Below are positions 1 to 64,000 of a stretch of DNA of 64,000 nt, piece by piece. Made by a program: the position numbers and the translations under genes. Origin of the DNA: Bdellovibrionales bacterium (lineage in GTDB: Bacteria; Bdellovibrionota; Bdellovibrionia; Bdellovibrionales; DASUEL01); assembly GCA_050250255.1 (NCBI GenBank), contig JBFWOZ010000006.1, positions 1-64,000 on the forward strand, read 5' to 3'. The notes under the pieces were generated by a model. It searched no databases, had not been told where the DNA came from, and was given only the letters and a program-made list of their open reading frames with translations. Position 1 is the stretch's first letter. Each line of letters starts with the position of its first letter.

Positions 1-552
1 TTGATTCAGGTGCTTGTTGCATCCGGCTGATACACCGAGAATATTTTTACGTGAAGCCTGAGCCAAAAGGCGATATTCTTCATGGCTATAGCTCATGCCA
101 CCGCCAGAAACGTAAATCACATTTACATCGTTTGCAATCGCGTATTTTAAAGCCTCTAAAAAAGCATCTTTTTGTTGCTGGAAAGACATATTTTGATCGA
201 AATACTTAATCGGCATAAGTTCGAAAGAAACATTTGAAGAAATATGTTGTTTAATAAGTCCCGCAATATGAGTCCCGTGCCCATCCTGGTCTTCGACGTC
301 ACCAGAGCGGTTCACAAAATTCCAACCATGTAGGTCGTCCACGAAACCGTTACCATCATCATCGATACCATTTTTCACTTCTTTTGGATTTTTCCAGACG
401 ATCTCTTTTAAGTCGGCATGATGAATATCAATGCCCGTATCAATGACGGCAATTTTAATCTTTGGTCTTGAAGCGTAGGAAAAGGGCATTCCCATGAAAA
501 GGAAACCCATTGCTATCGCAAAATACCATTTAACCGGACTTCGTAGATTCAT
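1..552 (-). CDS. S8 (subtilisin-like) serine peptidase, 5' part (runs off window)
   Basis: Not in ORF track; manual translation from ATG 552 gives a signal peptide, IAVIDTGID, NGIDDDGNGFVDDLHGWNF and DGHGTHIAG motifs. Confidence 0.85.
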   Translation of the reverse strand, partial: MNLRSPVKWYFAIAMGFLFMGMPFSYASRPKIKIAVIDTGIDIHHADLKEIVWKNPKEVKNGIDDDGNGFVDDLHGWNFVNRSGDVEDQDGHGTHIAGLIKQHISSNVSFELMPIKYFDQNMSFQQQKDAFLEALKYAIANDVNVIYVSGGGMSYSHEEYRLLAQASRKNILGVSAGCNKHLNQ

Positions 553-735
553 AATAACCTTGTATCCCTTAATGGTAGCATGTTTCATCGAATCACCATG
601 TGGTGTTTTGTCACGCGTCGTTTGTTTTTTGTTCGAATTTGCCCCAGACTCTCTAAAGAGTTCTTGTTGATGTCGCTTTAAATTATCTGTTAGGCTTGCT
701 AAGAATTTTTGTTTATACATTAAGGAGAAACAGCT

Positions 736-1335
736 ATGAAAATTTCAGTTCGATTCTTTCTGTTTTTATTTGTCGCATTGATTACCACCTCGACTTTTGC
801 CGCAGACACTGCCGACAAAGCCAAGATGGAAGAAATGATGAAGTCTTTTAAGGAATATTCCACACCGGGCCCTCAGCATAAAACTTTAGCGGGGATGGTG
901 GGTCACTGGACTTACACTTCAAAAATGTGGATGTCCGCTGCGGCAGCACCTCAAGAATCAAAAGGGACAGCTAATTTTAAAATGATCATGGGTGGGCGCT
1001 ACCTTCAGCAAAACGTGAAGGGTAAGGCCATGATGAATATGCCTTTCGATGGAATGGCGCTAACTGGCTACAACAATCTTAAGAAAAATTTTGAAACTCT
1101 TTGGATTGACTCCATGGGAACTGGCATGACTCAAGGGACAAGCACCTTTGATGAAAAAACCAGCACCTTTTCAGAGAACGGTACTTATACTTGTCCTCAA
1201 GAAAGCGATAAGGTTCGTGAATACCGAGCCGAGTGGAAGCTCATTGATAAAAACAATATGATCTATTCCATGTTTGGTCCTGGCGATGACGGGAAAGAGT
1301 ACAAACACATGGAAATGACTTACAAAAGAAAATAA
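736..1335 (+). CDS. Secreted DUF1579-family protein
   Basis: Signal peptide; PGPQHKTL..MVGHW, MGGRYLQQ, GYNNLKK..WIDSMGTG motifs; SD AGGAG. Confidence 0.75.
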   Translation: MKISVRFFLFLFVALITTSTFAADTADKAKMEEMMKSFKEYSTPGPQHKTLAGMVGHWTYTSKMWMSAAAAPQESKGTANFKMIMGGRYLQQNVKGKAMMNMPFDGMALTGYNNLKKNFETLWIDSMGTGMTQGTSTFDEKTSTFSENGTYTCPQESDKVREYRAEWKLIDKNNMIYSMFGPGDDGKEYKHMEMTYKRK

Positions 1336-1345
1336 GGAGTTCATT

Positions 1346-1714
1346 ATGGCAAAAGCGAAGTATGTAGACGGTTTTGTAATTCCAATTAAGAAAAATAAAG
1401 TAGCGGCTTATCAAAAGATCGCTAAAGTGGCTTCTAAAATTTGGATGAAGCACGGAGCCCTAGACTACTATGAATCCGTTGGCGAACATCTTAATATTCC
1501 AGGTGGTGTTATCCCATTTACAAAAATGGCGAAAACTAAGCCTGGCGAGACGGTGATCTTTGCTTGGATTACTTACAAATCTCGTGCTCATCGAGATAGC
1601 GTGAATAAAAAAGTTATGAAAGATCCCGCAATGCAAAACTTCAACCCCAGTGACATGCCTGTCACAATGAATCGTATGGCGTACGGTGGATTTAAAATTA
1701 TTGTCAGCGTTTAA
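1346..1714 (+). CDS. DUF1428 (YbaA-like) protein
   Basis: YVDGFVIP...HGALDYYE...SRAHRD.VNKKVMKDP...RMAYGGFK. Confidence 0.85.
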   Translation: MAKAKYVDGFVIPIKKNKVAAYQKIAKVASKIWMKHGALDYYESVGEHLNIPGGVIPFTKMAKTKPGETVIFAWITYKSRAHRDSVNKKVMKDPAMQNFNPSDMPVTMNRMAYGGFKIIVSV

Positions 1715-1719
1715 TTTCT

Positions 1720-1747
1720 AACGCCAGGTTAAATCCTGGCGTTTTTT
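1720..1747 (+). terminator. Rho-independent terminator
   Basis: AACGCCAGG-ttaaat-CCTGGCGTT followed by T-run, between convergent genes. Confidence 0.8.
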
Positions 1748-1753
1748 AAAGCT

Positions 1754-2392
1754 TTAATTCCCAATTTCTTTTTTAAGATCTTCTAAATATTTTTTCATAA
1801 CTTCCACTCGGCGCTGCCCTTCGCGACGGGCCGCTGAAGTTTTGAGAGTTTCAGCCGTTTTAAAAAGCTTGGCGTAAAAGTGATCTACCGTAAATATTTG
1901 GTCGTTAGGCTCTCTCGAAAGGCAAAAGGAGTCTTGCGCAGAATAGAACGGTCTTTTGAGTAATCCTGCCGTAGCAAAACATCTGGCTACACCGATGGCG
2001 CCCAATCCATCTAACCGGTCGGCATCTTGTACAATTTTAGCTTCCAACGTTTTCGTTTCAATATTAGCACTGAAGCTATGGGCCTCAATCGCGTGAGCGA
2101 TGTCTTCAAAATATTCACTAGGATATTCTATTTCCTGAAGAAACCTTACTGCCGCTTCCGCAGACAACCGAGAGGCTTGTTTTCTTCTGGAATCATTTTT
2201 AGGGATAATCACAAAATCGTGGAGCCAAGCTGCTGGTAAAACAATTTCGATTTTCGCTTGTTCTTCTTCGCAAAGTGCTTTGGCAGTTGCAACGACTCTC
2301 TGAAAGTGAAGCTCGTCGTGTGCTGGATCTTCGCTTGAAGCAATGCTTTGTATTTTTTGAGAAAATAGGTTTTCATAATGGGAAATAAGCAT
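1754..2392 (-). CDS. HD-domain phosphohydrolase (YedJ-like)
   Basis: AHDELHFQRV, AAWLHD, AIEAHSFS, VQDADRLD motifs; ATG 2392 chosen over the upstream TTG. Confidence 0.85.
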   Translation of the reverse strand: MLISHYENLFSQKIQSIASSEDPAHDELHFQRVVATAKALCEEEQAKIEIVLPAAWLHDFVIIPKNDSRRKQASRLSAEAAVRFLQEIEYPSEYFEDIAHAIEAHSFSANIETKTLEAKIVQDADRLDGLGAIGVARCFATAGLLKRPFYSAQDSFCLSREPNDQIFTVDHFYAKLFKTAETLKTSAARREGQRRVEVMKKYLEDLKKEIGN

Positions 2393-2495
2393 GTACTTCT
2401 TTAGCGCCTCTCGCCAAAAAAAGCAGCACAAAAAAAGAACGGTGAGGCAAATTATCTCGTGCTGGGATTAAAAGCCTATATCTTCACGCCCGTTC

Positions 2496-2511
2496 TGGCA
2501 TTTGATTTGCT
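2496..2511 (+). promoter_or_regulatory. sigma54 (-24/-12) promoter of ku-ligD
   Basis: TGGCATTTGATTTGCT = GG-N10-GC. Confidence 0.7.
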
Positions 2512-2523
2512 GTTCCAAGTCTT

Positions 2524-3441
2524 ATGAAAAAAGCGAAAAGAAAAAATGCGCCACGAAAAAGAAAAGCCGCAAGTCGAAGCAAGAAAGATACACAGCGCCG
2601 AGGCCTTTGGAAAGGCTCCATCGCCTTTGGACTGGTCAATATCCCTATTATTTTAGAATCTGCACAGCAGGAACAGAAAATTCATTTCCGACTCATCGAT
2701 AAACGTAATCACGCTCCTATTGGCTATAAGCAAATTAATAAAGCCACTGGAAAACCCGTTACCCGAACTTCGATTGTAAAAGGTTTTGAGTACGAGAAGG
2801 GCCGGTACGTTTTGATAAATGATGCTGATTTTAAAAAGGCCAATGTGCGCGCAACACGAACGATAGATATAGAAGACTTTGTAGAATTAAAAGATATCGA
2901 CCCCATGCTTTTTGAAAAACCTTACTATGTGCTCCCTCAAAAAGGTGGAGAGAAAGGCTATGTTCTTTTACGAGAGGTTTTAAAACGTACGGGCCGGGCT
3001 GCCGTCGCAAAAGTTGTCCTGCATAAAGTACAGCATCTCGTAACGATTATGCCACGGGGAGATTATTTAATTCTTGAGATTCTCCGTTTTTCAAACGAGG
3101 TGATCGAAACTCATGAAATGGATAATTTAGATGCCTCAGTCCATGCTACAAAAGTTTCCCCGCGAGAAGTGACAATTGCAGAGCAACTCGTTGAGGGAAT
3201 GTCGAGCGAGTGGAGGCCTGATAAATATGAAAACACTTATCACGACGATTTGATGAAACTCATAAAAGCAAAAATCAAACGTGGCACAACCACCAAACTC
3301 GAAGAAGTAGAGTCTACGCCAGCCGAAGAGGAAACACCTAGCAATGTCTTCGACCTCACCTCACTTCTTAAGAAAAGTTTAAATACTTCAAAGAGGCATT
3401 CTCGCCGCCGCTCTTCAGAGGAAGACACTCGTGGAGCTTAA
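2524..3441 (+). CDS. ku: Non-homologous end-joining protein Ku
   Basis: WKGSIAFGLVNIP, IVKGFEYEKG.YV, IDIEDFV...FEKPYY; basic tails. Confidence 0.95.
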   Translation: MKKAKRKNAPRKRKAASRSKKDTQRRGLWKGSIAFGLVNIPIILESAQQEQKIHFRLIDKRNHAPIGYKQINKATGKPVTRTSIVKGFEYEKGRYVLINDADFKKANVRATRTIDIEDFVELKDIDPMLFEKPYYVLPQKGGEKGYVLLREVLKRTGRAAVAKVVLHKVQHLVTIMPRGDYLILEILRFSNEVIETHEMDNLDASVHATKVSPREVTIAEQLVEGMSSEWRPDKYENTYHDDLMKLIKAKIKRGTTTKLEEVESTPAEEETPSNVFDLTSLLKKSLNTSKRHSRRRSSEEDTRGA

Positions 3442-5872
3442 AAAGTATTTTTCCAAAAGAAATTTTAAAAAAACCCCGGAACCTAGGGGTAAACTTAAGC
3501 GTACGCGAAACAAAGAACTCATTTTTGTTATCCAAAAGCATCACGCTCGAAGGCTGCATTATGATTTTCGGCTCGAGTTTGCAGGAACGCTCAAGAGCTG
3601 GGCCGTGCCAAAGGGACCCTCATTAAATCCCAAGGACAAACGACTCGCCGTGGAAGTAGAAGATCATCCTATTGATTACGCAACCTTTGAAGGCGATATT
3701 CCAGAGGGAGAATACGGGGCGGGTCATGTTATCGTTTGGGATTTTGGAACTTGGACTCCCACTTCAAACGTCACTGCGGGGTTTAAAAAGGGGCATATTG
3801 ATTTTGTGCTGCATGGAAAAAAACTCCATGGCGCCTGGTCCCTTGTTCGGCTGCGCAGTGATACTTCTGGAAAAAACAATTGGCTGCTCCTGAAGCGGCA
3901 AGATGAATTTGTCAAAACTCAATATGATATTACTAAAAAAGAACCACACAGTGTTTTATCTAAAATAGCCAGGTCAGAAAAAACGAGTCAAAAGAACGCG
4001 TCTGCTAAAAAAAAACGCTCCTCTCCTCCACGCTTCATAGAACCTCAGCTCGCCCAACTCGTCACAGCCGTACCACCAGGGGAAGATTGGATCCACGAAA
4101 TTAAGTTTGATGGTTACCGCACGCTCATCCGCTTAGATAAAGGAAAAGCCCAATTTCTCACCCGTCGTGGCAAGAATTGGACTAAGAAGTATGGTCCTCT
4201 ACAAAGCGAGGCCCTAAAGCTAAAACTTCAAAATGCGGTTATTGACGGAGAACTTGTTTGGATCGATGAAATGGGACATACGGATTTTCAAAAACTACAA
4301 AACGGCATTGCGGAACAAAAATTTCAGGGGATGATATTTTATGCTTTTGATCTCTTATTTCTAGATGGTGAGGATCTTCTCGATCAACCGCTTTTAGAGA
4401 GAAAAAAATTATTAAAAGAACTTCTCGATCGATCGCCTAAATCAAAAATTATATATAGCGAACATTGGAAAAATCAGGGTAGTGCTATGTACAAAGAAAG
4501 CTGTAGGCTTGGCCTTGAAGGCATCGTTTCTAAAAATGCAGAGGCCGCCTATTCTTCAGGTCGAAGCGGGCTTTGGCAAAAAACGAAGTGTTCTCTCAGA
4601 CAGGAGTTTGTGATCGTTGGCTACACAGAAAGCTCTGCCGATGATCGACCCTTTGGAGCCCTCCTGCTTGGTAGCTATCATTCAGAAAAAAATCTCAAGT
4701 ATGTCGGCCGAGTCGGCACGGGCTTTTCTGCCGGCACTTTTAAGCACCTGACTCCCCTTTTACAAAAATTAAGATCCGAGGATTCTCCTATTTCGGAAGG
4801 TGCTCCCCGCAGTCAAACAATTCAGTGGACAGAACCAAAACTCGCTGCCGAAATTGAATTTAAAGGCTGGACGCAAGAGGGCGTGCTTCGACAAGCTTCT
4901 TTCCAAGGCCTAAGAGAAGACAAAAAACCCACGGATATTCATGTGGAGAAACCGATGAAGAAAAATTTAGTGACGAAAGTTAAAATTAGTCACCCTGATC
5001 GTATCGTCTACAAAAAAACGAAAACAACCAAGCTTGTGGTTGTTCAGTATTACGAAGCCATTGCCCCATATCTTATTCCATTCGTAGAAGATCGCCCCCT
5101 CTCCATTTTGCGTTGCCAACAGGACACACAGAAAGCTTGCTATTTTCAAAAGCATTCCGAGGCCAGCACTCTCGTAGGAATTGAATCAAAACCTGTTCAT
5201 TATAAAGAGAAGAGCGACACCGCACTCACCGTTCAATCTCCTACCGACTTACTAGAGCTCGCTCAAGCTGGCGCTATTGAGATTCATGTCTGGAGCGGAC
5301 AGTTTTCACATATTACAAAGCCCGATCAAATCGTTTTTGATCTTGATCCCGAGACAGAAAAACTTTGGCCCCGTGTGGTTGAAACCGCTCATCTCATTCG
5401 AGAAATGCTAGAGCAATTAGAACTTAAATCTTTCGTAAAGGTGACAGGTGGAAAGGGCTTACATGTACAAGTCCCCATCACGCCTCGATACTCATGGGAC
5501 ACGATAAAGGAATTTTCAAAAAGCTTAATGCGAGTGTTAGAAGACAAAAATCCCGAGCATTACACGACAAACATGTCGAAATCTAAGCGCAAAGGTCGCA
5601 TTTTTCTGGATTATTTGAGAAATGGCTATGGTGCGACGGCTGTCGTGCCGTATTCTTTGCGGGCACGCGTACTTCCTACCGTGGCTCTCCCGATCTCGTG
5701 GCGAGAGGTGAAACCTTCGCTCTCGCCCGATGAGTTTTTATTGTCAGAGGTTTTAAAGAAATTAAAAAGACGAAAAGACCCTTGGACCGATTATTGGGAT
5801 CTTGATCAAAGAATCAAGATCCTTGAAAAAAAATCTACGAGCTCCTTACTTGGGCGCATTCACCTTACATGA
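3431..5872 (+). CDS. ligD: DNA ligase D (phosphoesterase-ligase-polymerase)
   Basis: FVIQKHHARRLHYDFRLE (PE), EIKFDGYR (ligase), FDLDP / VTGGKGLHV / IFLDYLRN (POL). Confidence 0.95.
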   Translation: MELKKYFSKRNFKKTPEPRGKLKRTRNKELIFVIQKHHARRLHYDFRLEFAGTLKSWAVPKGPSLNPKDKRLAVEVEDHPIDYATFEGDIPEGEYGAGHVIVWDFGTWTPTSNVTAGFKKGHIDFVLHGKKLHGAWSLVRLRSDTSGKNNWLLLKRQDEFVKTQYDITKKEPHSVLSKIARSEKTSQKNASAKKKRSSPPRFIEPQLAQLVTAVPPGEDWIHEIKFDGYRTLIRLDKGKAQFLTRRGKNWTKKYGPLQSEALKLKLQNAVIDGELVWIDEMGHTDFQKLQNGIAEQKFQGMIFYAFDLLFLDGEDLLDQPLLERKKLLKELLDRSPKSKIIYSEHWKNQGSAMYKESCRLGLEGIVSKNAEAAYSSGRSGLWQKTKCSLRQEFVIVGYTESSADDRPFGALLLGSYHSEKNLKYVGRVGTGFSAGTFKHLTPLLQKLRSEDSPISEGAPRSQTIQWTEPKLAAEIEFKGWTQEGVLRQASFQGLREDKKPTDIHVEKPMKKNLVTKVKISHPDRIVYKKTKTTKLVVVQYYEAIAPYLIPFVEDRPLSILRCQQDTQKACYFQKHSEASTLVGIESKPVHYKEKSDTALTVQSPTDLLELAQAGAIEIHVWSGQFSHITKPDQIVFDLDPETEKLWPRVVETAHLIREMLEQLELKSFVKVTGGKGLHVQVPITPRYSWDTIKEFSKSLMRVLEDKNPEHYTTNMSKSKRKGRIFLDYLRNGYGATAVVPYSLRARVLPTVALPISWREVKPSLSPDEFLLSEVLKKLKRRKDPWTDYWDLDQRIKILEKKSTSSLLGRIHLT

Positions 5873-7576
5873 CAGGGCGTCTAGCGCGACGAAGAGCTGG
5901 TAATCCGCCGGAGCGGGACCAGGAACATGCGCTGCAAACTTTTTTGCGGCCACGCCATTCGTTTTCACACAATTCTGATAATACACCCCTGTGGCAGCAT
6001 CTGGAGCAACGGCTGATGCCTGTTGACCGGATAAGGCATTTGGAAACAAATCGGCCTCACGTAAAATAAATTTATCCTCTTCTGTCGGAATCGGCGATTT
6101 GTAAGCCTCTATGTCTGGTGCGATTCCCACAATTTGGTTTGTGTGGATTTTAGCATTTGGACCAAACCCTGGAAGATAGAATCTCGCTATAGTTTGTGCT
6201 TTTAAAATTGATGGATTTGAAGGCAGTCGCACAAGGCCTTGAACCGTTCCTTTACCAAAAGTTCTTACGCCTACAAGAAGCGCTCTCCCATAATCCTGAA
6301 GATCACCCGCCAAAATTTCTGAAGCACTGGCAGAGTTCGAATCTACGAGTAGCACCAGAGGCTGGCGAATAGCGACAATTGGATTCTCGGTACGGAGATC
6401 TTCGCGAGGTTGGCCATTGAGATAAATCTGGCTGACGACCAGCTTCCCTGGCTCAAGAAACAAGCTCGCAATACATTGAGCCGCCGACAATTCACCGCCG
6501 CCATTGCCACGCAAATCAAGAATTAAACCGCTGGTATCCTTAAGTTTAAGATATTCCACGGCCATCAAGTCGCACGACGTACCACGGAAGTCTGTGAGCT
6601 TCATATAACCGTATGTCTGATTCGGTTTTGTTAAACGGTCTGAGTTACGTAAAATCTTTGAAGAAACATTTGGAACCTGGACGGCTTGTCTCACAACATT
6701 CGTGTTTAAATATTTGCCACTGCGAAGTACGGTTAAAGCGGCTGTTGTTTTTGCAGTTCCCCTCAGTAACTTTATCGCATCTGCAAAACTGATTTGCTCA
6801 TCTTTGCCTACTTGAGTGATATCTTTTCCATCGACCTTTACGATCACATCATTGATCCAGAGGCCTGCGGCGAGAGCTCCGCTTCCGTCAAAAACTTTCT
6901 CAATTTTAAGACCGTCAGAAACGGTGACACTGGCTCCGATCCCAACGAATGAATCTCCACGGCTTTTCGACTGCCACGAATAGTAGCTGTAAGGAAGAAG
7001 GTAACCATGGGCATCGACCGATGTCCCTGTATACATACCATAAGCGCTACCGATAGCTTGCGAGCCTGTCTCTGGCGTCAGTACACTGCTACCAATCCAG
7101 CTTAACATCTCGGCAATTGGTAATATTTGAGTTGGTTGAGAGAAAAGAGCGAGCCAGAGTTTTTCTTCTTGCTGATCAATCGCCTTGTATTTTTTATAAT
7201 ACTGCATGTAGCTCAGTTTTTCGGACGCTCGTTTTCCTTGAATGGACATCACCTTGAAAGTTCCAAAGTTTTTTTCTTCAGCGAGAGTGAGTCCTGTCAG
7301 CGTATTCGTCTTTAAAAACTGAATGATCTGATCATTGCCCACGATTCGCGGAACCGCTCCACTCCGAAGAAGAGTTTGCAAAGCTTTAATACAGCCAAGA
7401 TATTGAATTTTTGTTTTATAACAATTGTTGGGATTGAGGATGGGCTCAAGAAAATTGATTTTCAACCCGAGACCCTGCCAAGCCGCTTTCTCAACTTCTC
7501 GAGCCTCTTGTCCACGCACAAGGGCGGGCTGAAACAATGAAAACACGACCACAAAACTCAACACAACTTTTAACAT
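5846..7576 (-). CDS. S41 carboxy-terminal processing protease with PDZ domain
   Basis: Signal peptide, FVGIGA PDZ, LILDLRGNGGG, SASASEILAG, TFGKGTVQ. Confidence 0.9.
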   Translation of the reverse strand: MLKVVLSFVVVFSLFQPALVRGQEAREVEKAAWQGLGLKINFLEPILNPNNCYKTKIQYLGCIKALQTLLRSGAVPRIVGNDQIIQFLKTNTLTGLTLAEEKNFGTFKVMSIQGKRASEKLSYMQYYKKYKAIDQQEEKLWLALFSQPTQILPIAEMLSWIGSSVLTPETGSQAIGSAYGMYTGTSVDAHGYLLPYSYYSWQSKSRGDSFVGIGASVTVSDGLKIEKVFDGSGALAAGLWINDVIVKVDGKDITQVGKDEQISFADAIKLLRGTAKTTAALTVLRSGKYLNTNVVRQAVQVPNVSSKILRNSDRLTKPNQTYGYMKLTDFRGTSCDLMAVEYLKLKDTSGLILDLRGNGGGELSAAQCIASLFLEPGKLVVSQIYLNGQPREDLRTENPIVAIRQPLVLLVDSNSASASEILAGDLQDYGRALLVGVRTFGKGTVQGLVRLPSNPSILKAQTIARFYLPGFGPNAKIHTNQIVGIAPDIEAYKSPIPTEEDKFILREADLFPNALSGQQASAVAPDAATGVYYQNCVKTNGVAAKKFAAHVPGPAPADYQLFVALDALSCKVNAPK

Positions 7577-7691
7577 GCATCCTCCACGAACAGTGAGTTC
7601 TCTGGATAACGGCTTGCTGAGAGAAGATCCATACTCAAAATTTATTTTAAATTTTTTATCTGATCACTATTAGCAAAATTAATTTGGTAAA

Positions 7692-8372
7692 TTAGGAGTT
7701 CTTTTCGCGAGTGTTTTTATCGCTCAACTGTTCGACGGTTTTATCAAAAAACCTTCTAAAGGGGGAGGATGCAGGGATTGACCTTGAAAGAACAAGTTCC
7801 GCTTCTTTCTGGGTCATTTTCTGAGCCGGCTTCCACAAGTCTTCATAAATGTTCGCGGTCGCCGCTACCGCGAGTGACGGAAACGCCCCATCATTCACCT
7901 CACCAAAGGCGACAATCTGCATTCTTAAAAACAAATCTTTCATTGCTCGACTGTAGCGGGACTCATTGTCACGGCCCTGCAACTCTGTGAGTTTTTTTAC
8001 ATCTCTTGTAGAGAGCGGTGAATCTGCCTCAAGAGTCGAAAGAATTTCGTGAGCCTCTCGAGAAAGCAGGTCATTATACTTGGGTGTCTTTTGCAAAAGG
8101 GCCAACATGGCCGTAAATAGTTCGCGTGAAAAAAAAGTGGCCCGTCCCTGATACCACTTAGAGTAAACAACTTCACGACAGTCAGAGAGCTTCTTCATCA
8201 AATGCCAAAGAGACGCCACACGATCGTCTCCGTCGTCATCCCACTCCCACTTCATTTTTGTTTTTGGATAGAACTCAGACCAAAGTGACTTTGGTTCTTT
8301 CTGATTATTTTTTGGAAAGACCAAAAGAATTCCATTTTTATTGATCGCTTTTATAGCCGCCTTAAACTTCAT
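7692..8372 (-). CDS. Hypothetical protein, possibly AlkZ-related winged-helix protein
   Basis: 226 aa; SLWSE..WEWD, VYSKW.QGRATFFS, C-terminal wHTH-like segment. Confidence 0.45.
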   Translation of the reverse strand: MKFKAAIKAINKNGILLVFPKNNQKEPKSLWSEFYPKTKMKWEWDDDGDDRVASLWHLMKKLSDCREVVYSKWYQGRATFFSRELFTAMLALLQKTPKYNDLLSREAHEILSTLEADSPLSTRDVKKLTELQGRDNESRYSRAMKDLFLRMQIVAFGEVNDGAFPSLAVAATANIYEDLWKPAQKMTQKEAELVLSRSIPASSPFRRFFDKTVEQLSDKNTREKNS

Positions 8373-8596
8373 GTTTTTTCATAGGACAACAGGATTGAGT
8401 TTTTGTCATCCCGTCTTTCTCCAACCAATCGCTTTTTAAAGTCAGGATATTCATGCAAAAGAGTGTCTTTCACCACCACATATCCGTCGGCCTTGGTGTC
8501 GGATGTGAGTTCTTTTAGTACGCCTTGTTTGAATGCCATAGATTGGGGGCTTTTTTCCTCTCGGGGGGTATTTTTCTTCTGCCTGACCGTATGCAC
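8369..8596 (-). CDS. Small hypothetical protein
   Basis: 75-aa ORF coupled (ATGA overlap) to the downstream gene. Confidence 0.4.
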   Translation of the reverse strand: MHTVRQKKNTPREEKSPQSMAFKQGVLKELTSDTKADGYVVVKDTLLHEYPDFKKRLVGERRDDKNSILLSYEKT

Positions 8597-8617
8597 TGGT
8601 CTTCAGGAAGATAGGGA

Positions 8618-8656
8618 TTCAAGAAGAGTGCCGTTTTATTCGGCAAATAAATTGCA
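8618..8656. promoter_or_regulatory. Back-to-back sigma54-type promoters
   Basis: Plus: CGGCAAATAAATTGCA (8641-8656); minus: CGGCACTCTTCTTGAA (8633-8618, variant -12). Confidence 0.55.
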
Positions 8657-8679
8657 ATTTATTTTGCCCAAGAGGTTTT

Positions 8680-8895
8680 ATGTCGACAGTACAACAAAAA
8701 GACCAAATGAAAAGACGAGGCTCTTTCTCCAAGGATGATCTCAAAAAGCATATTCAACCCATGAGGCCGCGAGATAATATTTCTGGAGACTTTGCCGGCG
8801 ACAGGAATAAAGGACCTGCCTCCAACCAAAAAACAATAGACCGAAGCACAAAAACCAAAAGCCGCATGAGACGAGATCGCGACCCAGTGATTTAA
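8680..8895 (+). CDS. Small hydrophilic basic protein
   Basis: SD AGAGGT, upstream sigma54 motif, 71 aa low complexity. Confidence 0.6.
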   Translation: MSTVQQKDQMKRRGSFSKDDLKKHIQPMRPRDNISGDFAGDRNKGPASNQKTIDRSTKTKSRMRRDRDPVI

Positions 8896-9104
8896 TCCTC
8901 TCCATAAGACGTGATAGGAGTTGTAGGAACCTCACCAAGAAGCAGTTTAGGCTGCGTCTTGGAACGAAGACCTTGTTTTTCTAGGCCTAAAAAACGACAG
9001 GCCCAGAGAGAAATTTGAGTATGTATTTTCCGCCAGATTCTACGTACACGAATTTCTAGCGGATCGTCCTTCCAATAATAATCGCTTCTTAAGCTGATTT
9101 CCAT
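8892..9104 (-). CDS. Small hypothetical protein
   Basis: 70 aa, TAATG-coupled to the upstream membrane-protein gene. Confidence 0.45.
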   Translation of the reverse strand: MEISLRSDYYWKDDPLEIRVRRIWRKIHTQISLWACRFLGLEKQGLRSKTQPKLLLGEVPTTPITSYGED

Positions 9105-9508
9105 TATGAAACTCTCCGCGAAAAGTTAGTCCGCTCACCTAACGCCACCACCGTGGATTCACGCATCTGCCGTGGAAGATATTTTGAGAGAATACCTATT
9201 CCCGCAATAACTGGCGTAAGAAGTAAGAAGAGGATGGCCTCATTTGCTCCACCCGTCGCAACCACAAGTCCGTGAAGCAAAGTTGCCATTGTGGCAAAAA
9301 TGACTCCTAGGTAAGCCCAGAACTTTTGGGACCATAGAGAGACAGCGCCCCAAACCCAAACTGGAACCAATACATACGCCACATTATTTGAGCGAAGTGT
9401 AAAACCCGGCCAAGTTTGCTGGGCAATCAGGTCGTGATAAATTTCGAAAGCACTCAACACGAGTAAAATCGCTGTTCCTACAAGTCCTATTAACATTCGC
9501 ATTTTCAA
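9104..9508 (-). CDS. Four-TM membrane protein
   Basis: Four hydrophobic segments; SD-like GAGGAAAGG before TTG 9508. Confidence 0.65.
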   Translation of the reverse strand: MKMRMLIGLVGTAILLVLSAFEIYHDLIAQQTWPGFTLRSNNVAYVLVPVWVWGAVSLWSQKFWAYLGVIFATMATLLHGLVVATGGANEAILFLLLTPVIAGIGILSKYLPRQMRESTVVALGERTNFSRRVS

Positions 9509-9595
9509 CCCTTTCCTCTGTTTATGGGGCAATTCTCCGCTCTCTGAGCCTCAAAATGCAAGAGATCCACTCTCATCAGTAATAAAGTCTTATCT

Positions 9596-9611
9596 AGCAA
9601 AGGATGTTCCA
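9596..9611 (-). promoter_or_regulatory. sigma54 promoter
   Basis: TGGAACATCCTTTGCT. Confidence 0.6.
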
Positions 9612-9679
9612 GCGCATTTGAATTGTTTTTGAGGGAGGAAATGAGTAGTCTTTCTCTTCACTAAAAAATAGAGGTCGCC

Positions 9680-10879
9680 ATGTCGAAAAAGAAACCCGCC
9701 AGCGTTTTTGAAGATGAACCTACCGGAAACAAGTCCCATGAGTTTGCTTCACTTTTTGAAAAATCTTTGGGTCATTCTCTTAAAAAACTAAAAGTCGGCG
9801 ACTCTCTACGTGCAGAAATTTTGACGATTGGAAAAGATGAGTCCTTTGTTTCCACAGGCACACCTCATGACGCCGCCCTTTTAAACATCGACCTTCTCGA
9901 CGATAAAAAACAACTGAAGTATAAAGTCGGCGATATTATTGATGTGGTTGTCGTTAAAGTGAAGGGCGATGAAATTCGCGTGACGCGAAAGGGGGCGAAG
10001 AGTGCTCCTGTCGAAATGGAGAACTTAGAAGACGCCCATGATATGGAACTTCCCGTAGAAGGAAAAGTCACAGAAGTTGTGAATGGCGGATATCGAGTGA
10101 GCTTACAAGGACAATCTGCCTTTTGTCCCATCAGCCAAATGGATGTTCGGCCCGTGCTAGATCCAAGTGCCTTGATTGGAAAAAAGTTCGAATTCATCAT
10201 CACACAATTTGATGCGAAAAAAAGAAACATCGTTGTTTCTCGTCGTAAGTTTCTTGATCTCCGTAAGGCGGAAAATGAAGGCGAATGGCTCACTCAACAT
10301 AAAGTCGGCGATCTCCTTGACGGTGTTGTAACACGTGTAGAACAATTTGGGGCATTCGTAGATCTTGGTGGAGGCGTTGAAGGTCTCGTTCATATTTCAG
10401 AAATCGGCTTCTCCCGTTTAAAACATGCCTCTGAGGGTGCTCGTATCGGTGAAACCGTGCAAGTCAAACTTCTCAAGGTGGACGAAGAAGACACTCGCCT
10501 TAAAATATCTCTCTCAATAAAACAGGCCGGAGGCATCGGAGATCCTTGGATGCAAGTGCCACAAAAGTATCCAGTCGGAACAATCGTTGATGCTTACGTT
10601 GATAAAAAAGAATCTTTTGGTCTCTTCGTTGTGGTCGCTCCTGGAATCAATGGTCTTTTACCAAAATCCAAGTGGCGCGATTCAGAGGACGTAAAATCTT
10701 TCGAAAACAAAAGACCGGGCGATCCTATTAAAGTACGCGTCGATGAGGTTCGTTTTGAAGAAAGAAGAATGACTCTCGGTTTACCAGGAGAAGCGCAAGA
10801 TGATTCCTGGAAAGAGCATCAGGGAGCCAACGCGGGATTTGGCGCAATGGCTGCGGCATTTTCAAAACTTAAAAAATGA
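9680..10879 (+). CDS. S1 RNA-binding-domain protein (short ribosomal protein S1 paralog, about 4 S1 repeats)
   Basis: Repeated S1 motifs: AFCPISQMD, FGAFVDLGGGVEGLVHISEI, FGLFVVVAPGINGLLPKS. Confidence 0.85.
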   Translation: MSKKKPASVFEDEPTGNKSHEFASLFEKSLGHSLKKLKVGDSLRAEILTIGKDESFVSTGTPHDAALLNIDLLDDKKQLKYKVGDIIDVVVVKVKGDEIRVTRKGAKSAPVEMENLEDAHDMELPVEGKVTEVVNGGYRVSLQGQSAFCPISQMDVRPVLDPSALIGKKFEFIITQFDAKKRNIVVSRRKFLDLRKAENEGEWLTQHKVGDLLDGVVTRVEQFGAFVDLGGGVEGLVHISEIGFSRLKHASEGARIGETVQVKLLKVDEEDTRLKISLSIKQAGGIGDPWMQVPQKYPVGTIVDAYVDKKESFGLFVVVAPGINGLLPKSKWRDSEDVKSFENKRPGDPIKVRVDEVRFEERRMTLGLPGEAQDDSWKEHQGANAGFGAMAAAFSKLKK

Positions 10880-11574
10880 ACGTACAGAGCATGAGTCCGT
10901 TCACTCAGGGGTTTCGAGGCATGCTTCCTATCATCACGGGAATTATACCCTTTGGTGCAGTGATGGGAACGGTCTGCGCCAATGCACAGTTTAGTCTTTT
11001 TGAAACTGTCAGTATGAATATACTTGTTTTTGCGGGTGCCGCGCAGCTCGCCTCTGTAGACCTCATGACAAAACATGCGGCGATCGTCGTTATCATTGCG
11101 ACTGGCCTTATTATCAATTTACGTTTTTTACTCTACAGCGCGGCGCTCTCACCGACTTTACAACGGTCTTCGCTTTTAACGAAACTCACTTGTTCTTATT
11201 TTTTAACGGATCAAAGTTATGCGGTCATGACGGCTCATCAAGACAAGCTTCAAAATAATAAAGAAACGATTTCTTTTTATCTTGGCACTTGTGTGTGTAT
11301 GGCGATCGCCTGGCATCTCTCAGTCATTGTAGGTTATGTGTTTGGAAATTTTGCGCCTACCACCTGGGCTCTTGATTATGCCGTGCCGCTCAGTTTTATG
11401 GCTCTGGTAGTACCTACGCTAAAAAATAAAATCCATCTCCTGGTGGCCTTGTTTTCTTCTGTAGTTTCTCTCATGCTTCACGATATGCCCTATAAAACAG
11501 GACTTATTTTTACGGCCTTACTCGCAATCGCAGTGGGCGTTCTCCTTACCCGTAAGAAAAAGGTGGCGGCATGA
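10876..11574 (+). CDS. azlC: AzlC-family branched-chain amino acid exporter subunit
   Basis: VFAGAAQL, INLRFLLYSAAL, LTDQSYAV. Confidence 0.9.
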   Translation: MNVQSMSPFTQGFRGMLPIITGIIPFGAVMGTVCANAQFSLFETVSMNILVFAGAAQLASVDLMTKHAAIVVIIATGLIINLRFLLYSAALSPTLQRSSLLTKLTCSYFLTDQSYAVMTAHQDKLQNNKETISFYLGTCVCMAIAWHLSVIVGYVFGNFAPTTWALDYAVPLSFMALVVPTLKNKIHLLVALFSSVVSLMLHDMPYKTGLIFTALLAIAVGVLLTRKKKVAA

Positions 11575-11900
11575 TTCCATCACTTTATTTTTGGGAAAAT
11601 ATTTTTTTACTGGCAATAGGAACCCTTTTTATTCGTAGCTCGATCATTTTGATTTCTGAGAAAGTTAAAATCACCCCTCGGGTACGTGAAGTTTTCTCTT
11701 TTATCCCATCCGCGATCCTGCCAGCCTTTATCGCACCGGCTGTTTTTTTCCATCAAGGAACAGCCTCTTGGGCTTTGGGGAAAGAGCGTTTTTTTATTCT
11801 TCTCGCCGCAACGGCCGTTTGCTACCTGACTCGAAGTACGTTAGCGACCATTGGTTTTGGGCTCGTGGTACTTTACTGTGCGACTCAAATGTATATTTAA
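11571..11900 (+). CDS. azlD: AzlD-family membrane subunit
   Basis: GTLFIRSS, FIPSAILPAFIAP; coupled to azlC. Confidence 0.8.
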   Translation: MIPSLYFWENIFLLAIGTLFIRSSIILISEKVKITPRVREVFSFIPSAILPAFIAPAVFFHQGTASWALGKERFFILLAATAVCYLTRSTLATIGFGLVVLYCATQMYI

Positions 11901-11942
11901 ATTGCTTCAAAATGCCCTCAAATTCCAGGCACTTACGCCCTA

Positions 11943-11986
11943 TTGACATTTGTCTCTTTTCGCTTTATATTTAACTAATTAGTTAA
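11943..11986 (+). promoter_or_regulatory. sigma70 promoter with palindromic ArsR operator
   Basis: TTGACA-N17-TATATT overlapped by perfect palindrome TTAACTAATTAGTTAA (11971-11986). Confidence 0.8.
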
Positions 11987-12004
11987 TTAACCGATAGGTA
12001 TAAT

Positions 12005-12370
12005 ATGAGTGATTCCTTAAGCCTTACATTCTCCGCTCTTGCCGATCCTACGAGGAGAGCGATGCTCGCTCGCCTATCTCAGGGAGAGGCCAGTGTGTCA
12101 GACATTGCAAAGCCTTTTCTTAAAGAGATGAGTCTGCCGGCGGTCACAAAACATCTTAAAGTTCTCGAGAAAGCGGGCCTTGTTACCAAGACGAGAGAAG
12201 CCCAATGGAGACCCTGTAAGTTAAATGGTACCGGGCTCAAAGATGTTGCCCACTGGATGGAGCAGTATCGCCAGTTCTGGGAAGAAAGTTTTGATCGACT
12301 CGAAGAATATTTAAAAACCGTTACTCCTCAAATAAAAACGAAGGGAAAGAAACATGGCCGCAAAAAATAA
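12005..12370 (+). CDS. ArsR/SmtB-family transcriptional regulator
   Basis: FSALADPTRRAML...TKHLKVLEKAGLV...FWEESFDRL. Confidence 0.9.
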   Translation: MSDSLSLTFSALADPTRRAMLARLSQGEASVSDIAKPFLKEMSLPAVTKHLKVLEKAGLVTKTREAQWRPCKLNGTGLKDVAHWMEQYRQFWEESFDRLEEYLKTVTPQIKTKGKKHGRKK

Positions 12371-13304
12371 ACCCAACGAAATCTATATCACTCGAGTCTA
12401 CGATGCTCCTGCCAAAGCAGTCTGGGAAGCGTGGACCGACCCTAAGAAAGCCGCAAAATGGTGGGGACCACGCGGCTTCACGATCACCACTCATAGTAAA
12501 GATTTGCGTCCCGGCGGTACCTGGGACTACACCATGCATGGACCGGACGGAACGGATTATCCAAACGTAACCCTGTATCATGAGGTCGAAGAGTGCTCGC
12601 GCCTCGTTTATGATCACGGAGGTAGTCACGATAAGCCACCGCTTTTTCGAGTGACTGTGGACTTTACCGAAACAAAAGGTAAAACCAAAATGGAAATGAC
12701 CATGGCGCTCGCTTCTGCCGAGGCCGCAACCGAGACAAAAAAATTCATCAAAAAGGCCAACGGGAATTCCACTTGGGATCGCTTGGGTGAATACCTCACC
12801 AAAGAATCTTCGGGGAAAGAACAGTTTATTATCAACCGTTCTTTTGATGTGCCTCTTGAGACCATGTTTGAGATGTGGACCAACCCCAAACATTTTTCAA
12901 AGTGGCTCGCGCCCACAGGATTTAGCATGGAGTTTATCCGTGCGGATATTCAGACTGGGGGTAGCACATTTTATTTTATGACCGATGGAAAAACAAAAAT
13001 GTACGGACGGGCGAAGTATTTAGAAGTACAGAAACCGAATCGTCTCGTTTACACACAGCAATTCACTGACGAAAAAGAAAATGTTTCTAGGCACCCACAC
13101 GCACCCACTTGGCCCGAGACGATGCTGACAACCGTGACGCTCTCAGAAGAGGGACCCAACCAGACACGTGTTACCGTCTTGTGGGAGACACATGGAAATG
13201 TGACGAAGGAAGAACTCGAAACATTTATCAAAGCCAAAGCCGGCATGATGCAGGGATGGACCGGATCCTTTGATAAACTCGAAAATTATTTGCCGAAGAT
13301 TTAA
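12354..13304 (+). CDS. Tandem SRPBCC (AHSA1-like) domain protein
   Basis: Two SRPBCC repeats (VWEAWTDP..WWGP.GF; FEMWTNP..WLAPTGF; GWTGSFDKL). Confidence 0.9.
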   Translation: MAAKNKPNEIYITRVYDAPAKAVWEAWTDPKKAAKWWGPRGFTITTHSKDLRPGGTWDYTMHGPDGTDYPNVTLYHEVEECSRLVYDHGGSHDKPPLFRVTVDFTETKGKTKMEMTMALASAEAATETKKFIKKANGNSTWDRLGEYLTKESSGKEQFIINRSFDVPLETMFEMWTNPKHFSKWLAPTGFSMEFIRADIQTGGSTFYFMTDGKTKMYGRAKYLEVQKPNRLVYTQQFTDEKENVSRHPHAPTWPETMLTTVTLSEEGPNQTRVTVLWETHGNVTKEELETFIKAKAGMMQGWTGSFDKLENYLPKI

Positions 13305-15400
13305 TTTGGTTTTAGCCGTGAACCACATAAGGGAGCTGTCGTCTGCGAAGACTTCTTTTCTGCAGACGACGCTTTCTTATTGAGAAACCAATTATCTTTG
13401 TACTCCCCGACCATCGCGGGAATCTTTAAAGCTGAATAACGAAACCACCCCAGCACAACGCCCCTCAGAAAGCTTGTTGCGAGGAGGCGTCGCATACGTT
13501 GAGGATCTATTTCTTTTGATAATTCGACCAATGAACCTGAAACCGGCGCAAGAGTTCGAAGGGCTTGTGTGTACCTGGCGGAACCTTGATACTTTAATTC
13601 GTAGGAGGCCCGTTTAAGAATTTCAGAGAAGACCTCTGAAAAATCATCTAAAATCTTTCTCGAAATTTCGTTATTTAGAAAGTCTGACGGTGTACGAGAC
13701 TCAATTTTCCATTTTTCAAAAACTTCTTGAATTAACTTTTGAAGCTTCTCCGGAGGCTCTTGGGGATTTTTGCTCATAAGGACCATTTGTTTAGCAACGC
13801 CGAGGGAGTTCCCCATCGCAAAATAGTAAGCTGCTTTGAGTGGATAAGAAATTAAACCTTTTGTTTTGACCGTCTGAGCAAAGTCAACGAGACCGAGCTT
13901 AGATGTCGTACCTTCTTTTTCAATATCGTCAAACATTTTCTCAACGATATTTCCCGTGTGAAGATCGGCATGGAGCTCCTTCAAAACAAAAATCATGTAG
14001 AGGGTGGTTTCGAGAAGACTTGAAAATGTTTTTTCTATTCCTTTTTGGCGGTTTTTTTGTTCTTGCGTGAACTGCCCCGGCTCATCAAACATCTCCGCCA
14101 ATGAGGTTCCGCTCGCAAGAGATTTTCTTAAGTTCGCCCCGTCTATTTCTTCCATCGTGATAATTGATTTTGTCGTATATTTATCAAAAACCTTTGGAAC
14201 AACAATATTGAAGTGTAGCCAAAAAAATCTTCGATACTTCTTTAAATTTTTCACTTCTTGACCGAGAAAGTTCAGCTCTCCCTCAAACGCGAGCTCAAGG
14301 CCCATTACTTGATCCGTAATAAAGTTAATAATCGGTGCGGTTTTCTCTGTAGTGAAAACAGCTAGTGATTTCATGAGGAATTGATTAAATTTTTTATTAA
14401 ATTCCAACTCTTCAAGGAGACCAGGCCTCTGAACCTTGATAATCACAGATCTGACTCTGCCCCATTCTTTTATTTTCGCTTTATAGGTGACCGCGATGGA
14501 GCCACTCGCAATGGGTTTTTCAGGGTCAAAATCGATAAATATCTCTCGCGGATCTCTGCCCAACTCGCGAGTCATGATTTCAAGAACTTCTTTGGTAGAC
14601 ATTGGTGGTACACGGTCTTGGAATACACTGAGAGACTCAGACACTCCTGAAGGAAGGAGAAAATCCATGTTACTCAATGTTTGGGCGAGCTTGATATAAA
14701 ACACGCCGAGAGAAGAAATATTTTTTACAATCTCCCTCATCTTGGCTGGTGAGATTGAGTCTCGTGGCTCCCCATCTTCAAGCGAAAGGAGCCCCATAAT
14801 ATTTTTTATTGCTTTTCCCTGTTTGTAAAAAAAGAGCAGATCTCTTTTGATTTTTTCAACACCCTCAGATCGCCCCGTGGGGTCCGACTGTAATACCTGA
14901 AAGAGTGCGCGTTCCTCAAGTGCCACCAGGAAACGCAGAGCTTCAAGCGAAGCAGAGAGTTTGTAATAAAAATCTTCAGGATTCTTCTTTAAATACGCTT
15001 CCAATTTTTTTGAAAGCTCGGAGAGCTGAGCAACAGGTAGTCGTACTGTTTTTGCGGTTGCTTGGAGTTCGGCATTAAGACCGAGAGACTTTAAAAAATG
15101 GTCCTCTGTGAGGTCAAAGGCAACTTGTTTTAATCCGGGGAGAGTTTCGCTTCCTTTTTGAGTCAGCCACTGTGCGGTTTCGTAACAACTCTGCCGACAA
15201 GTTTCGTCGAACGTGTGGAAGAACCGACTGATCTGCGCGCTCTTCATTTCTTCTGAAAACTCTGGTGCTCTAATGACATTCCACGTCTGATGAAGCTCGC
15301 GAGAGAGGTCTTCGACGGTCGGTTTTGTCGGCCCGGCAAACGCTTCTGGTACAAACAGGAAAAGGGCGAAAAAAAGAAGACTGATTTTCATGAAATTCAT
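13301..15400 (-). CDS. ABC1/AarF/UbiB-family atypical kinase with N-terminal signal peptide
   Basis: YIKLAQ, FQDRVPP, IASGSIA, IKVQRP, HADLHTGNI, VDF motifs; MKISLLFFALFLFVPEAFA signal peptide. Confidence 0.85.
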   Translation of the reverse strand: MNFMKISLLFFALFLFVPEAFAGPTKPTVEDLSRELHQTWNVIRAPEFSEEMKSAQISRFFHTFDETCRQSCYETAQWLTQKGSETLPGLKQVAFDLTEDHFLKSLGLNAELQATAKTVRLPVAQLSELSKKLEAYLKKNPEDFYYKLSASLEALRFLVALEERALFQVLQSDPTGRSEGVEKIKRDLLFFYKQGKAIKNIMGLLSLEDGEPRDSISPAKMREIVKNISSLGVFYIKLAQTLSNMDFLLPSGVSESLSVFQDRVPPMSTKEVLEIMTRELGRDPREIFIDFDPEKPIASGSIAVTYKAKIKEWGRVRSVIIKVQRPGLLEELEFNKKFNQFLMKSLAVFTTEKTAPIINFITDQVMGLELAFEGELNFLGQEVKNLKKYRRFFWLHFNIVVPKVFDKYTTKSIITMEEIDGANLRKSLASGTSLAEMFDEPGQFTQEQKNRQKGIEKTFSSLLETTLYMIFVLKELHADLHTGNIVEKMFDDIEKEGTTSKLGLVDFAQTVKTKGLISYPLKAAYYFAMGNSLGVAKQMVLMSKNPQEPPEKLQKLIQEVFEKWKIESRTPSDFLNNEISRKILDDFSEVFSEILKRASYELKYQGSARYTQALRTLAPVSGSLVELSKEIDPQRMRRLLATSFLRGVVLGWFRYSALKIPAMVGEYKDNWFLNKKASSAEKKSSQTTAPLCGSRLKPN

Positions 15401-15413
15401 CGAGAAGCCTAGC

Positions 15414-15429
15414 AGCAATCACCACGCCA
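15414..15429 (-). promoter_or_regulatory. sigma54 promoter
   Basis: TGGCGTGGTGATTGCT, C of the GC lies 15 nt before ATG 15400. Confidence 0.65.
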
Positions 15430-15800
15430 AGAAAGACGCTTTTCCAAAGCCTTGTAAGGCTTCTAAAAGCCTTTATTCCCTCGAGAAATCTCTCTCGATG
15501 CTTAATCTTTTAGCACTGTGACATTACTGGGCGTTTGGGGAATGGCATTTGCACCATAAGCACATCAACTCGGCAGAGTCCGAATTGATCGTACTTTTGT
15601 GGCAAATTGCCTCGAGAGGTCGCAAGAAAGAACTAAGGGGGGGCTACATGTTCAAATTGTTCGTTTTCGTTAGCTTTTTATTTCCGGAATTTTCTCAAGC
15701 GGCCAGATGGCTCTGTACCCGTAAGCGATGATGGCGGGAATAAAATCTGGCGAGTCGCTCCCGTAAAAGAAGAAAAGAAATAATTAACCAAAGGAATAAA

Positions 15801-16328
15801 ATGGAAAAATCAACTGAACAATTAGACGGACGTACGGATCAGAAAAAGAATTTAAAACACTTACCCATTGTGATCGAAAGGGTTTTTCAAGCCCCTGTCG
15901 AAAAACTTTGGAAAGCCTGGTCAACAGTTGGGCTGCTCAAACAATGGTGGGGACCTAATGGTTACTCTTCTCCCGAAGCTAAAATGGATTTTCGTGTCGG
16001 AGGAGATTATCTCTTTTCCATGCAAGGTCCTGACGGAAAAGTCACTTGGAGTGGAGGAACCTACAGATCCATTATCCCAAACAAAAAAATTGTCTGCACT
16101 GATCACTTCGCGGACAACGACGGAACCATCATTTCTGCCAATTCTATTGGTCTTCCTGGTGATTGGCCACAAGAGCTTCGAGTCACTGTTGATTTTGAAA
16201 GTCTCAAGCCTCATCAAACAAAAATGACAGTGACCTATGAAGGGGTTCCTGAGGAAGCGCACGATGATTGTGTCGAAGGATGGAAACAGACGATCGATAA
16301 ATTACAAAAATTAGTGGAAAGTAATTAA
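15801..16328 (+). CDS. SRPBCC (AHSA1-like) domain protein
   Basis: IERVFQAPVEKLWKAWS..WWGP.G; GWKQTIDKL; SD AAGGA. Confidence 0.9.
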   Translation: MEKSTEQLDGRTDQKKNLKHLPIVIERVFQAPVEKLWKAWSTVGLLKQWWGPNGYSSPEAKMDFRVGGDYLFSMQGPDGKVTWSGGTYRSIIPNKKIVCTDHFADNDGTIISANSIGLPGDWPQELRVTVDFESLKPHQTKMTVTYEGVPEEAHDDCVEGWKQTIDKLQKLVESN

Positions 16329-16504
16329 TGAAAACACCCATAGCAGAAAAAATTAAAAAGCTTTTTACTCCTGCTTTTAACTATCCCTGGTTCTCCACAC
16401 GGATTTTTCCAGGAAGCGTTGTAAAGGTGAAAAAAACAAAGCCTGCACCTCGAAAGAAAACTCGCGAGAATGCTCCGCGAGTCGGTGAGGAACAGGCTCC
16501 TTAG
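16328..16504 (+). CDS. Small basic hypothetical protein (58 aa, not in ORF track)
   Basis: TAATG overlap with upstream stop; MKTPIAEKIKKLF...EEQAP. Confidence 0.4.
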   Translation: MKTPIAEKIKKLFTPAFNYPWFSTRIFPGSVVKVKKTKPAPRKKTRENAPRVGEEQAP

Positions 16505-16510
16505 GCGGTG

Positions 16511-17191
16511 TTACCAGGGCAGATGTTCGCCCTTAAAGTTGTAGAACTCACCAGTCTGTTTTGAAGTTGCACTTGTGATCACTTGAAATAACCCAGCCGC
16601 GCAGTCTTTTGTAGTCACCGTAGCTCCAGCACCACCCATGTCGGTTTTTACCCAACCCGGATGAAGGGTCAAACAAGTGAGGCTCGTAAACTCTTTTGAG
16701 AGACACATGTTAAACATGTTGAGTGCCGCTTTTGACATTCGGTAATCGTAGTACCCGCCACTTTTGTTATCGCTGATTGATCCCATTTGGCTTGTGATCT
16801 GAGCAACGATTCCGCTTTTGTTCATAAATGGAATGACAAGCTGACTCATACGCATTGGGCCTAAGGTGTTCACATCTAAAACTTCACGCACGCCTTCCAA
16901 ATCAAGTTCTAAAATGGAGCTCGCTTTTTCTCCGATGACGCCAGCGTTATTAATAAGAATGTCGATGGATTTTAAATTTTTCAGTTGTTCTTTGAGCGGA
17001 CCAAAGGTGGACTCATCAGTGAGGTCAGCCGTGACCGCAATCACGGAAGACGAATCCGATAACTGGAGTAACTCTTTCGCAGAACTTGCGTCTCGATAGG
17101 TGCCAATGACCTGATAGCCTTTAGCGACGAATTCTTTTGTGAGCGCCAAACCAATTCCACGACCCGCACCGGTGATTAAAACTTTTTTCAT
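16511..17191 (-). CDS. Short-chain dehydrogenase/reductase (C-factor/CsgA-like)
   Basis: TGAGRGIG, NNAG, SQMGSI, YRMSK, LHPGWVKTDMGG. Confidence 0.9.
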   Translation of the reverse strand: MKKVLITGAGRGIGLALTKEFVAKGYQVIGTYRDASSAKELLQLSDSSSVIAVTADLTDESTFGPLKEQLKNLKSIDILINNAGVIGEKASSILELDLEGVREVLDVNTLGPMRMSQLVIPFMNKSGIVAQITSQMGSISDNKSGGYYDYRMSKAALNMFNMCLSKEFTSLTCLTLHPGWVKTDMGGAGATVTTKDCAAGLFQVITSATSKQTGEFYNFKGEHLPW

Positions 17192-17358
17192 AAGATCTCC
17201 TCAAGACGAAATATCTTCTGTTTATGAGCGCGAGTCATCGTTAGACCTGTGACTAAGCGCCGCAACTCCAATATAGCCCTCTCAATGGTGATCCGCTCCA
17301 TTCGCATTTACCCAAAAATGTGTTATGGTAAACTCGCTTTTTGAGGTTTCTCTTATGT

Positions 17359-17713
17359 GGGGGCGACATGGCTTCGACGTGGGTAGTGAAATCCAGAGTG
17401 CATGCAGGGGCGTACAACCTCTTTAAAAAAGTGCAAACTTGTATTTGGCAACGAATACGCAATGGCAGCCTAGTTTTAACTAGCGTTACCCGTGGCCTGA
17501 TCTGCCGGTAGTTTGGATCAGGTACCACGTCATTTAATTACCGCTTGAGAACATGAGCTCTCCGATCGTGGTCACAAGAAATGAATCGGGGAAACGGGCC
17601 AGAGAAGGTTGTCTAAGATCGTCTCGGGTCATCTTTAAATCTTAGGCTAAGCATGTAGTATCTTTGTGATGGAGCACCTGCGGACCCGAGTTCGATTCTC
17701 GGCGCCTCCACCA
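17359..17713 (+). ncRNA. ssrA: tmRNA; tag peptide GNEYAMAA* at 17447-17473
   Basis: 5' GGGGGCG..GGCTTCGAC; 3' T-arm GAGTTCGATTCTC and CGCCTCCACCA with G.U acceptor pair; internal tag ORF ending AA-stop; 355 nt. Confidence 0.97.
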
Positions 17714-17751
17714 TTAGTCAAGGTGTTCGAACCGCTGACTAAATTTTTTTT
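17714..17751 (+). terminator. tmRNA terminator
   Basis: TTAGTCA...TGACTAA hairpin followed by T9. Confidence 0.65.
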
Positions 17752-18081
17752 CGGCCTGTAAACTGAATACTTCTGAAGAGCCCCTGATCGGGGCCTTCGG
17801 GAGGCTTCGCTGCCTTGAGCCCCGGCGTTCGTTTTATTAAGCGTAATTGTAGGCATGGCGCCATTATTAATGGCGTCAGTCGTTAGAAGCTCTCTTTGGT
17901 AGTGAAAACCTCCAAAACGTTTACCTATATGCATACGCATAAATAAAAAATAGGGGTGGCTTTGCTACTTCTGCGCATATAGCGACTTACTACTTTTGCA
18001 AAGGTTTATGGGAAATTCCATTTTCAGTGTGGCGTTCCGCTCCCAGCTTCTGGCCGTCGCTCAGGGAGTATCCGTTAGTAT

Positions 18082-18117
18082 ACGTCTCTTCCTTAAAATT
18101 TACCGATGGCCCCGGAT
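18082..18117. repeat. Dispersed repeat, copy A (partner 28631-28668)
   Basis: ACGTCTC--TTCCTTAAAATTTACCGATGGCCCCGGAT vs ACGTCTCGTATCCTTGAAATTTTCCGATGGCCACGGAT, about 32/38 identical. Confidence 0.7.
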
Positions 18118-18202
18118 CCTATCGACTCTCAAGCTTTTTTTGCTCCGCTTTATTTCACGGTCCACATGGAACGATACCAGATTTCCGATTTCTGAGGATA
18201 CT

Positions 18203-18529
18203 CTACGCCGATTCGAGCTTAACATCGTAGTGAAAACCCTCTTTGGCCAATGAATCGCGAAGAGCCAGTTGGATTAAACCCATCTCAGGTAAGCCCAACT
18301 TTTTTGCAATACGAGCAGCTCTTGTTGGCGTAGGGATTCTTCGCGCTTTTTCAAGATCATTCAAGTTTTGAACTGACAGACCGATCTTCTTCGCAAAGGC
18401 GGTTTGACTCATATCTTCAGCTTCGCGCCAAGCTTTGAGTAAATCCCCAAAAGTCATGACACCGTATTGTTTTTCAAGTTTTTCAAAGTAAGATTTAGTA
18501 ATCATGTTTATGTACCTCCAATAATTCAA
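18203..18529 (-). CDS. HigA-like XRE/HTH antitoxin
   Basis: LLKAWREAEDMSQTAFAKKIGLSVQNLNDLEKARR HTH, downstream of toxin; true start may be ATG 18505. Confidence 0.8.
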   Translation of the reverse strand: MNYWRYINMITKSYFEKLEKQYGVMTFGDLLKAWREAEDMSQTAFAKKIGLSVQNLNDLEKARRIPTPTRAARIAKKLGLPEMGLIQLALRDSLAKEGFHYDVKLESA

Positions 18530-18776
18530 TGTGAACTCGGTCTTGAATTACACGATAAATCAACCTATATGCTCTGTTCAATCGCACCGATCGCTGACCT
18601 TTGCGCTCGCCTTTTAGTGGCTCATCGTGAAAGCCGGGAGACTTCATAACCTCGGCCAACCCATTTGACTCGACCAAGAAAACCCAAAAAATGACCTTCT
18701 TCCTGATAAAATCAGGAATTTTAGAGAGCTGTTTATCAAAGGCCTTGCTATGAGATACTTTGGTGCGAACTTTCAT
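18495..18776 (-). CDS. RelE/HigB-like mRNA interferase toxin
   Basis: HDEPLKGERKGQRSVRLNRAYRLIY; toxin-first gene order. Confidence 0.85.
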   Translation of the reverse strand: MKVRTKVSHSKAFDKQLSKIPDFIRKKVIFWVFLVESNGLAEVMKSPGFHDEPLKGERKGQRSVRLNRAYRLIYRVIQDRVHIELLEVHKHDY

Positions 18777-18785
18777 CTATGTCCA

Positions 18786-18810
18786 ATATTACTTCAAACT
18801 GAAGTAATAT
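18786..18810 (-). promoter_or_regulatory. TA operator palindrome overlapping a sigma70-like promoter
   Basis: ATATTACTTCA-aac-TGAAGTAATAT; minus strand TTGTAT-N17-TAATAT. Confidence 0.75.
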
Positions 18811-18962
18811 ACAAGTCATTTCTAAAACCCCGCTAAAAGGGCTTTAAATTAGCCCGGCCACGTCAGAAGAAAAATCTCAGAAGTTAGTACAATTAGTTTA
18901 GGCCACGCATTTCTGCCTTCTTGCCTAATTCCACTCAAAGTTTTATTAGTTAAGGGAAGCCA

Positions 18963-18990
18963 GGTTCCGATTCTGGCCGCCTCCACCATT
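18963..18990 (+). repeat. Degenerate duplicate of tmRNA 3' end (att-like)
   Basis: GGTTCCGATTCTGGCCGCCTCCACCATT vs ssrA AGTTCGATTCTCGGCGCCTCCACCATT; exact 13-bp core CGCCTCCACCATT. Confidence 0.8.
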
Positions 18991-19105
18991 TACTTTTCCG
19001 ACTAGATCCGATAAGGTTTTTCTCGAAGATTAAAATAGACAATCTTCGAGGGAAAACCGTCTTTTTTGATTTGAAGTAGTCCGACTGGGTATTGATAAAA
19101 GCGAA

Positions 19106-19321
19106 ATGTGTGGACATGGCTTCCGAGCTATGGCGAGAAAAATGAACTCCCCAAGATGTTGTATTTTCGAATGTCCCTATGAAGTTCTAGAAAAACGTAT
19201 TCTTGGACGCGCCAAGTATTTAGGTCGAAGTGACGACAATATTGAGAGCATGAAGTTGAGATTTGACACTTTCAAAGCGGAGACGTTGCCGACTGTTAAA
19301 TTTTTCAAGGGCAAAGCTTGA
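19106..19321 (+). pseudogene. Fragment of UMP-CMP/adenylate kinase family gene
   Basis: FECPYEVLEKRILGR...GRSDDNIESMKLRFDTF (LID region); P-loop half missing. Confidence 0.65.
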
Positions 19322-19322
19322 T

Positions 19323-19398
19323 TTAAGACCTTATCCTCATAAAAATGTGAACACATTATGAAATGTCCTCTTTGTAAATCTAGCTCGTCAGTCCCCTT
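19323..19398 (+). repeat. Direct repeat X, copy 1 (partner 31068-31118)
   Basis: TTAAGACCTTATCCTCATAAAAATG...TTGTAAATCTAGCTCGTCAGTCCCCTT. Confidence 0.85.
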
Positions 19399-19787
19399 AC
19401 TAGAATTTAAAGAAAAACATTATTTTAAATGTCAAAAATGTGATCTCCGTTTTTTAGGTGAGCAATATTATCTGAAAAAACAAGAAGAAGTGTCTTAGAT
19501 AGACAGTATAATTTTGTAATTGTAAGTGAAACCGCGGAACATTTTCATTTTCCTGATCATGAGTTTGCACGATTGAACCAGCTTCTTTATTCAAAAGGGC
19601 TTTTGTGTATAATGACAAAGATTTATGATGAAAACATTGATTTTGAAATTGGCATTACCGCCGTGACCTAACCCATGTTTGTTTCTATTCTCGAAAGACC
19701 TTTGTTTGGATAGCAGAATTTTTTGGTTTTAACCCGCCCGAGTTTTCCTCCGATCGAGTTGTAATTCTCACCAAAAAACCTGGATAA
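19358..19787 (+). pseudogene. Class I SAM-methyltransferase with N-terminal Zn ribbon, internally deleted and frameshifted
   Basis: MKCPLC...FKCQKC then stop at 19498; ETAEHF...LCIMT; frameshift to WHYRRDLTHVCFYS. Confidence 0.75.
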
Positions 19788-19904
19788 AAACAGCCGCCCT
19801 CAAAACGGGCAAAGGGTGTTTGTATTTTAAAAGTCTCGAGGGTACTGAACTCAAAGTTCGCCGCAGTGGCAACATTCTGAGTCAATGAGATCCCCCTCGT
19901 TATT

Positions 19905-22900
19905 CTAATCAAATACCAAATTTATCTCATGTGTTTTACCGTCGTCTGCTAAAGTAATTTTTTTCGCTTCGGTGATCAACGGGGTGTTGATCTTTATATT
20001 AAACGTATAGGTACTCTTGCCGTGACGATATTGGATTTTAAATTCTTTCCAATTCGGCGGAACGCAAGGCTTTATAGTGACTACATTTTCACAAACTTGA
20101 AAACCGATTATATATTCAACTCCTGCGCGATACATCCAGCCTGCTGCGCCCGTATACCAACTCCAGCCCCCTCTGCCGGTATTTGGCCCTTCAGAGTAGA
20201 CGTCACCGGCTAAAACATAAGGTTCAATTCGGTAACGGTTAGCCCTTGCAATATTTTTTGTGTGATGGATAGGGTTAAGAAACGAAAATAAATCATGGGC
20301 CCTCTGACCATCGCCAAGCAGTGCCGTAGCGATGACAACCCAACTTGCAGCATGGGTGTATTGCCCTCCGTTTTCACGAACTCCTGGTACGTAGCCTTTA
20401 ATGTAACCGGGATCCAGAGTTGTTTGATCAAATGGTTTTGTGAAAAGTAAAATCATCTCATCGTCTGATTTCACCAATCGCTCGTACACGGATTGCATTG
20501 CCATTTTCGCGCGTTCCGGTTGCCCGGCTTCAGAAAGGATCGCCCACGTTTGCGTTAGCGAGTCAATCTGACATTCGTCACTGTTAGACGTCCCCAGTGG
20601 TGTGCCGTCGCCAAAGTACGCTCGACGATACCACGAGCCGTCCCAGGCATTTTGTTCGGTGGATCGGATCAGTAAATCGGCGTGGTTTAGCCACGTCTTT
20701 TGGTGTTCGAGGTCACCCCTTGAGTTTGCCAATGTCGAGAAGTTTTTTAAGTTCGTTATTAAAAACCAGGCTAACCATACGCTTTCGCCCTTTCCATCCA
20801 TGCCGACGTGATTCATTCCGTCGTTCCAGTCGCCACTCCCCATGAGGGGCAGACCGTGTTGGCCAGTTTTTAAACTGGCATCCAGTGCCCGCGCACAGTG
20901 CTCAAAGAGAGAAGCTTTCTGTTGAGAGACCATTGGAATGTAGTACGAGTCTTCTTGCTCTGCTGGCAAAGGTGGTCCTTCGATAAACGACACCGTCTCG
21001 TCAAGTATTGAAGTATCTCCGGTAACCCTAAGATAATGGGAAACTACGTAAGGCAACCATAAGAGATCATCAGAAAAATGAGTGCGCACCCCACGCCCGA
21101 GCGGTGGATGCCACCAATGTTGCACATCGCCCTCTAAAAATTGTCTGCTAGCCGCTCTTAAAATTTGCTCACGTGCCATCTGCGGTGAAGTGAGTGTAAC
21201 GGCCATCACGTCTTGCAATTGATCTCGAAATCCAAAGGCGCCGCCGGCTTGGTAAAAAGCGGCGCGGGCCCACAAGCGGCACACAATTGTTTGGTAGAGA
21301 TACCACTTGTTGATGACAAGATCGAAGCTGCGGTCTGGAGTTTGAACTTGAACTTTACCCAGTAAATCTTGCCACTGAGTTTTCACCCGTTCAAATTCTT
21401 GATCAAGATTAAGCGTGCGCAAGTGGGTGATGAGCTCACGGGCTGTGTCGCGGTCTGGAGTTTGACCTAAAATATAGGCCACCTCCACTTTTTCGCCAGG
21501 TTTTATTTCGATTTGTGTTTGTATGGCAGCGCAGGGATCAAAGGCGCCACCGCTACTTCCGCTTAGTGGTTTATCAAGCAGTAGTCCTGAAGGCTCTGAC
21601 AGGCTAGAATTTCTGCCAATAAATTCTGTGCGATCACAAGTGAATCCGGTTTGGTTTTGTATGACGGCGCTGAACGCGATTTTGGTTCCATGTTCGGCAT
21701 TTCTAGGATTGTGGGCAAAGATCGCTTTGGTTTTTTGATCAAGTTCTGTACATAAAGTAGAAGCCATAGTCGCCCGTGAAAAGCCAAGTACCCATTCAAC
21801 AAAACTTGTAATCGAGAGTCGTCGGGCAGATTTTGATCGGTTTTCGAGAGTCAAACGCGAGACTTTTACGGGTTGATCCACCAGTACGAACTGGTTCAAT
21901 TCTGAAAAAATACCAAATGCGGTCAACTCGAAACGAGAGTAGCCTTGCCCGTGATGGGCTTGGTACACGGCTCCCTCGAGCCGGATCGGGGCCGCGGTCG
22001 GACTCCAGACGGCGCTCGAATCAAGATCAGAAATGTAAAAAGCCTCGCCCGGCGGATCAATAATCGGGTCGTTAGACCACGGGGTGATTTGATTTTCGCG
22101 GCTGTTAGCGGCCCAAGTATAACCCGCGCCACTTTCAGAAACTTGAAAACCAAATTCGGGATTAGCAATAACGTTGATCCACGGGGCTGGCGTTGATTCT
22201 CCAGGCTTTAGCACAATAACGTATTCGTCAGTATCAGTTGAAAAGCCACCATACCCATTGAAAAATTCAAGTCCCGAAACCGAAACGCTTGTGGGTGTGT
22301 TGACCCTCAGAGTTTCTAACTTAGCAGCAGGTAGAAACTGCATGCGGGTGCGTTTCACTTGGTCAGATAAACTACCGTTACGTGCCGAGAGAATGGCTCT
22401 GGCTTCACTGGCCAGCAAAACGTGATCGGCTTCTGAAATAAAATCGCCCCTGATTACAAAAACTTTTCCGGCGGTGTAAGCGAGCCCCGACGGAACGTGA
22501 GCCGCAATCGCCATATTTTCGAGAGTGGTCTGCAATTCTTGCGAGTAGGAGCTACCTCGCTCATTCAATATAACGAGGTCGGCAATAAAGGCTTTGGATG
22601 CAAAATAGATCTGCGCTTTTAGAAGTTGACGAACCAGATTTCGGTCTTCCAGGTCATCAATGCGCACGAGGATAATCGGGTGGTCTCCTGAAATTCCGTG
22701 GGCCCAAAGCCCCGTGACATCCTTGGTATTTTTATTCAAAGTTTCAGAAGGCGCCCTCAATGAGGAGTCTAAATAGATAAGTCTTGTCGTGAGTCTCTGA
22801 AACAAATGCGCTTCATCAGGTTCGATTCCGAGGTGGTAAAGTTTTACTTGCGCTTGGGTCCAGGCCAGATCACTCGCCCGATCAAAGATTGTCGTGTCGC

Positions 22901-25900
22901 TAAATTTTTCGGACATGACTTCGATGTCTTCGCGAGATTCGGCGATGCCGGTTGAAAAAATCAATTGGGTCGACTCACCTGGATCCAGGCGCACCCGCGT
23001 GCGCAAACTCAGGATTGGATCTAACACGGGACCAACGGTTCCAGATAGCCTTTCATTCTTAAAAATGGCGATCGGGTTTTTTGCGCTTCGTCCACGACCG
23101 ATAAACTGAGACCGGCTCGTTTCATATTGAATAGTGCCATTAGAGTGCCGGTCAGTTCGGAGCGTGTGCATGATCCAGAGTCGTTTGTCTTTATTTGACC
23201 TGGGTCTACGACTCGCAATCAGCGTTGAAAGTTTGGGGTTAAATTCAGTTTCGATAAAGAGGTTTGAAAAAGCGGGATGGGCCACGTCGGCGGCCTGAAT
23301 GTTTAAAACGACTTCAGAATAAGAAGTTATCTCAAGCTCCCGAGTGGTCGAGCTATTGTTTGTTAGGGTAAGACGCCTGACTTCGGTGTTCTCTTCGGGA
23401 GACACGAACACTTCAAGTTCGGTGGTGATTTCAAAATCAACTCTAGTGATGCGAGCTCGGTCTTCAGCAAAGGAAACTTCATAACTTTGACTCTCGACAC
23501 AGATCGGTTGATAACCGGCCGACCAAACGTGCCGCTGTTCAATGTCTTTTATATAAAAAAAGTATCCATACTGATCCCTGGTGACGTCTTCGCGCCAACG
23601 TGTGACCGCGACGTCACGAACGCGGCTAAATCCTGCCCCGGCCGAAGTCAACATAACGGTATAAGCGCCGTTCGATAAAAGTTGAGTCGTTGGAATCGCA
23701 CGGTTGACCTTGTGATACCGACGTGAAACGTGTTCGACGGGTTCTTTGACTCGGTCAATTTGTACCGTCAGCTCAGGCTTTGAGATTGTACCGATCACGC
23801 GCGGCGTGCGCTCTTGAAGCAGGAGTTGCGTCGCTTGAACTAAGGGGTCTGAATGAAATCGACGTTGCATCGACGAATTTTTAAAAACATTCGCGAGTGC
23901 GACAAGAGCCATACCCTGGTGATGAGCCATGTAAGCTTTAATAATCGCTTTTTTACTTCCGGAGGGAAGCCTGCTCGGCGTGAAATCCACCGCCTCGTAA
24001 AACCCGTAGCTTCCGAGAGCTCCGAGAGATTGAAGCTGACGTAAGTTTTGGGCAGCAAAGGCCGTTTCGTAAACTGACGCTAGGATTGTTGCGTAAGGCG
24101 CAACGACCATATCCGCACCCAAACCGCGCTTAAGTCCTAAATCTGGTACGCCAAAATTAGAGTACTGATAGGTAAGATGAAGATCTCGTTTATTATAGGC
24201 TGATTCTGACATGCCCCATGGAATATTCTTTTCTTTTCCATACTGAATTTGCCGCAATATAATTCGTCGGCAAGTGTCGTCGAGCAGACTTCCCTCAGGT
24301 GAATGCATGACAATACTTGGCATAAGGTATTCAAACATGGAGCCCGACCAAGATACCAAAGCTGTTTCTCTACCGACACGCACAAGACTTCGGCCTAAAT
24401 GAAACCAATGGGTTGCCGGTACGTCGCCTTTCGCAATCGCAATAAAACTTGTTAACCGCGCCTCAGAGGCGAGCAGATCATAGTAGCTCGGATCGAGCTG
24501 GTTTTCACTCACTCTCATGCCGATCGAAAAAAGTTTTCGATTGGAATCATACAAAAGTTTAAAATCCATTTCGCTAATCAATTGCCTGGAAATTCTTTTT
24601 ACTTCTTGAATTTTTCCAACTAAAAATTGCGACTCTTGGATCGATTGTTCAAGGCTTTCTAATAAGGGGCCAAAAAAATCCGGGACAGAGCGCTTCGCCA
24701 GCTTTTCGCTCTTTTTAAATTGGAGAATATCGTTTTGAATTTTTGCACAGTGAATCGCTAACTTTTCAATTGGGATTTGTTGACTTAAATTTTTGCGCAA
24801 AGCCTCAAACCAACTTTGAGACTCAGGGGTTAGATCAATATTTACTGTAGCGTTCCTAAACTCGGTCCACTTCGCTAGCGACAAAAAATCTCGAGATAAA
24901 CTTTCAATGTCAGCCTGTAGTGCGCAACTCCAAGCTAAGATCTCTTTTCGGTCCGATCGCACCGGATCTCCAGAAAAGGCAGTTGCTTGTTTCACAAGGA
25001 GCTCACTTTGCAAACGTAGGGTGTCCCAATGTTGGGAGCGATCTTCAATCAGGTGATCGGGCGCATGGAGGCGCACCACGAGTGCCGCGTGAGCGGACTT
25101 TACTTTTTCAAAGGATTCATCGCGCTCAGTGTGGTTTGCGGCAAACCGCTTGAACTCTTGCACCAAAAGTAATTCTGAGTCCCGGATACCTCGGTGAATA
25201 CTAAAGGCTTCAATCGGAGACTTTAAAATCTCCTCACAACCCTGCGCGACGACAAAAAGATGGCCCGTTAAATTTCCGTTATCCACTGAAGAAATGTATC
25301 TGGGTTCTAGCGGCCGGGAGTCGACCGTATCATACCAGTTATAGAAATGTCCCCTATGCCGCGGCAGACGAAGCAAACTTTGAAGAGTTAGCTCTAAACG
25401 TTCGACGGCCTCGAGGTTTCCAATCCAACCAAAATCTCTGGCGGCAAAAATGGATAATAAATAAAGGCCGAAATTAGTTGGTGAACTCCGATGGGCAATG
25501 ACGGGGCTTGGGTCTTCTTGAAAATTATCAGGCGGTAAATTGTTATCCTCAGGCGTAACAAAGGTGGTAAAGAACCGCCAAATTCGCCGGCCCGTAGAGC
25601 GAAGGAGAATAAGATCATAGGGACTAATCGGCTGCGAAACCCGTTCTTTGGGAGGCTGACTCAGGTAGTACGCTAACACGGGTGAAGCGAGCCAAAGTAA
25701 AAGAATGGGGGTTGTTACATACATGAACGTGGGATTAAAAATAAAAATGGGAACGATACCTATGGTCACCAAGAAGACCGGGCCCCTCATGCTTCGCACA
25801 AAACTGATCAAATCTAAATTCGCCGAGGCCTTAGCTTGGGCGGCAGTGGTCCACTCCAACATTTTTTTGCGACTTATAAAGAGCCGATAGAAAGTACGAA

Positions 25901-28529
25901 CTATCGCATCCAGGGAGATCCAGGCACTTTGAGGCAGTAACACAAGCAGTACAAACGAATGAATCAGGCCAAGACGAAACTCTGCAAAAGCAAAAAATAC
26001 CTTGTGAAAAAATGGAGTGCTCGAGCGCCGAGGCCATAAATCGGCCACCAAAGTTATGAAGGCTGGAGCTAACAGGTTGAAAGCCATTAATAAATAAAGT
26101 GGCGCTGACAAATCACTCGGAACACTTGCGGCAATAAAAAACAAAATAAAAATTGCTGGTGCATTTAGCGAGCGTCGAAGGTTATCGATCATTTTCCAGT
26201 GACCAATCAGTGAAATATCTCTGCCGCGAGGACCTACGACCCAAGGTAAGAGCAGCCAATCGCCGCGGATCCACCTATGAGAACGTAAGGCCGAAACTCC
26301 GGTGTGAGAGGGGAAATCCTCAAAAAATTCAACGTCACTTAAGAATCCGCATCGAGCTAGGTTTCCTTCAAACAGGTCATGGCTTAAAATGGAATTCTCA
26401 GGGACCCTGTCTTTCATGACCCGTTCAAAAATGGCTACGTCATAAATTCCTTTACCCGTGAATGATCCTTCTTTAAAAAGATCTTGATAAACGTCTGAGA
26501 CCGCCGAAGTGTAAGGATCAATACCTGATCTACTCGCTGATAGTTTTCGAAACAGAGAATTTTCATGTGAGTTGGCTAGAGAAGGAGTGATGCGTGGCTG
26601 AAGAATTCCGTATCCGGCCGTCACTCGCCCGGTTTTTTCGTCAAAGTGGGGCCGATTTAATGGATGGGCCATCGTACCCACTAATTTGTAAGCAGATCCT
26701 CGAGGCATCTTGGTATCGGCATCAAGGGTGATGACGTATCGTATTCCAGTGGGAACACGAAGCTCAGAGTCAAAGCAGGGGCCGTAACTGGTGGTTTTCG
26801 AACCCAGTAATAGCTGATTGAACTCGTGGAGCTTTCCGCGTTTTCGCTCCCAGCCCATCCACTTTCCCTCTTGGGGGTTCCACTTTCGATACCTGTGGTA
26901 AATAGAAAATCTTGGATGCTGGTCTTTAGCTACCGGATGTCGTTCGTTGAGCGAGCGAAGCTCTCGTTTCGCGGTCTCGATTAATTCATCATCGTTTTCT
27001 GAAAATTCACTATTAGAATCACTAAAATCGGTCAGCAGGGCTAGATAGATATTTTCATCTTTGTTCGAGAGGTAATGAATTTCTATTTGCTCAAGCTGTT
27101 CTCTTATTTTTGTTTCATCCGTAAACATGGTCGGCACGACGATGAAAGTTTTGAGAGATTCAGGTAGCCCGTGGTCAAAATTAAGCCTGGGTAAATACTT
27201 TGGACCTAGCAAGGCCACGGTGCTCCGGTTGATAAGGTTAATGGCAATGTCCGAGGCAACAATCGCAATCAGAATTAGAATAAAATAGATTTGAGTAGGC
27301 GCAGACAGTATTGCAATACATGCGGTCAAAACTGCGATCAATAGCAGATAAACAAATATTCCGTTTTTTACGTACCATCTTAAAATTTTAGTGCGCAGCT
27401 CGGCCCGATATTGAATTGATTTTTCAAATTCAAATTTGCCGTCGCCTAACAAGTAGTGACCTGGATTGCTCGACACCGCTTTGGCGATCTCAATCTCAGT
27501 TAATTTTGAATGTCGCGCGAGGTCCTCAATGCGATGACGATACCGATCACGTGTGGGAAAATCCATGGACCCAAAGTTTGAACCTTGTCGTAGAATTTGA
27601 TCAACCAAACTGACTTCTTCAAAAAACTCGGACCAATCAAGGGCCGAGATCAGTCGTGCGCTTGTGATAATATTACGAGAGGTAATATTGGCCGCCGACT
27701 GACTGTTGTGTTCTTTCGTCACCCAGGTCTCGATGACTTCTCCAGTGGCTGCCAATTTATCATCTATAAATTGGAGAAGGGCGCCCACCTTAGTTTCTTG
27801 AAAACGAAGTCTCTGTAAAAGTTGAACGGCGAAACTTTGCTGAATGGAAGTGGATTGCAGTATTTCAACGACTTCTTCAACGCTTCGACTTGGGGTTTCA
27901 CCAACCCCAAGAAGAGAATCGGCAATGAGGTCGGCATCTCTCCGAGTTTTTTGTGAGCTTACAATGCGATCGGCGATACGCCGAAAGTTTTCAACCAGGA
28001 CAAGTCTTAAAGTGATAGGAATGGCCCATAATTCCCCGATCGTGAGGGGCTGAACTTTTTGATAAGCCGCAACGAATATTTTTAATAGGTCAGACTCGAA
28101 CCGACTGTCAGTGTGGGCAACAAAGGCCCAAGCAATTCCAAACACCCGCGGCAATCCCGCAAACGGACCTTCCGCAATCTTTGGCAACTCTTGGTAGTAT
28201 TCAGGTGGAAGATGATCGACAATATCTTTGATCTGGGCGCTAAGAATATGGAAATTATCTACCAGCCACTCGGCAGCAGGAGTTACGGCGCGCTGCTCTT
28301 CAATGGCCAACAGGATTTGGTGGTAAGCTTCTTCTAGTACTTTATGATTTTCGCGAATTCTCGGTCCCAAATCACGCCCCAAACGTGGATTGATCGTAGT
28401 TGTTTGGGCTCGAGCCAGACTTTCGGCATGACCTTCAAGGCGCGCAATACCAAAAATCTCGGCCCGAATAGGCTCGGCATGGTCGTCAAAAAACGAATTA
28501 TTTTTCTTTTTACTAAAAATGCTTTTCAG
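19905..28529 (-). CDS. ndvB: Cyclic beta-1,2-glucan synthase (GT84 + GH94 phosphorylase), probable CTG start
   Basis: GWERKRGKL, TLDADT, SHDLFEG, RWIRGDW, DLLASEARL, GFRDQLQD, GDWNDGMN, ENGGQYTH; conserved EPIRAEIF segment lies upstream of the track start 28382. Confidence 0.93.
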   Translation of the reverse strand: MKSIFSKKKNNSFFDDHAEPIRAEIFGIARLEGHAESLARAQTTTINPRLGRDLGPRIRENHKVLEEAYHQILLAIEEQRAVTPAAEWLVDNFHILSAQIKDIVDHLPPEYYQELPKIAEGPFAGLPRVFGIAWAFVAHTDSRFESDLLKIFVAAYQKVQPLTIGELWAIPITLRLVLVENFRRIADRIVSSQKTRRDADLIADSLLGVGETPSRSVEEVVEILQSTSIQQSFAVQLLQRLRFQETKVGALLQFIDDKLAATGEVIETWVTKEHNSQSAANITSRNIITSARLISALDWSEFFEEVSLVDQILRQGSNFGSMDFPTRDRYRHRIEDLARHSKLTEIEIAKAVSSNPGHYLLGDGKFEFEKSIQYRAELRTKILRWYVKNGIFVYLLLIAVLTACIAILSAPTQIYFILILIAIVASDIAINLINRSTVALLGPKYLPRLNFDHGLPESLKTFIVVPTMFTDETKIREQLEQIEIHYLSNKDENIYLALLTDFSDSNSEFSENDDELIETAKRELRSLNERHPVAKDQHPRFSIYHRYRKWNPQEGKWMGWERKRGKLHEFNQLLLGSKTTSYGPCFDSELRVPTGIRYVITLDADTKMPRGSAYKLVGTMAHPLNRPHFDEKTGRVTAGYGILQPRITPSLANSHENSLFRKLSASRSGIDPYTSAVSDVYQDLFKEGSFTGKGIYDVAIFERVMKDRVPENSILSHDLFEGNLARCGFLSDVEFFEDFPSHTGVSALRSHRWIRGDWLLLPWVVGPRGRDISLIGHWKMIDNLRRSLNAPAIFILFFIAASVPSDLSAPLYLLMAFNLLAPAFITLVADLWPRRSSTPFFHKVFFAFAEFRLGLIHSFVLLVLLPQSAWISLDAIVRTFYRLFISRKKMLEWTTAAQAKASANLDLISFVRSMRGPVFLVTIGIVPIFIFNPTFMYVTTPILLLWLASPVLAYYLSQPPKERVSQPISPYDLILLRSTGRRIWRFFTTFVTPEDNNLPPDNFQEDPSPVIAHRSSPTNFGLYLLSIFAARDFGWIGNLEAVERLELTLQSLLRLPRHRGHFYNWYDTVDSRPLEPRYISSVDNGNLTGHLFVVAQGCEEILKSPIEAFSIHRGIRDSELLLVQEFKRFAANHTERDESFEKVKSAHAALVVRLHAPDHLIEDRSQHWDTLRLQSELLVKQATAFSGDPVRSDRKEILAWSCALQADIESLSRDFLSLAKWTEFRNATVNIDLTPESQSWFEALRKNLSQQIPIEKLAIHCAKIQNDILQFKKSEKLAKRSVPDFFGPLLESLEQSIQESQFLVGKIQEVKRISRQLISEMDFKLLYDSNRKLFSIGMRVSENQLDPSYYDLLASEARLTSFIAIAKGDVPATHWFHLGRSLVRVGRETALVSWSGSMFEYLMPSIVMHSPEGSLLDDTCRRIILRQIQYGKEKNIPWGMSESAYNKRDLHLTYQYSNFGVPDLGLKRGLGADMVVAPYATILASVYETAFAAQNLRQLQSLGALGSYGFYEAVDFTPSRLPSGSKKAIIKAYMAHHQGMALVALANVFKNSSMQRRFHSDPLVQATQLLLQERTPRVIGTISKPELTVQIDRVKEPVEHVSRRYHKVNRAIPTTQLLSNGAYTVMLTSAGAGFSRVRDVAVTRWREDVTRDQYGYFFYIKDIEQRHVWSAGYQPICVESQSYEVSFAEDRARITRVDFEITTELEVFVSPEENTEVRRLTLTNNSSTTRELEITSYSEVVLNIQAADVAHPAFSNLFIETEFNPKLSTLIASRRPRSNKDKRLWIMHTLRTDRHSNGTIQYETSRSQFIGRGRSAKNPIAIFKNERLSGTVGPVLDPILSLRTRVRLDPGESTQLIFSTGIAESREDIEVMSEKFSDTTIFDRASDLAWTQAQVKLYHLGIEPDEAHLFQRLTTRLIYLDSSLRAPSETLNKNTKDVTGLWAHGISGDHPIILVRIDDLEDRNLVRQLLKAQIYFASKAFIADLVILNERGSSYSQELQTTLENMAIAAHVPSGLAYTAGKVFVIRGDFISEADHVLLASEARAILSARNGSLSDQVKRTRMQFLPAAKLETLRVNTPTSVSVSGLEFFNGYGGFSTDTDEYVIVLKPGESTPAPWINVIANPEFGFQVSESGAGYTWAANSRENQITPWSNDPIIDPPGEAFYISDLDSSAVWSPTAAPIRLEGAVYQAHHGQGYSRFELTAFGIFSELNQFVLVDQPVKVSRLTLENRSKSARRLSITSFVEWVLGFSRATMASTLCTELDQKTKAIFAHNPRNAEHGTKIAFSAVIQNQTGFTCDRTEFIGRNSSLSEPSGLLLDKPLSGSSGGAFDPCAAIQTQIEIKPGEKVEVAYILGQTPDRDTARELITHLRTLNLDQEFERVKTQWQDLLGKVQVQTPDRSFDLVINKWYLYQTIVCRLWARAAFYQAGGAFGFRDQLQDVMAVTLTSPQMAREQILRAASRQFLEGDVQHWWHPPLGRGVRTHFSDDLLWLPYVVSHYLRVTGDTSILDETVSFIEGPPLPAEQEDSYYIPMVSQQKASLFEHCARALDASLKTGQHGLPLMGSGDWNDGMNHVGMDGKGESVWLAWFLITNLKNFSTLANSRGDLEHQKTWLNHADLLIRSTEQNAWDGSWYRRAYFGDGTPLGTSNSDECQIDSLTQTWAILSEAGQPERAKMAMQSVYERLVKSDDEMILLFTKPFDQTTLDPGYIKGYVPGVRENGGQYTHAASWVVIATALLGDGQRAHDLFSFLNPIHHTKNIARANRYRIEPYVLAGDVYSEGPNTGRGGWSWYTGAAGWMYRAGVEYIIGFQVCENVVTIKPCVPPNWKEFKIQYRHGKSTYTFNIKINTPLITEAKKITLADDGKTHEINLVFD

Positions 28530-28630
28530 AATCGTTCACCTTGGCAATAAATCAAGTGCCATTACTTGATGGGATTCAAGGTATACGGAATAGTCCACAG
28601 TGGCGAGATATAGTTTCGTGAGTGAGGCAG

Positions 28631-28668
28631 ACGTCTCGTATCCTTGAAATTTTCCGATGGCCACGGAT
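28631..28668. repeat. Dispersed repeat, copy B (partner 18082-18117)
   Basis: See copy A. Confidence 0.7.
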
Positions 28669-28785
28669 TTTTAAGTCTTCAAGGGCTTGGGATGAGTGCA
28701 TTAGAGTTAACAATGCCTTTACACGAATCCAAAAATCTCGTGGAAGTGTCTCTGCTTGATCCGTTTCCCAAACCTCTTTAGCGAT
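28657..28785 (-). pseudogene. Frameshifted, truncated HigB-like toxin remnant
   Basis: Removing one G gives IAKEVWETDQAETLPRDFWIRVKALLTLMHSSQALEDLKIRGH, resembling the HigB N-terminal half. Confidence 0.45.
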
Positions 28786-28829
28786 TCCAGATGGTTGATT
28801 TGATTCAATTGTGGTTCTTCGAAGATGAG

Positions 28830-29999
28830 TTAGGCCGCTTGCTTCGCTTGGGCTGCCTGGTTTTTTGGTAATATAACAGCAAACCGTGTGTTCCGAGACG
28901 TCGTATCAAGCAAGAGTCTGCCTTTATGTATTTCTACAATTCCTTTTGATATGCTCAACCCTAAACCAGTACCCTTACCAATTTCTTTTGTCGTGAAGAA
29001 CGGCTGCATGATTTTTTCAGCGGTATCAGTCGCGATACCCAGACCGCTGTCCGTAACAGATATCTCAACTTCATCATCCAATTCTTTGACCTCTATACGT
29101 ATCCATTTTTCTGATTCGGTGGCAACCGCATCGACAGAATTATTCAGTAAATTCAAAAGTACTTGAGAGATTTGTATGGCCTGACAGTCAACTTTAATAG
29201 AGTCAGATGTGTTTGGTACCTCTAGGTTGATTTGTAGATGTTTGAGTTTTTGCTGACAGAGGACAAGCGTGTCGCTAATGATAGAGGATACTGAAACCCT
29301 AGTAAACACATCACCATCAGCATTGCGTGAAAAAGTTTTTAAGGCATTTATGATTTTCGAAATTCTAAAGGTGGTGGCTTCAATTGTCTGTGCCGTCTCC
29401 TTGAGTGTGACTGTGTCCAGTTCGTCGTCTTCGATCATGTCCTTGAGTTGTCCCGCGAGAGTAGAAATAATAGCAAGTGGGGAATTCACTTCATGGGCGA
29501 TTCCAGCGGCCATTTCGCCAAGTGCAGACATTTTCATGGAGGAGGCGGCGATGGCTTGTTGGGCTTTGAGTTCTTTTTCAGCGTGAGTGCGGGCTGTGAT
29601 ATCATTGCCAAATCCGATCACTTCGATGAGTGTCCCACTACTCGAAAAGCGATTGAGTGAGTTCCAAGCAACTATTTTTTTTCCACCATCTTTGGTTGTG
29701 AGGGTCATGGCATAGTCGCGAACGGCACCCTTTTCAAAATCTTTAAAAAGTCGTTCGACTTGGGCGTATTCTTCACCTGGGTAGAAGGTAGCCCACCAGT
29801 TTTTACCTATAAGCTCTTCTTTTTTGTATCCCGTTAGGTTTTCAATGGCTGGGTTCACAAAACGTGTGGTTCCGTCTGGGTTGATACCCACTACGAGCGA
29901 AGGAGTGCCTTGAATGATTTGTGCGGTGTAATCTCTCTCAGCCTTTAAATCTTCGAACATTTTTTGATCATGGAACAAATTTTTTAAAAATGACCTCAT
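28830..29999 (-). CDS. PAS-domain sensor histidine kinase
   Basis: PAS (FVNPAIE.LTGY), AGIAHEVNSPL, NLLNNS.DA, DSG.G, GTGLGL. Confidence 0.93.
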   Translation of the reverse strand: MRSFLKNLFHDQKMFEDLKAERDYTAQIIQGTPSLVVGINPDGTTRFVNPAIENLTGYKKEELIGKNWWATFYPGEEYAQVERLFKDFEKGAVRDYAMTLTTKDGGKKIVAWNSLNRFSSSGTLIEVIGFGNDITARTHAEKELKAQQAIAASSMKMSALGEMAAGIAHEVNSPLAIISTLAGQLKDMIEDDELDTVTLKETAQTIEATTFRISKIINALKTFSRNADGDVFTRVSVSSIISDTLVLCQQKLKHLQINLEVPNTSDSIKVDCQAIQISQVLLNLLNNSVDAVATESEKWIRIEVKELDDEVEISVTDSGLGIATDTAEKIMQPFFTTKEIGKGTGLGLSISKGIVEIHKGRLLLDTTSRNTRFAVILPKNQAAQAKQAA

Positions 30000-30037
30000 G
30001 AGAACTTACTCCTTTGAGATAAATAAACACTGTTTTA

Positions 30038-30180
30038 TTATCGGATCCGTACAAAAGTTTTTAAAGCCGAGATTCTAAAAGTGCGTTTTACAGAGGGGAA
30101 AGGGGCCCTTGGTCTGGACGCAATGAGCCTTTTGCTTGGGAGCATAAGAAAACTTAATTTGTTTTAAAAAAATCCGATAC
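30038..30180. promoter_or_regulatory. Divergent sigma28 (FliA)-like promoters
   Basis: Minus TTAAAAAC-N11-TCCGATAA (30064-30038); plus TTAATTTG-N11-TCCGATAC (30154-30180). Confidence 0.55.
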
Positions 30181-30303
30181 TTATCATAAAAGGAACCGCT
30201 TTCTCGCACACCCTGACGACATTATGAGGCCTACACAGCTTTTAAAAAATAAGTCAGCTAATGGCTCAGCGGAAAACAATTCTCGTAAAGAATGGGAGGT
30301 CGG

Positions 30304-31044
30304 GTGCGTGAACCAAAAGATATAAAGATTCTCATAGTTGACGACGAGGCGGACCTGCGCAAGGCCATTGTTTTTGATTTTAAGAAAAGAGGCTTTGTTG
30401 TAAAAGAGGCGGAAAATGGCAAAGTGGCTTTTGAAATTATAAAAAATGAAAATATTGATTTGGTTTTAACGGATGTGAGAATGCCAGATGGTGACGGGGT
30501 TGAGCTTTTAGAAAACATCAAAGCACGCAACTCAGATTTACCTGTCGTGATATTCATTACCGGATTTGCAGACATCACTCTTGAAGAGGCTTATGACAAG
30601 GGAGTGGATGCGGTTTTTGCTAAACCCTTTGATCGTAAGGCACTACTAAACGCGGTGATAAGAGCTCTTTCTGAAAAAGACGCTCAGTGGAAGGCGCGCC
30701 AAACGGAGAGACCGGATTCAAGCTTCACGGTGGAGTTGGGGGTGTACCCATCGGATACTCTATCTCAAGGGCAGGTGCTCAACATTGGGCGCGGTGGTCT
30801 TTTTGTTGCTGTTCCAAATCCAGAACTGATGGCAGGGTGTACAGTGAAGTTTAGCCTTCAGTACGACAAGGAGTCTATGCGCCTACAAGGTACAGGAGTG
30901 ATTAAGTGGGTTCGTAGACAAGCTATAAACAATCTTCCTGCAGGTTACGGCATTCAATTTGACACATTAGACGATGAGAGTCGTAAGCGGACCATTGAGG
31001 TTATCAATAGTTTAAAAACAAAATCGTTTATTCCTAAGTCCTAG
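30304..31044 (+). CDS. Response regulator with C-terminal PilZ domain
   Basis: ILIVDDE..LTDVRMP..KPF receiver; RxxxR (RQTER) and NIGRGG PilZ motifs; GTG after GGAGG. Confidence 0.85.
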   Translation: MREPKDIKILIVDDEADLRKAIVFDFKKRGFVVKEAENGKVAFEIIKNENIDLVLTDVRMPDGDGVELLENIKARNSDLPVVIFITGFADITLEEAYDKGVDAVFAKPFDRKALLNAVIRALSEKDAQWKARQTERPDSSFTVELGVYPSDTLSQGQVLNIGRGGLFVAVPNPELMAGCTVKFSLQYDKESMRLQGTGVIKWVRRQAINNLPAGYGIQFDTLDDESRKRTIEVINSLKTKSFIPKS

Positions 31045-31067
31045 CAGCATAAGAAAAAAGTCGTTGG

Positions 31068-31118
31068 TTAAGACCTTATCCTCAAAAAATGTTGTAAATC
31101 TAGTTGGTCAGTCCCCTT
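31068..31118 (+). repeat. Direct repeat X, copy 2 (about 24-nt internal deletion)
   Basis: TTAAGACCTTATCCTCAAAAAATG-TTGTAAATCTAGTTGGTCAGTCCCCTT. Confidence 0.85.
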
Positions 31119-31824
31119 CACTGCCACCGCGTCTTTGCTTTGAATCTTGGATTTCGCGAACAACAGCCCAGTCATTGATTTGGTAAACTAAGACGTCGAT
31201 CTTTAGATTCAAATGCTGGTTACCAAGGGCGGAACGCAACGCTTGCGTTCTTCCGTTACCGTCGAAGACATAATAGGTACCGTCTGGAGCTTTGGCCGCT
31301 CGTATAACCAATGACTCCGATGGTATAATGGACTTGCGAAGCTGGGCATCGACAGCTCCGGCATTCAAAATCTCGGGAAGACGCTTTTTAATTTCATCAA
31401 TTCGGGTCTGCAGCCTCTGCAAATCGTAGGGTGTCGAAACCTTGTGTGTCGTTGAAAGCTGTCTCAAAGGGACCATATCAGAATAGATCCTAGTCGCCTG
31501 CTGTTCAATCAGGTTTGTCAAATGGGTCGCTTCGATGAGCTCGCGACCAATCTCTTGCCATTTTTCAGGAAACCGTTCGAGCGATTTGAGAAGTTTCTTG
31601 ATAATATTTTGAGACACCCCCTCAAGCGCGAGCGCCTTAATGCCTTGGGATAACTCTGAATGGACGGTGTTTTCAACGAAATCATGTCGGCTTGTCGGAG
31701 CTAGCACTTGGGCGCAATTGATCTTTGGGGCTGATACCGTAACATGCACAGCTGCCAATTTTGGGCTGCCAACTAACGGCAGTATTGCCAGCACAGATAA
31801 TGCAAGTAAGTTCACAGGTTTCAC
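31108..31824 (-). CDS. Secreted protein with C-terminal ParB/sulfiredoxin-like domain
   Basis: Signal peptide; YYVFDGNGRTQAL resembles the ParB/Srx DG.HR motif. Confidence 0.55.
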   Translation of the reverse strand: MKPVNLLALSVLAILPLVGSPKLAAVHVTVSAPKINCAQVLAPTSRHDFVENTVHSELSQGIKALALEGVSQNIIKKLLKSLERFPEKWQEIGRELIEATHLTNLIEQQATRIYSDMVPLRQLSTTHKVSTPYDLQRLQTRIDEIKKRLPEILNAGAVDAQLRKSIIPSESLVIRAAKAPDGTYYVFDGNGRTQALRSALGNQHLNLKIDVLVYQINDWAVVREIQDSKQRRGGSEGD

Positions 31825-31836
31825 GCTAGTAAGTGA

Positions 31837-31852
31837 TGCAATCTTGGTACCT
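31837..31852 (-). promoter_or_regulatory. sigma54 promoter
   Basis: AGGTACCAAGATTGCA, 14 nt before GTG. Confidence 0.55.
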
Positions 31853-31897
31853 GCTACATTCCGTCGAATTGACTCGCAGGTACCACTCTCTGACTCT

Positions 31898-33913
31898 CTA
31901 TTGATTTATGCCGAACCAAATTGTTTCGAACGGAGGTAGCTCCAACTTAATTTTTCCGTTGGCGGAGGTGATGTTGAAATTCCGATCATACAGTAGATCA
32001 ACGAGTTGTCGCGAACCCAAGTTAATATCAACAGTTGCTGTAACCGTATGTTCGCTTAAGTTGTGTAAAATGAGGGTTGTTTCTCCTGGAACGTGTCGAG
32101 CATATGCTAAAGTGCTTGGATTACTTGTGTTTAAAATTTCGATTTCTCCACGTCGAAGCGAAGCACGCTCTTTTCGCACACGAATAAAATGACGAACATA
32201 TTCTAAAACCGAACCTTCTGGTGTTGAGCCTCTCGAAAAAATTGCGTTGTCATACAGAGCCTTTTCGACAGGTCCGCGGCCCTCATCACGAGCATCATAT
32301 TGCCCCCCACGCTCACGCGCAGCCTGTATTGCGTAGGGTTTATTATTTGTGGCCATGACTTCATCACCGTAGTAGATGATGGGCATCCCCTTAAGGCTGA
32401 GCAGATATGAAAAAGCAAGGGTTATACGACGAGGGTCATGCGAAAGAAAATCCGTCATTCTCCCGCCCACTCCCAAATCACCTCGAAAAGACACTCCTTT
32501 TCCAGTACTCAGCAGTGCTCTTTGAATGATTTCACGAACGCGAGGTGGGGCCATTTCAAGCGTTAGCTCATCATGCAACCTTAGAAAATTAGCCCACACT
32601 GTTCCTTTTGGTAGCTCTGGCGTATTCTTCAGAGATTCGATGATGTAGCGTTTGTCTCCCGAAAGCAAACTCGCCCAAGAGTGGGCCATGAGATCGAAGT
32701 TGTATGCCATTTGAGCACCAGATGAAGCAGTTAGTGTTCTTCCGAGACTCTTTATGTAGATATTCTGTGATTTTCCAAAAAACTTTTGAACCACCGAAAG
32801 CTCCTGACAAGCTTCGACAATGATTGAAGTTCTAGGCGCCACTTGAGTGAGCAGATAACGAAGAGATTTCACAAACTCCAATGTTCTCGGATCACTTTCT
32901 CTCTCTTTAAACAAAAAAGGAATAGCATCAAGGCGAATGACATCGGCGCCCTGATTGGCCCAATGGGTGACTATTCGAAATGCCTCGCCCATAACAGCGG
33001 GATTTTTAAAATTCAAATCAAATTGAAAAGGGTAAAACGTGTGATAAATCCAAACGTCTTTTCCATCTGCATCCTTCGTTTTAAAGTAGTGAGGATGGTG
33101 TGGGTCGGCGAAATCAGGAAAGATCACTCGTCGTTCAACTTCTACAGTTTTACCGTATTCGTTTTTTTCGCGATAACGCGCGCTTAGAGGCTTTCCGTTT
33201 TTATCTAGTTTCACATCAAGCACTTCAGGGGGTGTTTTAAGAAAATGAAAATAATTACGATATTGTTTCTCCCCGCGAAGTGCGGCCTTAGCCCAAGCGT
33301 GAGTCTCTGAGACGTGATTCAGTACCAAATCCAGTTGAAAGCTTCCTCTTTTTTGTCTGAGTTTACTAATAAATGATCTGAATTCCCGGTCTCCCCCGAA
33401 TCTTCTATCAACAGTTTTATAATCAGAAACGTCAAAGCCAGCGTCCTTAAACGGCGACTTGAGAAATGGAAGTGCGTAGATCATCGAAACTCCGAGATAG
33501 TCAAAAAGATAATCGGCCATGGCCGTTAGATTCCGGAAGGTGCCCTTTCCTTTCGAAGTTCCGATACCACTCACATAACCCATGTATTGAATTTGATCTA
33601 AGAGTCTGTTTGGATCTTCAATAGCCTTGATATCCTCGGCTCTTAATTCTTTTGAGCGACTCGCCAAACCCTCCTGTACGGCCCTCTCGAATCTTTCAGA
33701 CACACCGACGACAATGTTTCTATCAGAATAAATATTTTCAAAAATTCTAAGTGCATGCGGATCAACTTGAACCGATCTCTGTGGAGAAAGTACTTTATGA
33801 CAGCCCCCACCGGCGGCGTATGTTGGCTGTGCCTTGACGGCAGCAAAAGCTAACTGCATCACCAGATGAAGTAGAACAATCGGTGTGATCACTCGAAATG
33901 GGAGTTGTCGCAT
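31898..33913 (-). CDS. GH13 TreS/amylosucrase-like glycosyltransferase with signal peptide
   Basis: DAGFDVSDY, DLVLNHVS, IRLDAIPFLFK, VEACQ, FLRLHDELTLEM, YYGDE. Confidence 0.85.
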   Translation of the reverse strand: MRQLPFRVITPIVLLHLVMQLAFAAVKAQPTYAAGGGCHKVLSPQRSVQVDPHALRIFENIYSDRNIVVGVSERFERAVQEGLASRSKELRAEDIKAIEDPNRLLDQIQYMGYVSGIGTSKGKGTFRNLTAMADYLFDYLGVSMIYALPFLKSPFKDAGFDVSDYKTVDRRFGGDREFRSFISKLRQKRGSFQLDLVLNHVSETHAWAKAALRGEKQYRNYFHFLKTPPEVLDVKLDKNGKPLSARYREKNEYGKTVEVERRVIFPDFADPHHPHYFKTKDADGKDVWIYHTFYPFQFDLNFKNPAVMGEAFRIVTHWANQGADVIRLDAIPFLFKERESDPRTLEFVKSLRYLLTQVAPRTSIIVEACQELSVVQKFFGKSQNIYIKSLGRTLTASSGAQMAYNFDLMAHSWASLLSGDKRYIIESLKNTPELPKGTVWANFLRLHDELTLEMAPPRVREIIQRALLSTGKGVSFRGDLGVGGRMTDFLSHDPRRITLAFSYLLSLKGMPIIYYGDEVMATNNKPYAIQAARERGGQYDARDEGRGPVEKALYDNAIFSRGSTPEGSVLEYVRHFIRVRKERASLRRGEIEILNTSNPSTLAYARHVPGETTLILHNLSEHTVTATVDINLGSRQLVDLLYDRNFNITSANGKIKLELPPFETIWFGINQ

Positions 33914-33925
33914 ATTAAGAAACCG

Positions 33926-33941
33926 AGCAACTCAAGTGCCA
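33926..33941 (-). promoter_or_regulatory. sigma54 promoter (consensus)
   Basis: TGGCACTTGAGTTGCT, 14 nt before ATG. Confidence 0.8.
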
Positions 33942-34080
33942 GATACATCAAACCAATTTCATTTTATAGACTTTGAGGGCCGATTTATCGCCACTCGCCA
34001 TAAAAGACAACTTACGCAACTAGATGTTCATTATTTCGTCAGTGCCCAGAGGTTCACGTGGTCCAAGATCTGGACGTTGA

Positions 34081-34917
34081 TTAGACCTCTTTATTGCGCT
34101 CCACGACCCACAACCGAGAAATAACGCCCTTGATTTCTCCCAATTTCACCAAAAGATTTTTATTTAAAAATTCACGTGCCGCTCGGTCTGAAACGACTCC
34201 TACGGCCATACCGTCAAACAAAAATGATAAAAGAAGGCTGATGTCATCAATTTCTCCTATCACGTTGGGCTCAATGTGATGGTTTGCAAAGAATCTTTCC
34301 ACCTGAAAACGGAGCATATTACTTTCGCTGAAAGTGAAAAATGGTACGTCGTTAAGCGATTTTGGAAAATTGTTTTTTAGACTACGAAACCTGGGGGCAC
34401 CGACAAAAAAGAGTTTTCTCTGTGCCACCTCTTTCACGTTCCAATTTTTCTTATGCTTTGGCTCAGTGTCGACAATCATTAAATCTAAACGCTTGTGCTC
34501 TAGCTGTTCATGGAGGTCTTGATAGGTTCCATGCCACACTTGCAATATCAGATTTTTACGACATATCGGTTTCAAAATATCATGTAGAAGTGCCTTTGAT
34601 ACTGAGGGGACATAGCCCGCTCTGAAAAAATCTGCAGGTTTCGACTGGGGTTTTAGCGAGAAAAGAGCTTCTTGGGTAAGGGAGAAAATTTTATGAGTAT
34701 ATTCCAGCAAACTTTGGCCAGACGAACTGAGACGAAGCTTACGAAACTGACGATCGAAGAGCTTTATATTGAGACTTTCCTCTAAAAGCTTGATGCGAAT
34801 ACTAATCGCTGGCTGAGTGAGATTTAGTTTTTTTGCAGCCAATTTAATGGAGCCCTCTGTCGCAACAACATGGAAGTAGAAAAGATGCTGTAGGTTACCT
34901 GATGGAAAAGTTATCAC
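34081..34917 (-). CDS. LysR-family regulator, NhaR-like
   Basis: NLQHLFYF.VVA.EGSI..AA..L.LTQPAIS; FPKSL; GEIDDISLL. Confidence 0.85.
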   Translation of the reverse strand: MITFPSGNLQHLFYFHVVATEGSIKLAAKKLNLTQPAISIRIKLLEESLNIKLFDRQFRKLRLSSSGQSLLEYTHKIFSLTQEALFSLKPQSKPADFFRAGYVPSVSKALLHDILKPICRKNLILQVWHGTYQDLHEQLEHKRLDLMIVDTEPKHKKNWNVKEVAQRKLFFVGAPRFRSLKNNFPKSLNDVPFFTFSESNMLRFQVERFFANHHIEPNVIGEIDDISLLLSFLFDGMAVGVVSDRAAREFLNKNLLVKLGEIKGVISRLWVVERNKEV

Positions 34918-34934
34918 TTAAATTTTCCTTATTC

Positions 34935-34972
34935 TTTAGTTAATATAATTAAATTTAATTATATTAACTAAA
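34935..34972. repeat. Perfect 38-bp palindrome
   Basis: TTTAGTTAATATAATTAAA|TTTAATTATATTAACTAAA. Confidence 0.95.
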
Positions 34973-35023
34973 TGGCCGACTATACAACATACAAGTTAGT
35001 CATTAAAACAAGAGGAGGATTTT

Positions 35024-35410
35024 GTGCCGAATATTGATATAAAAACGGGAGCATTCATTTTGTTGACGGCGTGCTATCTCAGCGGATGTGCGACAAAAGG
35101 AATAGAGCCTTCCACACATCCCAAGTCTCAAGGTTTGGTTAAATCAAACCAACCCATCCATGAAGTTAAGACTAAGCCCGAAGTACAGAATCGCCTCGTT
35201 TGTAAAAACAACGATGACGAAAGAGCCATCCAAGTAGTTAAAGGCACTCGTCAGATCTCTAGTGAAAAGGACGCGCCCTGCGAGGTCGTTTATACAAAAT
35301 TTTCCAAGAGCACTGTGGTTGCCTCCTCACACAGCTCGTTGAGTTATTGTGAGATGATTCAAAAACGCATTCAGGACAACCTGGTACAGGGCGGTTTTAG
35401 TTGTCAATAG
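35024..35410 (+). CDS. Lipoprotein, hypothetical
   Basis: Lipobox LSGC; SD GAGGAGG; further Cys pairs. Confidence 0.75.
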   Translation: MPNIDIKTGAFILLTACYLSGCATKGIEPSTHPKSQGLVKSNQPIHEVKTKPEVQNRLVCKNNDDERAIQVVKGTRQISSEKDAPCEVVYTKFSKSTVVASSHSSLSYCEMIQKRIQDNLVQGGFSCQ

Positions 35411-35468
35411 AGCACCACCCATTTGAAGTTTGGAATTCTCGATCTTCATTTATGTAAGTTTTTGCTGG

Positions 35469-36743
35469 CTATAGAAACCAAAAACAAACTCCGGAGATAA
35501 TGGTAGGGATCAGTGCGCTTATAAATAAACCCACAGAGCTGATTCCATCAGGTCCAAAGGAGGAGTTCAATGTACTATAGCCAGCGGGGTTTGGGGCATT
35601 TGCAATAACCGTGAGCCCACCCCCAACAACACTTCCCGCAACCAACGCGTACTTAGATATATCCGAAAGACCCACCACCTGACTGCCTAAATATGTAATG
35701 GCAGCATTGTCTGTAAAAGCCGTTAAGGACATCGAACCCAGATAGAGTGGAAGCGCCGTCAAGCGACTAAGAATTGGTTCGAGCCACCAGTTTTGATAAC
35801 CACCGAGAATCACTAACCCTCCCAAAAAGAAGCCCACAAGAAGCGCTTCTCTGATCCGTAGATCATCGTGGTATTCTTTGGTCACCGCAGCTACACCTAA
35901 GAAAAACAAAAAGATGCCAACGAACAAAACCATGTGATGAGCGGCTATTACAATGGCGAAAAGAATAATGAGGTGTAAAAGCGAAACCCACAGTGGGGTT
36001 TGATAAGCTACGCTCTTCACTGTTTTATCAGTCTCCAGACGGGCGAGCTCCTTCCGAAAGCGATAAGTAACAAAAGATGTCGATAGAACAATAGCCACTA
36101 CTGCTTTCCACCCGAAATTTGAAAACATAAATGTAAGATCCCAATTCCATTTTTGAGCTACCATTAAAACTGGTGGGGCCGCATAAGGCGTAAGTGTTCC
36201 ACCAATGGAGACATTCACAAATAATAATCCGAGAGTGGCATAGCGAAGCTGATCGGTGATGTCTTTGTTGTAATACGACTTTAATAAAATCAACGCCGTT
36301 ACTGTCATGGCTGCGGGCTCTGTAATAAAACTTCCTAAAATTGGTCCAACAATTAAGGTGGATGCATAAAACCCGATTACTCTGTTAAGGGGCAGGCTTT
36401 GTCCAAAGAGGCGAATGACCTTTTCGCTAAGCTCTAAAATTGGGCGAGATGCACACATTGTCATAATGACAAATACAAATATAGGCTCGGTAAAATTACG
36501 GCTTTCAAGATAAGCAATTGTTGGCTTCATACCCTCATCAGCCATAAAGTAAAGAATGAATAGCCCAGCCCAGATTCCGAATACAACTTCAACTTCGCCA
36601 AGAAGATGAAAGAGGTTTTCTCCGACGGAGCCTTCGGAATATTTGTGAGATATACTTTGAAAGTATTTAACAGAAAAAGTATGTAGCACGGCTAATGCAA
36701 AACATCCCGTGGCCACATAGTGAACAACTGAAGGGGCACTCAT
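35469..36743 (-). CDS. Putative Na+/H+ antiporter (DUF1504-type)
   Basis: HLLGEVEVVFG, GSFITEPAAMT, VNVSIGGTLT, TDNAAITYLG, GGGLTVIANAPNPAG. Confidence 0.8.
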   Translation of the reverse strand: MSAPSVVHYVATGCFALAVLHTFSVKYFQSISHKYSEGSVGENLFHLLGEVEVVFGIWAGLFILYFMADEGMKPTIAYLESRNFTEPIFVFVIMTMCASRPILELSEKVIRLFGQSLPLNRVIGFYASTLIVGPILGSFITEPAAMTVTALILLKSYYNKDITDQLRYATLGLLFVNVSIGGTLTPYAAPPVLMVAQKWNWDLTFMFSNFGWKAVVAIVLSTSFVTYRFRKELARLETDKTVKSVAYQTPLWVSLLHLIILFAIVIAAHHMVLFVGIFLFFLGVAAVTKEYHDDLRIREALLVGFFLGGLVILGGYQNWWLEPILSRLTALPLYLGSMSLTAFTDNAAITYLGSQVVGLSDISKYALVAGSVVGGGLTVIANAPNPAGYSTLNSSFGPDGISSVGLFISALIPTIISGVCFWFL

Positions 36744-36865
36744 ACAACTCTCCACTCTGGATTGTCACTTTCATTTTTCTCGAACCAAGTGACGGATAAT
36801 AGCATCAAATCCATTGTCTACATCATTTCTATAATGAAGTCAGATAATGAAAAATTTCAAACCTT

Positions 36866-37981
36866 TTATCGGACTGTCGTTGCTTGCGGCAGCGCCTCGA
36901 CATAAAGCGTTTGTGTCGGAAACGCAAATGACACATCTTCTTTAACAAACTTTTTTAAAATATTAAGAAGCACCCTTTGTTGTAAATCCATAAATATATT
37001 GTAGTCGGGATCCGACACAAAGAAGACAAGCTCAAAATCTAATGAGGAGTTTCCGTATGTCATAAAATGACAGCGGTCAAATTTGAGCTGACTCTCAGCC
37101 TGTACGATTTCTTTTACCCATAATGGAATTTTCTCAAGCGTTTCGGCCGACGTTGAATAGGTCACGCCAAAAGATTGCACCACTCGACGAATCCACATAC
37201 GCTTATAGTTTTTAACTCGACTTTCAAGAAGATCTTTATTGGCTAAAATGACTTGTTCACCCGAAAGACTCCTCAGGCGCGTGGTTTTGATTCCTATGTG
37301 TTCTACGGTTCCTTTTTCCTCTCCCGAAACAATGAAATCTCCTACTACAAAAGGTTTGTCGAGAACAATAGAAAGCGATGCTAAAAGATCACCTAATATA
37401 TTTTGAGCTGCCAACGCGACAGCGATACCGCCCACCCCAAGCCCCGCCAGCAATGCGGTGATATCAACGCCTAAATTGCTAAGTCCTACTAAAAAAAGAA
37501 CAACTAGAAACCCTACCTGAACCGCTGTGTAGAGAAGTCCAAGCGCTGCTGCGGAAGACTGATCCAACTCAATTTTTTTATCTAATACACGTTTTCGCCA
37601 AAATTTTATGATGTAAAGACCCCAAATCCCTACTTGCAATACAAGACTGGTCACTGAAATTGTGAGCAGGAGGCTCTCAACCCAACTTGTCTGTGTGAGA
37701 TGCCGAGTCAGTAAATAGAACGTTCCCACAAAAACAACCGAAGCCTTAAATCCTTCGAGAAGGTCGGCACCGGCGTTATCCCAAAGCGAAAATGTTTTTT
37801 CCGCTCTCTTCCGGAAAAAACGAGAGATGATTTTTAAAATCATCTTAATGAGCACTGTGGCAAGAACGGCAGTTACGCCCGAGCCGATCCAGGACCAAAG
37901 AGAGTCTTCAGCAAAGTACGGCTTTAATTCGTAAAAAAATGTTTCCATAGTAGAGGGTTCTAACATAAGTACGTATATCAT
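36866..37981 (-). CDS. MscS-family mechanosensitive channel
   Basis: LGVGGIAVALAAQ.IL, DKPF.VGD.I, GTVE.IGIKTTR.RS; start may be ATG 37948. Confidence 0.92.
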   Translation of the reverse strand: MIYVLMLEPSTMETFFYELKPYFAEDSLWSWIGSGVTAVLATVLIKMILKIISRFFRKRAEKTFSLWDNAGADLLEGFKASVVFVGTFYLLTRHLTQTSWVESLLLTISVTSLVLQVGIWGLYIIKFWRKRVLDKKIELDQSSAAALGLLYTAVQVGFLVVLFLVGLSNLGVDITALLAGLGVGGIAVALAAQNILGDLLASLSIVLDKPFVVGDFIVSGEEKGTVEHIGIKTTRLRSLSGEQVILANKDLLESRVKNYKRMWIRRVVQSFGVTYSTSAETLEKIPLWVKEIVQAESQLKFDRCHFMTYGNSSLDFELVFFVSDPDYNIFMDLQQRVLLNILKKFVKEDVSFAFPTQTLYVEALPQATTVR

Positions 37982-38058
37982 TTAACTAGAAAATGCGGTT
38001 GCCGATCTAGAGATGCTCTCTGTAACTACTTGGATAGCTATTTACTTAATATATTAGG

Positions 38059-38490
38059 TTAAGCAGAAATATAAGTAGCTCTCGTTTTTAGGTAATTCTT
38101 AATTTCGGAAAGTTCACCATCGAGTTTTTTTAGGTCTTCGAATATAAACTCAAAGTCGACAGTGCTTTTGTCCAAAACCCGCTTACCTACCCTTGTGAGA
38201 GAAATAATTTTCTTTCTGGCATCCTTGGGATCATCGCAGACTAGAATTAAATTCTTACCCGATAAACGACGCAGAGATTGAGTCAAACTTCCCTGTGTGA
38301 TGCCAAGGGCTCTGGCAAGCCCAAGAGGACCGATGGCGGGCATAGATTTTAATGTCCAGAGGAGGAACCATTGAACAAGACTGAGGCCAATCTTATCCTC
38401 AAGAGTCTTGTTCATTTTTTGAAATAGTAGGTTTACTTTTAGTAGATCGGCCAAAGGCTGCTCAAAACTATTTTTGTCTGAAAAATTCAT
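38059..38490 (-). CDS. MarR-family regulator
   Basis: LARALGITQGSLTQ.L.RL...DP.DARKK.I.LT..G; coupled to otsB. Confidence 0.85.
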   Translation of the reverse strand: MNFSDKNSFEQPLADLLKVNLLFQKMNKTLEDKIGLSLVQWFLLWTLKSMPAIGPLGLARALGITQGSLTQSLRRLSGKNLILVCDDPKDARKKIISLTRVGKRVLDKSTVDFEFIFEDLKKLDGELSEIKNYLKTRATYISA

Positions 38491-39278
38491 AAGTTTGTTG
38501 CGTTCGTTTTTGCACGCGTGATTCGATAATAAAAAAGTATTTTCATGACGAGACGATGAACTTCCGCTTGATTTTTAATAAAAAATTTTGCACTTGAATT
38601 CACTTTTTTGCCAACGCGAACTGTAAAGATTCGACTATCGTTCAGAGAGAAAACGTCTTCGTCCGTATCATCATCTCCAATATAAAATGCTTGCTTAACA
38701 TTCGCGTCACTCATCACATCTAATAAGGCCATCCCTTTGTGGGGCCCTCCAATGGGAATTAAATTAATAACGCATTTCCCAAGAACAATCCTGGGAGTTG
38801 GTTCTAGGTTTTGAACTAGTTGTAACAGTTCTTTTTTTACAGCTCTTTTGGAGCGAGACTTCCTATAGTGAAGCGCCAGAGAAAACTCCTTGTCTTCTAC
38901 TTCTACGCCTTCAAATTTTTTATTCTTACCAAAAAGCTTGGTTTGAATTTGATTTCTCCAGGCGCTTGACACTTTCTTGAAAATTTCTTGTTTGTGAATG
39001 GTTTTTGATCCTTCAAGTCCGTGATTTCCAATTAAGTATTTTGGGCGAAAGGAGAATTTTGTTTTTAAATCTGAACGGCTACGGCCCGAAACTATTGCAA
39101 CAGGAACCTGTGCGTTAAGCTCTTGAATCATTTTTGCCAGAGTTTCCGCAACAACCGCACCCTCAGGATTACGCACAATTTTCGACAACGTGCCGTCAAA
39201 ATCAAAAGCAAAAAGAGTGTTGGTGTACGATAAAGATTCTAATAATACTTGGGCGTTTTTTGAAAAAAGATACATCAT
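38487..39278 (-). CDS. otsB: Trehalose-6-phosphate phosphatase
   Basis: FDFDGTL, VSGR, GNHGLE, LALHYR, KG.A, IGDDDTDED. Confidence 0.92.
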   Translation of the reverse strand: MMYLFSKNAQVLLESLSYTNTLFAFDFDGTLSKIVRNPEGAVVAETLAKMIQELNAQVPVAIVSGRSRSDLKTKFSFRPKYLIGNHGLEGSKTIHKQEIFKKVSSAWRNQIQTKLFGKNKKFEGVEVEDKEFSLALHYRKSRSKRAVKKELLQLVQNLEPTPRIVLGKCVINLIPIGGPHKGMALLDVMSDANVKQAFYIGDDDTDEDVFSLNDSRIFTVRVGKKVNSSAKFFIKNQAEVHRLVMKILFYYRITRAKTNATNL

Positions 39279-41521
39279 ATGTCTAGGCTGGTTCTCAGTT
39301 TATGAAGTGAGTTTCCAAATTTTCCAATAAATCGATTACGCTGACGGATTCTCGAAGCGTCCATAAGCATCCGGCCAGCCCATCGATAAACATTGAACTC
39401 CTGAATGAGCCCACGCATATTGCGCATTCGGTCTTTCTGTTCTCCTTCTGGCATTTCCAAAGCCATTTTTACTGCGGCTGCGGATTGGTCTATGTCATAG
39501 GGGTTGATGATGAGCGCCTCAGGCAGCTCTCTTGATGCTCCAGCAAATTGACTTAAAATCAAAACGCCTCGCTCATCATCCCTAGCAGCAACAAACTCTT
39601 TAGCGACCAAATTCATTCCGTCATGAAGGCTGCTCACAAAACAGAAGTCTGCTGCTCGAAAATATTTGTATACTTGGTCTGGTTCATGGTGCTCGATTTT
39701 GAGACAAATAGGGTCAATCCCATTTTTTGAAAATCTTAAATTTATTTTTCTTGCTAATGCCCTTACCTGAGCATCGAACTGCTGATATTGTTCGATTGTA
39801 GACCTGCTCGGTGCTGCGATCTGAATAAAACTGAATTTTCCGACCCACTCCGGCTCTAATTCAAGAAAACGTTCAATGGCACAAAATCTTTCGATAATTC
39901 CTTTTGTATAATCGAGTCGATCAACCCCTACTCCAATCTTAATATCGGGGGAAAACCCATTCAACTTGCGCACTTCGGTTCGACAATCTCTTGCTGGCGC
40001 TAAATCTTTCATCCAACGTGACGGCCATTCAATTGATATTGGATAATGTTTTACTGCTGTGAGTTTTCCGCCATAGGAAATCGTTAAGGTTTCCTGGTCG
40101 ATTCGACACTCTATAAATCTATCTACGGTATCAATAAAGTTATTGCAGTGAAACCTTGTGTGAAATCCTAAGATACTGCTGCCCAGTAGGCCATCTAGTA
40201 TTTCGTTTCTCCAGGGGCATATCCCAAATGCTTCGGGATTGGGCCAAGGAATGTGCCAGAATGAAATGATTGTTGCATTAGGGAGCTCCTTACGAATCAT
40301 TCTTGGTAGGAGAGCCAAGTGGTAGTCTTGAACCAGAATAACTGGATCTTGCGTTTTAGCTTCTTCAACGACTGCTTGTGCGAATTTTTTGTTTGCAGCC
40401 ACATATTGCTTCCAGTCCTCTCCACGAAATATCGGGCGTGTGTGAGCAATATGACATAAGGGCCAAAGACCCTCGTTTGCAAAGCCGTAATAGTAACCCT
40501 GCTCTTCTTCTTTGGTGAGCCAAACTCTTCGTATTTGATAGGAAGGATTATCTGGTGGAACCTGAACGTGATCTTTTTTGTCAACCACTTCGCGGTCGGC
40601 CGTTCCACTGCCATGAGCAATCCAGGTCCCAGAACAAGCTCTCATAACCGGCTCTAATGCAGTTACAAGACCGCTCGCTGGAAGCTGTACCTCAATTTTT
40701 CCGTCATGATGATTGTGGATATAAGGCTCTCTATTAGAAACTATGAGAATTTCATCACCCTCAAAGTCGCCATGTAGAATTTCCTTTAATGCCTGTGGAC
40801 TCCATGTAATTTGATTTTCGTCTCGGGCTTTACGATCAGCTTCGAGATCACGCACTAAAGCACGAAGATCTTTTGCAATAGGTCGAAGCTCGGGCCTCAT
40901 TAATCTCAAGGCGGGCTTTAGCAAACCTTCTCCGCGAATGATGGAGCGAATACCTGAGACCCATCCCTTCCAACTCAGCTGAGCAACAATTACGGTAATC
41001 ACGGAAATAACCACACCGAGAATCGCAAAGAGCAAAAAAACATACCATTTCGTATCTGAACTTCTTTTCTGTACAAAACTCATGTCGTGAATGAGAACAA
41101 GGTGGCCCAAGCTTTTCGACTCCTCTTGAATCGGCTGAAATGCTATGTGCAAAAGACCTTGCGGATGATTTACGGTCGAACTTGTTTTTTTTCCCAGCTC
41201 TGAAGCCTCAGTGCATTTAATTTCAGAAGGAAAAGTCTTAGTTTTATAAATTAATTTTTTTGAAGGATCACAAAATCCCAAAGCATAAAGCCTCTCGTCT
41301 TGAACCATTCGATTAAAAAGTTTTTCTACCTTGGGTGTTGAGTTTTGAGAAATGTACGACGACAATGTGTCTTGCACAGAGCTTGCGACAAGCTGCGCAC
41401 GAATCTCAAGATCTCGAGAGAACCATTTTAGAGTAAGCGCATCCACGAGTGGCACCAGGGCGTAAGCTACGAGCCCAAGAACTAAAATCAATGGAAAAAT
41501 AAATCGAAGAGACAGCCGCAT
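39275..41521 (-). CDS. otsA: Trehalose-6-phosphate synthase with N-terminal TM-periplasmic-TM module
   Basis: VSNREP, ASGLV.AL, YYGFANEGLWPLCH, QDYHL, FWHIPWP, VDRLDYTKG, DGMNLVAKE. Confidence 0.92.
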   Translation of the reverse strand: MRLSLRFIFPLILVLGLVAYALVPLVDALTLKWFSRDLEIRAQLVASSVQDTLSSYISQNSTPKVEKLFNRMVQDERLYALGFCDPSKKLIYKTKTFPSEIKCTEASELGKKTSSTVNHPQGLLHIAFQPIQEESKSLGHLVLIHDMSFVQKRSSDTKWYVFLLFAILGVVISVITVIVAQLSWKGWVSGIRSIIRGEGLLKPALRLMRPELRPIAKDLRALVRDLEADRKARDENQITWSPQALKEILHGDFEGDEILIVSNREPYIHNHHDGKIEVQLPASGLVTALEPVMRACSGTWIAHGSGTADREVVDKKDHVQVPPDNPSYQIRRVWLTKEEEQGYYYGFANEGLWPLCHIAHTRPIFRGEDWKQYVAANKKFAQAVVEEAKTQDPVILVQDYHLALLPRMIRKELPNATIISFWHIPWPNPEAFGICPWRNEILDGLLGSSILGFHTRFHCNNFIDTVDRFIECRIDQETLTISYGGKLTAVKHYPISIEWPSRWMKDLAPARDCRTEVRKLNGFSPDIKIGVGVDRLDYTKGIIERFCAIERFLELEPEWVGKFSFIQIAAPSRSTIEQYQQFDAQVRALARKINLRFSKNGIDPICLKIEHHEPDQVYKYFRAADFCFVSSLHDGMNLVAKEFVAARDDERGVLILSQFAGASRELPEALIINPYDIDQSAAAVKMALEMPEGEQKDRMRNMRGLIQEFNVYRWAGRMLMDASRIRQRNRFIGKFGNSLHKLRTSLDI

Positions 41522-41575
41522 GTCTGGACAATAAACATACTTTACTTTGATATCAAATGAAAATATGATATTTTG

Positions 41576-43351
41576 ATGTACCCATATGGACTTATCGGAA
41601 ACTGCCAAGCCTCCGCCTTAATTAGCGATCAGGGATCCATCGATTGGCTTTGTTTGCCACGCCCTGACAGCCCGCCCGTTTTTGGGAAAATCCTAGATCC
41701 GGAGGGTGGTCAATTTTCAATACGACCTGTTGGAAACTTTAAAAGTCATCAGTACTACATACCAAATACGAACGTGCTAGTAACTCATTTCAACTGCGAA
41801 GACGGTAGTGAATTCCAAATCACTGACTTTTGCCCCAGATTTGATCAATACGGACGGAAATTTCGTCCAATGGCGCTATTCAGAATTGTAGAGCCTCTTA
41901 AGGGTACGCCCCAAATAACAGTTTCGTGTGCGCCTGTGAATGGCTGGGAAAAAAAACAAGTAAAACCAATTTTTGGAAATAGTCATTTGAAGTTTCCAAT
42001 TCGAGGAGATTATTTTCGTGTCATTACAAGTATGCCACTCACGTACTTCGCTGGCGAAATCCAATGTTCCGTTAACGAGAAAATATATTTCGGACTGACC
42101 TGGAGTACGGGGCTGGAAGAAGATTTGGCTGTAATTGCAAATAGATTTTTAGACTCTACAATCGATTATTGGCGATCTTGGGTAAAACATTGCTCAATAC
42201 CAGCCCTCTTTCAAAAGGAAACAATTCGGTCGGCACTTGCACTTAAACTACACTGCTACGAGGACACTGGGGCAATTCTTGCCGCTTTAACAAGTAGTTT
42301 GCCAGAGGAAATTGGTAGCTTTCGCAACTGGGATTACCGATTTTGCTGGCTACGTGACGCCGCTTTCGTACTTTCTGCATTTCACAACCTCGGTCATTTT
42401 GAAGAGATGGAGGGTTTTCTCAAGTTTCTTCTCGACATAGGACATAAACATGAAAACTCCAAAGAGCGCTTAAGCCCAGTTTACGCTCTTGATCAGACGC
42501 TTCCAGTTCCCGAGATCTTACATACTAACTGGAAAGGTTTTAATGGTTCTGGACCGGTGAGGAGCAACAACCAGGCGGCAGAACATACCCAGAATGATGT
42601 TTACGGTGAATTAATTTTAACTTTAGCCCCCATTTTTTTCGATGAGCGCTTTCAGCACCTAAGGACGAAAGAGCATCAAGAGCTGGTGCAGAATCTTTTT
42701 GATTTGTGTAAGCGGACTATTAACCAACCCGATGCGGGACTTTGGGAGCACAGAGATGGATGGAAGGTTCATACGTTTTCCAACCTCATGAGTTGGGCAG
42801 GTATCGAACGAGTTTCACGCCTAAGAGCCATGGGATTTTTACAGGACTTAAATGTGGACGAAGTGTTGTCTGCTGAGTTGAAAGCAAAAGCTTCTGTGTT
42901 ATCCGCCTCCAAGGATGGAATAATTCGCAATGGCCCCAAGGACGACAGTATGGATGCGGCCCTTCTTCTCCTTCCGATTTTAAGATTCCCTGATGCAGAC
43001 TTGTGCAAATCTACGGTTTTAGAAATCGCAAAACTATTACGACTCGATGACTCTCCGCAGGGACAAAGTTTTTTATTTCGATACATTCGAAAAGATGACT
43101 GGGGTGCCCCACGCTCTGCATTTACGATTTGTTCGTTCTGGTTAGTACAAGCTCTCTTGAAGGTGGGTGAAGTTGAGCGAGCAAGAGACGTAATGAAAAA
43201 CGCGATGGGTGCCGCAAACAATCTTGGGCTGTTCGCAGAACACTTCATTCCCGGAGGCATCCAGCTGGGAAATTACCCACAAGCCTACTCACATGTTGGG
43301 CTTATAAACGCTGCTTTCAATATTAGTCCCAGCTGGGGTGAGATCCTTTAG
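41576..43351 (+). CDS. GH15 glycoside hydrolase (trehalase-like)
   Basis: GSIDWLCLPRPDS, SLPE..G..RNWDYRFCWLRD, CSFWL, GNYPQAYSH. Confidence 0.9.
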   Translation: MYPYGLIGNCQASALISDQGSIDWLCLPRPDSPPVFGKILDPEGGQFSIRPVGNFKSHQYYIPNTNVLVTHFNCEDGSEFQITDFCPRFDQYGRKFRPMALFRIVEPLKGTPQITVSCAPVNGWEKKQVKPIFGNSHLKFPIRGDYFRVITSMPLTYFAGEIQCSVNEKIYFGLTWSTGLEEDLAVIANRFLDSTIDYWRSWVKHCSIPALFQKETIRSALALKLHCYEDTGAILAALTSSLPEEIGSFRNWDYRFCWLRDAAFVLSAFHNLGHFEEMEGFLKFLLDIGHKHENSKERLSPVYALDQTLPVPEILHTNWKGFNGSGPVRSNNQAAEHTQNDVYGELILTLAPIFFDERFQHLRTKEHQELVQNLFDLCKRTINQPDAGLWEHRDGWKVHTFSNLMSWAGIERVSRLRAMGFLQDLNVDEVLSAELKAKASVLSASKDGIIRNGPKDDSMDAALLLLPILRFPDADLCKSTVLEIAKLLRLDDSPQGQSFLFRYIRKDDWGAPRSAFTICSFWLVQALLKVGEVERARDVMKNAMGAANNLGLFAEHFIPGGIQLGNYPQAYSHVGLINAAFNISPSWGEIL

Positions 43352-44286
43352 GCAGCCGATGCAGACGGAGCACTTTTTTGCCTCTTGGCAATTTTTAAAA
43401 TAAAGCGCGTATTCGAAGATGAGCTGTCATAGGAAAGAAGTCCTCCATGATTTTCAGCGATTTTTTTTGATATACTGAGCCCTATTCCAGTCCCCTTTCC
43501 TATTTCTTTCGTTGTAAAAAAGGGTTGAAAGAGTTTTTTTACAACTTCATCGGGAATTTTATTCCCGCAGTCTGTAACTGAAAACTCCACATAATTATCC
43601 GATTCGGCCACTTTCAACTCGATCCATTTATTATCAAATTTTTGAACGGCGTCTAAAGAGTTATTCAATAGATTCAGAAGTGCTTGGCACACCTCAACTT
43701 CACGACATTCCGCCTTCATGTTTGGCTCAAGGTCAATGATTCTCAGGGTGACATTATGTTGTTTAAATTTCTCAGAACAAAAAATAAGTACGTCTTCTAT
43801 AATTTTTTTAATCGGTACTTCTAAAAAGGAGTCTTTACTTCCATCTCTAGAAAAGTCCCTCAAACTCTTTATTATCTTTGCTACTCTCCAGGCACTCGCT
43901 TCGATTTGCTTGAGCGCATCAACAAGTGTCTCTTCACTTAAACTGTTATCCTCCCTTTGCTCTATCAATTGACTGGCGAGAATGCTTATTAAACCGATTG
44001 GATTATTGATCTCATGAGCAATGCCCCCTGCCATTTCACCTAAAGTCGCAAATTTTGCCGAATGCGCAGTTTTAGCTTTTTCTAGGTCCAACGCCTGCCA
44101 GCGCTCTTGCATTTCCTTTGAGGAAATATTCAAGGCTCTTTCTAGAAGATATCTCTCCTGGTCACAGTCCAAATAAACCTTATTAACCCGCTCCAAAAAA
44201 TCCTGCCACTTACTTATTTCCGCAGGCAAACTGCCTTGCTCAAGAGACAGAAGTTTAAGTTGTCGTGCCAATAATTTATGGATCAC
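43348..44286 (-). CDS. Histidine kinase associated with FIST sensor
   Basis: AGGIAHEINNPI, NLLNNSLDA, GTGIGL; coupled to the FIST gene. Confidence 0.9.
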   Translation of the reverse strand: MIHKLLARQLKLLSLEQGSLPAEISKWQDFLERVNKVYLDCDQERYLLERALNISSKEMQERWQALDLEKAKTAHSAKFATLGEMAGGIAHEINNPIGLISILASQLIEQREDNSLSEETLVDALKQIEASAWRVAKIIKSLRDFSRDGSKDSFLEVPIKKIIEDVLIFCSEKFKQHNVTLRIIDLEPNMKAECREVEVCQALLNLLNNSLDAVQKFDNKWIELKVAESDNYVEFSVTDCGNKIPDEVVKKLFQPFFTTKEIGKGTGIGLSISKKIAENHGGLLSYDSSSSNTRFILKIAKRQKSAPSASAA

Positions 44287-45431
44287 GCAGCCTCTTCCTC
44301 ACTTATTGTTGTGAGAGTCATTGTTTGATTGTGCAGCTCACAAGATTGTCCTTTAACAAAAGGTGAAATTTCACCATAAGAATAAAATCCCACTTGTTGT
44401 GTGCCTGCAGGAAGCCTTTCAAGTGTGGCTTCGACCTCCTCGTCAATTCGCTCTCCCAACACAAGTCTTCGCCCAACACAACTGATGGCTATTGCCAACC
44501 GTGGCTCTTTCTCGCCCCCCTTATCTAACAATTCTGCTGCAGTAGAAGCTCCTTCAATAAGCCGTTCAAAATTTGCTCTCATAAGCTGTGCTAGCGATCC
44601 TTGTGGGATATTCCCCGCAAAAGTCATTGTCTGCTTTAATTCGTCAACCGCCAAAATAGTTCTTACAATACGCTTGTTATCGTTTTCATTGAGACGAATC
44701 TGCAAAGGAAAAAGCAATGCAGCCGCAGGAAGACCTTTCGCTTCGTCTCCTAAATATTCTTTATAGAGGCTAAGAGCGGGCTTGCCATCAAGTTCATACA
44801 AGACGTTGGCTTCAGATTTAGTCACGATTCTTTCTGGACCAAAAATATCCCAACCACCTTGAGAACTATGACCTAATTTAATTTTATTTCCATAAAAGCC
44901 AACTGCAGAAATATGACCTGAGACGGGTAGACCATTGTTCAAAGTCCATGTTTCTTTAAAGTCACTTCCGTCACCCGCAAGGCCGCCAGTAACGATAACT
45001 TTTGGGGAGAGATTTTCACTCAACCCTCTAACTAAATCACTGCCATTAATTTTTAAACCGTCTGATAAAACAAAAACGCCAGATAGTTCCGGTGTATTCA
45101 ATTTCTCAGCGAGTTTTTTTCCAGCATCAAACGACTGTGACATTTCACCTATGTGCATTGTAGCCATTTTAACTTTCGTATGAGAGAACTGAGCAATCGC
45201 AACTGATAGGCTGTGATCATAAACGTGGTTATTAAATATTTCTCCTGCCCCCGAGCAGCCAATTAAAAGAGACCTCGGGAATTTTTGTTTCAGATCCTCA
45301 AAAATCGTTTTATCATTTCTACAGTCAGGAGCGCCAAAGACAAATATGACCGTTGATGGGGAATCAAGACTGGTGTCGAAATTGTTTTTGTGCCCGTCTT
45401 TTGGAACATATCTATACGTTTTTAGTTTCAT
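44283..45431 (-). CDS. FIST-domain (NosP-like) sensor protein
   Basis: GCSGAGEI, LSDGL.INGS, GGLAGDG, SCVGRR, GFYSYGEI, LHNQTM. Confidence 0.92.
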   Translation of the reverse strand: MKLKTYRYVPKDGHKNNFDTSLDSPSTVIFVFGAPDCRNDKTIFEDLKQKFPRSLLIGCSGAGEIFNNHVYDHSLSVAIAQFSHTKVKMATMHIGEMSQSFDAGKKLAEKLNTPELSGVFVLSDGLKINGSDLVRGLSENLSPKVIVTGGLAGDGSDFKETWTLNNGLPVSGHISAVGFYGNKIKLGHSSQGGWDIFGPERIVTKSEANVLYELDGKPALSLYKEYLGDEAKGLPAAALLFPLQIRLNENDNKRIVRTILAVDELKQTMTFAGNIPQGSLAQLMRANFERLIEGASTAAELLDKGGEKEPRLAIAISCVGRRLVLGERIDEEVEATLERLPAGTQQVGFYSYGEISPFVKGQSCELHNQTMTLTTISEEEAA

Positions 45432-45707
45432 ACTTCCCCTCGATCTGTTGGCGATATGCCGTCGTTAATTATTTTTAAAATATTTTCTATAACCGATTGT
45501 ACGCATGATCTTTCTCGTGACAATTTTCAAAATCGATAGATTTTTCCGTACTTTGCATAGGTACTGGTCGGCAAAAAATGAGGCCGCCTCAATAGGTTTA
45601 GCTGTTTATAGCCTTATCAAATTGAGGACATTGTTTGTGCTTTATGAAAAGCAAGACTTTGGTCTTAAGATAACTGTTTGATGCGAAAGTTTCGTCTCAT
45701 CCTCATA

Positions 45708-45731
45708 CGGCAGAGCCTTAAAGCCCTGCCG
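45708..45731 (-). terminator. Hairpin, probable terminator
   Basis: CGGCAGaGC-cttaaa-GCcCTGCCG just after stop 45747. Confidence 0.5.
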
Positions 45732-45746
45732 TAACGAGACGGTCAT

Positions 45747-46106
45747 TTACTTCCCTGTAAAATTAGCAGCAACAAAATCACCATTTGGCTTTAAAAAGAT
45801 GAAAAGTTTTTTTCCTTTTTCGCCCTTTTCATTATTAAACGTGACGAGCCACTCTGTCTTTTTGCCAGTTCCCTTTTTTTCGGCTTTATCAAAAGTAGCG
45901 TCCACCCATGAGCCATCTATCTTGCCGATTTTAACCAGTCTCTTGACATGCAAAGCTCCAGCCTCTTGCGCAGACTGCTCGGTTAAAGCGGGTGCATCGT
46001 GAGTGTGCGTCTTGCCATCTTCGTGAGCATGTCCATGGGAGTGTCCTGGGCCTGCAAAGCTTACGGAACTATAAACAGTGAGTGCTAATATTAATAACGA
46101 TTTCAT
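45747..46106 (-). CDS. Secreted His-rich protein (DUF6488-like)
   Basis: Signal peptide, GPGHSHGHAH, KIDGSW, LFIFL..G..AANFTGK; SD AAGGAG before ATG 46106. Confidence 0.7.
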   Translation of the reverse strand: MKSLLILALTVYSSVSFAGPGHSHGHAHEDGKTHTHDAPALTEQSAQEAGALHVKRLVKIGKIDGSWVDATFDKAEKKGTGKKTEWLVTFNNEKGEKGKKLFIFLKPNGDFVAANFTGK

Positions 46107-46116
46107 AAATTCTCCT

Positions 46117-46893
46117 TTATAAATTGTCATGTTGAGGGACATTGGTTTCTGGTTCATCGATACTTAGATGGTGATGGATATGGTTGTCTTCACTAAAGCC
46201 AAATTCGTCGGGATGAGAAGTGTGCAAATATCCATGCAGCTGCATGAGTAACAACATAAACCCCGCAAGAATCAGCGCATCGTTAGCCACCTTGGCAAAT
46301 CTCATAAACCCTTGGGTTTTGCGAATTCCTGAGAGCAAGAGAAGCATGACTGTGAGAGCGACGATCTGCCCAAGCTCGACGCCTATGTTGAAGGAGATGA
46401 TTCTCATGAGCATTTCTCCGCCCTTTTCACCGAGTGGCAACTGCTGCAGTCGTGTAGAGAGTCCAAAGCCGTGAATGAGTCCAAAGGTAAAAACCATAAA
46501 CAAAAGGTTGGGGGCGGATTTCATACCAAAATAATTCTGAAACCCTTTGTTGTTATCAAAACCCTTGTAACAAACACTGATCGCTATCACCGCGTCGATA
46601 AGCCAGTAGTTGGCGGTGATTCCCATAAACGTTGCAAAGATGAGCGTAATACTATGACCAAGCGTAAATACGCTAATAAACCTAATAATATCTTTAACGT
46701 TCGTCAGAAAGAAAATCACACCGAACAAAAAGAGCAAATGATCGTAGCCCGTAATCATGTGCTCAGCACCAAGCATGACGTATTGGAGGTAACCCCCTTC
46801 AATCATTGCTTTTTTAGCTTCTTCACTTAATCCGTGAGCAAGCGAGTTGTTGGCATACAAAAACGCAAACAAGCTCAATACAAATTTAAACAT
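46117..46893 (-). CDS. HupE/UreJ-family Ni/Co transporter-like membrane protein
   Basis: GAEHMITGYDHLLFL, FTLGHSITL, FGLIHGFG, FNIGVELGQ. Confidence 0.88.
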   Translation of the reverse strand: MFKFVLSLFAFLYANNSLAHGLSEEAKKAMIEGGYLQYVMLGAEHMITGYDHLLFLFGVIFFLTNVKDIIRFISVFTLGHSITLIFATFMGITANYWLIDAVIAISVCYKGFDNNKGFQNYFGMKSAPNLLFMVFTFGLIHGFGLSTRLQQLPLGEKGGEMLMRIISFNIGVELGQIVALTVMLLLLSGIRKTQGFMRFAKVANDALILAGFMLLLMQLHGYLHTSHPDEFGFSEDNHIHHHLSIDEPETNVPQHDNL

Positions 46894-46933
46894 ATATTCT
46901 CCCGTTTTATAATTTAGTTTTGATAAATGAAAA

Positions 46934-47311
46934 CTAAACTATGGGAGGACGAAAAATCCCGAATGTGTGGGGATTGGATATTAGTTTGTGTTCTGCAAAA
47001 CCAACAGAGGGGTCACACTCTGGAAAACTCATCGTGCAAACCGTAGGTAGATACATACCGGTAGTAGAAGTTTGAAATGCTTTTGAGTGCTCATGGTGAT
47101 GTTCGTGTTCTGCTCCATCTGCGCTATGCTTATGAACATGTGCGTGAGCTTCATTGGTATCGTCAATGTTCTCGTGATGAATTAGAGTGTAGTCTGAAAA
47201 TTCATCGAGATGTTCTTGAATGTTATTCATATCGACCACGGCAACGGCCGGAAGCCATCCCGTGAGGAAAACCAATAAAACGCGAAATAATTTTCTCGAA
47301 AGCTGCGCCAC
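46934..47311 (-). CDS. His-rich hypothetical protein
   Basis: HAHVHKH..EHEHHHEH; C-terminal FRPP motif typical of metal-transport leader proteins. Confidence 0.6.
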   Translation of the reverse strand: MAQLSRKLFRVLLVFLTGWLPAVAVVDMNNIQEHLDEFSDYTLIHHENIDDTNEAHAHVHKHSADGAEHEHHHEHSKAFQTSTTGMYLPTVCTMSFPECDPSVGFAEHKLISNPHTFGIFRPPIV

Positions 47312-47404
47312 TCTCTAACTCTAAAGTAGAGTTTTCAGTTGATAAAGGTATTTGATTTTATGATTCTTTGCGCAAGTAGTAACCTATCGATTTCCTACTT
47401 CAGT

Positions 47405-48646
47405 TTATCGCTTAGGTATTTTCTTAGCGATCATAAACATCATGACGAGCGTTAATATAGCAGCACCACAGACGACGTTTCCAAGGATATCAAAACGCTC
47501 GATCTTTCCCGAAGTTTGCTGAATGACAATAAACCCCGCAAGTGCTGAGGCCACACCACCCGAGATTTGCTGCAAAGAAGAGCTCACTGACATGAAGGCG
47601 CCCCTACTTCTCGGCTCCGGTACGGAAGACATCAGAGCTTGTGAGGGAATCATTCTTGAGAAGATCCCAATAAACAAAACCGCGTTCACGATAATGACCG
47701 CATAAAGAGGTGAAACATCCATGCGAGTGTAAATACTCACCATGAGAATCGACAGTAGGGTACCGAAAATAAAAATCGGCATTTTTCCAAATTGATCGCT
47801 CGCGCGTCCCACCAGAGGTCCTGTAACCATCGCACAGAGGCCGGTCACCATATAAATCAGAGGAAGATCGCTGACTGCAATCCCCATATTGTTCACGGTG
47901 AAGGCGCTCGCAAATGGCATAATCATAAATCCGCCCGTACTTAAAAGCGCGGTGGTTAAAAAAGCTTGAAGATAGAGCGGCGTTGAGATGGTTTCCGCTA
48001 AGTGATGCATCGCTTTGCGATCTGTCTGAAGCTTCAGATGTTCATCGATGGGTTTCAGGTAAATAAAAATAATAACGCCCGCGACAAGTCCTAAAAGCAC
48101 AATCATTACAAACGGCGCATGCCATCCCCATACGTTTGAGAGATATAAACTAAAAGGAAGACCAAAAACTTGGCTTACGGCAAAAGCCGTTTGCACAAAT
48201 CCCATCACACGCCCTCGCATTTCAAAGGGAAATAGATCGGTTACAATTGCAAAAACAACAGACCCAAGAACCCCACCAAAAACGCCCGTCACGAGGCGCG
48301 CGAAAAGTAAAAAATAATAGCTGGTCGCAAGCGCACAAAGAAGGGTGCCTACAAGAAAGCCTACATAAAAAAACATCAATAATTTTTTACGGTCATAGCG
48401 ATCGGCAAATCCGCTCGCAAGAAAACCGGCTATCCCAGCGCTGAAAGCATAAATCGAAACCACAAAGCCAAACTCCTGTGGAGTGATTTGAAAAGCCGGC
48501 ATCAGAATAGCGCCAAGCGGAGACAAAATCATAAAATCGAGGATGATCGTGAATTGTAAAAACACGAGAATGCCCACAACTAATTTTTGATAAGATGAAA
48601 ACTTTTGATTGCTTGCTGGTGCTGGCGAAACTTGAGGATTTTCCAT
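47405..48646 (-). CDS. MFS transporter
   Basis: About 12 TM; ADRYDRKK and RGR.MG motifs. Confidence 0.92.
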   Translation of the reverse strand: MENPQVSPAPASNQKFSSYQKLVVGILVFLQFTIILDFMILSPLGAILMPAFQITPQEFGFVVSIYAFSAGIAGFLASGFADRYDRKKLLMFFYVGFLVGTLLCALATSYYFLLFARLVTGVFGGVLGSVVFAIVTDLFPFEMRGRVMGFVQTAFAVSQVFGLPFSLYLSNVWGWHAPFVMIVLLGLVAGVIIFIYLKPIDEHLKLQTDRKAMHHLAETISTPLYLQAFLTTALLSTGGFMIMPFASAFTVNNMGIAVSDLPLIYMVTGLCAMVTGPLVGRASDQFGKMPIFIFGTLLSILMVSIYTRMDVSPLYAVIIVNAVLFIGIFSRMIPSQALMSSVPEPRSRGAFMSVSSSLQQISGGVASALAGFIVIQQTSGKIERFDILGNVVCGAAILTLVMMFMIAKKIPKR

Positions 48647-48729
48647 TTTTTAAGTTTGAACTCCTGGGTGGTGGAGTCAAGCTCGAGCTGGACAAAAAGT
48701 TGACGAGCACCTATGAGATAAGGATGGGT

Positions 48730-49350
48730 ATGTTTGAAATCATTTTTATTATCATCGGTATTATCGCCGTCACTGTGGCCTATGTTTATGTGTCACACCA
48801 GACCAAATTAATAGAGCGGCGCACTCAAGAGTCTTTGAAACAAAAAGGATACGTCATTGAAAAAGTGAGGCGACCGAACGTGGGTCGATTCACTCGCGCA
48901 TGGAGTCGGTTTTCGCAAGCCGTACCGCTGTATTTACAAGTGTCCAACCAAGATGATGTGAGTATATTGGCGGGACGTTTAGGGATTGCAGACGCCAAGA
49001 TAGGACATGAGGAATTCGATAAAGCTTTTGTTGTACGCACGAATCAAATCGAACTTGCAAAGCGCGTATTGACCCCTGAATTGAGAGAAATCCTACTTCA
49101 AAAGCCCAACATTCGCTTTCGAACGGGCTCTCTCGACTCATTGTTATCTGTCGATTACTTCCCGCTGATTAAAACAGATCGTGATCTAAGAAATCTATGG
49201 ATGATTGATCAGCTAGGAGATTTTGACGTAGCCGCTTCAGAAAAACTGTATCAACTTGGACTAACGATTTCTGAATCTGTGAAAACCGTTTGTCAGTCCT
49301 CGCCCGTATCTCATTTGGAAATACGGACGAGTGCCTTTGAAGGACGATAG
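48730..49350 (+). CDS. Membrane-anchored hypothetical protein
   Basis: N-terminal TM; IGHEEFDKAFVVR segment; start trimmed to avoid overlap with the MFS gene. Confidence 0.65.
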   Translation: MFEIIFIIIGIIAVTVAYVYVSHQTKLIERRTQESLKQKGYVIEKVRRPNVGRFTRAWSRFSQAVPLYLQVSNQDDVSILAGRLGIADAKIGHEEFDKAFVVRTNQIELAKRVLTPELREILLQKPNIRFRTGSLDSLLSVDYFPLIKTDRDLRNLWMIDQLGDFDVAASEKLYQLGLTISESVKTVCQSSPVSHLEIRTSAFEGR

Positions 49351-49358
49351 AAATCCGC

Positions 49359-49844
49359 TTAAAGTGTCGGGCAAGCGAAAGACAAAATGCTCGTGAGTCT
49401 TTTTGTGCCTGTACGATATTTCGTTTTAATACTTCCCGCCCAGACCGATGGTTCGGTGTAGAAAATATTAATAGGCTCGCCGTTTCTATAAGCGTCTGCC
49501 TCATAGATCGTCGTCTGTGGTCCGCTCATGTCGTAACCACTTTCAAAACGTGCGCGTGTATCGATCGCCGCAATTTGTTCTTGAAGAATTTCCACTTCAC
49601 GCCCGCCAATAGTGATATTTGTTTTTTCTGTTACTGTGAAATTTGGTTTCCCATCCACGTAATCTGTCTTCTCTATGAAAACACCTTCGGCTGTGATCAC
49701 GCAAGCCTTTGAGGTATCCCACACCCATTTCCCATTCATTTCAAAAACGGTGCTTTGACGAAATTCCACCAGTCTCACACCCGTTGCATTCGCCGCACCC
49801 ATAAGGAATGTTGTCGCCAAAAGAATATACAAAAAAAATTTCAT
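49359..49844 (-). CDS. Secreted hypothetical protein
   Basis: Signal peptide ..GAANA; SD GGAGG. Confidence 0.75.
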   Translation of the reverse strand: MKFFLYILLATTFLMGAANATGVRLVEFRQSTVFEMNGKWVWDTSKACVITAEGVFIEKTDYVDGKPNFTVTEKTNITIGGREVEILQEQIAAIDTRARFESGYDMSGPQTTIYEADAYRNGEPINIFYTEPSVWAGSIKTKYRTGTKRLTSILSFACPTL

Positions 49845-49874
49845 GATTCCCTCCCAAGGAAGAACCGCCTTAAG

Positions 49875-49890
49875 AGCAAGAGCGATGCCG
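49875..49890 (-). promoter_or_regulatory. sigma54 promoter
   Basis: CGGCATCGCTCTTGCT. Confidence 0.65.
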
Positions 49891-50142
49891 GAGAGAAAGG
49901 TGGTTTTGCTTAATAATTAATCAGTACTTTGAACAAAAGGATACTGATCGTGCGATGGCGCCCCGCGAGAATGGGCGCCGTTTAGCACCAACAATTAATT
50001 GATAGGATTCTCGGAGTGAAAAGCGCAAGTCCACTTGCCGTTTTCACGCACCCAAGTTGAGACATCGAGCATGGGATATAATGTAGATCAATTGCAAATC
50101 GCATGATTCAGGGAGTTTTTGGGGAAAAATGCCCTGAAGGAG

Positions 50143-51753
50143 TTAAGCAAAAAAATCGTCTTTAAGAAAATCTGGAGCTGGCGAAGAACTGCCCTTGCGG
50201 AAAGAGCTTCGTCTTTGGCGTTTAACGCTGCCGCCACCGCCACCTGCACCACTACCCGAGCGCTCTGAACGTTGCTCAGGACGATCGCGACGAGCTGAAC
50301 GATCACCACGGTCACGACGATCTGGACCGCCACGGTAATCCCGGCGATCTGGTCCACCACTTCTTCCGCCGAATCTTCTTTCGCTTCGACGACTGTCTTC
50401 TCGAGGGGGGCGTTGAACGGCCTCTGTTGCGACCTGCAAAGGTTTTGCGGCAGCACGGCCATCAAAGAACTCTGGAGCGATCAAGTTGATAAAGCGGCCT
50501 ACGATTTCTTCTGGAGACATTGTTGCGATAGCTTCTTTCCACTCTGGGCCCATCAATTCTATAACTCGACTGTAGTATTCTTGTTTTTGAAACTGCGGTA
50601 ATAATTTTGAAACTCTTAATGCCGCCACATCTTTTCGTGACGGCAATTTTGCTTCTGTGATTCTCGTTTTTGTTAAACGCTCAAGCTTACCTACTAAATG
50701 CATATGACTTGGAGTCACGAGACTCAAAGCGATTCCTGATTTGCCCCCACGAGCAGTCCTACCGATACGGTGAACGTAGAGTTCTGATTCGCGCGGGAGT
50801 GAGTAATTGATCACGTGAGTGATGTCTTTCACATCAAGGCCACGAGATGCGACGTCTGTACAAATCAAGAGACGAACCTTGCGGTCACGAAACAACTGCA
50901 TCGTTTTCTCTCGCGCTTTTTGATCTTTATCACCATGAAGACAATCAACCTTAATCCCTTTTTCGTTAAGATATTGGGTTAAATCGGTCACCATGGATTT
51001 TGTTTGGCAAAATACAAGTCCGTAAAAATCGTCAATCGATTCTAAGATACGACAGAGAATTTCAGGCTTATCGGATTCTTTCATTCGGTAAAAGATTTGC
51101 TCAACCGTTGTTGAAAGCATTTCTGTTCGATTCACCTGTACAATTTCTGGGTCTAATAAATAGGTATCCGCAACTCTTCGAACTTCGCGGCTCATTGTGG
51201 CTGAGAAAAGCCAGATGTTTCTTTCATCACCAGAGGCACCCTTAAGGATGGCCTCAAGATCTTCTTTGAAGCCCATGGAAATCATCTCATCGGCTTCATC
51301 TAAGATCACGGTTTTAACGGCATCAAGCTTCATGGTTCCGCGCTCAAGATGGTCAATCAAACGGCCAGGAGTTCCCACCACAATTTGAGCGCCGCTTTTC
51401 AGAGCATGAATTTGGTTACCGTATTCAGAGCCGCCATAAATCGCATGAGCGCGAATGTTTTTATATTTTCCGAGTAAATTAATTTGACCAGTGACCTGAA
51501 CCGCGAGTTCTCGTGTAGGACACATGATGAGTCCTTGCAGTTGCTTTTTCTGACTATCAATTTGCTCCAGGAGCGGAATACCAAAAGCTGCGGTCTTACC
51601 GGTTCCGGTTGCGGCAAGACCGATGAAGTCCGTTGGTCCTTTGAGTAAAATAGGAAGAGCTTGTTGCTGAATCGGACTTGGAGTAGTGAATCCAAGTTCT
51701 TGAATAGCTTTTTGGACTTCGACACTAAGATTTAATTCTTCAAATGATTTCAG
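50143..51753 (-). CDS. DEAD-box RNA helicase (DeaD/CshA-like), probable CTG start
   Basis: Q motif (GFTTPSPIQ) and ATGTGKT lie upstream of track start 51525; PTRELA, DEAD, SAT, HRIGRTAR; R/G/D-rich tail. Confidence 0.93.
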   Translation of the reverse strand: MKSFEELNLSVEVQKAIQELGFTTPSPIQQQALPILLKGPTDFIGLAATGTGKTAAFGIPLLEQIDSQKKQLQGLIMCPTRELAVQVTGQINLLGKYKNIRAHAIYGGSEYGNQIHALKSGAQIVVGTPGRLIDHLERGTMKLDAVKTVILDEADEMISMGFKEDLEAILKGASGDERNIWLFSATMSREVRRVADTYLLDPEIVQVNRTEMLSTTVEQIFYRMKESDKPEILCRILESIDDFYGLVFCQTKSMVTDLTQYLNEKGIKVDCLHGDKDQKAREKTMQLFRDRKVRLLICTDVASRGLDVKDITHVINYSLPRESELYVHRIGRTARGGKSGIALSLVTPSHMHLVGKLERLTKTRITEAKLPSRKDVAALRVSKLLPQFQKQEYYSRVIELMGPEWKEAIATMSPEEIVGRFINLIAPEFFDGRAAAKPLQVATEAVQRPPREDSRRSERRFGGRSGGPDRRDYRGGPDRRDRGDRSARRDRPEQRSERSGSGAGGGGGSVKRQRRSSFRKGSSSPAPDFLKDDFFA

Positions 51754-51939
51754 TCAGATACCTCTTGGTAAGGGGGAGGCGCAATATAACACAACAGGCA
51801 TTAAAACTTGTGGGAAAGATCCGTGTTTGAAAGTTCTGCACTCTTGATTACGCGCTCAACACCACTCTTTTCTCGAAGACGAATAGGCTTATAGCTCTTG
51901 AGCATTGCGAACAGACATCAAGCCGTGTTACCTACTCTT

Positions 51940-52410
51940 ATGGATTCCGCGACCTGCAAAACCTGCTTAAGGCCCAAGGCCACCCACACTTGTGTGCTCT
52001 GTAAAGAGTCCACCTGTAAAAGCTGCGCGCGCCACGTTTCTGCCGACAGCTTTCCGCTGATGGGTGAAGTTCCCTCTAATCTTGTTGAAGGCTGGGCTTG
52101 TGGTGGTTGTTATGAAGAAAAAGTAGAGCCTGAGATTCAAAATTATAATTCAGAAGAACGACGAGCCAGGCAGATGTCCTTTTTCAATAAAAATCAAAGT
52201 AAAGAATCTCGACTTTTTAAGCGGATCGCGACACCGATTCAGGTGCGGGATTGTGCCGACCGCGACGAAGCTCTTCTGAAGCTCGCATATGCCGCCGTAA
52301 AATTAAATTACAATCTCATTGTCGATGTGGAACTGACTTCGGAAAAGGTTCGAAACGCCGGTTATCAAACTTGCCTCTGGCACGCGAAGGGCATCCCTAC
52401 CAATGCCTAA
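51940..52410 (+). CDS. Cys-rich Zn-finger hypothetical protein
   Basis: Four CxxC pairs; C-terminal YbjQ-like segment. Confidence 0.65.
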
Positions 52411-52858
52411 GATTTTTATTGATGGCGATGGTTGTCCCGTCAAAGAAGAAACCTATAAAGTCGCCGCTCGCTACAAATTCAAAGTCATTGTTGCTGCCAA
52501 CAAGTGGATGAACCTGCCGGTAGATCCCAATATCGAAATGGTGGTTGTAGCGGGTGGCTTTGATGCCGCCGACGACTGGATCGTCGAAAATATTTTAGAA
52601 GACGACATCGTTATCACTGCTGATATCTTACTCGCCGACCGTTGTATCAAAAAGAAAGCTCGAGCACTTGGGCCTAAAGGCGAAGAGTTCACGGAAGACA
52701 ACATTGGTAGTGCCGTAGCCACTCGAGAGCTCATGCAAAATTTGAGATACATGGGCGAAGTTAAAGGTGGTCCCGCGCCAATGGATAAAAAAGCTCGTTC
52801 ACAGTTTTTAGGAAAACTGGATCAGATCATTCAGGCTGTGCGCCGGAAGAATATATAG
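52403..52858 (+). CDS. YaiI/YqxD (UPF0178) protein
   Basis: [24 protein letters not shown]. Confidence 0.92.
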
Positions 52859-52919
52859 AAAATCAAATAACATGGTCTTTCCTGCTGGCAGCCACTCTAT
52901 TGGTTATCAATCTAATTAA

Positions 52920-52955
52920 TTGCCTATTGCAATAGTTGCTATTGGCAAGTATAAT
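52920..52955 (+). promoter_or_regulatory. sigma70 promoter with inverted-repeat operator
   Basis: TTGCAA-N17-TATAAT; palindrome CTATTGCAATAG within TTGCC...GGCAA. Confidence 0.75.
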
Positions 52956-52962
52956 AAAAAAC

Positions 52963-53412
52963 ATGAAACCTTCAGATTTAGAATATCACATAGGTTATTG
53001 GCTCCGTTTTGTCTCGAATCATGTTTCGTTTTCGTTTCGGGATCGAATCGCGACCTATGATGTAACGGTCGCCGAATGGGTTGCTCTACGCTCGCTTCAT
53101 AATCGAGCGCCCTGTACTTTAGGTGATTTGTCTGAGCAGATCGGCATTGATTTAGGGGCTACTTCTCGCTTGGTGGAAAGACTCATAAAGAAGAAGCTCG
53201 CTTCACGAAAGGTTTCGCCGGAGGATCGACGTTACGTGACGCTCGATCTCTCGCCTGCAGGAAAAAAACTTATTCCCAAACTTGCAAAAGAAGCTGATCA
53301 CAATGATGCCCATTTTTTTAATTCTCTTAGCAAAGAAGACCAAAACCATCTTTTAAGAATTATGAAAAACCTAGTTAGAACCCACAAGCTCACAGAGAAA
53401 CCCACACTTTAA
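52963..53412 (+). CDS. MarR-family regulator
   Basis: VTVAEW, SRLVERL.KK.L..R, EDRR...L; ATG 52963. Confidence 0.9.
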   Translation: MKPSDLEYHIGYWLRFVSNHVSFSFRDRIATYDVTVAEWVALRSLHNRAPCTLGDLSEQIGIDLGATSRLVERLIKKKLASRKVSPEDRRYVTLDLSPAGKKLIPKLAKEADHNDAHFFNSLSKEDQNHLLRIMKNLVRTHKLTEKPTL

Positions 53413-53421
53413 GGAGAAGTT

Positions 53422-54045
53422 ATGCGAGTTGATCTCTACACTTTCATTCACAAAGCTCAACGCTTTCACCTCTTTCGGCTTTCTGAACAAATTGGTGCTA
53501 CAGATTTTAGTAATACGAGCGAGGCTGATCAAGTGGCCGAGCATGTTCTCGAACTCATGGAACATCTTAAGGATCACGCACAAAACGAAAAGACTTACAT
53601 TCACCCACTGTTTGAGGCGATTGGCCCTATCGGTGCCCACCTTGACAAGGAACATGAGGGTTTAGAAAAAGAAATCGAGAAGGTCGAACAAGTCATTGCA
53701 GCAAAACATTGGGCTAATCTTTATTCTTCCTACTCAAGATTTCTTGGTATTTATCTTCTTCATCTTGACGAAGAAGAGGCGGCCCAGCGAGATGTTTTAT
53801 GGAAGCACTATGAGGATAAGGACTTGGCTGTTGTCTTCCAACGTTTTAAGTCGGAACGACCTGCAGCTCTCGCGAAAGCCGATTTTGAATTCATGCTCCC
53901 TGCTTTAAGCATTCCAGAACTTATACAGATGTTTAAAGGCATCAGGGCTTCTGCACCGGCCCCCGCCTTTGTGGGAGCCTGTGATGTCGCCTCCAAGATT
54001 TTAGAAATTAAAAAATGGCAGAAGATTGTAAATGCGATTTCTTAA
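53422..54045 (+). CDS. Hemerythrin-domain protein
   Basis: IHKA, HAQNEK.YIHP, EH, HLDEEE. Confidence 0.8.
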   Translation: MRVDLYTFIHKAQRFHLFRLSEQIGATDFSNTSEADQVAEHVLELMEHLKDHAQNEKTYIHPLFEAIGPIGAHLDKEHEGLEKEIEKVEQVIAAKHWANLYSSYSRFLGIYLLHLDEEEAAQRDVLWKHYEDKDLAVVFQRFKSERPAALAKADFEFMLPALSIPELIQMFKGIRASAPAPAFVGACDVASKILEIKKWQKIVNAIS

Positions 54046-54053
54046 CTAATGGG

Positions 54054-55028
54054 TCACTTTCCACAGCCCCAAAGCCGTGGAAAGAATCCAATGTGGAATA
54101 ATTTATTTAGCGTCTTTTTTAATTTTTTACCAAGCTTTACCGTCACGCCAGCAAACCAGTCTTTGGCTCGAACAGATCCATCTTCGTTCGTTGCGAACGG
54201 TGATGTCTCTGGAACGTTTACGATGCCGTGATTCATGTAGTATTTGCGATCTTTTGATTCCACAAACAACTGCACTCTTTTCCCGATATCAAGGCTTAAG
54301 GCACGGCGAATAACCTGAAGGCCATCACCTGTACCCATTAAAGTGCGGGTAGGCATAGAGTAGGGTTCAATTCTTAAACGAAGATTGTCGTTGAAAGCTC
54401 TGACTTCAACACCCGCCTCATAACCCATGGACAAATTAAAGATACCACCAACTACGTTTGAATCTTCAATTCCATCTGTTGTTTTTGAATATCCAAAATC
54501 CATCATGCTTCCAAGGAAACCGGCGTAGGCACGAGCACCCAAGAGGGAGCCTCCGAGCTCTGGACTGATAAATGTAAATCTCATCTTTGCAAGACCCACT
54601 TTATATCGCTGAGCCATGTTGACCGCAGTATCTCTTTGAATCGTCACCGGAGCGAGAGTCACTTCCATATAATATTTTGCAGGATTGTTTGATTCGCTGA
54701 GATTGATTGTATTTTGACCGCGAATGGGGCTGATTTGAATATCCGTGTATTCCATTTTTCCATCACGAAATCCAACTTCTGTCTCCGCTAAAAAGTAGGA
54801 ATACTTAAAAAGCTCATCCTGTTGATCTTCAGGAGTACCTTTAGGATCCATAACGTTTGAGATAGGTTTTGCAAAGTTCACTTTAATCAAAACACTTTCC
54901 GTCTGGGTACCAGTGCCGAACAAACCACTACCGACTTCTAAACGACGCTCTACCTGTTGCTGCCCGTGAGCTGTTGTTACAAAAGCACTAAGAATACAAA
55001 TAGCGCTGAGTGATTTTAAAAATGACAT
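54054..55028 (-). CDS. Secreted/outer-membrane hypothetical protein
   Basis: Signal peptide; amphipathic beta-strand pattern. Confidence 0.65.
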   Translation of the reverse strand: MSFLKSLSAICILSAFVTTAHGQQQVERRLEVGSGLFGTGTQTESVLIKVNFAKPISNVMDPKGTPEDQQDELFKYSYFLAETEVGFRDGKMEYTDIQISPIRGQNTINLSESNNPAKYYMEVTLAPVTIQRDTAVNMAQRYKVGLAKMRFTFISPELGGSLLGARAYAGFLGSMMDFGYSKTTDGIEDSNVVGGIFNLSMGYEAGVEVRAFNDNLRLRIEPYSMPTRTLMGTGDGLQVIRRALSLDIGKRVQLFVESKDRKYYMNHGIVNVPETSPFATNEDGSVRAKDWFAGVTVKLGKKLKKTLNKLFHIGFFPRLWGCGK

Positions 55029-55076
55029 AACACTTCCTTTTGTTTTTTGGTCTAACTGACTGTTCTCAAGACCCTT

Positions 55077-55092
55077 TGCGAGAAGTGTTCCA
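55077..55092 (-). promoter_or_regulatory. sigma54 promoter
   Basis: TGGAACACTTCTCGCA. Confidence 0.55.
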
Positions 55093-55248
55093 GGACGGGC
55101 ACTGTTAGATTGACGACAAGCACGTCGGCTGTGTCCTCGCTGTCGACATGGAGGTATTATTTATAATACAAATTATGATGGTTCGGCGAGTGTTCGCGAC
55201 TAAATTCTTTGGCCGTCTAAGTAGTGAGACAGCCAGAATATGAGTCGA

Positions 55249-56790
55249 CTACTGCGCTCCGGGAACCTGATAGAACAAGTTCGCTCCCGGGCCGAGTGGC
55301 CAGCCCAGCATGATCCACACGAAGAGCATCACCGACCAGAAAAGTAGGAAGGCTAAAGAGTATGGAAGCATCAAAGCCATCACGGTTCCCACTCTCGCTT
55401 TGGGATCGTACTTGATCGCGAACGCCAAAATGAGAGGAAAATACGACATCAGTGGGGAAATAATATTCACAACGGAATCCGCAATACGATAAGCCGCTTG
55501 CGTGAGCTCAGGAGCCGCACCGAGAAGCATAAACATCGGTACAAAAATCGGAGCCATGAGTGCCCACTTAGCCGACGCACTCCCAATCACTAAATCGAGT
55601 AAACAAGTGAGAATGATAAACCCGATCATGAGAGGAATAATGCCGAGTCCCGTCTCCCTCAAGGCTTCAGAACCTTTCACCGCCATGATCAACCCGATAT
55701 TTGAAAAGTTAAAAAGAGCAATGAACTGAGAAGCAAAAAACACGAGCACCAAATACGGAGCCATTGTCACCATCGCATCTTGCATGGCATTCGTTACGGC
55801 ATTGGGTTCTCGAAACGTCTTCGCTCCATAACTATAGGCAAGACCCGTCAACGCACCAAAAAGAAAAATCACCGTCACAATGCCTTTAAGAAGCGGGGAG
55901 TGAAATACATCCGTACTTGGATCTCTTAAAAAGCCAGCTTCGGGAATAATGCCCAAGGCAATCAAAAGACCGAGTGCTAAAGCCGTAAGCCCCGCATACT
56001 GAAGTCCCCGTTTTTCTTGTGCAGAAAGGGGCTTAAGACTTTCACGAGGTGCATCACCTTTATATTCTCCCGCAAAAGGAATGGTGATTTTGTTCGCCAC
56101 AAGCGTACCAATAGCAACGATCAAAAATGAAGACGTTGCCATAAAATACCAGTTCACCACGGGCGTTACCACATACTGATTGTCGATGATACGCGCGGCC
56201 TCTTGAGAAATTCCTGAAAGGAGTGGATCGGCCGTACTCAAAAGAAGGTTGGCCGCAAAACCACCCGACACACCGGCAAAACAAATCGCCAAGCCCGCTA
56301 GAGGATTCATCCCAACACTGTGAAAAGCCATTGCCGCAAGCGGAATCAAAAGCACGTAACCAATATCTCCCGCCGTATGAGAGAGAATCCCTGCAAGTAA
56401 AATTGCCGGAGTTAAAAGTTTTCTGGGGGCGCTGGTCACGAGGAGTCTTAAGAGAGCCGGAAGAAGACCGCTTTTTTCTGCAATACTAAAACCGAGCATG
56501 GCGACAAGCACCGTTCCAAGGGGCGCGAAGCTGGTGAAGTTTTTCACCATATCGGTAAGAAGCAAATGAAGTCCCGCGATGGAAAAAAGATTCGTCGCCC
56601 TAATGACTTCTTTTTTAACAGGGTGAAGGGCTTCAATTCCGAGACCACTTACGACCGCCGAAAGTAAAATCACAACTCCCGTTAAAATGAGAAACAAGAT
56701 GGCAGGATGAGGAAGTGCGTTTCCTACCTTTTCCACATAAAAAAGAAATTTTTGAAATTTGCTATCTGCTGTATTGGTTGTTTGTTCCAT
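55249..56790 (-). CDS. abgT: AbgT-family transporter
   Basis: EKVGNALPHP, FAPLG.VL, FAGVSGGFAAN, SASAKW, YRIADS, WPLGPG. Confidence 0.93.
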   Translation of the reverse strand: MEQTTNTADSKFQKFLFYVEKVGNALPHPAILFLILTGVVILLSAVVSGLGIEALHPVKKEVIRATNLFSIAGLHLLLTDMVKNFTSFAPLGTVLVAMLGFSIAEKSGLLPALLRLLVTSAPRKLLTPAILLAGILSHTAGDIGYVLLIPLAAMAFHSVGMNPLAGLAICFAGVSGGFAANLLLSTADPLLSGISQEAARIIDNQYVVTPVVNWYFMATSSFLIVAIGTLVANKITIPFAGEYKGDAPRESLKPLSAQEKRGLQYAGLTALALGLLIALGIIPEAGFLRDPSTDVFHSPLLKGIVTVIFLFGALTGLAYSYGAKTFREPNAVTNAMQDAMVTMAPYLVLVFFASQFIALFNFSNIGLIMAVKGSEALRETGLGIIPLMIGFIILTCLLDLVIGSASAKWALMAPIFVPMFMLLGAAPELTQAAYRIADSVVNIISPLMSYFPLILAFAIKYDPKARVGTVMALMLPYSLAFLLFWSVMLFVWIMLGWPLGPGANLFYQVPGAQ

Positions 56791-57054
56791 CAAGATCCTC
56801 CACCACATTTATATGTAGTCGAAATTTTAATAACCGCTAGTAAAATTCCATCTGGTGCTAAAGTGACTTATTTTATAGCAGACCCAGACGCAAAAAAGAC
56901 CTGTTACCTCTTGCAATGGTCACGCATTGACAATAAAGTCGCACTGAATTTGAAGAATTGGACAGCGAATGAATCAACTTTGGATTGAGCCCGTAGGAAA
57001 TATCATTATTGCGCGAGTGCGCGGCGTACCGACTGAAGTGCCCGCCGCCTTACG

Positions 57055-57429
57055 ATGGTTCACCTAGTGATCGTTTCGGAATTCACCCGAAAAGTGATGG
57101 ATCAAATCCGCAAAATCCCTAAGGGGAAAGTCGCCACCTATAAACAAATTGCTGAACTTGCCAAGAAACCGTATGCCTCAAGAGGGGTTTCCTGGATTCT
57201 GCACTCCTGCTCCACAACTTACAAACTCCCTTGGCATCGCGTGATCAATTCTCAAGGAAAAATTTCTTTTGAGAAAGGAACATATAATTTTCGCCAGCAA
57301 AAAAAGAAACTCGAGCAAGAAGGCGTTCTCCTTTCGACAGAGGGTCAACTGATTTTAAAGAAGTTTCAGTGGAAAAAACGTATCCCTAAGACAAGAAAAA
57401 AGAGCGGTTCTCCGAGTATGTTTCGTTAG
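57055..57429 (+). CDS. Alkyltransferase-like protein (MGMT/Atl family)
   Basis: IPKGKVATY, PWHRVINS (Trp replaces the catalytic Cys). Confidence 0.88.
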   Translation: MVHLVIVSEFTRKVMDQIRKIPKGKVATYKQIAELAKKPYASRGVSWILHSCSTTYKLPWHRVINSQGKISFEKGTYNFRQQKKKLEQEGVLLSTEGQLILKKFQWKKRIPKTRKKSGSPSMFR

Positions 57430-57434
57430 CTCGG

Positions 57435-57450
57435 TGGAACTTATCTTGCA
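57435..57450 (+). promoter_or_regulatory. sigma54 promoter
   Basis: TGGAACTTATCTTGCA. Confidence 0.65.
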
Positions 57451-57465
57451 ATATTTAGCTCGATT

Positions 57466-58329
57466 ATGAAAACTCTTCGCTCAATACTGTATAAAATCTC
57501 ACAGCACGATATTTTGACTCACTCCGCGGCGCTGGCTCTATATACTGCGTTCTCTTTAGCCCCATTAATTATTTTGATGCTCTCAATTCTTGCAACTCTG
57601 CAACTTGACTTACAAATTCAACTTTTAGCAAACGTTCAACAGCTAATGGGAACTGAAGCGGCTTCGGTACTCGATACGATTATTAAAAAATCTGAGGCGC
57701 GGGCTGATTTGTCATCCCTTGCGGGCTGGGTTGGCGTGATTACGCTACTTTTTTCAGCAAGTGCTATTTTTGCGCAACTGCAAAATGCGATGAACGTTAT
57801 TTTTGAATCCACCCCAGATACTCCAGCCAATATAAAATGGTATCATGAGGTTCGTCATATTGTTTTAAAGCGCATTGCTTCTTTTGGAATGGTTCTTTCT
57901 TTTGTGTTCTTATCCATTGTTTCGCTGGTGATTTCCTCTGCCCTTTCTTTTTTATTTTTAAATAATATTGGTCGCCTCGGCGAAATCATCAATTTTAGTC
58001 TCAATCTCCTTGTTTTTACTCTTCTTTTTGGTGCCCTCTTTAAATGGATACCAGATAAAAGTATTCCCACAAAGTCGGCATTTGAGGGTGGTTTGCTCAC
58101 CGCCCTCCTCTTCGTCATTGGAAAAGGAGTTATTGGTTTATATTTGGGTCAGACAGCCGTGGGCTCTGCCTATGGTGCGGCGGGGTCTTTGATTGTACTT
58201 TTGGTTTGGGTTTATTATTCATCTTTAATTGTATTTTTTGGAGCCGAGATTTGTGCTAAAAGAGCTTCATCGCAAAAAACTAAACTTAACTTGTTTTGGC
58301 TGAGAAACCATGTTAGCCCATCAACCTAA
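57466..58329 (+). CDS. YihY/BrkB-family membrane protein
   Basis: AALA.Y..FSLAP, YGAAGSL.V.L.WVYYS. Confidence 0.92.
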   Translation: MKTLRSILYKISQHDILTHSAALALYTAFSLAPLIILMLSILATLQLDLQIQLLANVQQLMGTEAASVLDTIIKKSEARADLSSLAGWVGVITLLFSASAIFAQLQNAMNVIFESTPDTPANIKWYHEVRHIVLKRIASFGMVLSFVFLSIVSLVISSALSFLFLNNIGRLGEIINFSLNLLVFTLLFGALFKWIPDKSIPTKSAFEGGLLTALLFVIGKGVIGLYLGQTAVGSAYGAAGSLIVLLVWVYYSSLIVFFGAEICAKRASSQKTKLNLFWLRNHVSPST

Positions 58330-60543
58330 ATGAAGAGACCACCTTTCACTCCAGAAGTTAGCTTTGAGCAATTGACGCGGGCGAACAAAGAGCTTTCACG
58401 GCTAGTGGCCGAAAAAGATGCAGTGGCAGAACGCCTTCGGGAGTCTCAGAGCTTTCTGGATTCCGTTATCGAGCACCTTCCCAATATGATTTTTGTGAAA
58501 GACGCTCTGGAGCTCCGCTTTGTACGCTTCAATAAAGCGGGTGAGGAGCTTTTAGGACAAGCTCGAGAGAATTTGATCGGAAAAAATGATTATGATCTTT
58601 TTCCAAAAGATCAGGCCGACTTCTTCACTGAAAAAGACCGGACCGTCCTGATGGATAAAATCGTCGTCGATATTCCCGAAGAGTCTATTTCGACGCCTAA
58701 GGGCACCCGCATTCTCCATACTCGCAAAATTCCGTTGTTCGATAAAAACGGTGTTCCACAGTACCTTTTAGGGATTTCTGAAGACATCACTGAGAAAAAA
58801 GAGAGCGAACTCCAAAAACTCGAACTCCTCCAGTCAGAACTTGCTCGTCAGGAGGCAGAAAGAAGCGCCTCACGCCTTTCCTTTTTGGCCGAAGCCAGCG
58901 CTGCCCTTAATGAATCTCTAGAAACAGAATACATGTTAAGCACGTTTGCCAATTCACTGATTCAGAACATGGCGGGCTGGTGCCTTATCGATATTTACTC
59001 TGCAAAAGATCAAACCATAAAGCGACTCGCTACGTGGAAGACGGAGGTTCATTTTTCGCCAATTCCACCACACAGTTTTTTAAAACATAAAATTGATAAA
59101 TTAACGACCGGTGGTGTTCTCGACGTTCTTCAAACAGGTCAACCCAAGCTTTACAAAACGCTCTCTTCTAAACTTCTCCGACAACTCACTTTTAACAATG
59201 CCTCACTGAATGAAGCCATATTGAAAAAGAAGATTCCATCCGCTATTATTGTTCCATTAATTTATCATGGCTCAACCCTTGGAGCGATCACGCTCTTCTC
59301 ACAAGATTCGGAACATATTTATAATGAACTTGATCTTTCCATTGCTCAAGATTTGGCTCGCAGGGCATCTCTGGCGATTGAAAATACCAAACTATATGCT
59401 CGCGCCAATGAGGCGAGTCGGGCGAAGAGTGCGTTTTTAGCAAACATCAGCCACGAAATCCGCACTCCTTTAAGTGCGATGCTTGGTTTTGCAGAACTCG
59501 CGCTCGACAATGATCGTCCCATGGCAGAACAAAAACGGTACGTTTCAAAAATTGTTGAGAATGGAACGCAACTGCTTCAACTCGTAAACGAGGTGTTAGA
59601 TCTGTCGAAAGTAGAATCCTCTCAACTACAAGTTGAAAAAATTGAATTTTCGCTTTCTAAACTTCTTGACGATGTCACGTCCCTCTTGCAAGTGAAGGCG
59701 AACGAGAAAGGTTTGCACTTAATGATTGAGGGAGACTCGACTCTTCCAAACAGCATTATTTCAGACCCCTTTCGTATTCGACAAATTCTTATTAACGTTA
59801 TTGGAAACGCCGTTAAGTTCACATCTAAAGGCTCTGTTCACGTCTCGGTCATGTTTCAAACCGAAAGCGCCTCGAAAGGAACGCTTGTTTTTTCTGTACA
59901 GGATACCGGCATTGGCATCGCACCCATGGAGGCAGAAAAACTTTTCGAACCTTTTCGTCAGGCAGATGAGTCTGTGGCACGCAAATATGGGGGCACGGGC
60001 CTTGGACTGTTTCTCTCACGAAAACTCTCACGGCTCCTCGGAGGAGATCTCAGCTTAGAGTTAAGTGTGCCTCAACAAGGATCTAAATTTAAGCTTACAC
60101 TTCCGGTGGAATATTCAACAAAACGAGCACCTGGAATCCCACCTCAAGATTTGCAGAAACATCCTTGCGATATACAGTCCCTTTCAGGAAAAATTCTTGT
60201 CGTTGAAGATTCCCTAGATAATCAGCTTCTCGTGAAAGCTTTTTTGGAGAAAACAGAAGTTTCTATTGATTTTGCAAACAATGGAAACGAAGGACTTTCA
60301 AAAGCTTTAGCCAATCATTACGATATCGTAATGATGGACATACAAATGCCAGAAATGGACGGCTTTGAAGCTGTGAAACGGCTACGCGATTTAGGTTATC
60401 AAGGATGTGTCGTCGCTTTGACTGCACACGGAATGAAAGGCGATCGAGAGCGCTGTTTAGAGCAGGGCTTTGATGATTATATCTGCAAGCCTTTTAGCCG
60501 TAGCATGCTGACGAACTTTGTAAATCAACATCTCCTCAATTAG
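58330..60543 (+). CDS. Hybrid histidine kinase (PAS-GAF-HisKA-HATPase-REC)
   Basis: FLANISHEIRTPL, NAVKFT, GGTGLGL, MDIQMP. Confidence 0.93.
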   Translation: MKRPPFTPEVSFEQLTRANKELSRLVAEKDAVAERLRESQSFLDSVIEHLPNMIFVKDALELRFVRFNKAGEELLGQARENLIGKNDYDLFPKDQADFFTEKDRTVLMDKIVVDIPEESISTPKGTRILHTRKIPLFDKNGVPQYLLGISEDITEKKESELQKLELLQSELARQEAERSASRLSFLAEASAALNESLETEYMLSTFANSLIQNMAGWCLIDIYSAKDQTIKRLATWKTEVHFSPIPPHSFLKHKIDKLTTGGVLDVLQTGQPKLYKTLSSKLLRQLTFNNASLNEAILKKKIPSAIIVPLIYHGSTLGAITLFSQDSEHIYNELDLSIAQDLARRASLAIENTKLYARANEASRAKSAFLANISHEIRTPLSAMLGFAELALDNDRPMAEQKRYVSKIVENGTQLLQLVNEVLDLSKVESSQLQVEKIEFSLSKLLDDVTSLLQVKANEKGLHLMIEGDSTLPNSIISDPFRIRQILINVIGNAVKFTSKGSVHVSVMFQTESASKGTLVFSVQDTGIGIAPMEAEKLFEPFRQADESVARKYGGTGLGLFLSRKLSRLLGGDLSLELSVPQQGSKFKLTLPVEYSTKRAPGIPPQDLQKHPCDIQSLSGKILVVEDSLDNQLLVKAFLEKTEVSIDFANNGNEGLSKALANHYDIVMMDIQMPEMDGFEAVKRLRDLGYQGCVVALTAHGMKGDRERCLEQGFDDYICKPFSRSMLTNFVNQHLLN

Positions 60544-60630
60544 TCTTCGTCCCTAAATCCCTTTTTTGTTCATAAATCCCTTTTTACCCCTGCCCCTCTG
60601 CGAGGAAGGTCGGTATTTTCTTTTTAAGAG

Positions 60631-60646
60631 CGGTATGTAATGTGCT
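60631..60646 (+). promoter_or_regulatory. sigma54-like promoter
   Basis: CGGTATGTAATGTGCT. Confidence 0.45.
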
Positions 60647-60677
60647 TCATTTTAAAAAAAAAGAGGGAGGCTTTGCC

Positions 60678-60983
60678 ATGCAACAACAGTCAATCCATTC
60701 ACAAAAAACTTATAAAACAACAAACTTAGCTGCAGCTTGTGATAACTGCGGCAACTTCTATAAGAATTCATTTCGTGTCCTTATGCAAAATGAGGAATTT
60801 ATTTTTGACAGCTTTGAATGTGCCATCAATAAACTAGCACCGCGCTGTGAACATTGTAATTCGCGAATTATTGGTCACGGAGTAGAGACGCACTTTGATG
60901 GCGCTGATCATATATTTTGTTGCGGACACTGTGCAGATTCTATGGAAACGTCAGACGTTGTAGATAAATCCTGGGAAGAGTAA
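60678..60983 (+). CDS. Cys-rich metallothionein-like protein
   Basis: CDNCGN..FDSFECAI..LAP.CEHC..IIGHGVE..FCCGHCA; SD GGAGG. Confidence 0.75.
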   Translation: MQQQSIHSQKTYKTTNLAAACDNCGNFYKNSFRVLMQNEEFIFDSFECAINKLAPRCEHCNSRIIGHGVETHFDGADHIFCCGHCADSMETSDVVDKSWEE

Positions 60984-61007
60984 CCCCCCAGGATTTTGAA
61001 TTGTGAA

Positions 61008-61136
61008 TCAATGTCCACGAATAAGAAAAATGAGAAACAAAACACTCGCTGGCACACCAAGGAGCCAGGCAATCAAATAACCAATGCGTCCTTCAATATT
61101 GGATAATCTTTGTAACAATTTATTGTTTTTATCCAT
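61008..61136 (-). CDS. 42-aa single-TM microprotein (not in ORF track)
   Basis: MDKNNKLLQRLSNIEGRIGYLIAWLLGVPASVLFLIFLIRGH; SD GGAGG; own sigma54 motif. Confidence 0.75.
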   Translation of the reverse strand: MDKNNKLLQRLSNIEGRIGYLIAWLLGVPASVLFLIFLIRGH

Positions 61137-61164
61137 TTTTCCCTCCAAACCTAATGAGTGAACT

Positions 61165-61180
61165 AGCAACATAAATGCCG
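61165..61180 (-). promoter_or_regulatory. sigma54 promoter
   Basis: CGGCATTTATGTTGCT. Confidence 0.65.
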
Positions 61181-61265
61181 ACGCGTATCACGTTCAAAGG
61201 CCCATTTTAAACGCCTTGCAGCGTTTTTATGGGACAAAAAGGTACTTCGCATTGGCTAAAATCCC

Positions 61266-61727
61266 CTACCTTGTAGGTGTCACCGTTGGCCCAACACTCA
61301 GTTTGTTTTCTACAGCCGTCACGCCGTTCATTGTGCGTGCGCGTTCAAGAATTCGGTCAGCCTCGCTTTGCGAGTTAACAACTCCCTCAATAATCACACG
61401 ACCACCGGTACTAGTAATGTTCACGTTATTTAAATTGTCCGTAGGGACGTTTGTTCTTAGGTCCTGCATGACTCGTCGGTTGAGTGCTGTATCTTCGGGT
61501 GTTGGCACATACACGTGGGATGTCTGCGGGGGCGGCACCACTTGAGGAAACGGTGTCTGCGGTGTTGAAAGTGTTTGTGGCACCGTCTGAATACCTTGAG
61601 ACGGTGTTGTCTGCAGATTATTTTGTGTGTTCTGCGCTACCTGACGTGTTTCTGTTTTTGCCATGAGTGACGAGCTGAACATCAATACACTTCCAAGAGC
61701 GAAGAAAAAGTTTTTTTTATTAATCAT
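61266..61727 (-). CDS. BON-domain secreted protein
   Basis: Signal peptide; D..L..RV...L, GRV.I.G.V, GV.AV.NKL. Confidence 0.85.
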   Translation of the reverse strand: MINKKNFFFALGSVLMFSSSLMAKTETRQVAQNTQNNLQTTPSQGIQTVPQTLSTPQTPFPQVVPPPQTSHVYVPTPEDTALNRRVMQDLRTNVPTDNLNNVNITSTGGRVIIEGVVNSQSEADRILERARTMNGVTAVENKLSVGPTVTPTR

Positions 61728-61888
61728 ATATTTCTGTCCTTTCTATACAAGATTCATAATCTTCAATGCAAAAAGTGTGATCATCAAAATCAGACGTGGA
61801 AGAACTCCACTCCTGTTTTGTTTTGGGACTTTTTTCCTTATTTTCTATTGTGGTTTGTACGCCTTTTATCTCTCAATCTCAGAGGTTT

Positions 61889-61904
61889 TGGTCTTTGCCT
61901 TGCA
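61889..61904 (+). promoter_or_regulatory. sigma54 promoter
   Basis: TGGTCTTTGCCTTGCA. Confidence 0.55.
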
Positions 61905-61936
61905 CATCTCTGCTGTATAACTGAAAAGGAGATTTC

Positions 61937-62542
61937 ATGACTCAAACAAGTTCAAAAAAATTAATTATTGGGGCTGTGCTTCTGCTTGCACTGTTTTTAA
62001 TTGTTCTTTCAATGCCTCGAGCAAATGCTCAGGGAACATCTGAAACTGTATTCCCATCACCTCGTGCTGTTGAAGCTAACGAATGGCAACCTCATTTTGG
62101 TGTACGTGGTGGTTACTCAAATCCAGACGATAATTTTAATGGAGCCGCAGAGTACGGACTTGAAGCTGGATTTCAGCCTTACGTTCCGTTCGGCGTAGGT
62201 CTTGAGTTTACGCGTTCTGTTTCTGAAAGTTCGGTTTCAAAGCCTGACCTTGAAAGAACAGCGGTTCTCGCAAAAGGAACTTATAACTTTGGAGGAACGC
62301 TTCCTATTATTCGAACCAGTTTCCTGGGATTGGGTTTAGGACCGGTGTTCGATCACAACGACAACAAGGATTCAACACGTCTTGGATTCAACTTACTCGG
62401 TGGATTTGATATCCCTCTAGATGAACAGATGGGTCTTGGACCAAACAGCTTTTCTCTTGGAGCCGTGGCGAACTACTTATTTGTAAGTACCGATGGACCA
62501 GATACTCTTGGTCTCAACGGCACACTAAAATATTGGTTCTAA
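61937..62542 (+). CDS. Outer-membrane beta-barrel protein
   Basis: Signal peptide; C-terminal LKYWF barrel signature. Confidence 0.8.
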   Translation: MTQTSSKKLIIGAVLLLALFLIVLSMPRANAQGTSETVFPSPRAVEANEWQPHFGVRGGYSNPDDNFNGAAEYGLEAGFQPYVPFGVGLEFTRSVSESSVSKPDLERTAVLAKGTYNFGGTLPIIRTSFLGLGLGPVFDHNDNKDSTRLGFNLLGGFDIPLDEQMGLGPNSFSLGAVANYLFVSTDGPDTLGLNGTLKYWF

Positions 62543-62558
62543 TCTAAAAAGAAATTTA

Positions 62559-63095
62559 TTAAGCCCAACGGAGAAATTCGTTGGGCTTTTCTCTTTCTTC
62601 CATGACCGTCTCCCAAACAGCAGATTCATTTAAAGTGTTGATTTCTTGAGCGCCTGTTCTTTCTAAAACATTTTTAGCTAAAACAGTTTGCTGAGATCCT
62701 TCCGTGTGCACCGAAACAAGAATGCCACCACCCTTTACGTAGTGACCATATCTTCGTGACACGCGTTCGGGAGTACCAATACCTACGAGAGTACCGCTAA
62801 CACCCCCATAGATTCCGCCAAACGCTGCTCCTACAAGCGCGTAAGCGAAAACGCCCGTGACCATAAAGGTTAGGCCACCAACAAGAATGATCCCCAGCGC
62901 TCCACCAATCAATAAACCTTCTTTAATAAGATTGATTTCACGGTAAGCCATGTCCTGGTTTTTTTTTGCATTTTTAGGGAACAATACAGAAATCTCAGAA
63001 GAGCCAAATCCCATTCTTCTTAATGCGTGAAGAGCTTTCTTTAGTTCTTCTGTGTTACTATATATTCCAAATGCTGCTGTATTTGTATTTTCCAT
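62559..63095 (-). CDS. General-stress-type membrane protein
   Basis: FGIY..., Gly-zipper TMs, GIGTPE...Y...V.GG.ILVSVH; ATG 63095. Confidence 0.7.
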   Translation of the reverse strand: MENTNTAAFGIYSNTEELKKALHALRRMGFGSSEISVLFPKNAKKNQDMAYREINLIKEGLLIGGALGIILVGGLTFMVTGVFAYALVGAAFGGIYGGVSGTLVGIGTPERVSRRYGHYVKGGGILVSVHTEGSQQTVLAKNVLERTGAQEINTLNESAVWETVMEEREKPNEFLRWA

Positions 63096-63108
63096 AGATA
63101 GTGGTAAG

Positions 63109-63124
63109 AGCAGCATCCGTGCCA
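63109..63124 (-). promoter_or_regulatory. sigma54 promoter
   Basis: TGGCACGGATGCTGCT, 15 nt before ATG. Confidence 0.7.
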
Positions 63125-63367
63125 AAATGAAAATGAAATAAAGTGCACAAAGCCCGCCTACTTCAGTATTTCGAGGCTTTTTTCCACGCTCGATTTTTTT
63201 GCTCAAAGACTTAATGAAACTGACCGTGGTCTTTCCCTTGCATCCCAACTGTGTGGAGTTGCGATTCTTGCTACAGATGGGTTTGAAGAGTCGGAATTAC
63301 TTGAGCCTAAGTCAGCTCTCACAACAAGCCGTATCCCGGAATGCGGCCAATTAAAAAGGAGTTTAAT

Positions 63368-63613
63368 ATGAAAAAAAGAAGCACAAGTAAACAGATCGGT
63401 ACAGAAAATTCTGAACACCACGGACAACCCAAGGATGTTGAACGTCGTTTTAATACACAGCCTTCTCGGGCTGATGAAGAAGATTTTTCTCGATATGCAA
63501 GTGGTGGCGACTATGTCCCCCTCGAGGATGAAGATTTAAATGAAAGAGCACCCGCAAGTGATAAAAAACGCTTCCACCGAACGGGTCAACCCTATCGATC
63601 TCAACACAATTAG
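63368..63613 (+). CDS. Small hydrophilic hypothetical protein
   Basis: SD AAGGAG, ATG 63368, followed by terminator. Confidence 0.65.
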   Translation: MKKRSTSKQIGTENSEHHGQPKDVERRFNTQPSRADEEDFSRYASGGDYVPLEDEDLNERAPASDKKRFHRTGQPYRSQHN

Positions 63614-63625
63614 AACCCATTTCAT

Positions 63626-63653
63626 AAAAAGGCGATGGGAACCATCGCCTTTT
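63626..63653. terminator. Bidirectional Rho-independent terminator
   Basis: AAAAAGGCGATGG-gaa-CCATCGCCTTTT. Confidence 0.85.
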
Positions 63654-63678
63654 ACTTTCTGTAGTACCAAAAAAAGAA

Positions 63679-63954
63679 TTAGTCCTTTTTCAAATCATCA
63701 ACTTTGTCTTTGATTTCATCTTGTGCCTCTTCCACTTTATGCTTTACTTTGTTTTTAGCACACTCCAATTTTCCATTCACCATCTCACACGCCTTATCTT
63801 TTACCTTATGATACGCTTGTTTAGCATTTTTCTTCGCATCTCGACCTGCCTCTTTAACAGTTTCTTTCACAGAGTCTTGAGCAAATGCTGATGATGCGGC
63901 TAAAAGAGCCATGGCGAGAGACAACGCTAGGGTGTTTATGATTTTTTTCATCAA
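63679..63954 (-). CDS. Small secreted helical (LEA/CsbD-like) protein
   Basis: Signal peptide; K/E/A-rich helices; one Cys pair. Confidence 0.7.
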   Translation of the reverse strand: MMKKIINTLALSLAMALLAASSAFAQDSVKETVKEAGRDAKKNAKQAYHKVKDKACEMVNGKLECAKNKVKHKVEEAQDEIKDKVDDLKKD

Positions 63955-64000
63955 TACCTTCTTTCTTTATTTTGGTTATTGAACGATGTGAAGTTACTGC

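Follow-up and report, generated by a model that had tools for sequence, protein, structure and literature searches.

About 30 unrelated proteins predicted to be exported by a Bdellovibrionales bacterium carry at one end a short tag built around a lone cysteine, C-x-x-hydrophobic-[L/F]. The original prediction, drawn from a window of 64,000 nucleotides (the whole stretch of DNA that was analysed), had placed such a motif on three unrelated proteins. Genome-wide enrichment and conservation among homologues bear out a shared, conserved lone-Cys tag on many unrelated exported proteins in Bdellovibrionota. The tag, of which no description was found in the literature, likely serves as an address label of an undescribed kind.

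The open reading frames and Cys motifs of the three window proteins lie where they had been predicted, and all three have signal-peptide-like N-termini by our own hydrophobicity and charge heuristic:

13301..15400, minus strand: exported-type ABC1/UbiB atypical kinase (ATG at 15400; 699 aa; ends CGSRLKPN)
15335..15400, minus strand: predicted Sec signal peptide of the kinase (22 aa, A-F-A end; from sequence and heuristic)
13307..13327, minus strand: C-terminal Cys tag of the kinase, CGSRLKP (residues 692-698, end of a low-confidence tail)
15414..15428, minus strand: putative sigma54-type -24/-12 site (GG-N10-GC) of the kinase, 14 nt before the ATG
31108..31824, minus strand: exported-type ParB/Srx-like protein (238 aa, single Cys; fold probable, a lead only)
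31696..31716, minus strand: N-terminal Cys tag of the ParB/Srx-like protein, CAQVLAP (residues 37-43; C37)
31837..31851, minus strand: putative sigma54-type site of the ParB/Srx-like gene, 13 nt before the GTG (73-nt gap after the GH13 gene)
31898..33913, minus strand: exported-type TreS-like GH13 (671 aa; catalytic D329, E367 and D448 invariant)
33782..33802, minus strand: N-terminal Cys tag of the GH13, CHKVLSP (residues 38-44; C38)
33926..33940, minus strand: putative sigma54-type site of the GH13 gene, 13 nt before the ATG

Family searches upheld the predicted identities of the kinase and the GH13. The kinase matches PF03109 above cut-off (ABC1, E 1e-33) with the catalytic Lys, HxD and Asp present; K322, D479, N484 and D506 are retained, the C68/C72 pair is conserved, and the terminal Cys occurs in 7/7 complete homologues. 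The GH13 matches PF00128 (E 4e-81) and its closest structures are TreS, though it scores under the TIGR02456 equivalog cut-off, so its activity may differ from that of TreS. Its tag is retained in seven of the ten closest homologues, and orthologues in which Asn replaces the second Cys are still tagged. A ParB/Srx fold for the third protein is at most probable, a lead only: it has no Pfam match, an Atlas feature score of 0.85 and a TM of 0.62 to a ParBc_2 cluster. Its AF2 model was unusable (pLDDT 43), and the other AF2 model was also of low confidence (pLDDT 54). An orthologue has CRGIVL at the tag position.

The motif had been predicted as C-x-x-x-L-x-P. All three window proteins do share a terminal C-x-x-hydrophobic-[L/F], but the last Pro is not conserved, standing at +6 in 8/27 carriers. 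To count the tag across the genome, signal peptides were assigned by the same heuristic, which gave an exported set of 573 proteins that includes false positives; lipobox-like proteins were taken out beforehand. The motif lies in the last 12 residues of 21/573 exported proteins against 10.3 ± 3.0 in shuffled sequences (4/3000 shuffles reach 21), while control windows upstream of the same C-termini hold 4, 2, 5, 7, 6 and 6. It lies in the first 30 residues past the cleavage site in 31/573 against 19.7 ± 4.1 (16/3000 shuffles reach 31). Non-exported proteins (17/1331; 16.3 expected) and lipoproteins (2/186; 2.9 expected) show no C-terminal excess. The proposed enrichment, checked against shuffled controls, thus holds at both ends of exported proteins, with about half of the motif-only matches being background.

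The position of single cysteines tells a similar story. Among exported proteins with one Cys, it sits at an end in 34/83 (14.5 expected), compared with 60/214 (50.7 expected) among non-exported ones. Exported proteins of this genome favour even Cys counts, and single-Cys carriers reach 1610 aa. The tag is N-terminal in 15/27 carriers and C-terminal in about half. N-terminal tags lie some 3-25 residues beyond the predicted SPI site, with a polar linker between the A-x-A site and the tag; C-terminal tags finish 5-15 residues past the Cys, with neither a transmembrane helix nor a basic tail behind them. No twin-arginine (Tat) motif was seen in the 34 listed candidates, and no NCBIfam sorting model matched in 30 proteins. 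One candidate, C34:9024, was dropped as a carrier (five Cys; a paralogue shares the Cys).

Among homologues picked by sequence search, the tag is kept in otherwise unconserved tails: in HAD-like proteins (29/30), EEP proteins (83/150) and ligase-like proteins (9/9). A conserved C-tagged HAD-like gene is present in 22/32 sampled genomes of one genus with many closed genomes, presumably the cultured genus Bdellovibrio. A motif-blind profile of 108 EEP tags is hydrophobic at +3 in 52% and at +4 in 85%, with Pro at 1-4% from +1 to +5 and 9-15% from +6 to +9; +7 is hydrophobic in 31%, mostly Leu. Cys makes up 0.00-0.14% of the cores of tagged families, whereas EEP paralogues without a signal have 1.28% and housekeeping UbiB has 0.27%; signal-less cytoplasmic paralogues also lack the tag. 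Single-Cys carriers, near Cys-free cores and the still-tagged GH13 orthologues with Asn for the second Cys place the tag Cys outside any fold-internal disulfide. A position-independent signal had also been proposed. Independence is seen between families but not inside any: no N-to-C swap was found within the GH13, kinase, ParB-like, EEP, ligase-like or HAD-like families.

Other searches returned little. An S41 search at E 1e-60 across 121 genomes recovered the query alone. Of the four domain-level matches of an amidoligase-SelO search, three lacked a signal peptide and the fourth was truncated where its locus ended. An HMM of the N-tagged ligase-like family found no link to C-tagged look-alikes. 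In some relatives the tag seemed sparse: 400 kb of G039 yielded one clear case, and 200 kb of G022 yielded none. As expected of housekeeping DNA, no clear carriers turned up in 80 rpoN neighbourhoods (1.24 Mb).

The carriers include two UbiB kinases, an AAA+/M41 protease, an amidoligase+SelO protein and a methyltransferase bearing a variant tag, with an ART-fold protein as a lead; HTH-repeat and FHA-FHA proteins are tagged in other genomes, and periplasmic-type S41 and M28 peptidases also occur among the cargo. Labels read by eye as Fic and, in several cases, amidoligase were not confirmed by family searches. The prediction that cytoplasmic enzyme folds carry signal peptides stands for several ATP-dependent or DNA-binding folds whose signal-less paralogues are untagged, but 23/28 scanned carriers have no Pfam family above cut-off, so that only the smaller part of the carriers has a demonstrated cytoplasmic fold. 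The GH13 is weak evidence for it, because 103/109 more distant homologues have signal-like starts (only two of these have the motif).

A GG-N10-GC site does precede each of the three window genes, at 13, 13 and 14 nt rather than the predicted 14-15, and no AGGA, GGAG or GAGG occurs in the 18 nt before any of their start codons. The genome encodes RpoN and sigma54 activators (13 strong activator matches). The claim that the class as a whole lies under leaderless sigma54 promoters fits the window genes but not the genome: such near-leaderless sites are enriched among carriers yet precede only 6/27, one also lies upstream of the Ku gene at 2524, and none was seen at six kinase and GH13 orthologue loci.

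What might such a tag do? We give nearly even chances to its being an address label that docks by disulfide to a periplasmic partner, from which a second step would lead into prey cytoplasm. Sec export would be the first step. A periplasmic partner might then bind the tag as a one-turn helix and hold its Cys in a mixed disulfide, and the captured cargo would be handed on to a second step leading, we infer, to the prey cytoplasm, where the reducing milieu would release it. The cargo looks like copies of cytoplasmic enzyme families that are exported and put to a new use as early-acting effectors, drawing on prey ATP, NAD or SAM. The tag, its enrichment and conservation, the Cys-free cores and the cargo types are what was observed. 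Put as a general route, in which Bdellovibrionota use Sec export and then a lone-Cys disulfide to a carrier to bring kinases, AMPylases, ADP-ribosyltransferases and DNA-binding proteins into the cytoplasm of living prey, the proposal is possible but somewhat doubtful.

In B. bacteriovorus a signal peptide alone sends NanoLuc to the supernatant, as one report describes (PMC12622784), so a protein probably does not require the tag just to leave the predator. Early rupture of the prey inner membrane, reported for B. exovorus (PMC11055950), means that enzymes might enter the cytoplasm without a dedicated step. No convincing docking partner emerged from genes behind sigma54-type sites, exported proteins with CxxC or short ORFs combining signal and tag; the thioredoxin-like exported proteins listed were ordinary ones only. 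Observations that run against delivery are the lack of an end swap within families, the untagged nucleases, the periplasmic-type cargo and the export of the GH13 clade without a tag in other lineages.

Alternatively, the Cys may be lipidated or otherwise modified and anchor the cargo to the predator outer membrane or to vesicles, to act at the feeding junction or by vesicle fusion. We consider this unlikely, though it merits weighing. Cys-based sorting with predicted lipidation is described in myxobacteria (PMC11980579), vesicles of about 25 nm are visible in bdelloplasts (10.1101/2022.06.13.496000), and Cys-free cores suit any thiol-directed chemistry. However, given the bare C-terminal tags and the distance of N-terminal tags from the SPI site, nothing keeps the Cys at a membrane enzyme; the +3/+4 hydrophobic pattern resembles a binding face, and ATP-dependent cargo would still require a nucleotide source.

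A role as retention or type II secretion signal is rather improbable; the tag would then hold cargo in the predator periplasm until contact, and the cargo would pass passively into the prey cytoplasm after a breach of the inner membrane. A gsp-like cluster and pilus ATPases (identities read from sequence), the periplasmic-type peptidases and inner-membrane rupture in epibiotic predation (PMC11055950) would fit. Secretion of the reporter by its signal peptide alone (PMC12622784) and the absence of the tag from exported nucleases would not, and the prey cytoplasm is reported to remain bounded while B. bacteriovorus grows (PMC11055950).

The Cys might instead serve each enzyme separately, as a homodimer link, metal ligand or redox switch, with no common machinery. 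Intermolecular disulfides can form through a single Cys on a flexible tail, but some 30 unrelated proteins with identical spacing at either end, and the restriction of the tag to one lineage's exported clades, make this very improbable. Chance similarity, or half of a fold-internal disulfide, is scarcely credible and, as far as the tag as a class is concerned, refuted: the motif is short and its background high, but the shuffles, conservation in six families, the single-Cys statistics, the Cys-free cores and the Asn-bearing GH13 orthologues all oppose it.

A 2025 review describes limited evidence on the enzymes and secretion systems of Bdellovibrio-type predators (PMC12428579), and according to a 2025 paper secretion is largely unexplored (PMC12622784). 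The tag provides a sequence rule that singles out a candidate effector class, mostly of orphan proteins, and, if delivery holds, would explain how these predators bring enzymes into the prey cytoplasm. Were the two-step route true, the tag would mark out the phylum's effector repertoire and provide a portable delivery signal; even if it turns out to anchor or retain cargo, it would represent a new type of sorting tag in bacteria.

Among known systems, the bacterial lipobox, processed by Lgt, LspA and Lnt, has its Cys at the SPII cleavage site after the h-region. N-terminal tags resemble it in having a Cys shortly behind a signal peptide, but here the Cys lies away from the cleavage site, after a polar linker, or at the C-terminus. 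Contact-dependent enzyme delivery into prey by T4SS, T6SS or Tad-Kil is known or hypothesised in predatory bacteria (PMC12428579). T4SS and T6SS were rejected as the route of the tag: G000 (99% complete), the one genome searched for T6SS, yielded no sheath gene, and a VirB4-like gene, which adjoins an integrase-like gene, was found in 5/25 other genomes and not in most tag-bearing ones.

The B. bacteriovorus nucleases Bd0934, Bd3507, Bd1244 and Bd1934 have signal peptides and are described as secreted, or predicted to be secreted, into the bdelloplast (PMC7925074, PMC3593177). They share the signal peptide with tagged cargo, but exported EndoI/SNase-type nucleases, candidates for the breakdown of prey DNA, are untagged in four relatives (0/14), which suggests that tagged cargo is a separate class. 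The S13 peptidases are untagged too (0/10), so this test does not discriminate.

MYXO-CTERM, cleaved by the CPBP myxosortase MrtX, is likewise a short tag with an invariant Cys on dozens of unrelated exported proteins of a predatory lineage (PMC11980579). There, the Cys motif precedes a transmembrane helix plus an Arg-rich cytoplasmic tail, sits at the C-terminus and directs surface sorting, whereas the tag described here has neither helix nor Arg-rich tail and occurs at either end. The ITS/MISS signal of Mia40 clients (PMC2806287) comes with a docking Cys, hydrophobics 3 and 4 residues away, a short helix and unrelated clients, and the +3/+4 geometry of the tag matches it. That system is eukaryotic, has a critical aromatic at position 7 and leads finally to intramolecular disulfides (PMC2806287); the tag has no conserved aromatic at +7, an unpaired Cys and no candidate receptor. 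By analogy, not homology, the Mia40 signal could serve as a model for how the tag is read.

Three window genes have signal-peptide-like starts and carry three Cys motifs, as originally predicted. The motif, hereafter the tag, is a lone-Cys sequence, C-x-x-hydrophobic-[L/F], at the N- or C-terminal end (+n denotes residues after the Cys). The relevant window features are:

2497-5872: Ku gene, then a LigD-like gene
13301..15400, minus strand: ABC1/UbiB kinase (tagged)
17359-17713: tmRNA gene (Rfam RF00023)
19905-28382: 2825-aa membrane protein, which on reading by eye resembles a cyclic beta-1,2-glucan synthase/phosphorylase
31108..31824, minus strand: ParB/Srx-like protein (tagged)
31898..33913, minus strand: TreS-like GH13 protein (tagged)

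The kinase and GH13 family assignments are firm, while the ParB/Srx identity is a lead. The source genome, G000, is 3.09 Mb and 99% complete, with the window as contig C6. The best 80 relatives of its RpoN are labelled nearly all Bdellovibrionales, Bdellovibrionota or Oligoflexia, with a few generic names, and one kinase orthologue is named Pseudobdellovibrionaceae. From this lineage, we infer a predatory lifestyle.

Genome-wide enrichment of the motif was confirmed in 2915 genes called by a custom script, with signal peptides assigned heuristically. Scored as C-x-x-x-[L/F] after removal of lipobox-like proteins, it occurs within the last 12 residues of 21/573 exported proteins versus 10.3 when shuffled (4/3000 shuffles), and within the first 30 mature residues of 31/573 versus 19.7 (16/3000); the N-terminal excess is weaker with lipoproteins still included (32 versus 23.4; 64/2000 shuffles). 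Neither the 1331 non-exported proteins nor the 186 lipoproteins of G000 show an excess. Among exported proteins with a single Cys, that residue lies at an end in 34 of 83 (14.5 expected). A rule-based list gives 27 carriers. Roughly three of these are probably false positives, and the window GH13 protein (2 Cys) was admitted by hand exemption; a few others escape the list because their starts were miscalled or their tags are variants. We estimate about thirty in total. Nine carriers have another within 5 kb, against 2.1 at random (10/5000). In the openly accessible main texts searched, the tag is not described, and none of the NCBIfam models represents it. The tag is real, conserved and apparently undescribed, on a class of exported proteins.

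Signal and tag are both present in 7 of the 10 closest GH13 homologues and both missing from the other three, which may be mis-started; among the next 109, several named Gastranaerophilales, signal-like starts occur in 103 and the motif in two. All seven complete kinase homologues have a Cys within the last 16 residues (strict motif 2/7; aliphatic or aromatic residue at +4 in 6/7), and these homologues come from four or more further families within the phylum. Housekeeping UbiB has neither signal nor tag at any of 20 loci read (24 found). The single ParB-like orthologue keeps the tag. In families of other carriers, queries counted, the tag is present in 9/9 ligase-like proteins (one with Val at +4), 29/30 HAD-like proteins and, in strict form, 83/150 EEP proteins, of which 108 have exactly one Cys after the signal. 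Tagged EEPs also occur in genomes behind named Bdellovibrionota records (some of these rows repeat another listing), and the same genomes encode separate EEP paralogues with neither signal nor tag. Since kin are not independent, these counts show retention rather than separate origins. The tag had been proposed to be position-independent; each family keeps it at one end, and no N-to-C swap was seen inside any family. The same EEP core in P0130, P0131, P0133, P0141, P0142, P0145, P0148, P0150, P0163, P0264 and a few more homologues has no Cys tag; an extended leader rich in Ala, Pro and Ser, in which F-D-G often appears, takes its place. This is possibly a second lineage-specific delivery leader, presumably reminiscent of Elusimicrobiota proteins.

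The cargo is diverse. Of 28 carriers scanned, five matched a Pfam family above its cut-off: an amidoligase joined to a SelO-like part, AAA+ plus M41, M48 plus a UbiB domain, S41 and M28. The window adds ABC1 and GH13. The tagged protein at G000:C4:54534-55772 has R/STS/ExE motifs and an ART-fold match (TM 0.63 over 116 residues; feature score 0.78), a lead for an ADP-ribosyltransferase-like fold. One methyltransferase has a variant tag, and motifs read by eye suggest putative HAD, GNAT and Fic members. Samples of other genomes gave a product with four HTH repeats behind signal peptide and tag, apparently an exported DNA-binding protein (L166:8479-10377, G037), and, adjoining a tagged kinase, a protein with a signal-like start, two FHA domains and a tag-like CANL in an internal linker (L177:214-996, G202). 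Loci L157 and L159 of the 1.8-Mb genome G009 encode exported Sel1 and ankyrin proteins with variant endings (Q-C-Y or C-x-x-x-Y). An exported-type G000 protein with a variant tag (C36:24424-26619) matches phage family phrog_1745 (E 9e-35), which suggests recruitment from phage.

That ATP-, NAD- and DNA-dependent folds carry signal peptides argues for a destination in the cytoplasm of another cell. The tag is found in 0/14 exported EndoI/SNase nucleases and 0/10 S13 peptidases, which speaks against a universal tag route. PMC3593177 describes a loss of disulfide cysteines in Bdellovibrio EndoI proteins. As to machinery, G000 appears from sequence to encode a gsp-like cluster and PilB/PilT-like and Tad-like ATPases. 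No T6SS sheath match was found in G000. Its VirB4 sits on a mobile-looking element, and most of the tag-bearing genomes searched yielded no VirB4. An integrase-like gene and genes resembling VirB2/B3/B4/B6/B9/B10 and a coupling protein form an ICE-like element at G000:C25:27568-39898.

The original prediction placed all these genes under leaderless sigma54 promoters, which holds only in part. Strict sigma54-type sites, 12-17 nt upstream of the start, precede 6/27 carriers, 4/546 other exported genes and 6/2186 remaining G000 genes; with the three window genes left out, 3/24 carriers still have one (p=0.002). The six loci with orthologues of the kinase or GH13 lack such sites, which do occur at 1/29 EEP, 2/8 ligase-like and 2/29 HAD-like loci (the latter two families checked at the first Met only). 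The window Ku gene (2524) also has a near-leaderless site, 13 nt before its ATG. The association is therefore real, but partial and locally variable. Two thirds of B. bacteriovorus attack-phase promoters are FliA-type (PMC3627812).

Core Cys content is 0.00-0.14% in tagged families, which were chosen by homology. The corresponding values are 1.28% for EEP paralogues lacking a signal, 0.27% for housekeeping UbiB and 0.24% for untagged GH13; the contrast is strong in the EEP comparison and modest in those with UbiB and GH13. The kinase retains a separate C68/C72 pair. Even Cys numbers are favoured among exported G000 proteins, which indicates that disulfides form in the periplasm. Because competing thiols are gone, a single thiol at a flexible terminus points to a partner. 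The search of G000 identified none. Our best reading, tentative and at somewhat less than even odds, is that the tag serves disulfide docking for delivery into the prey cytoplasm. A signal that instead anchors these proteins is about half as probable, and one for retention or type II secretion slightly less so. The tag profile, hydrophobic at +3/+4 with Pro nearly absent until +6, suggests that it may form a one-turn helix. Its +3/+4 profile resembles the Mia40 docking signal (PMC2806287), which differs in having a +7 aromatic residue that the tag lacks.
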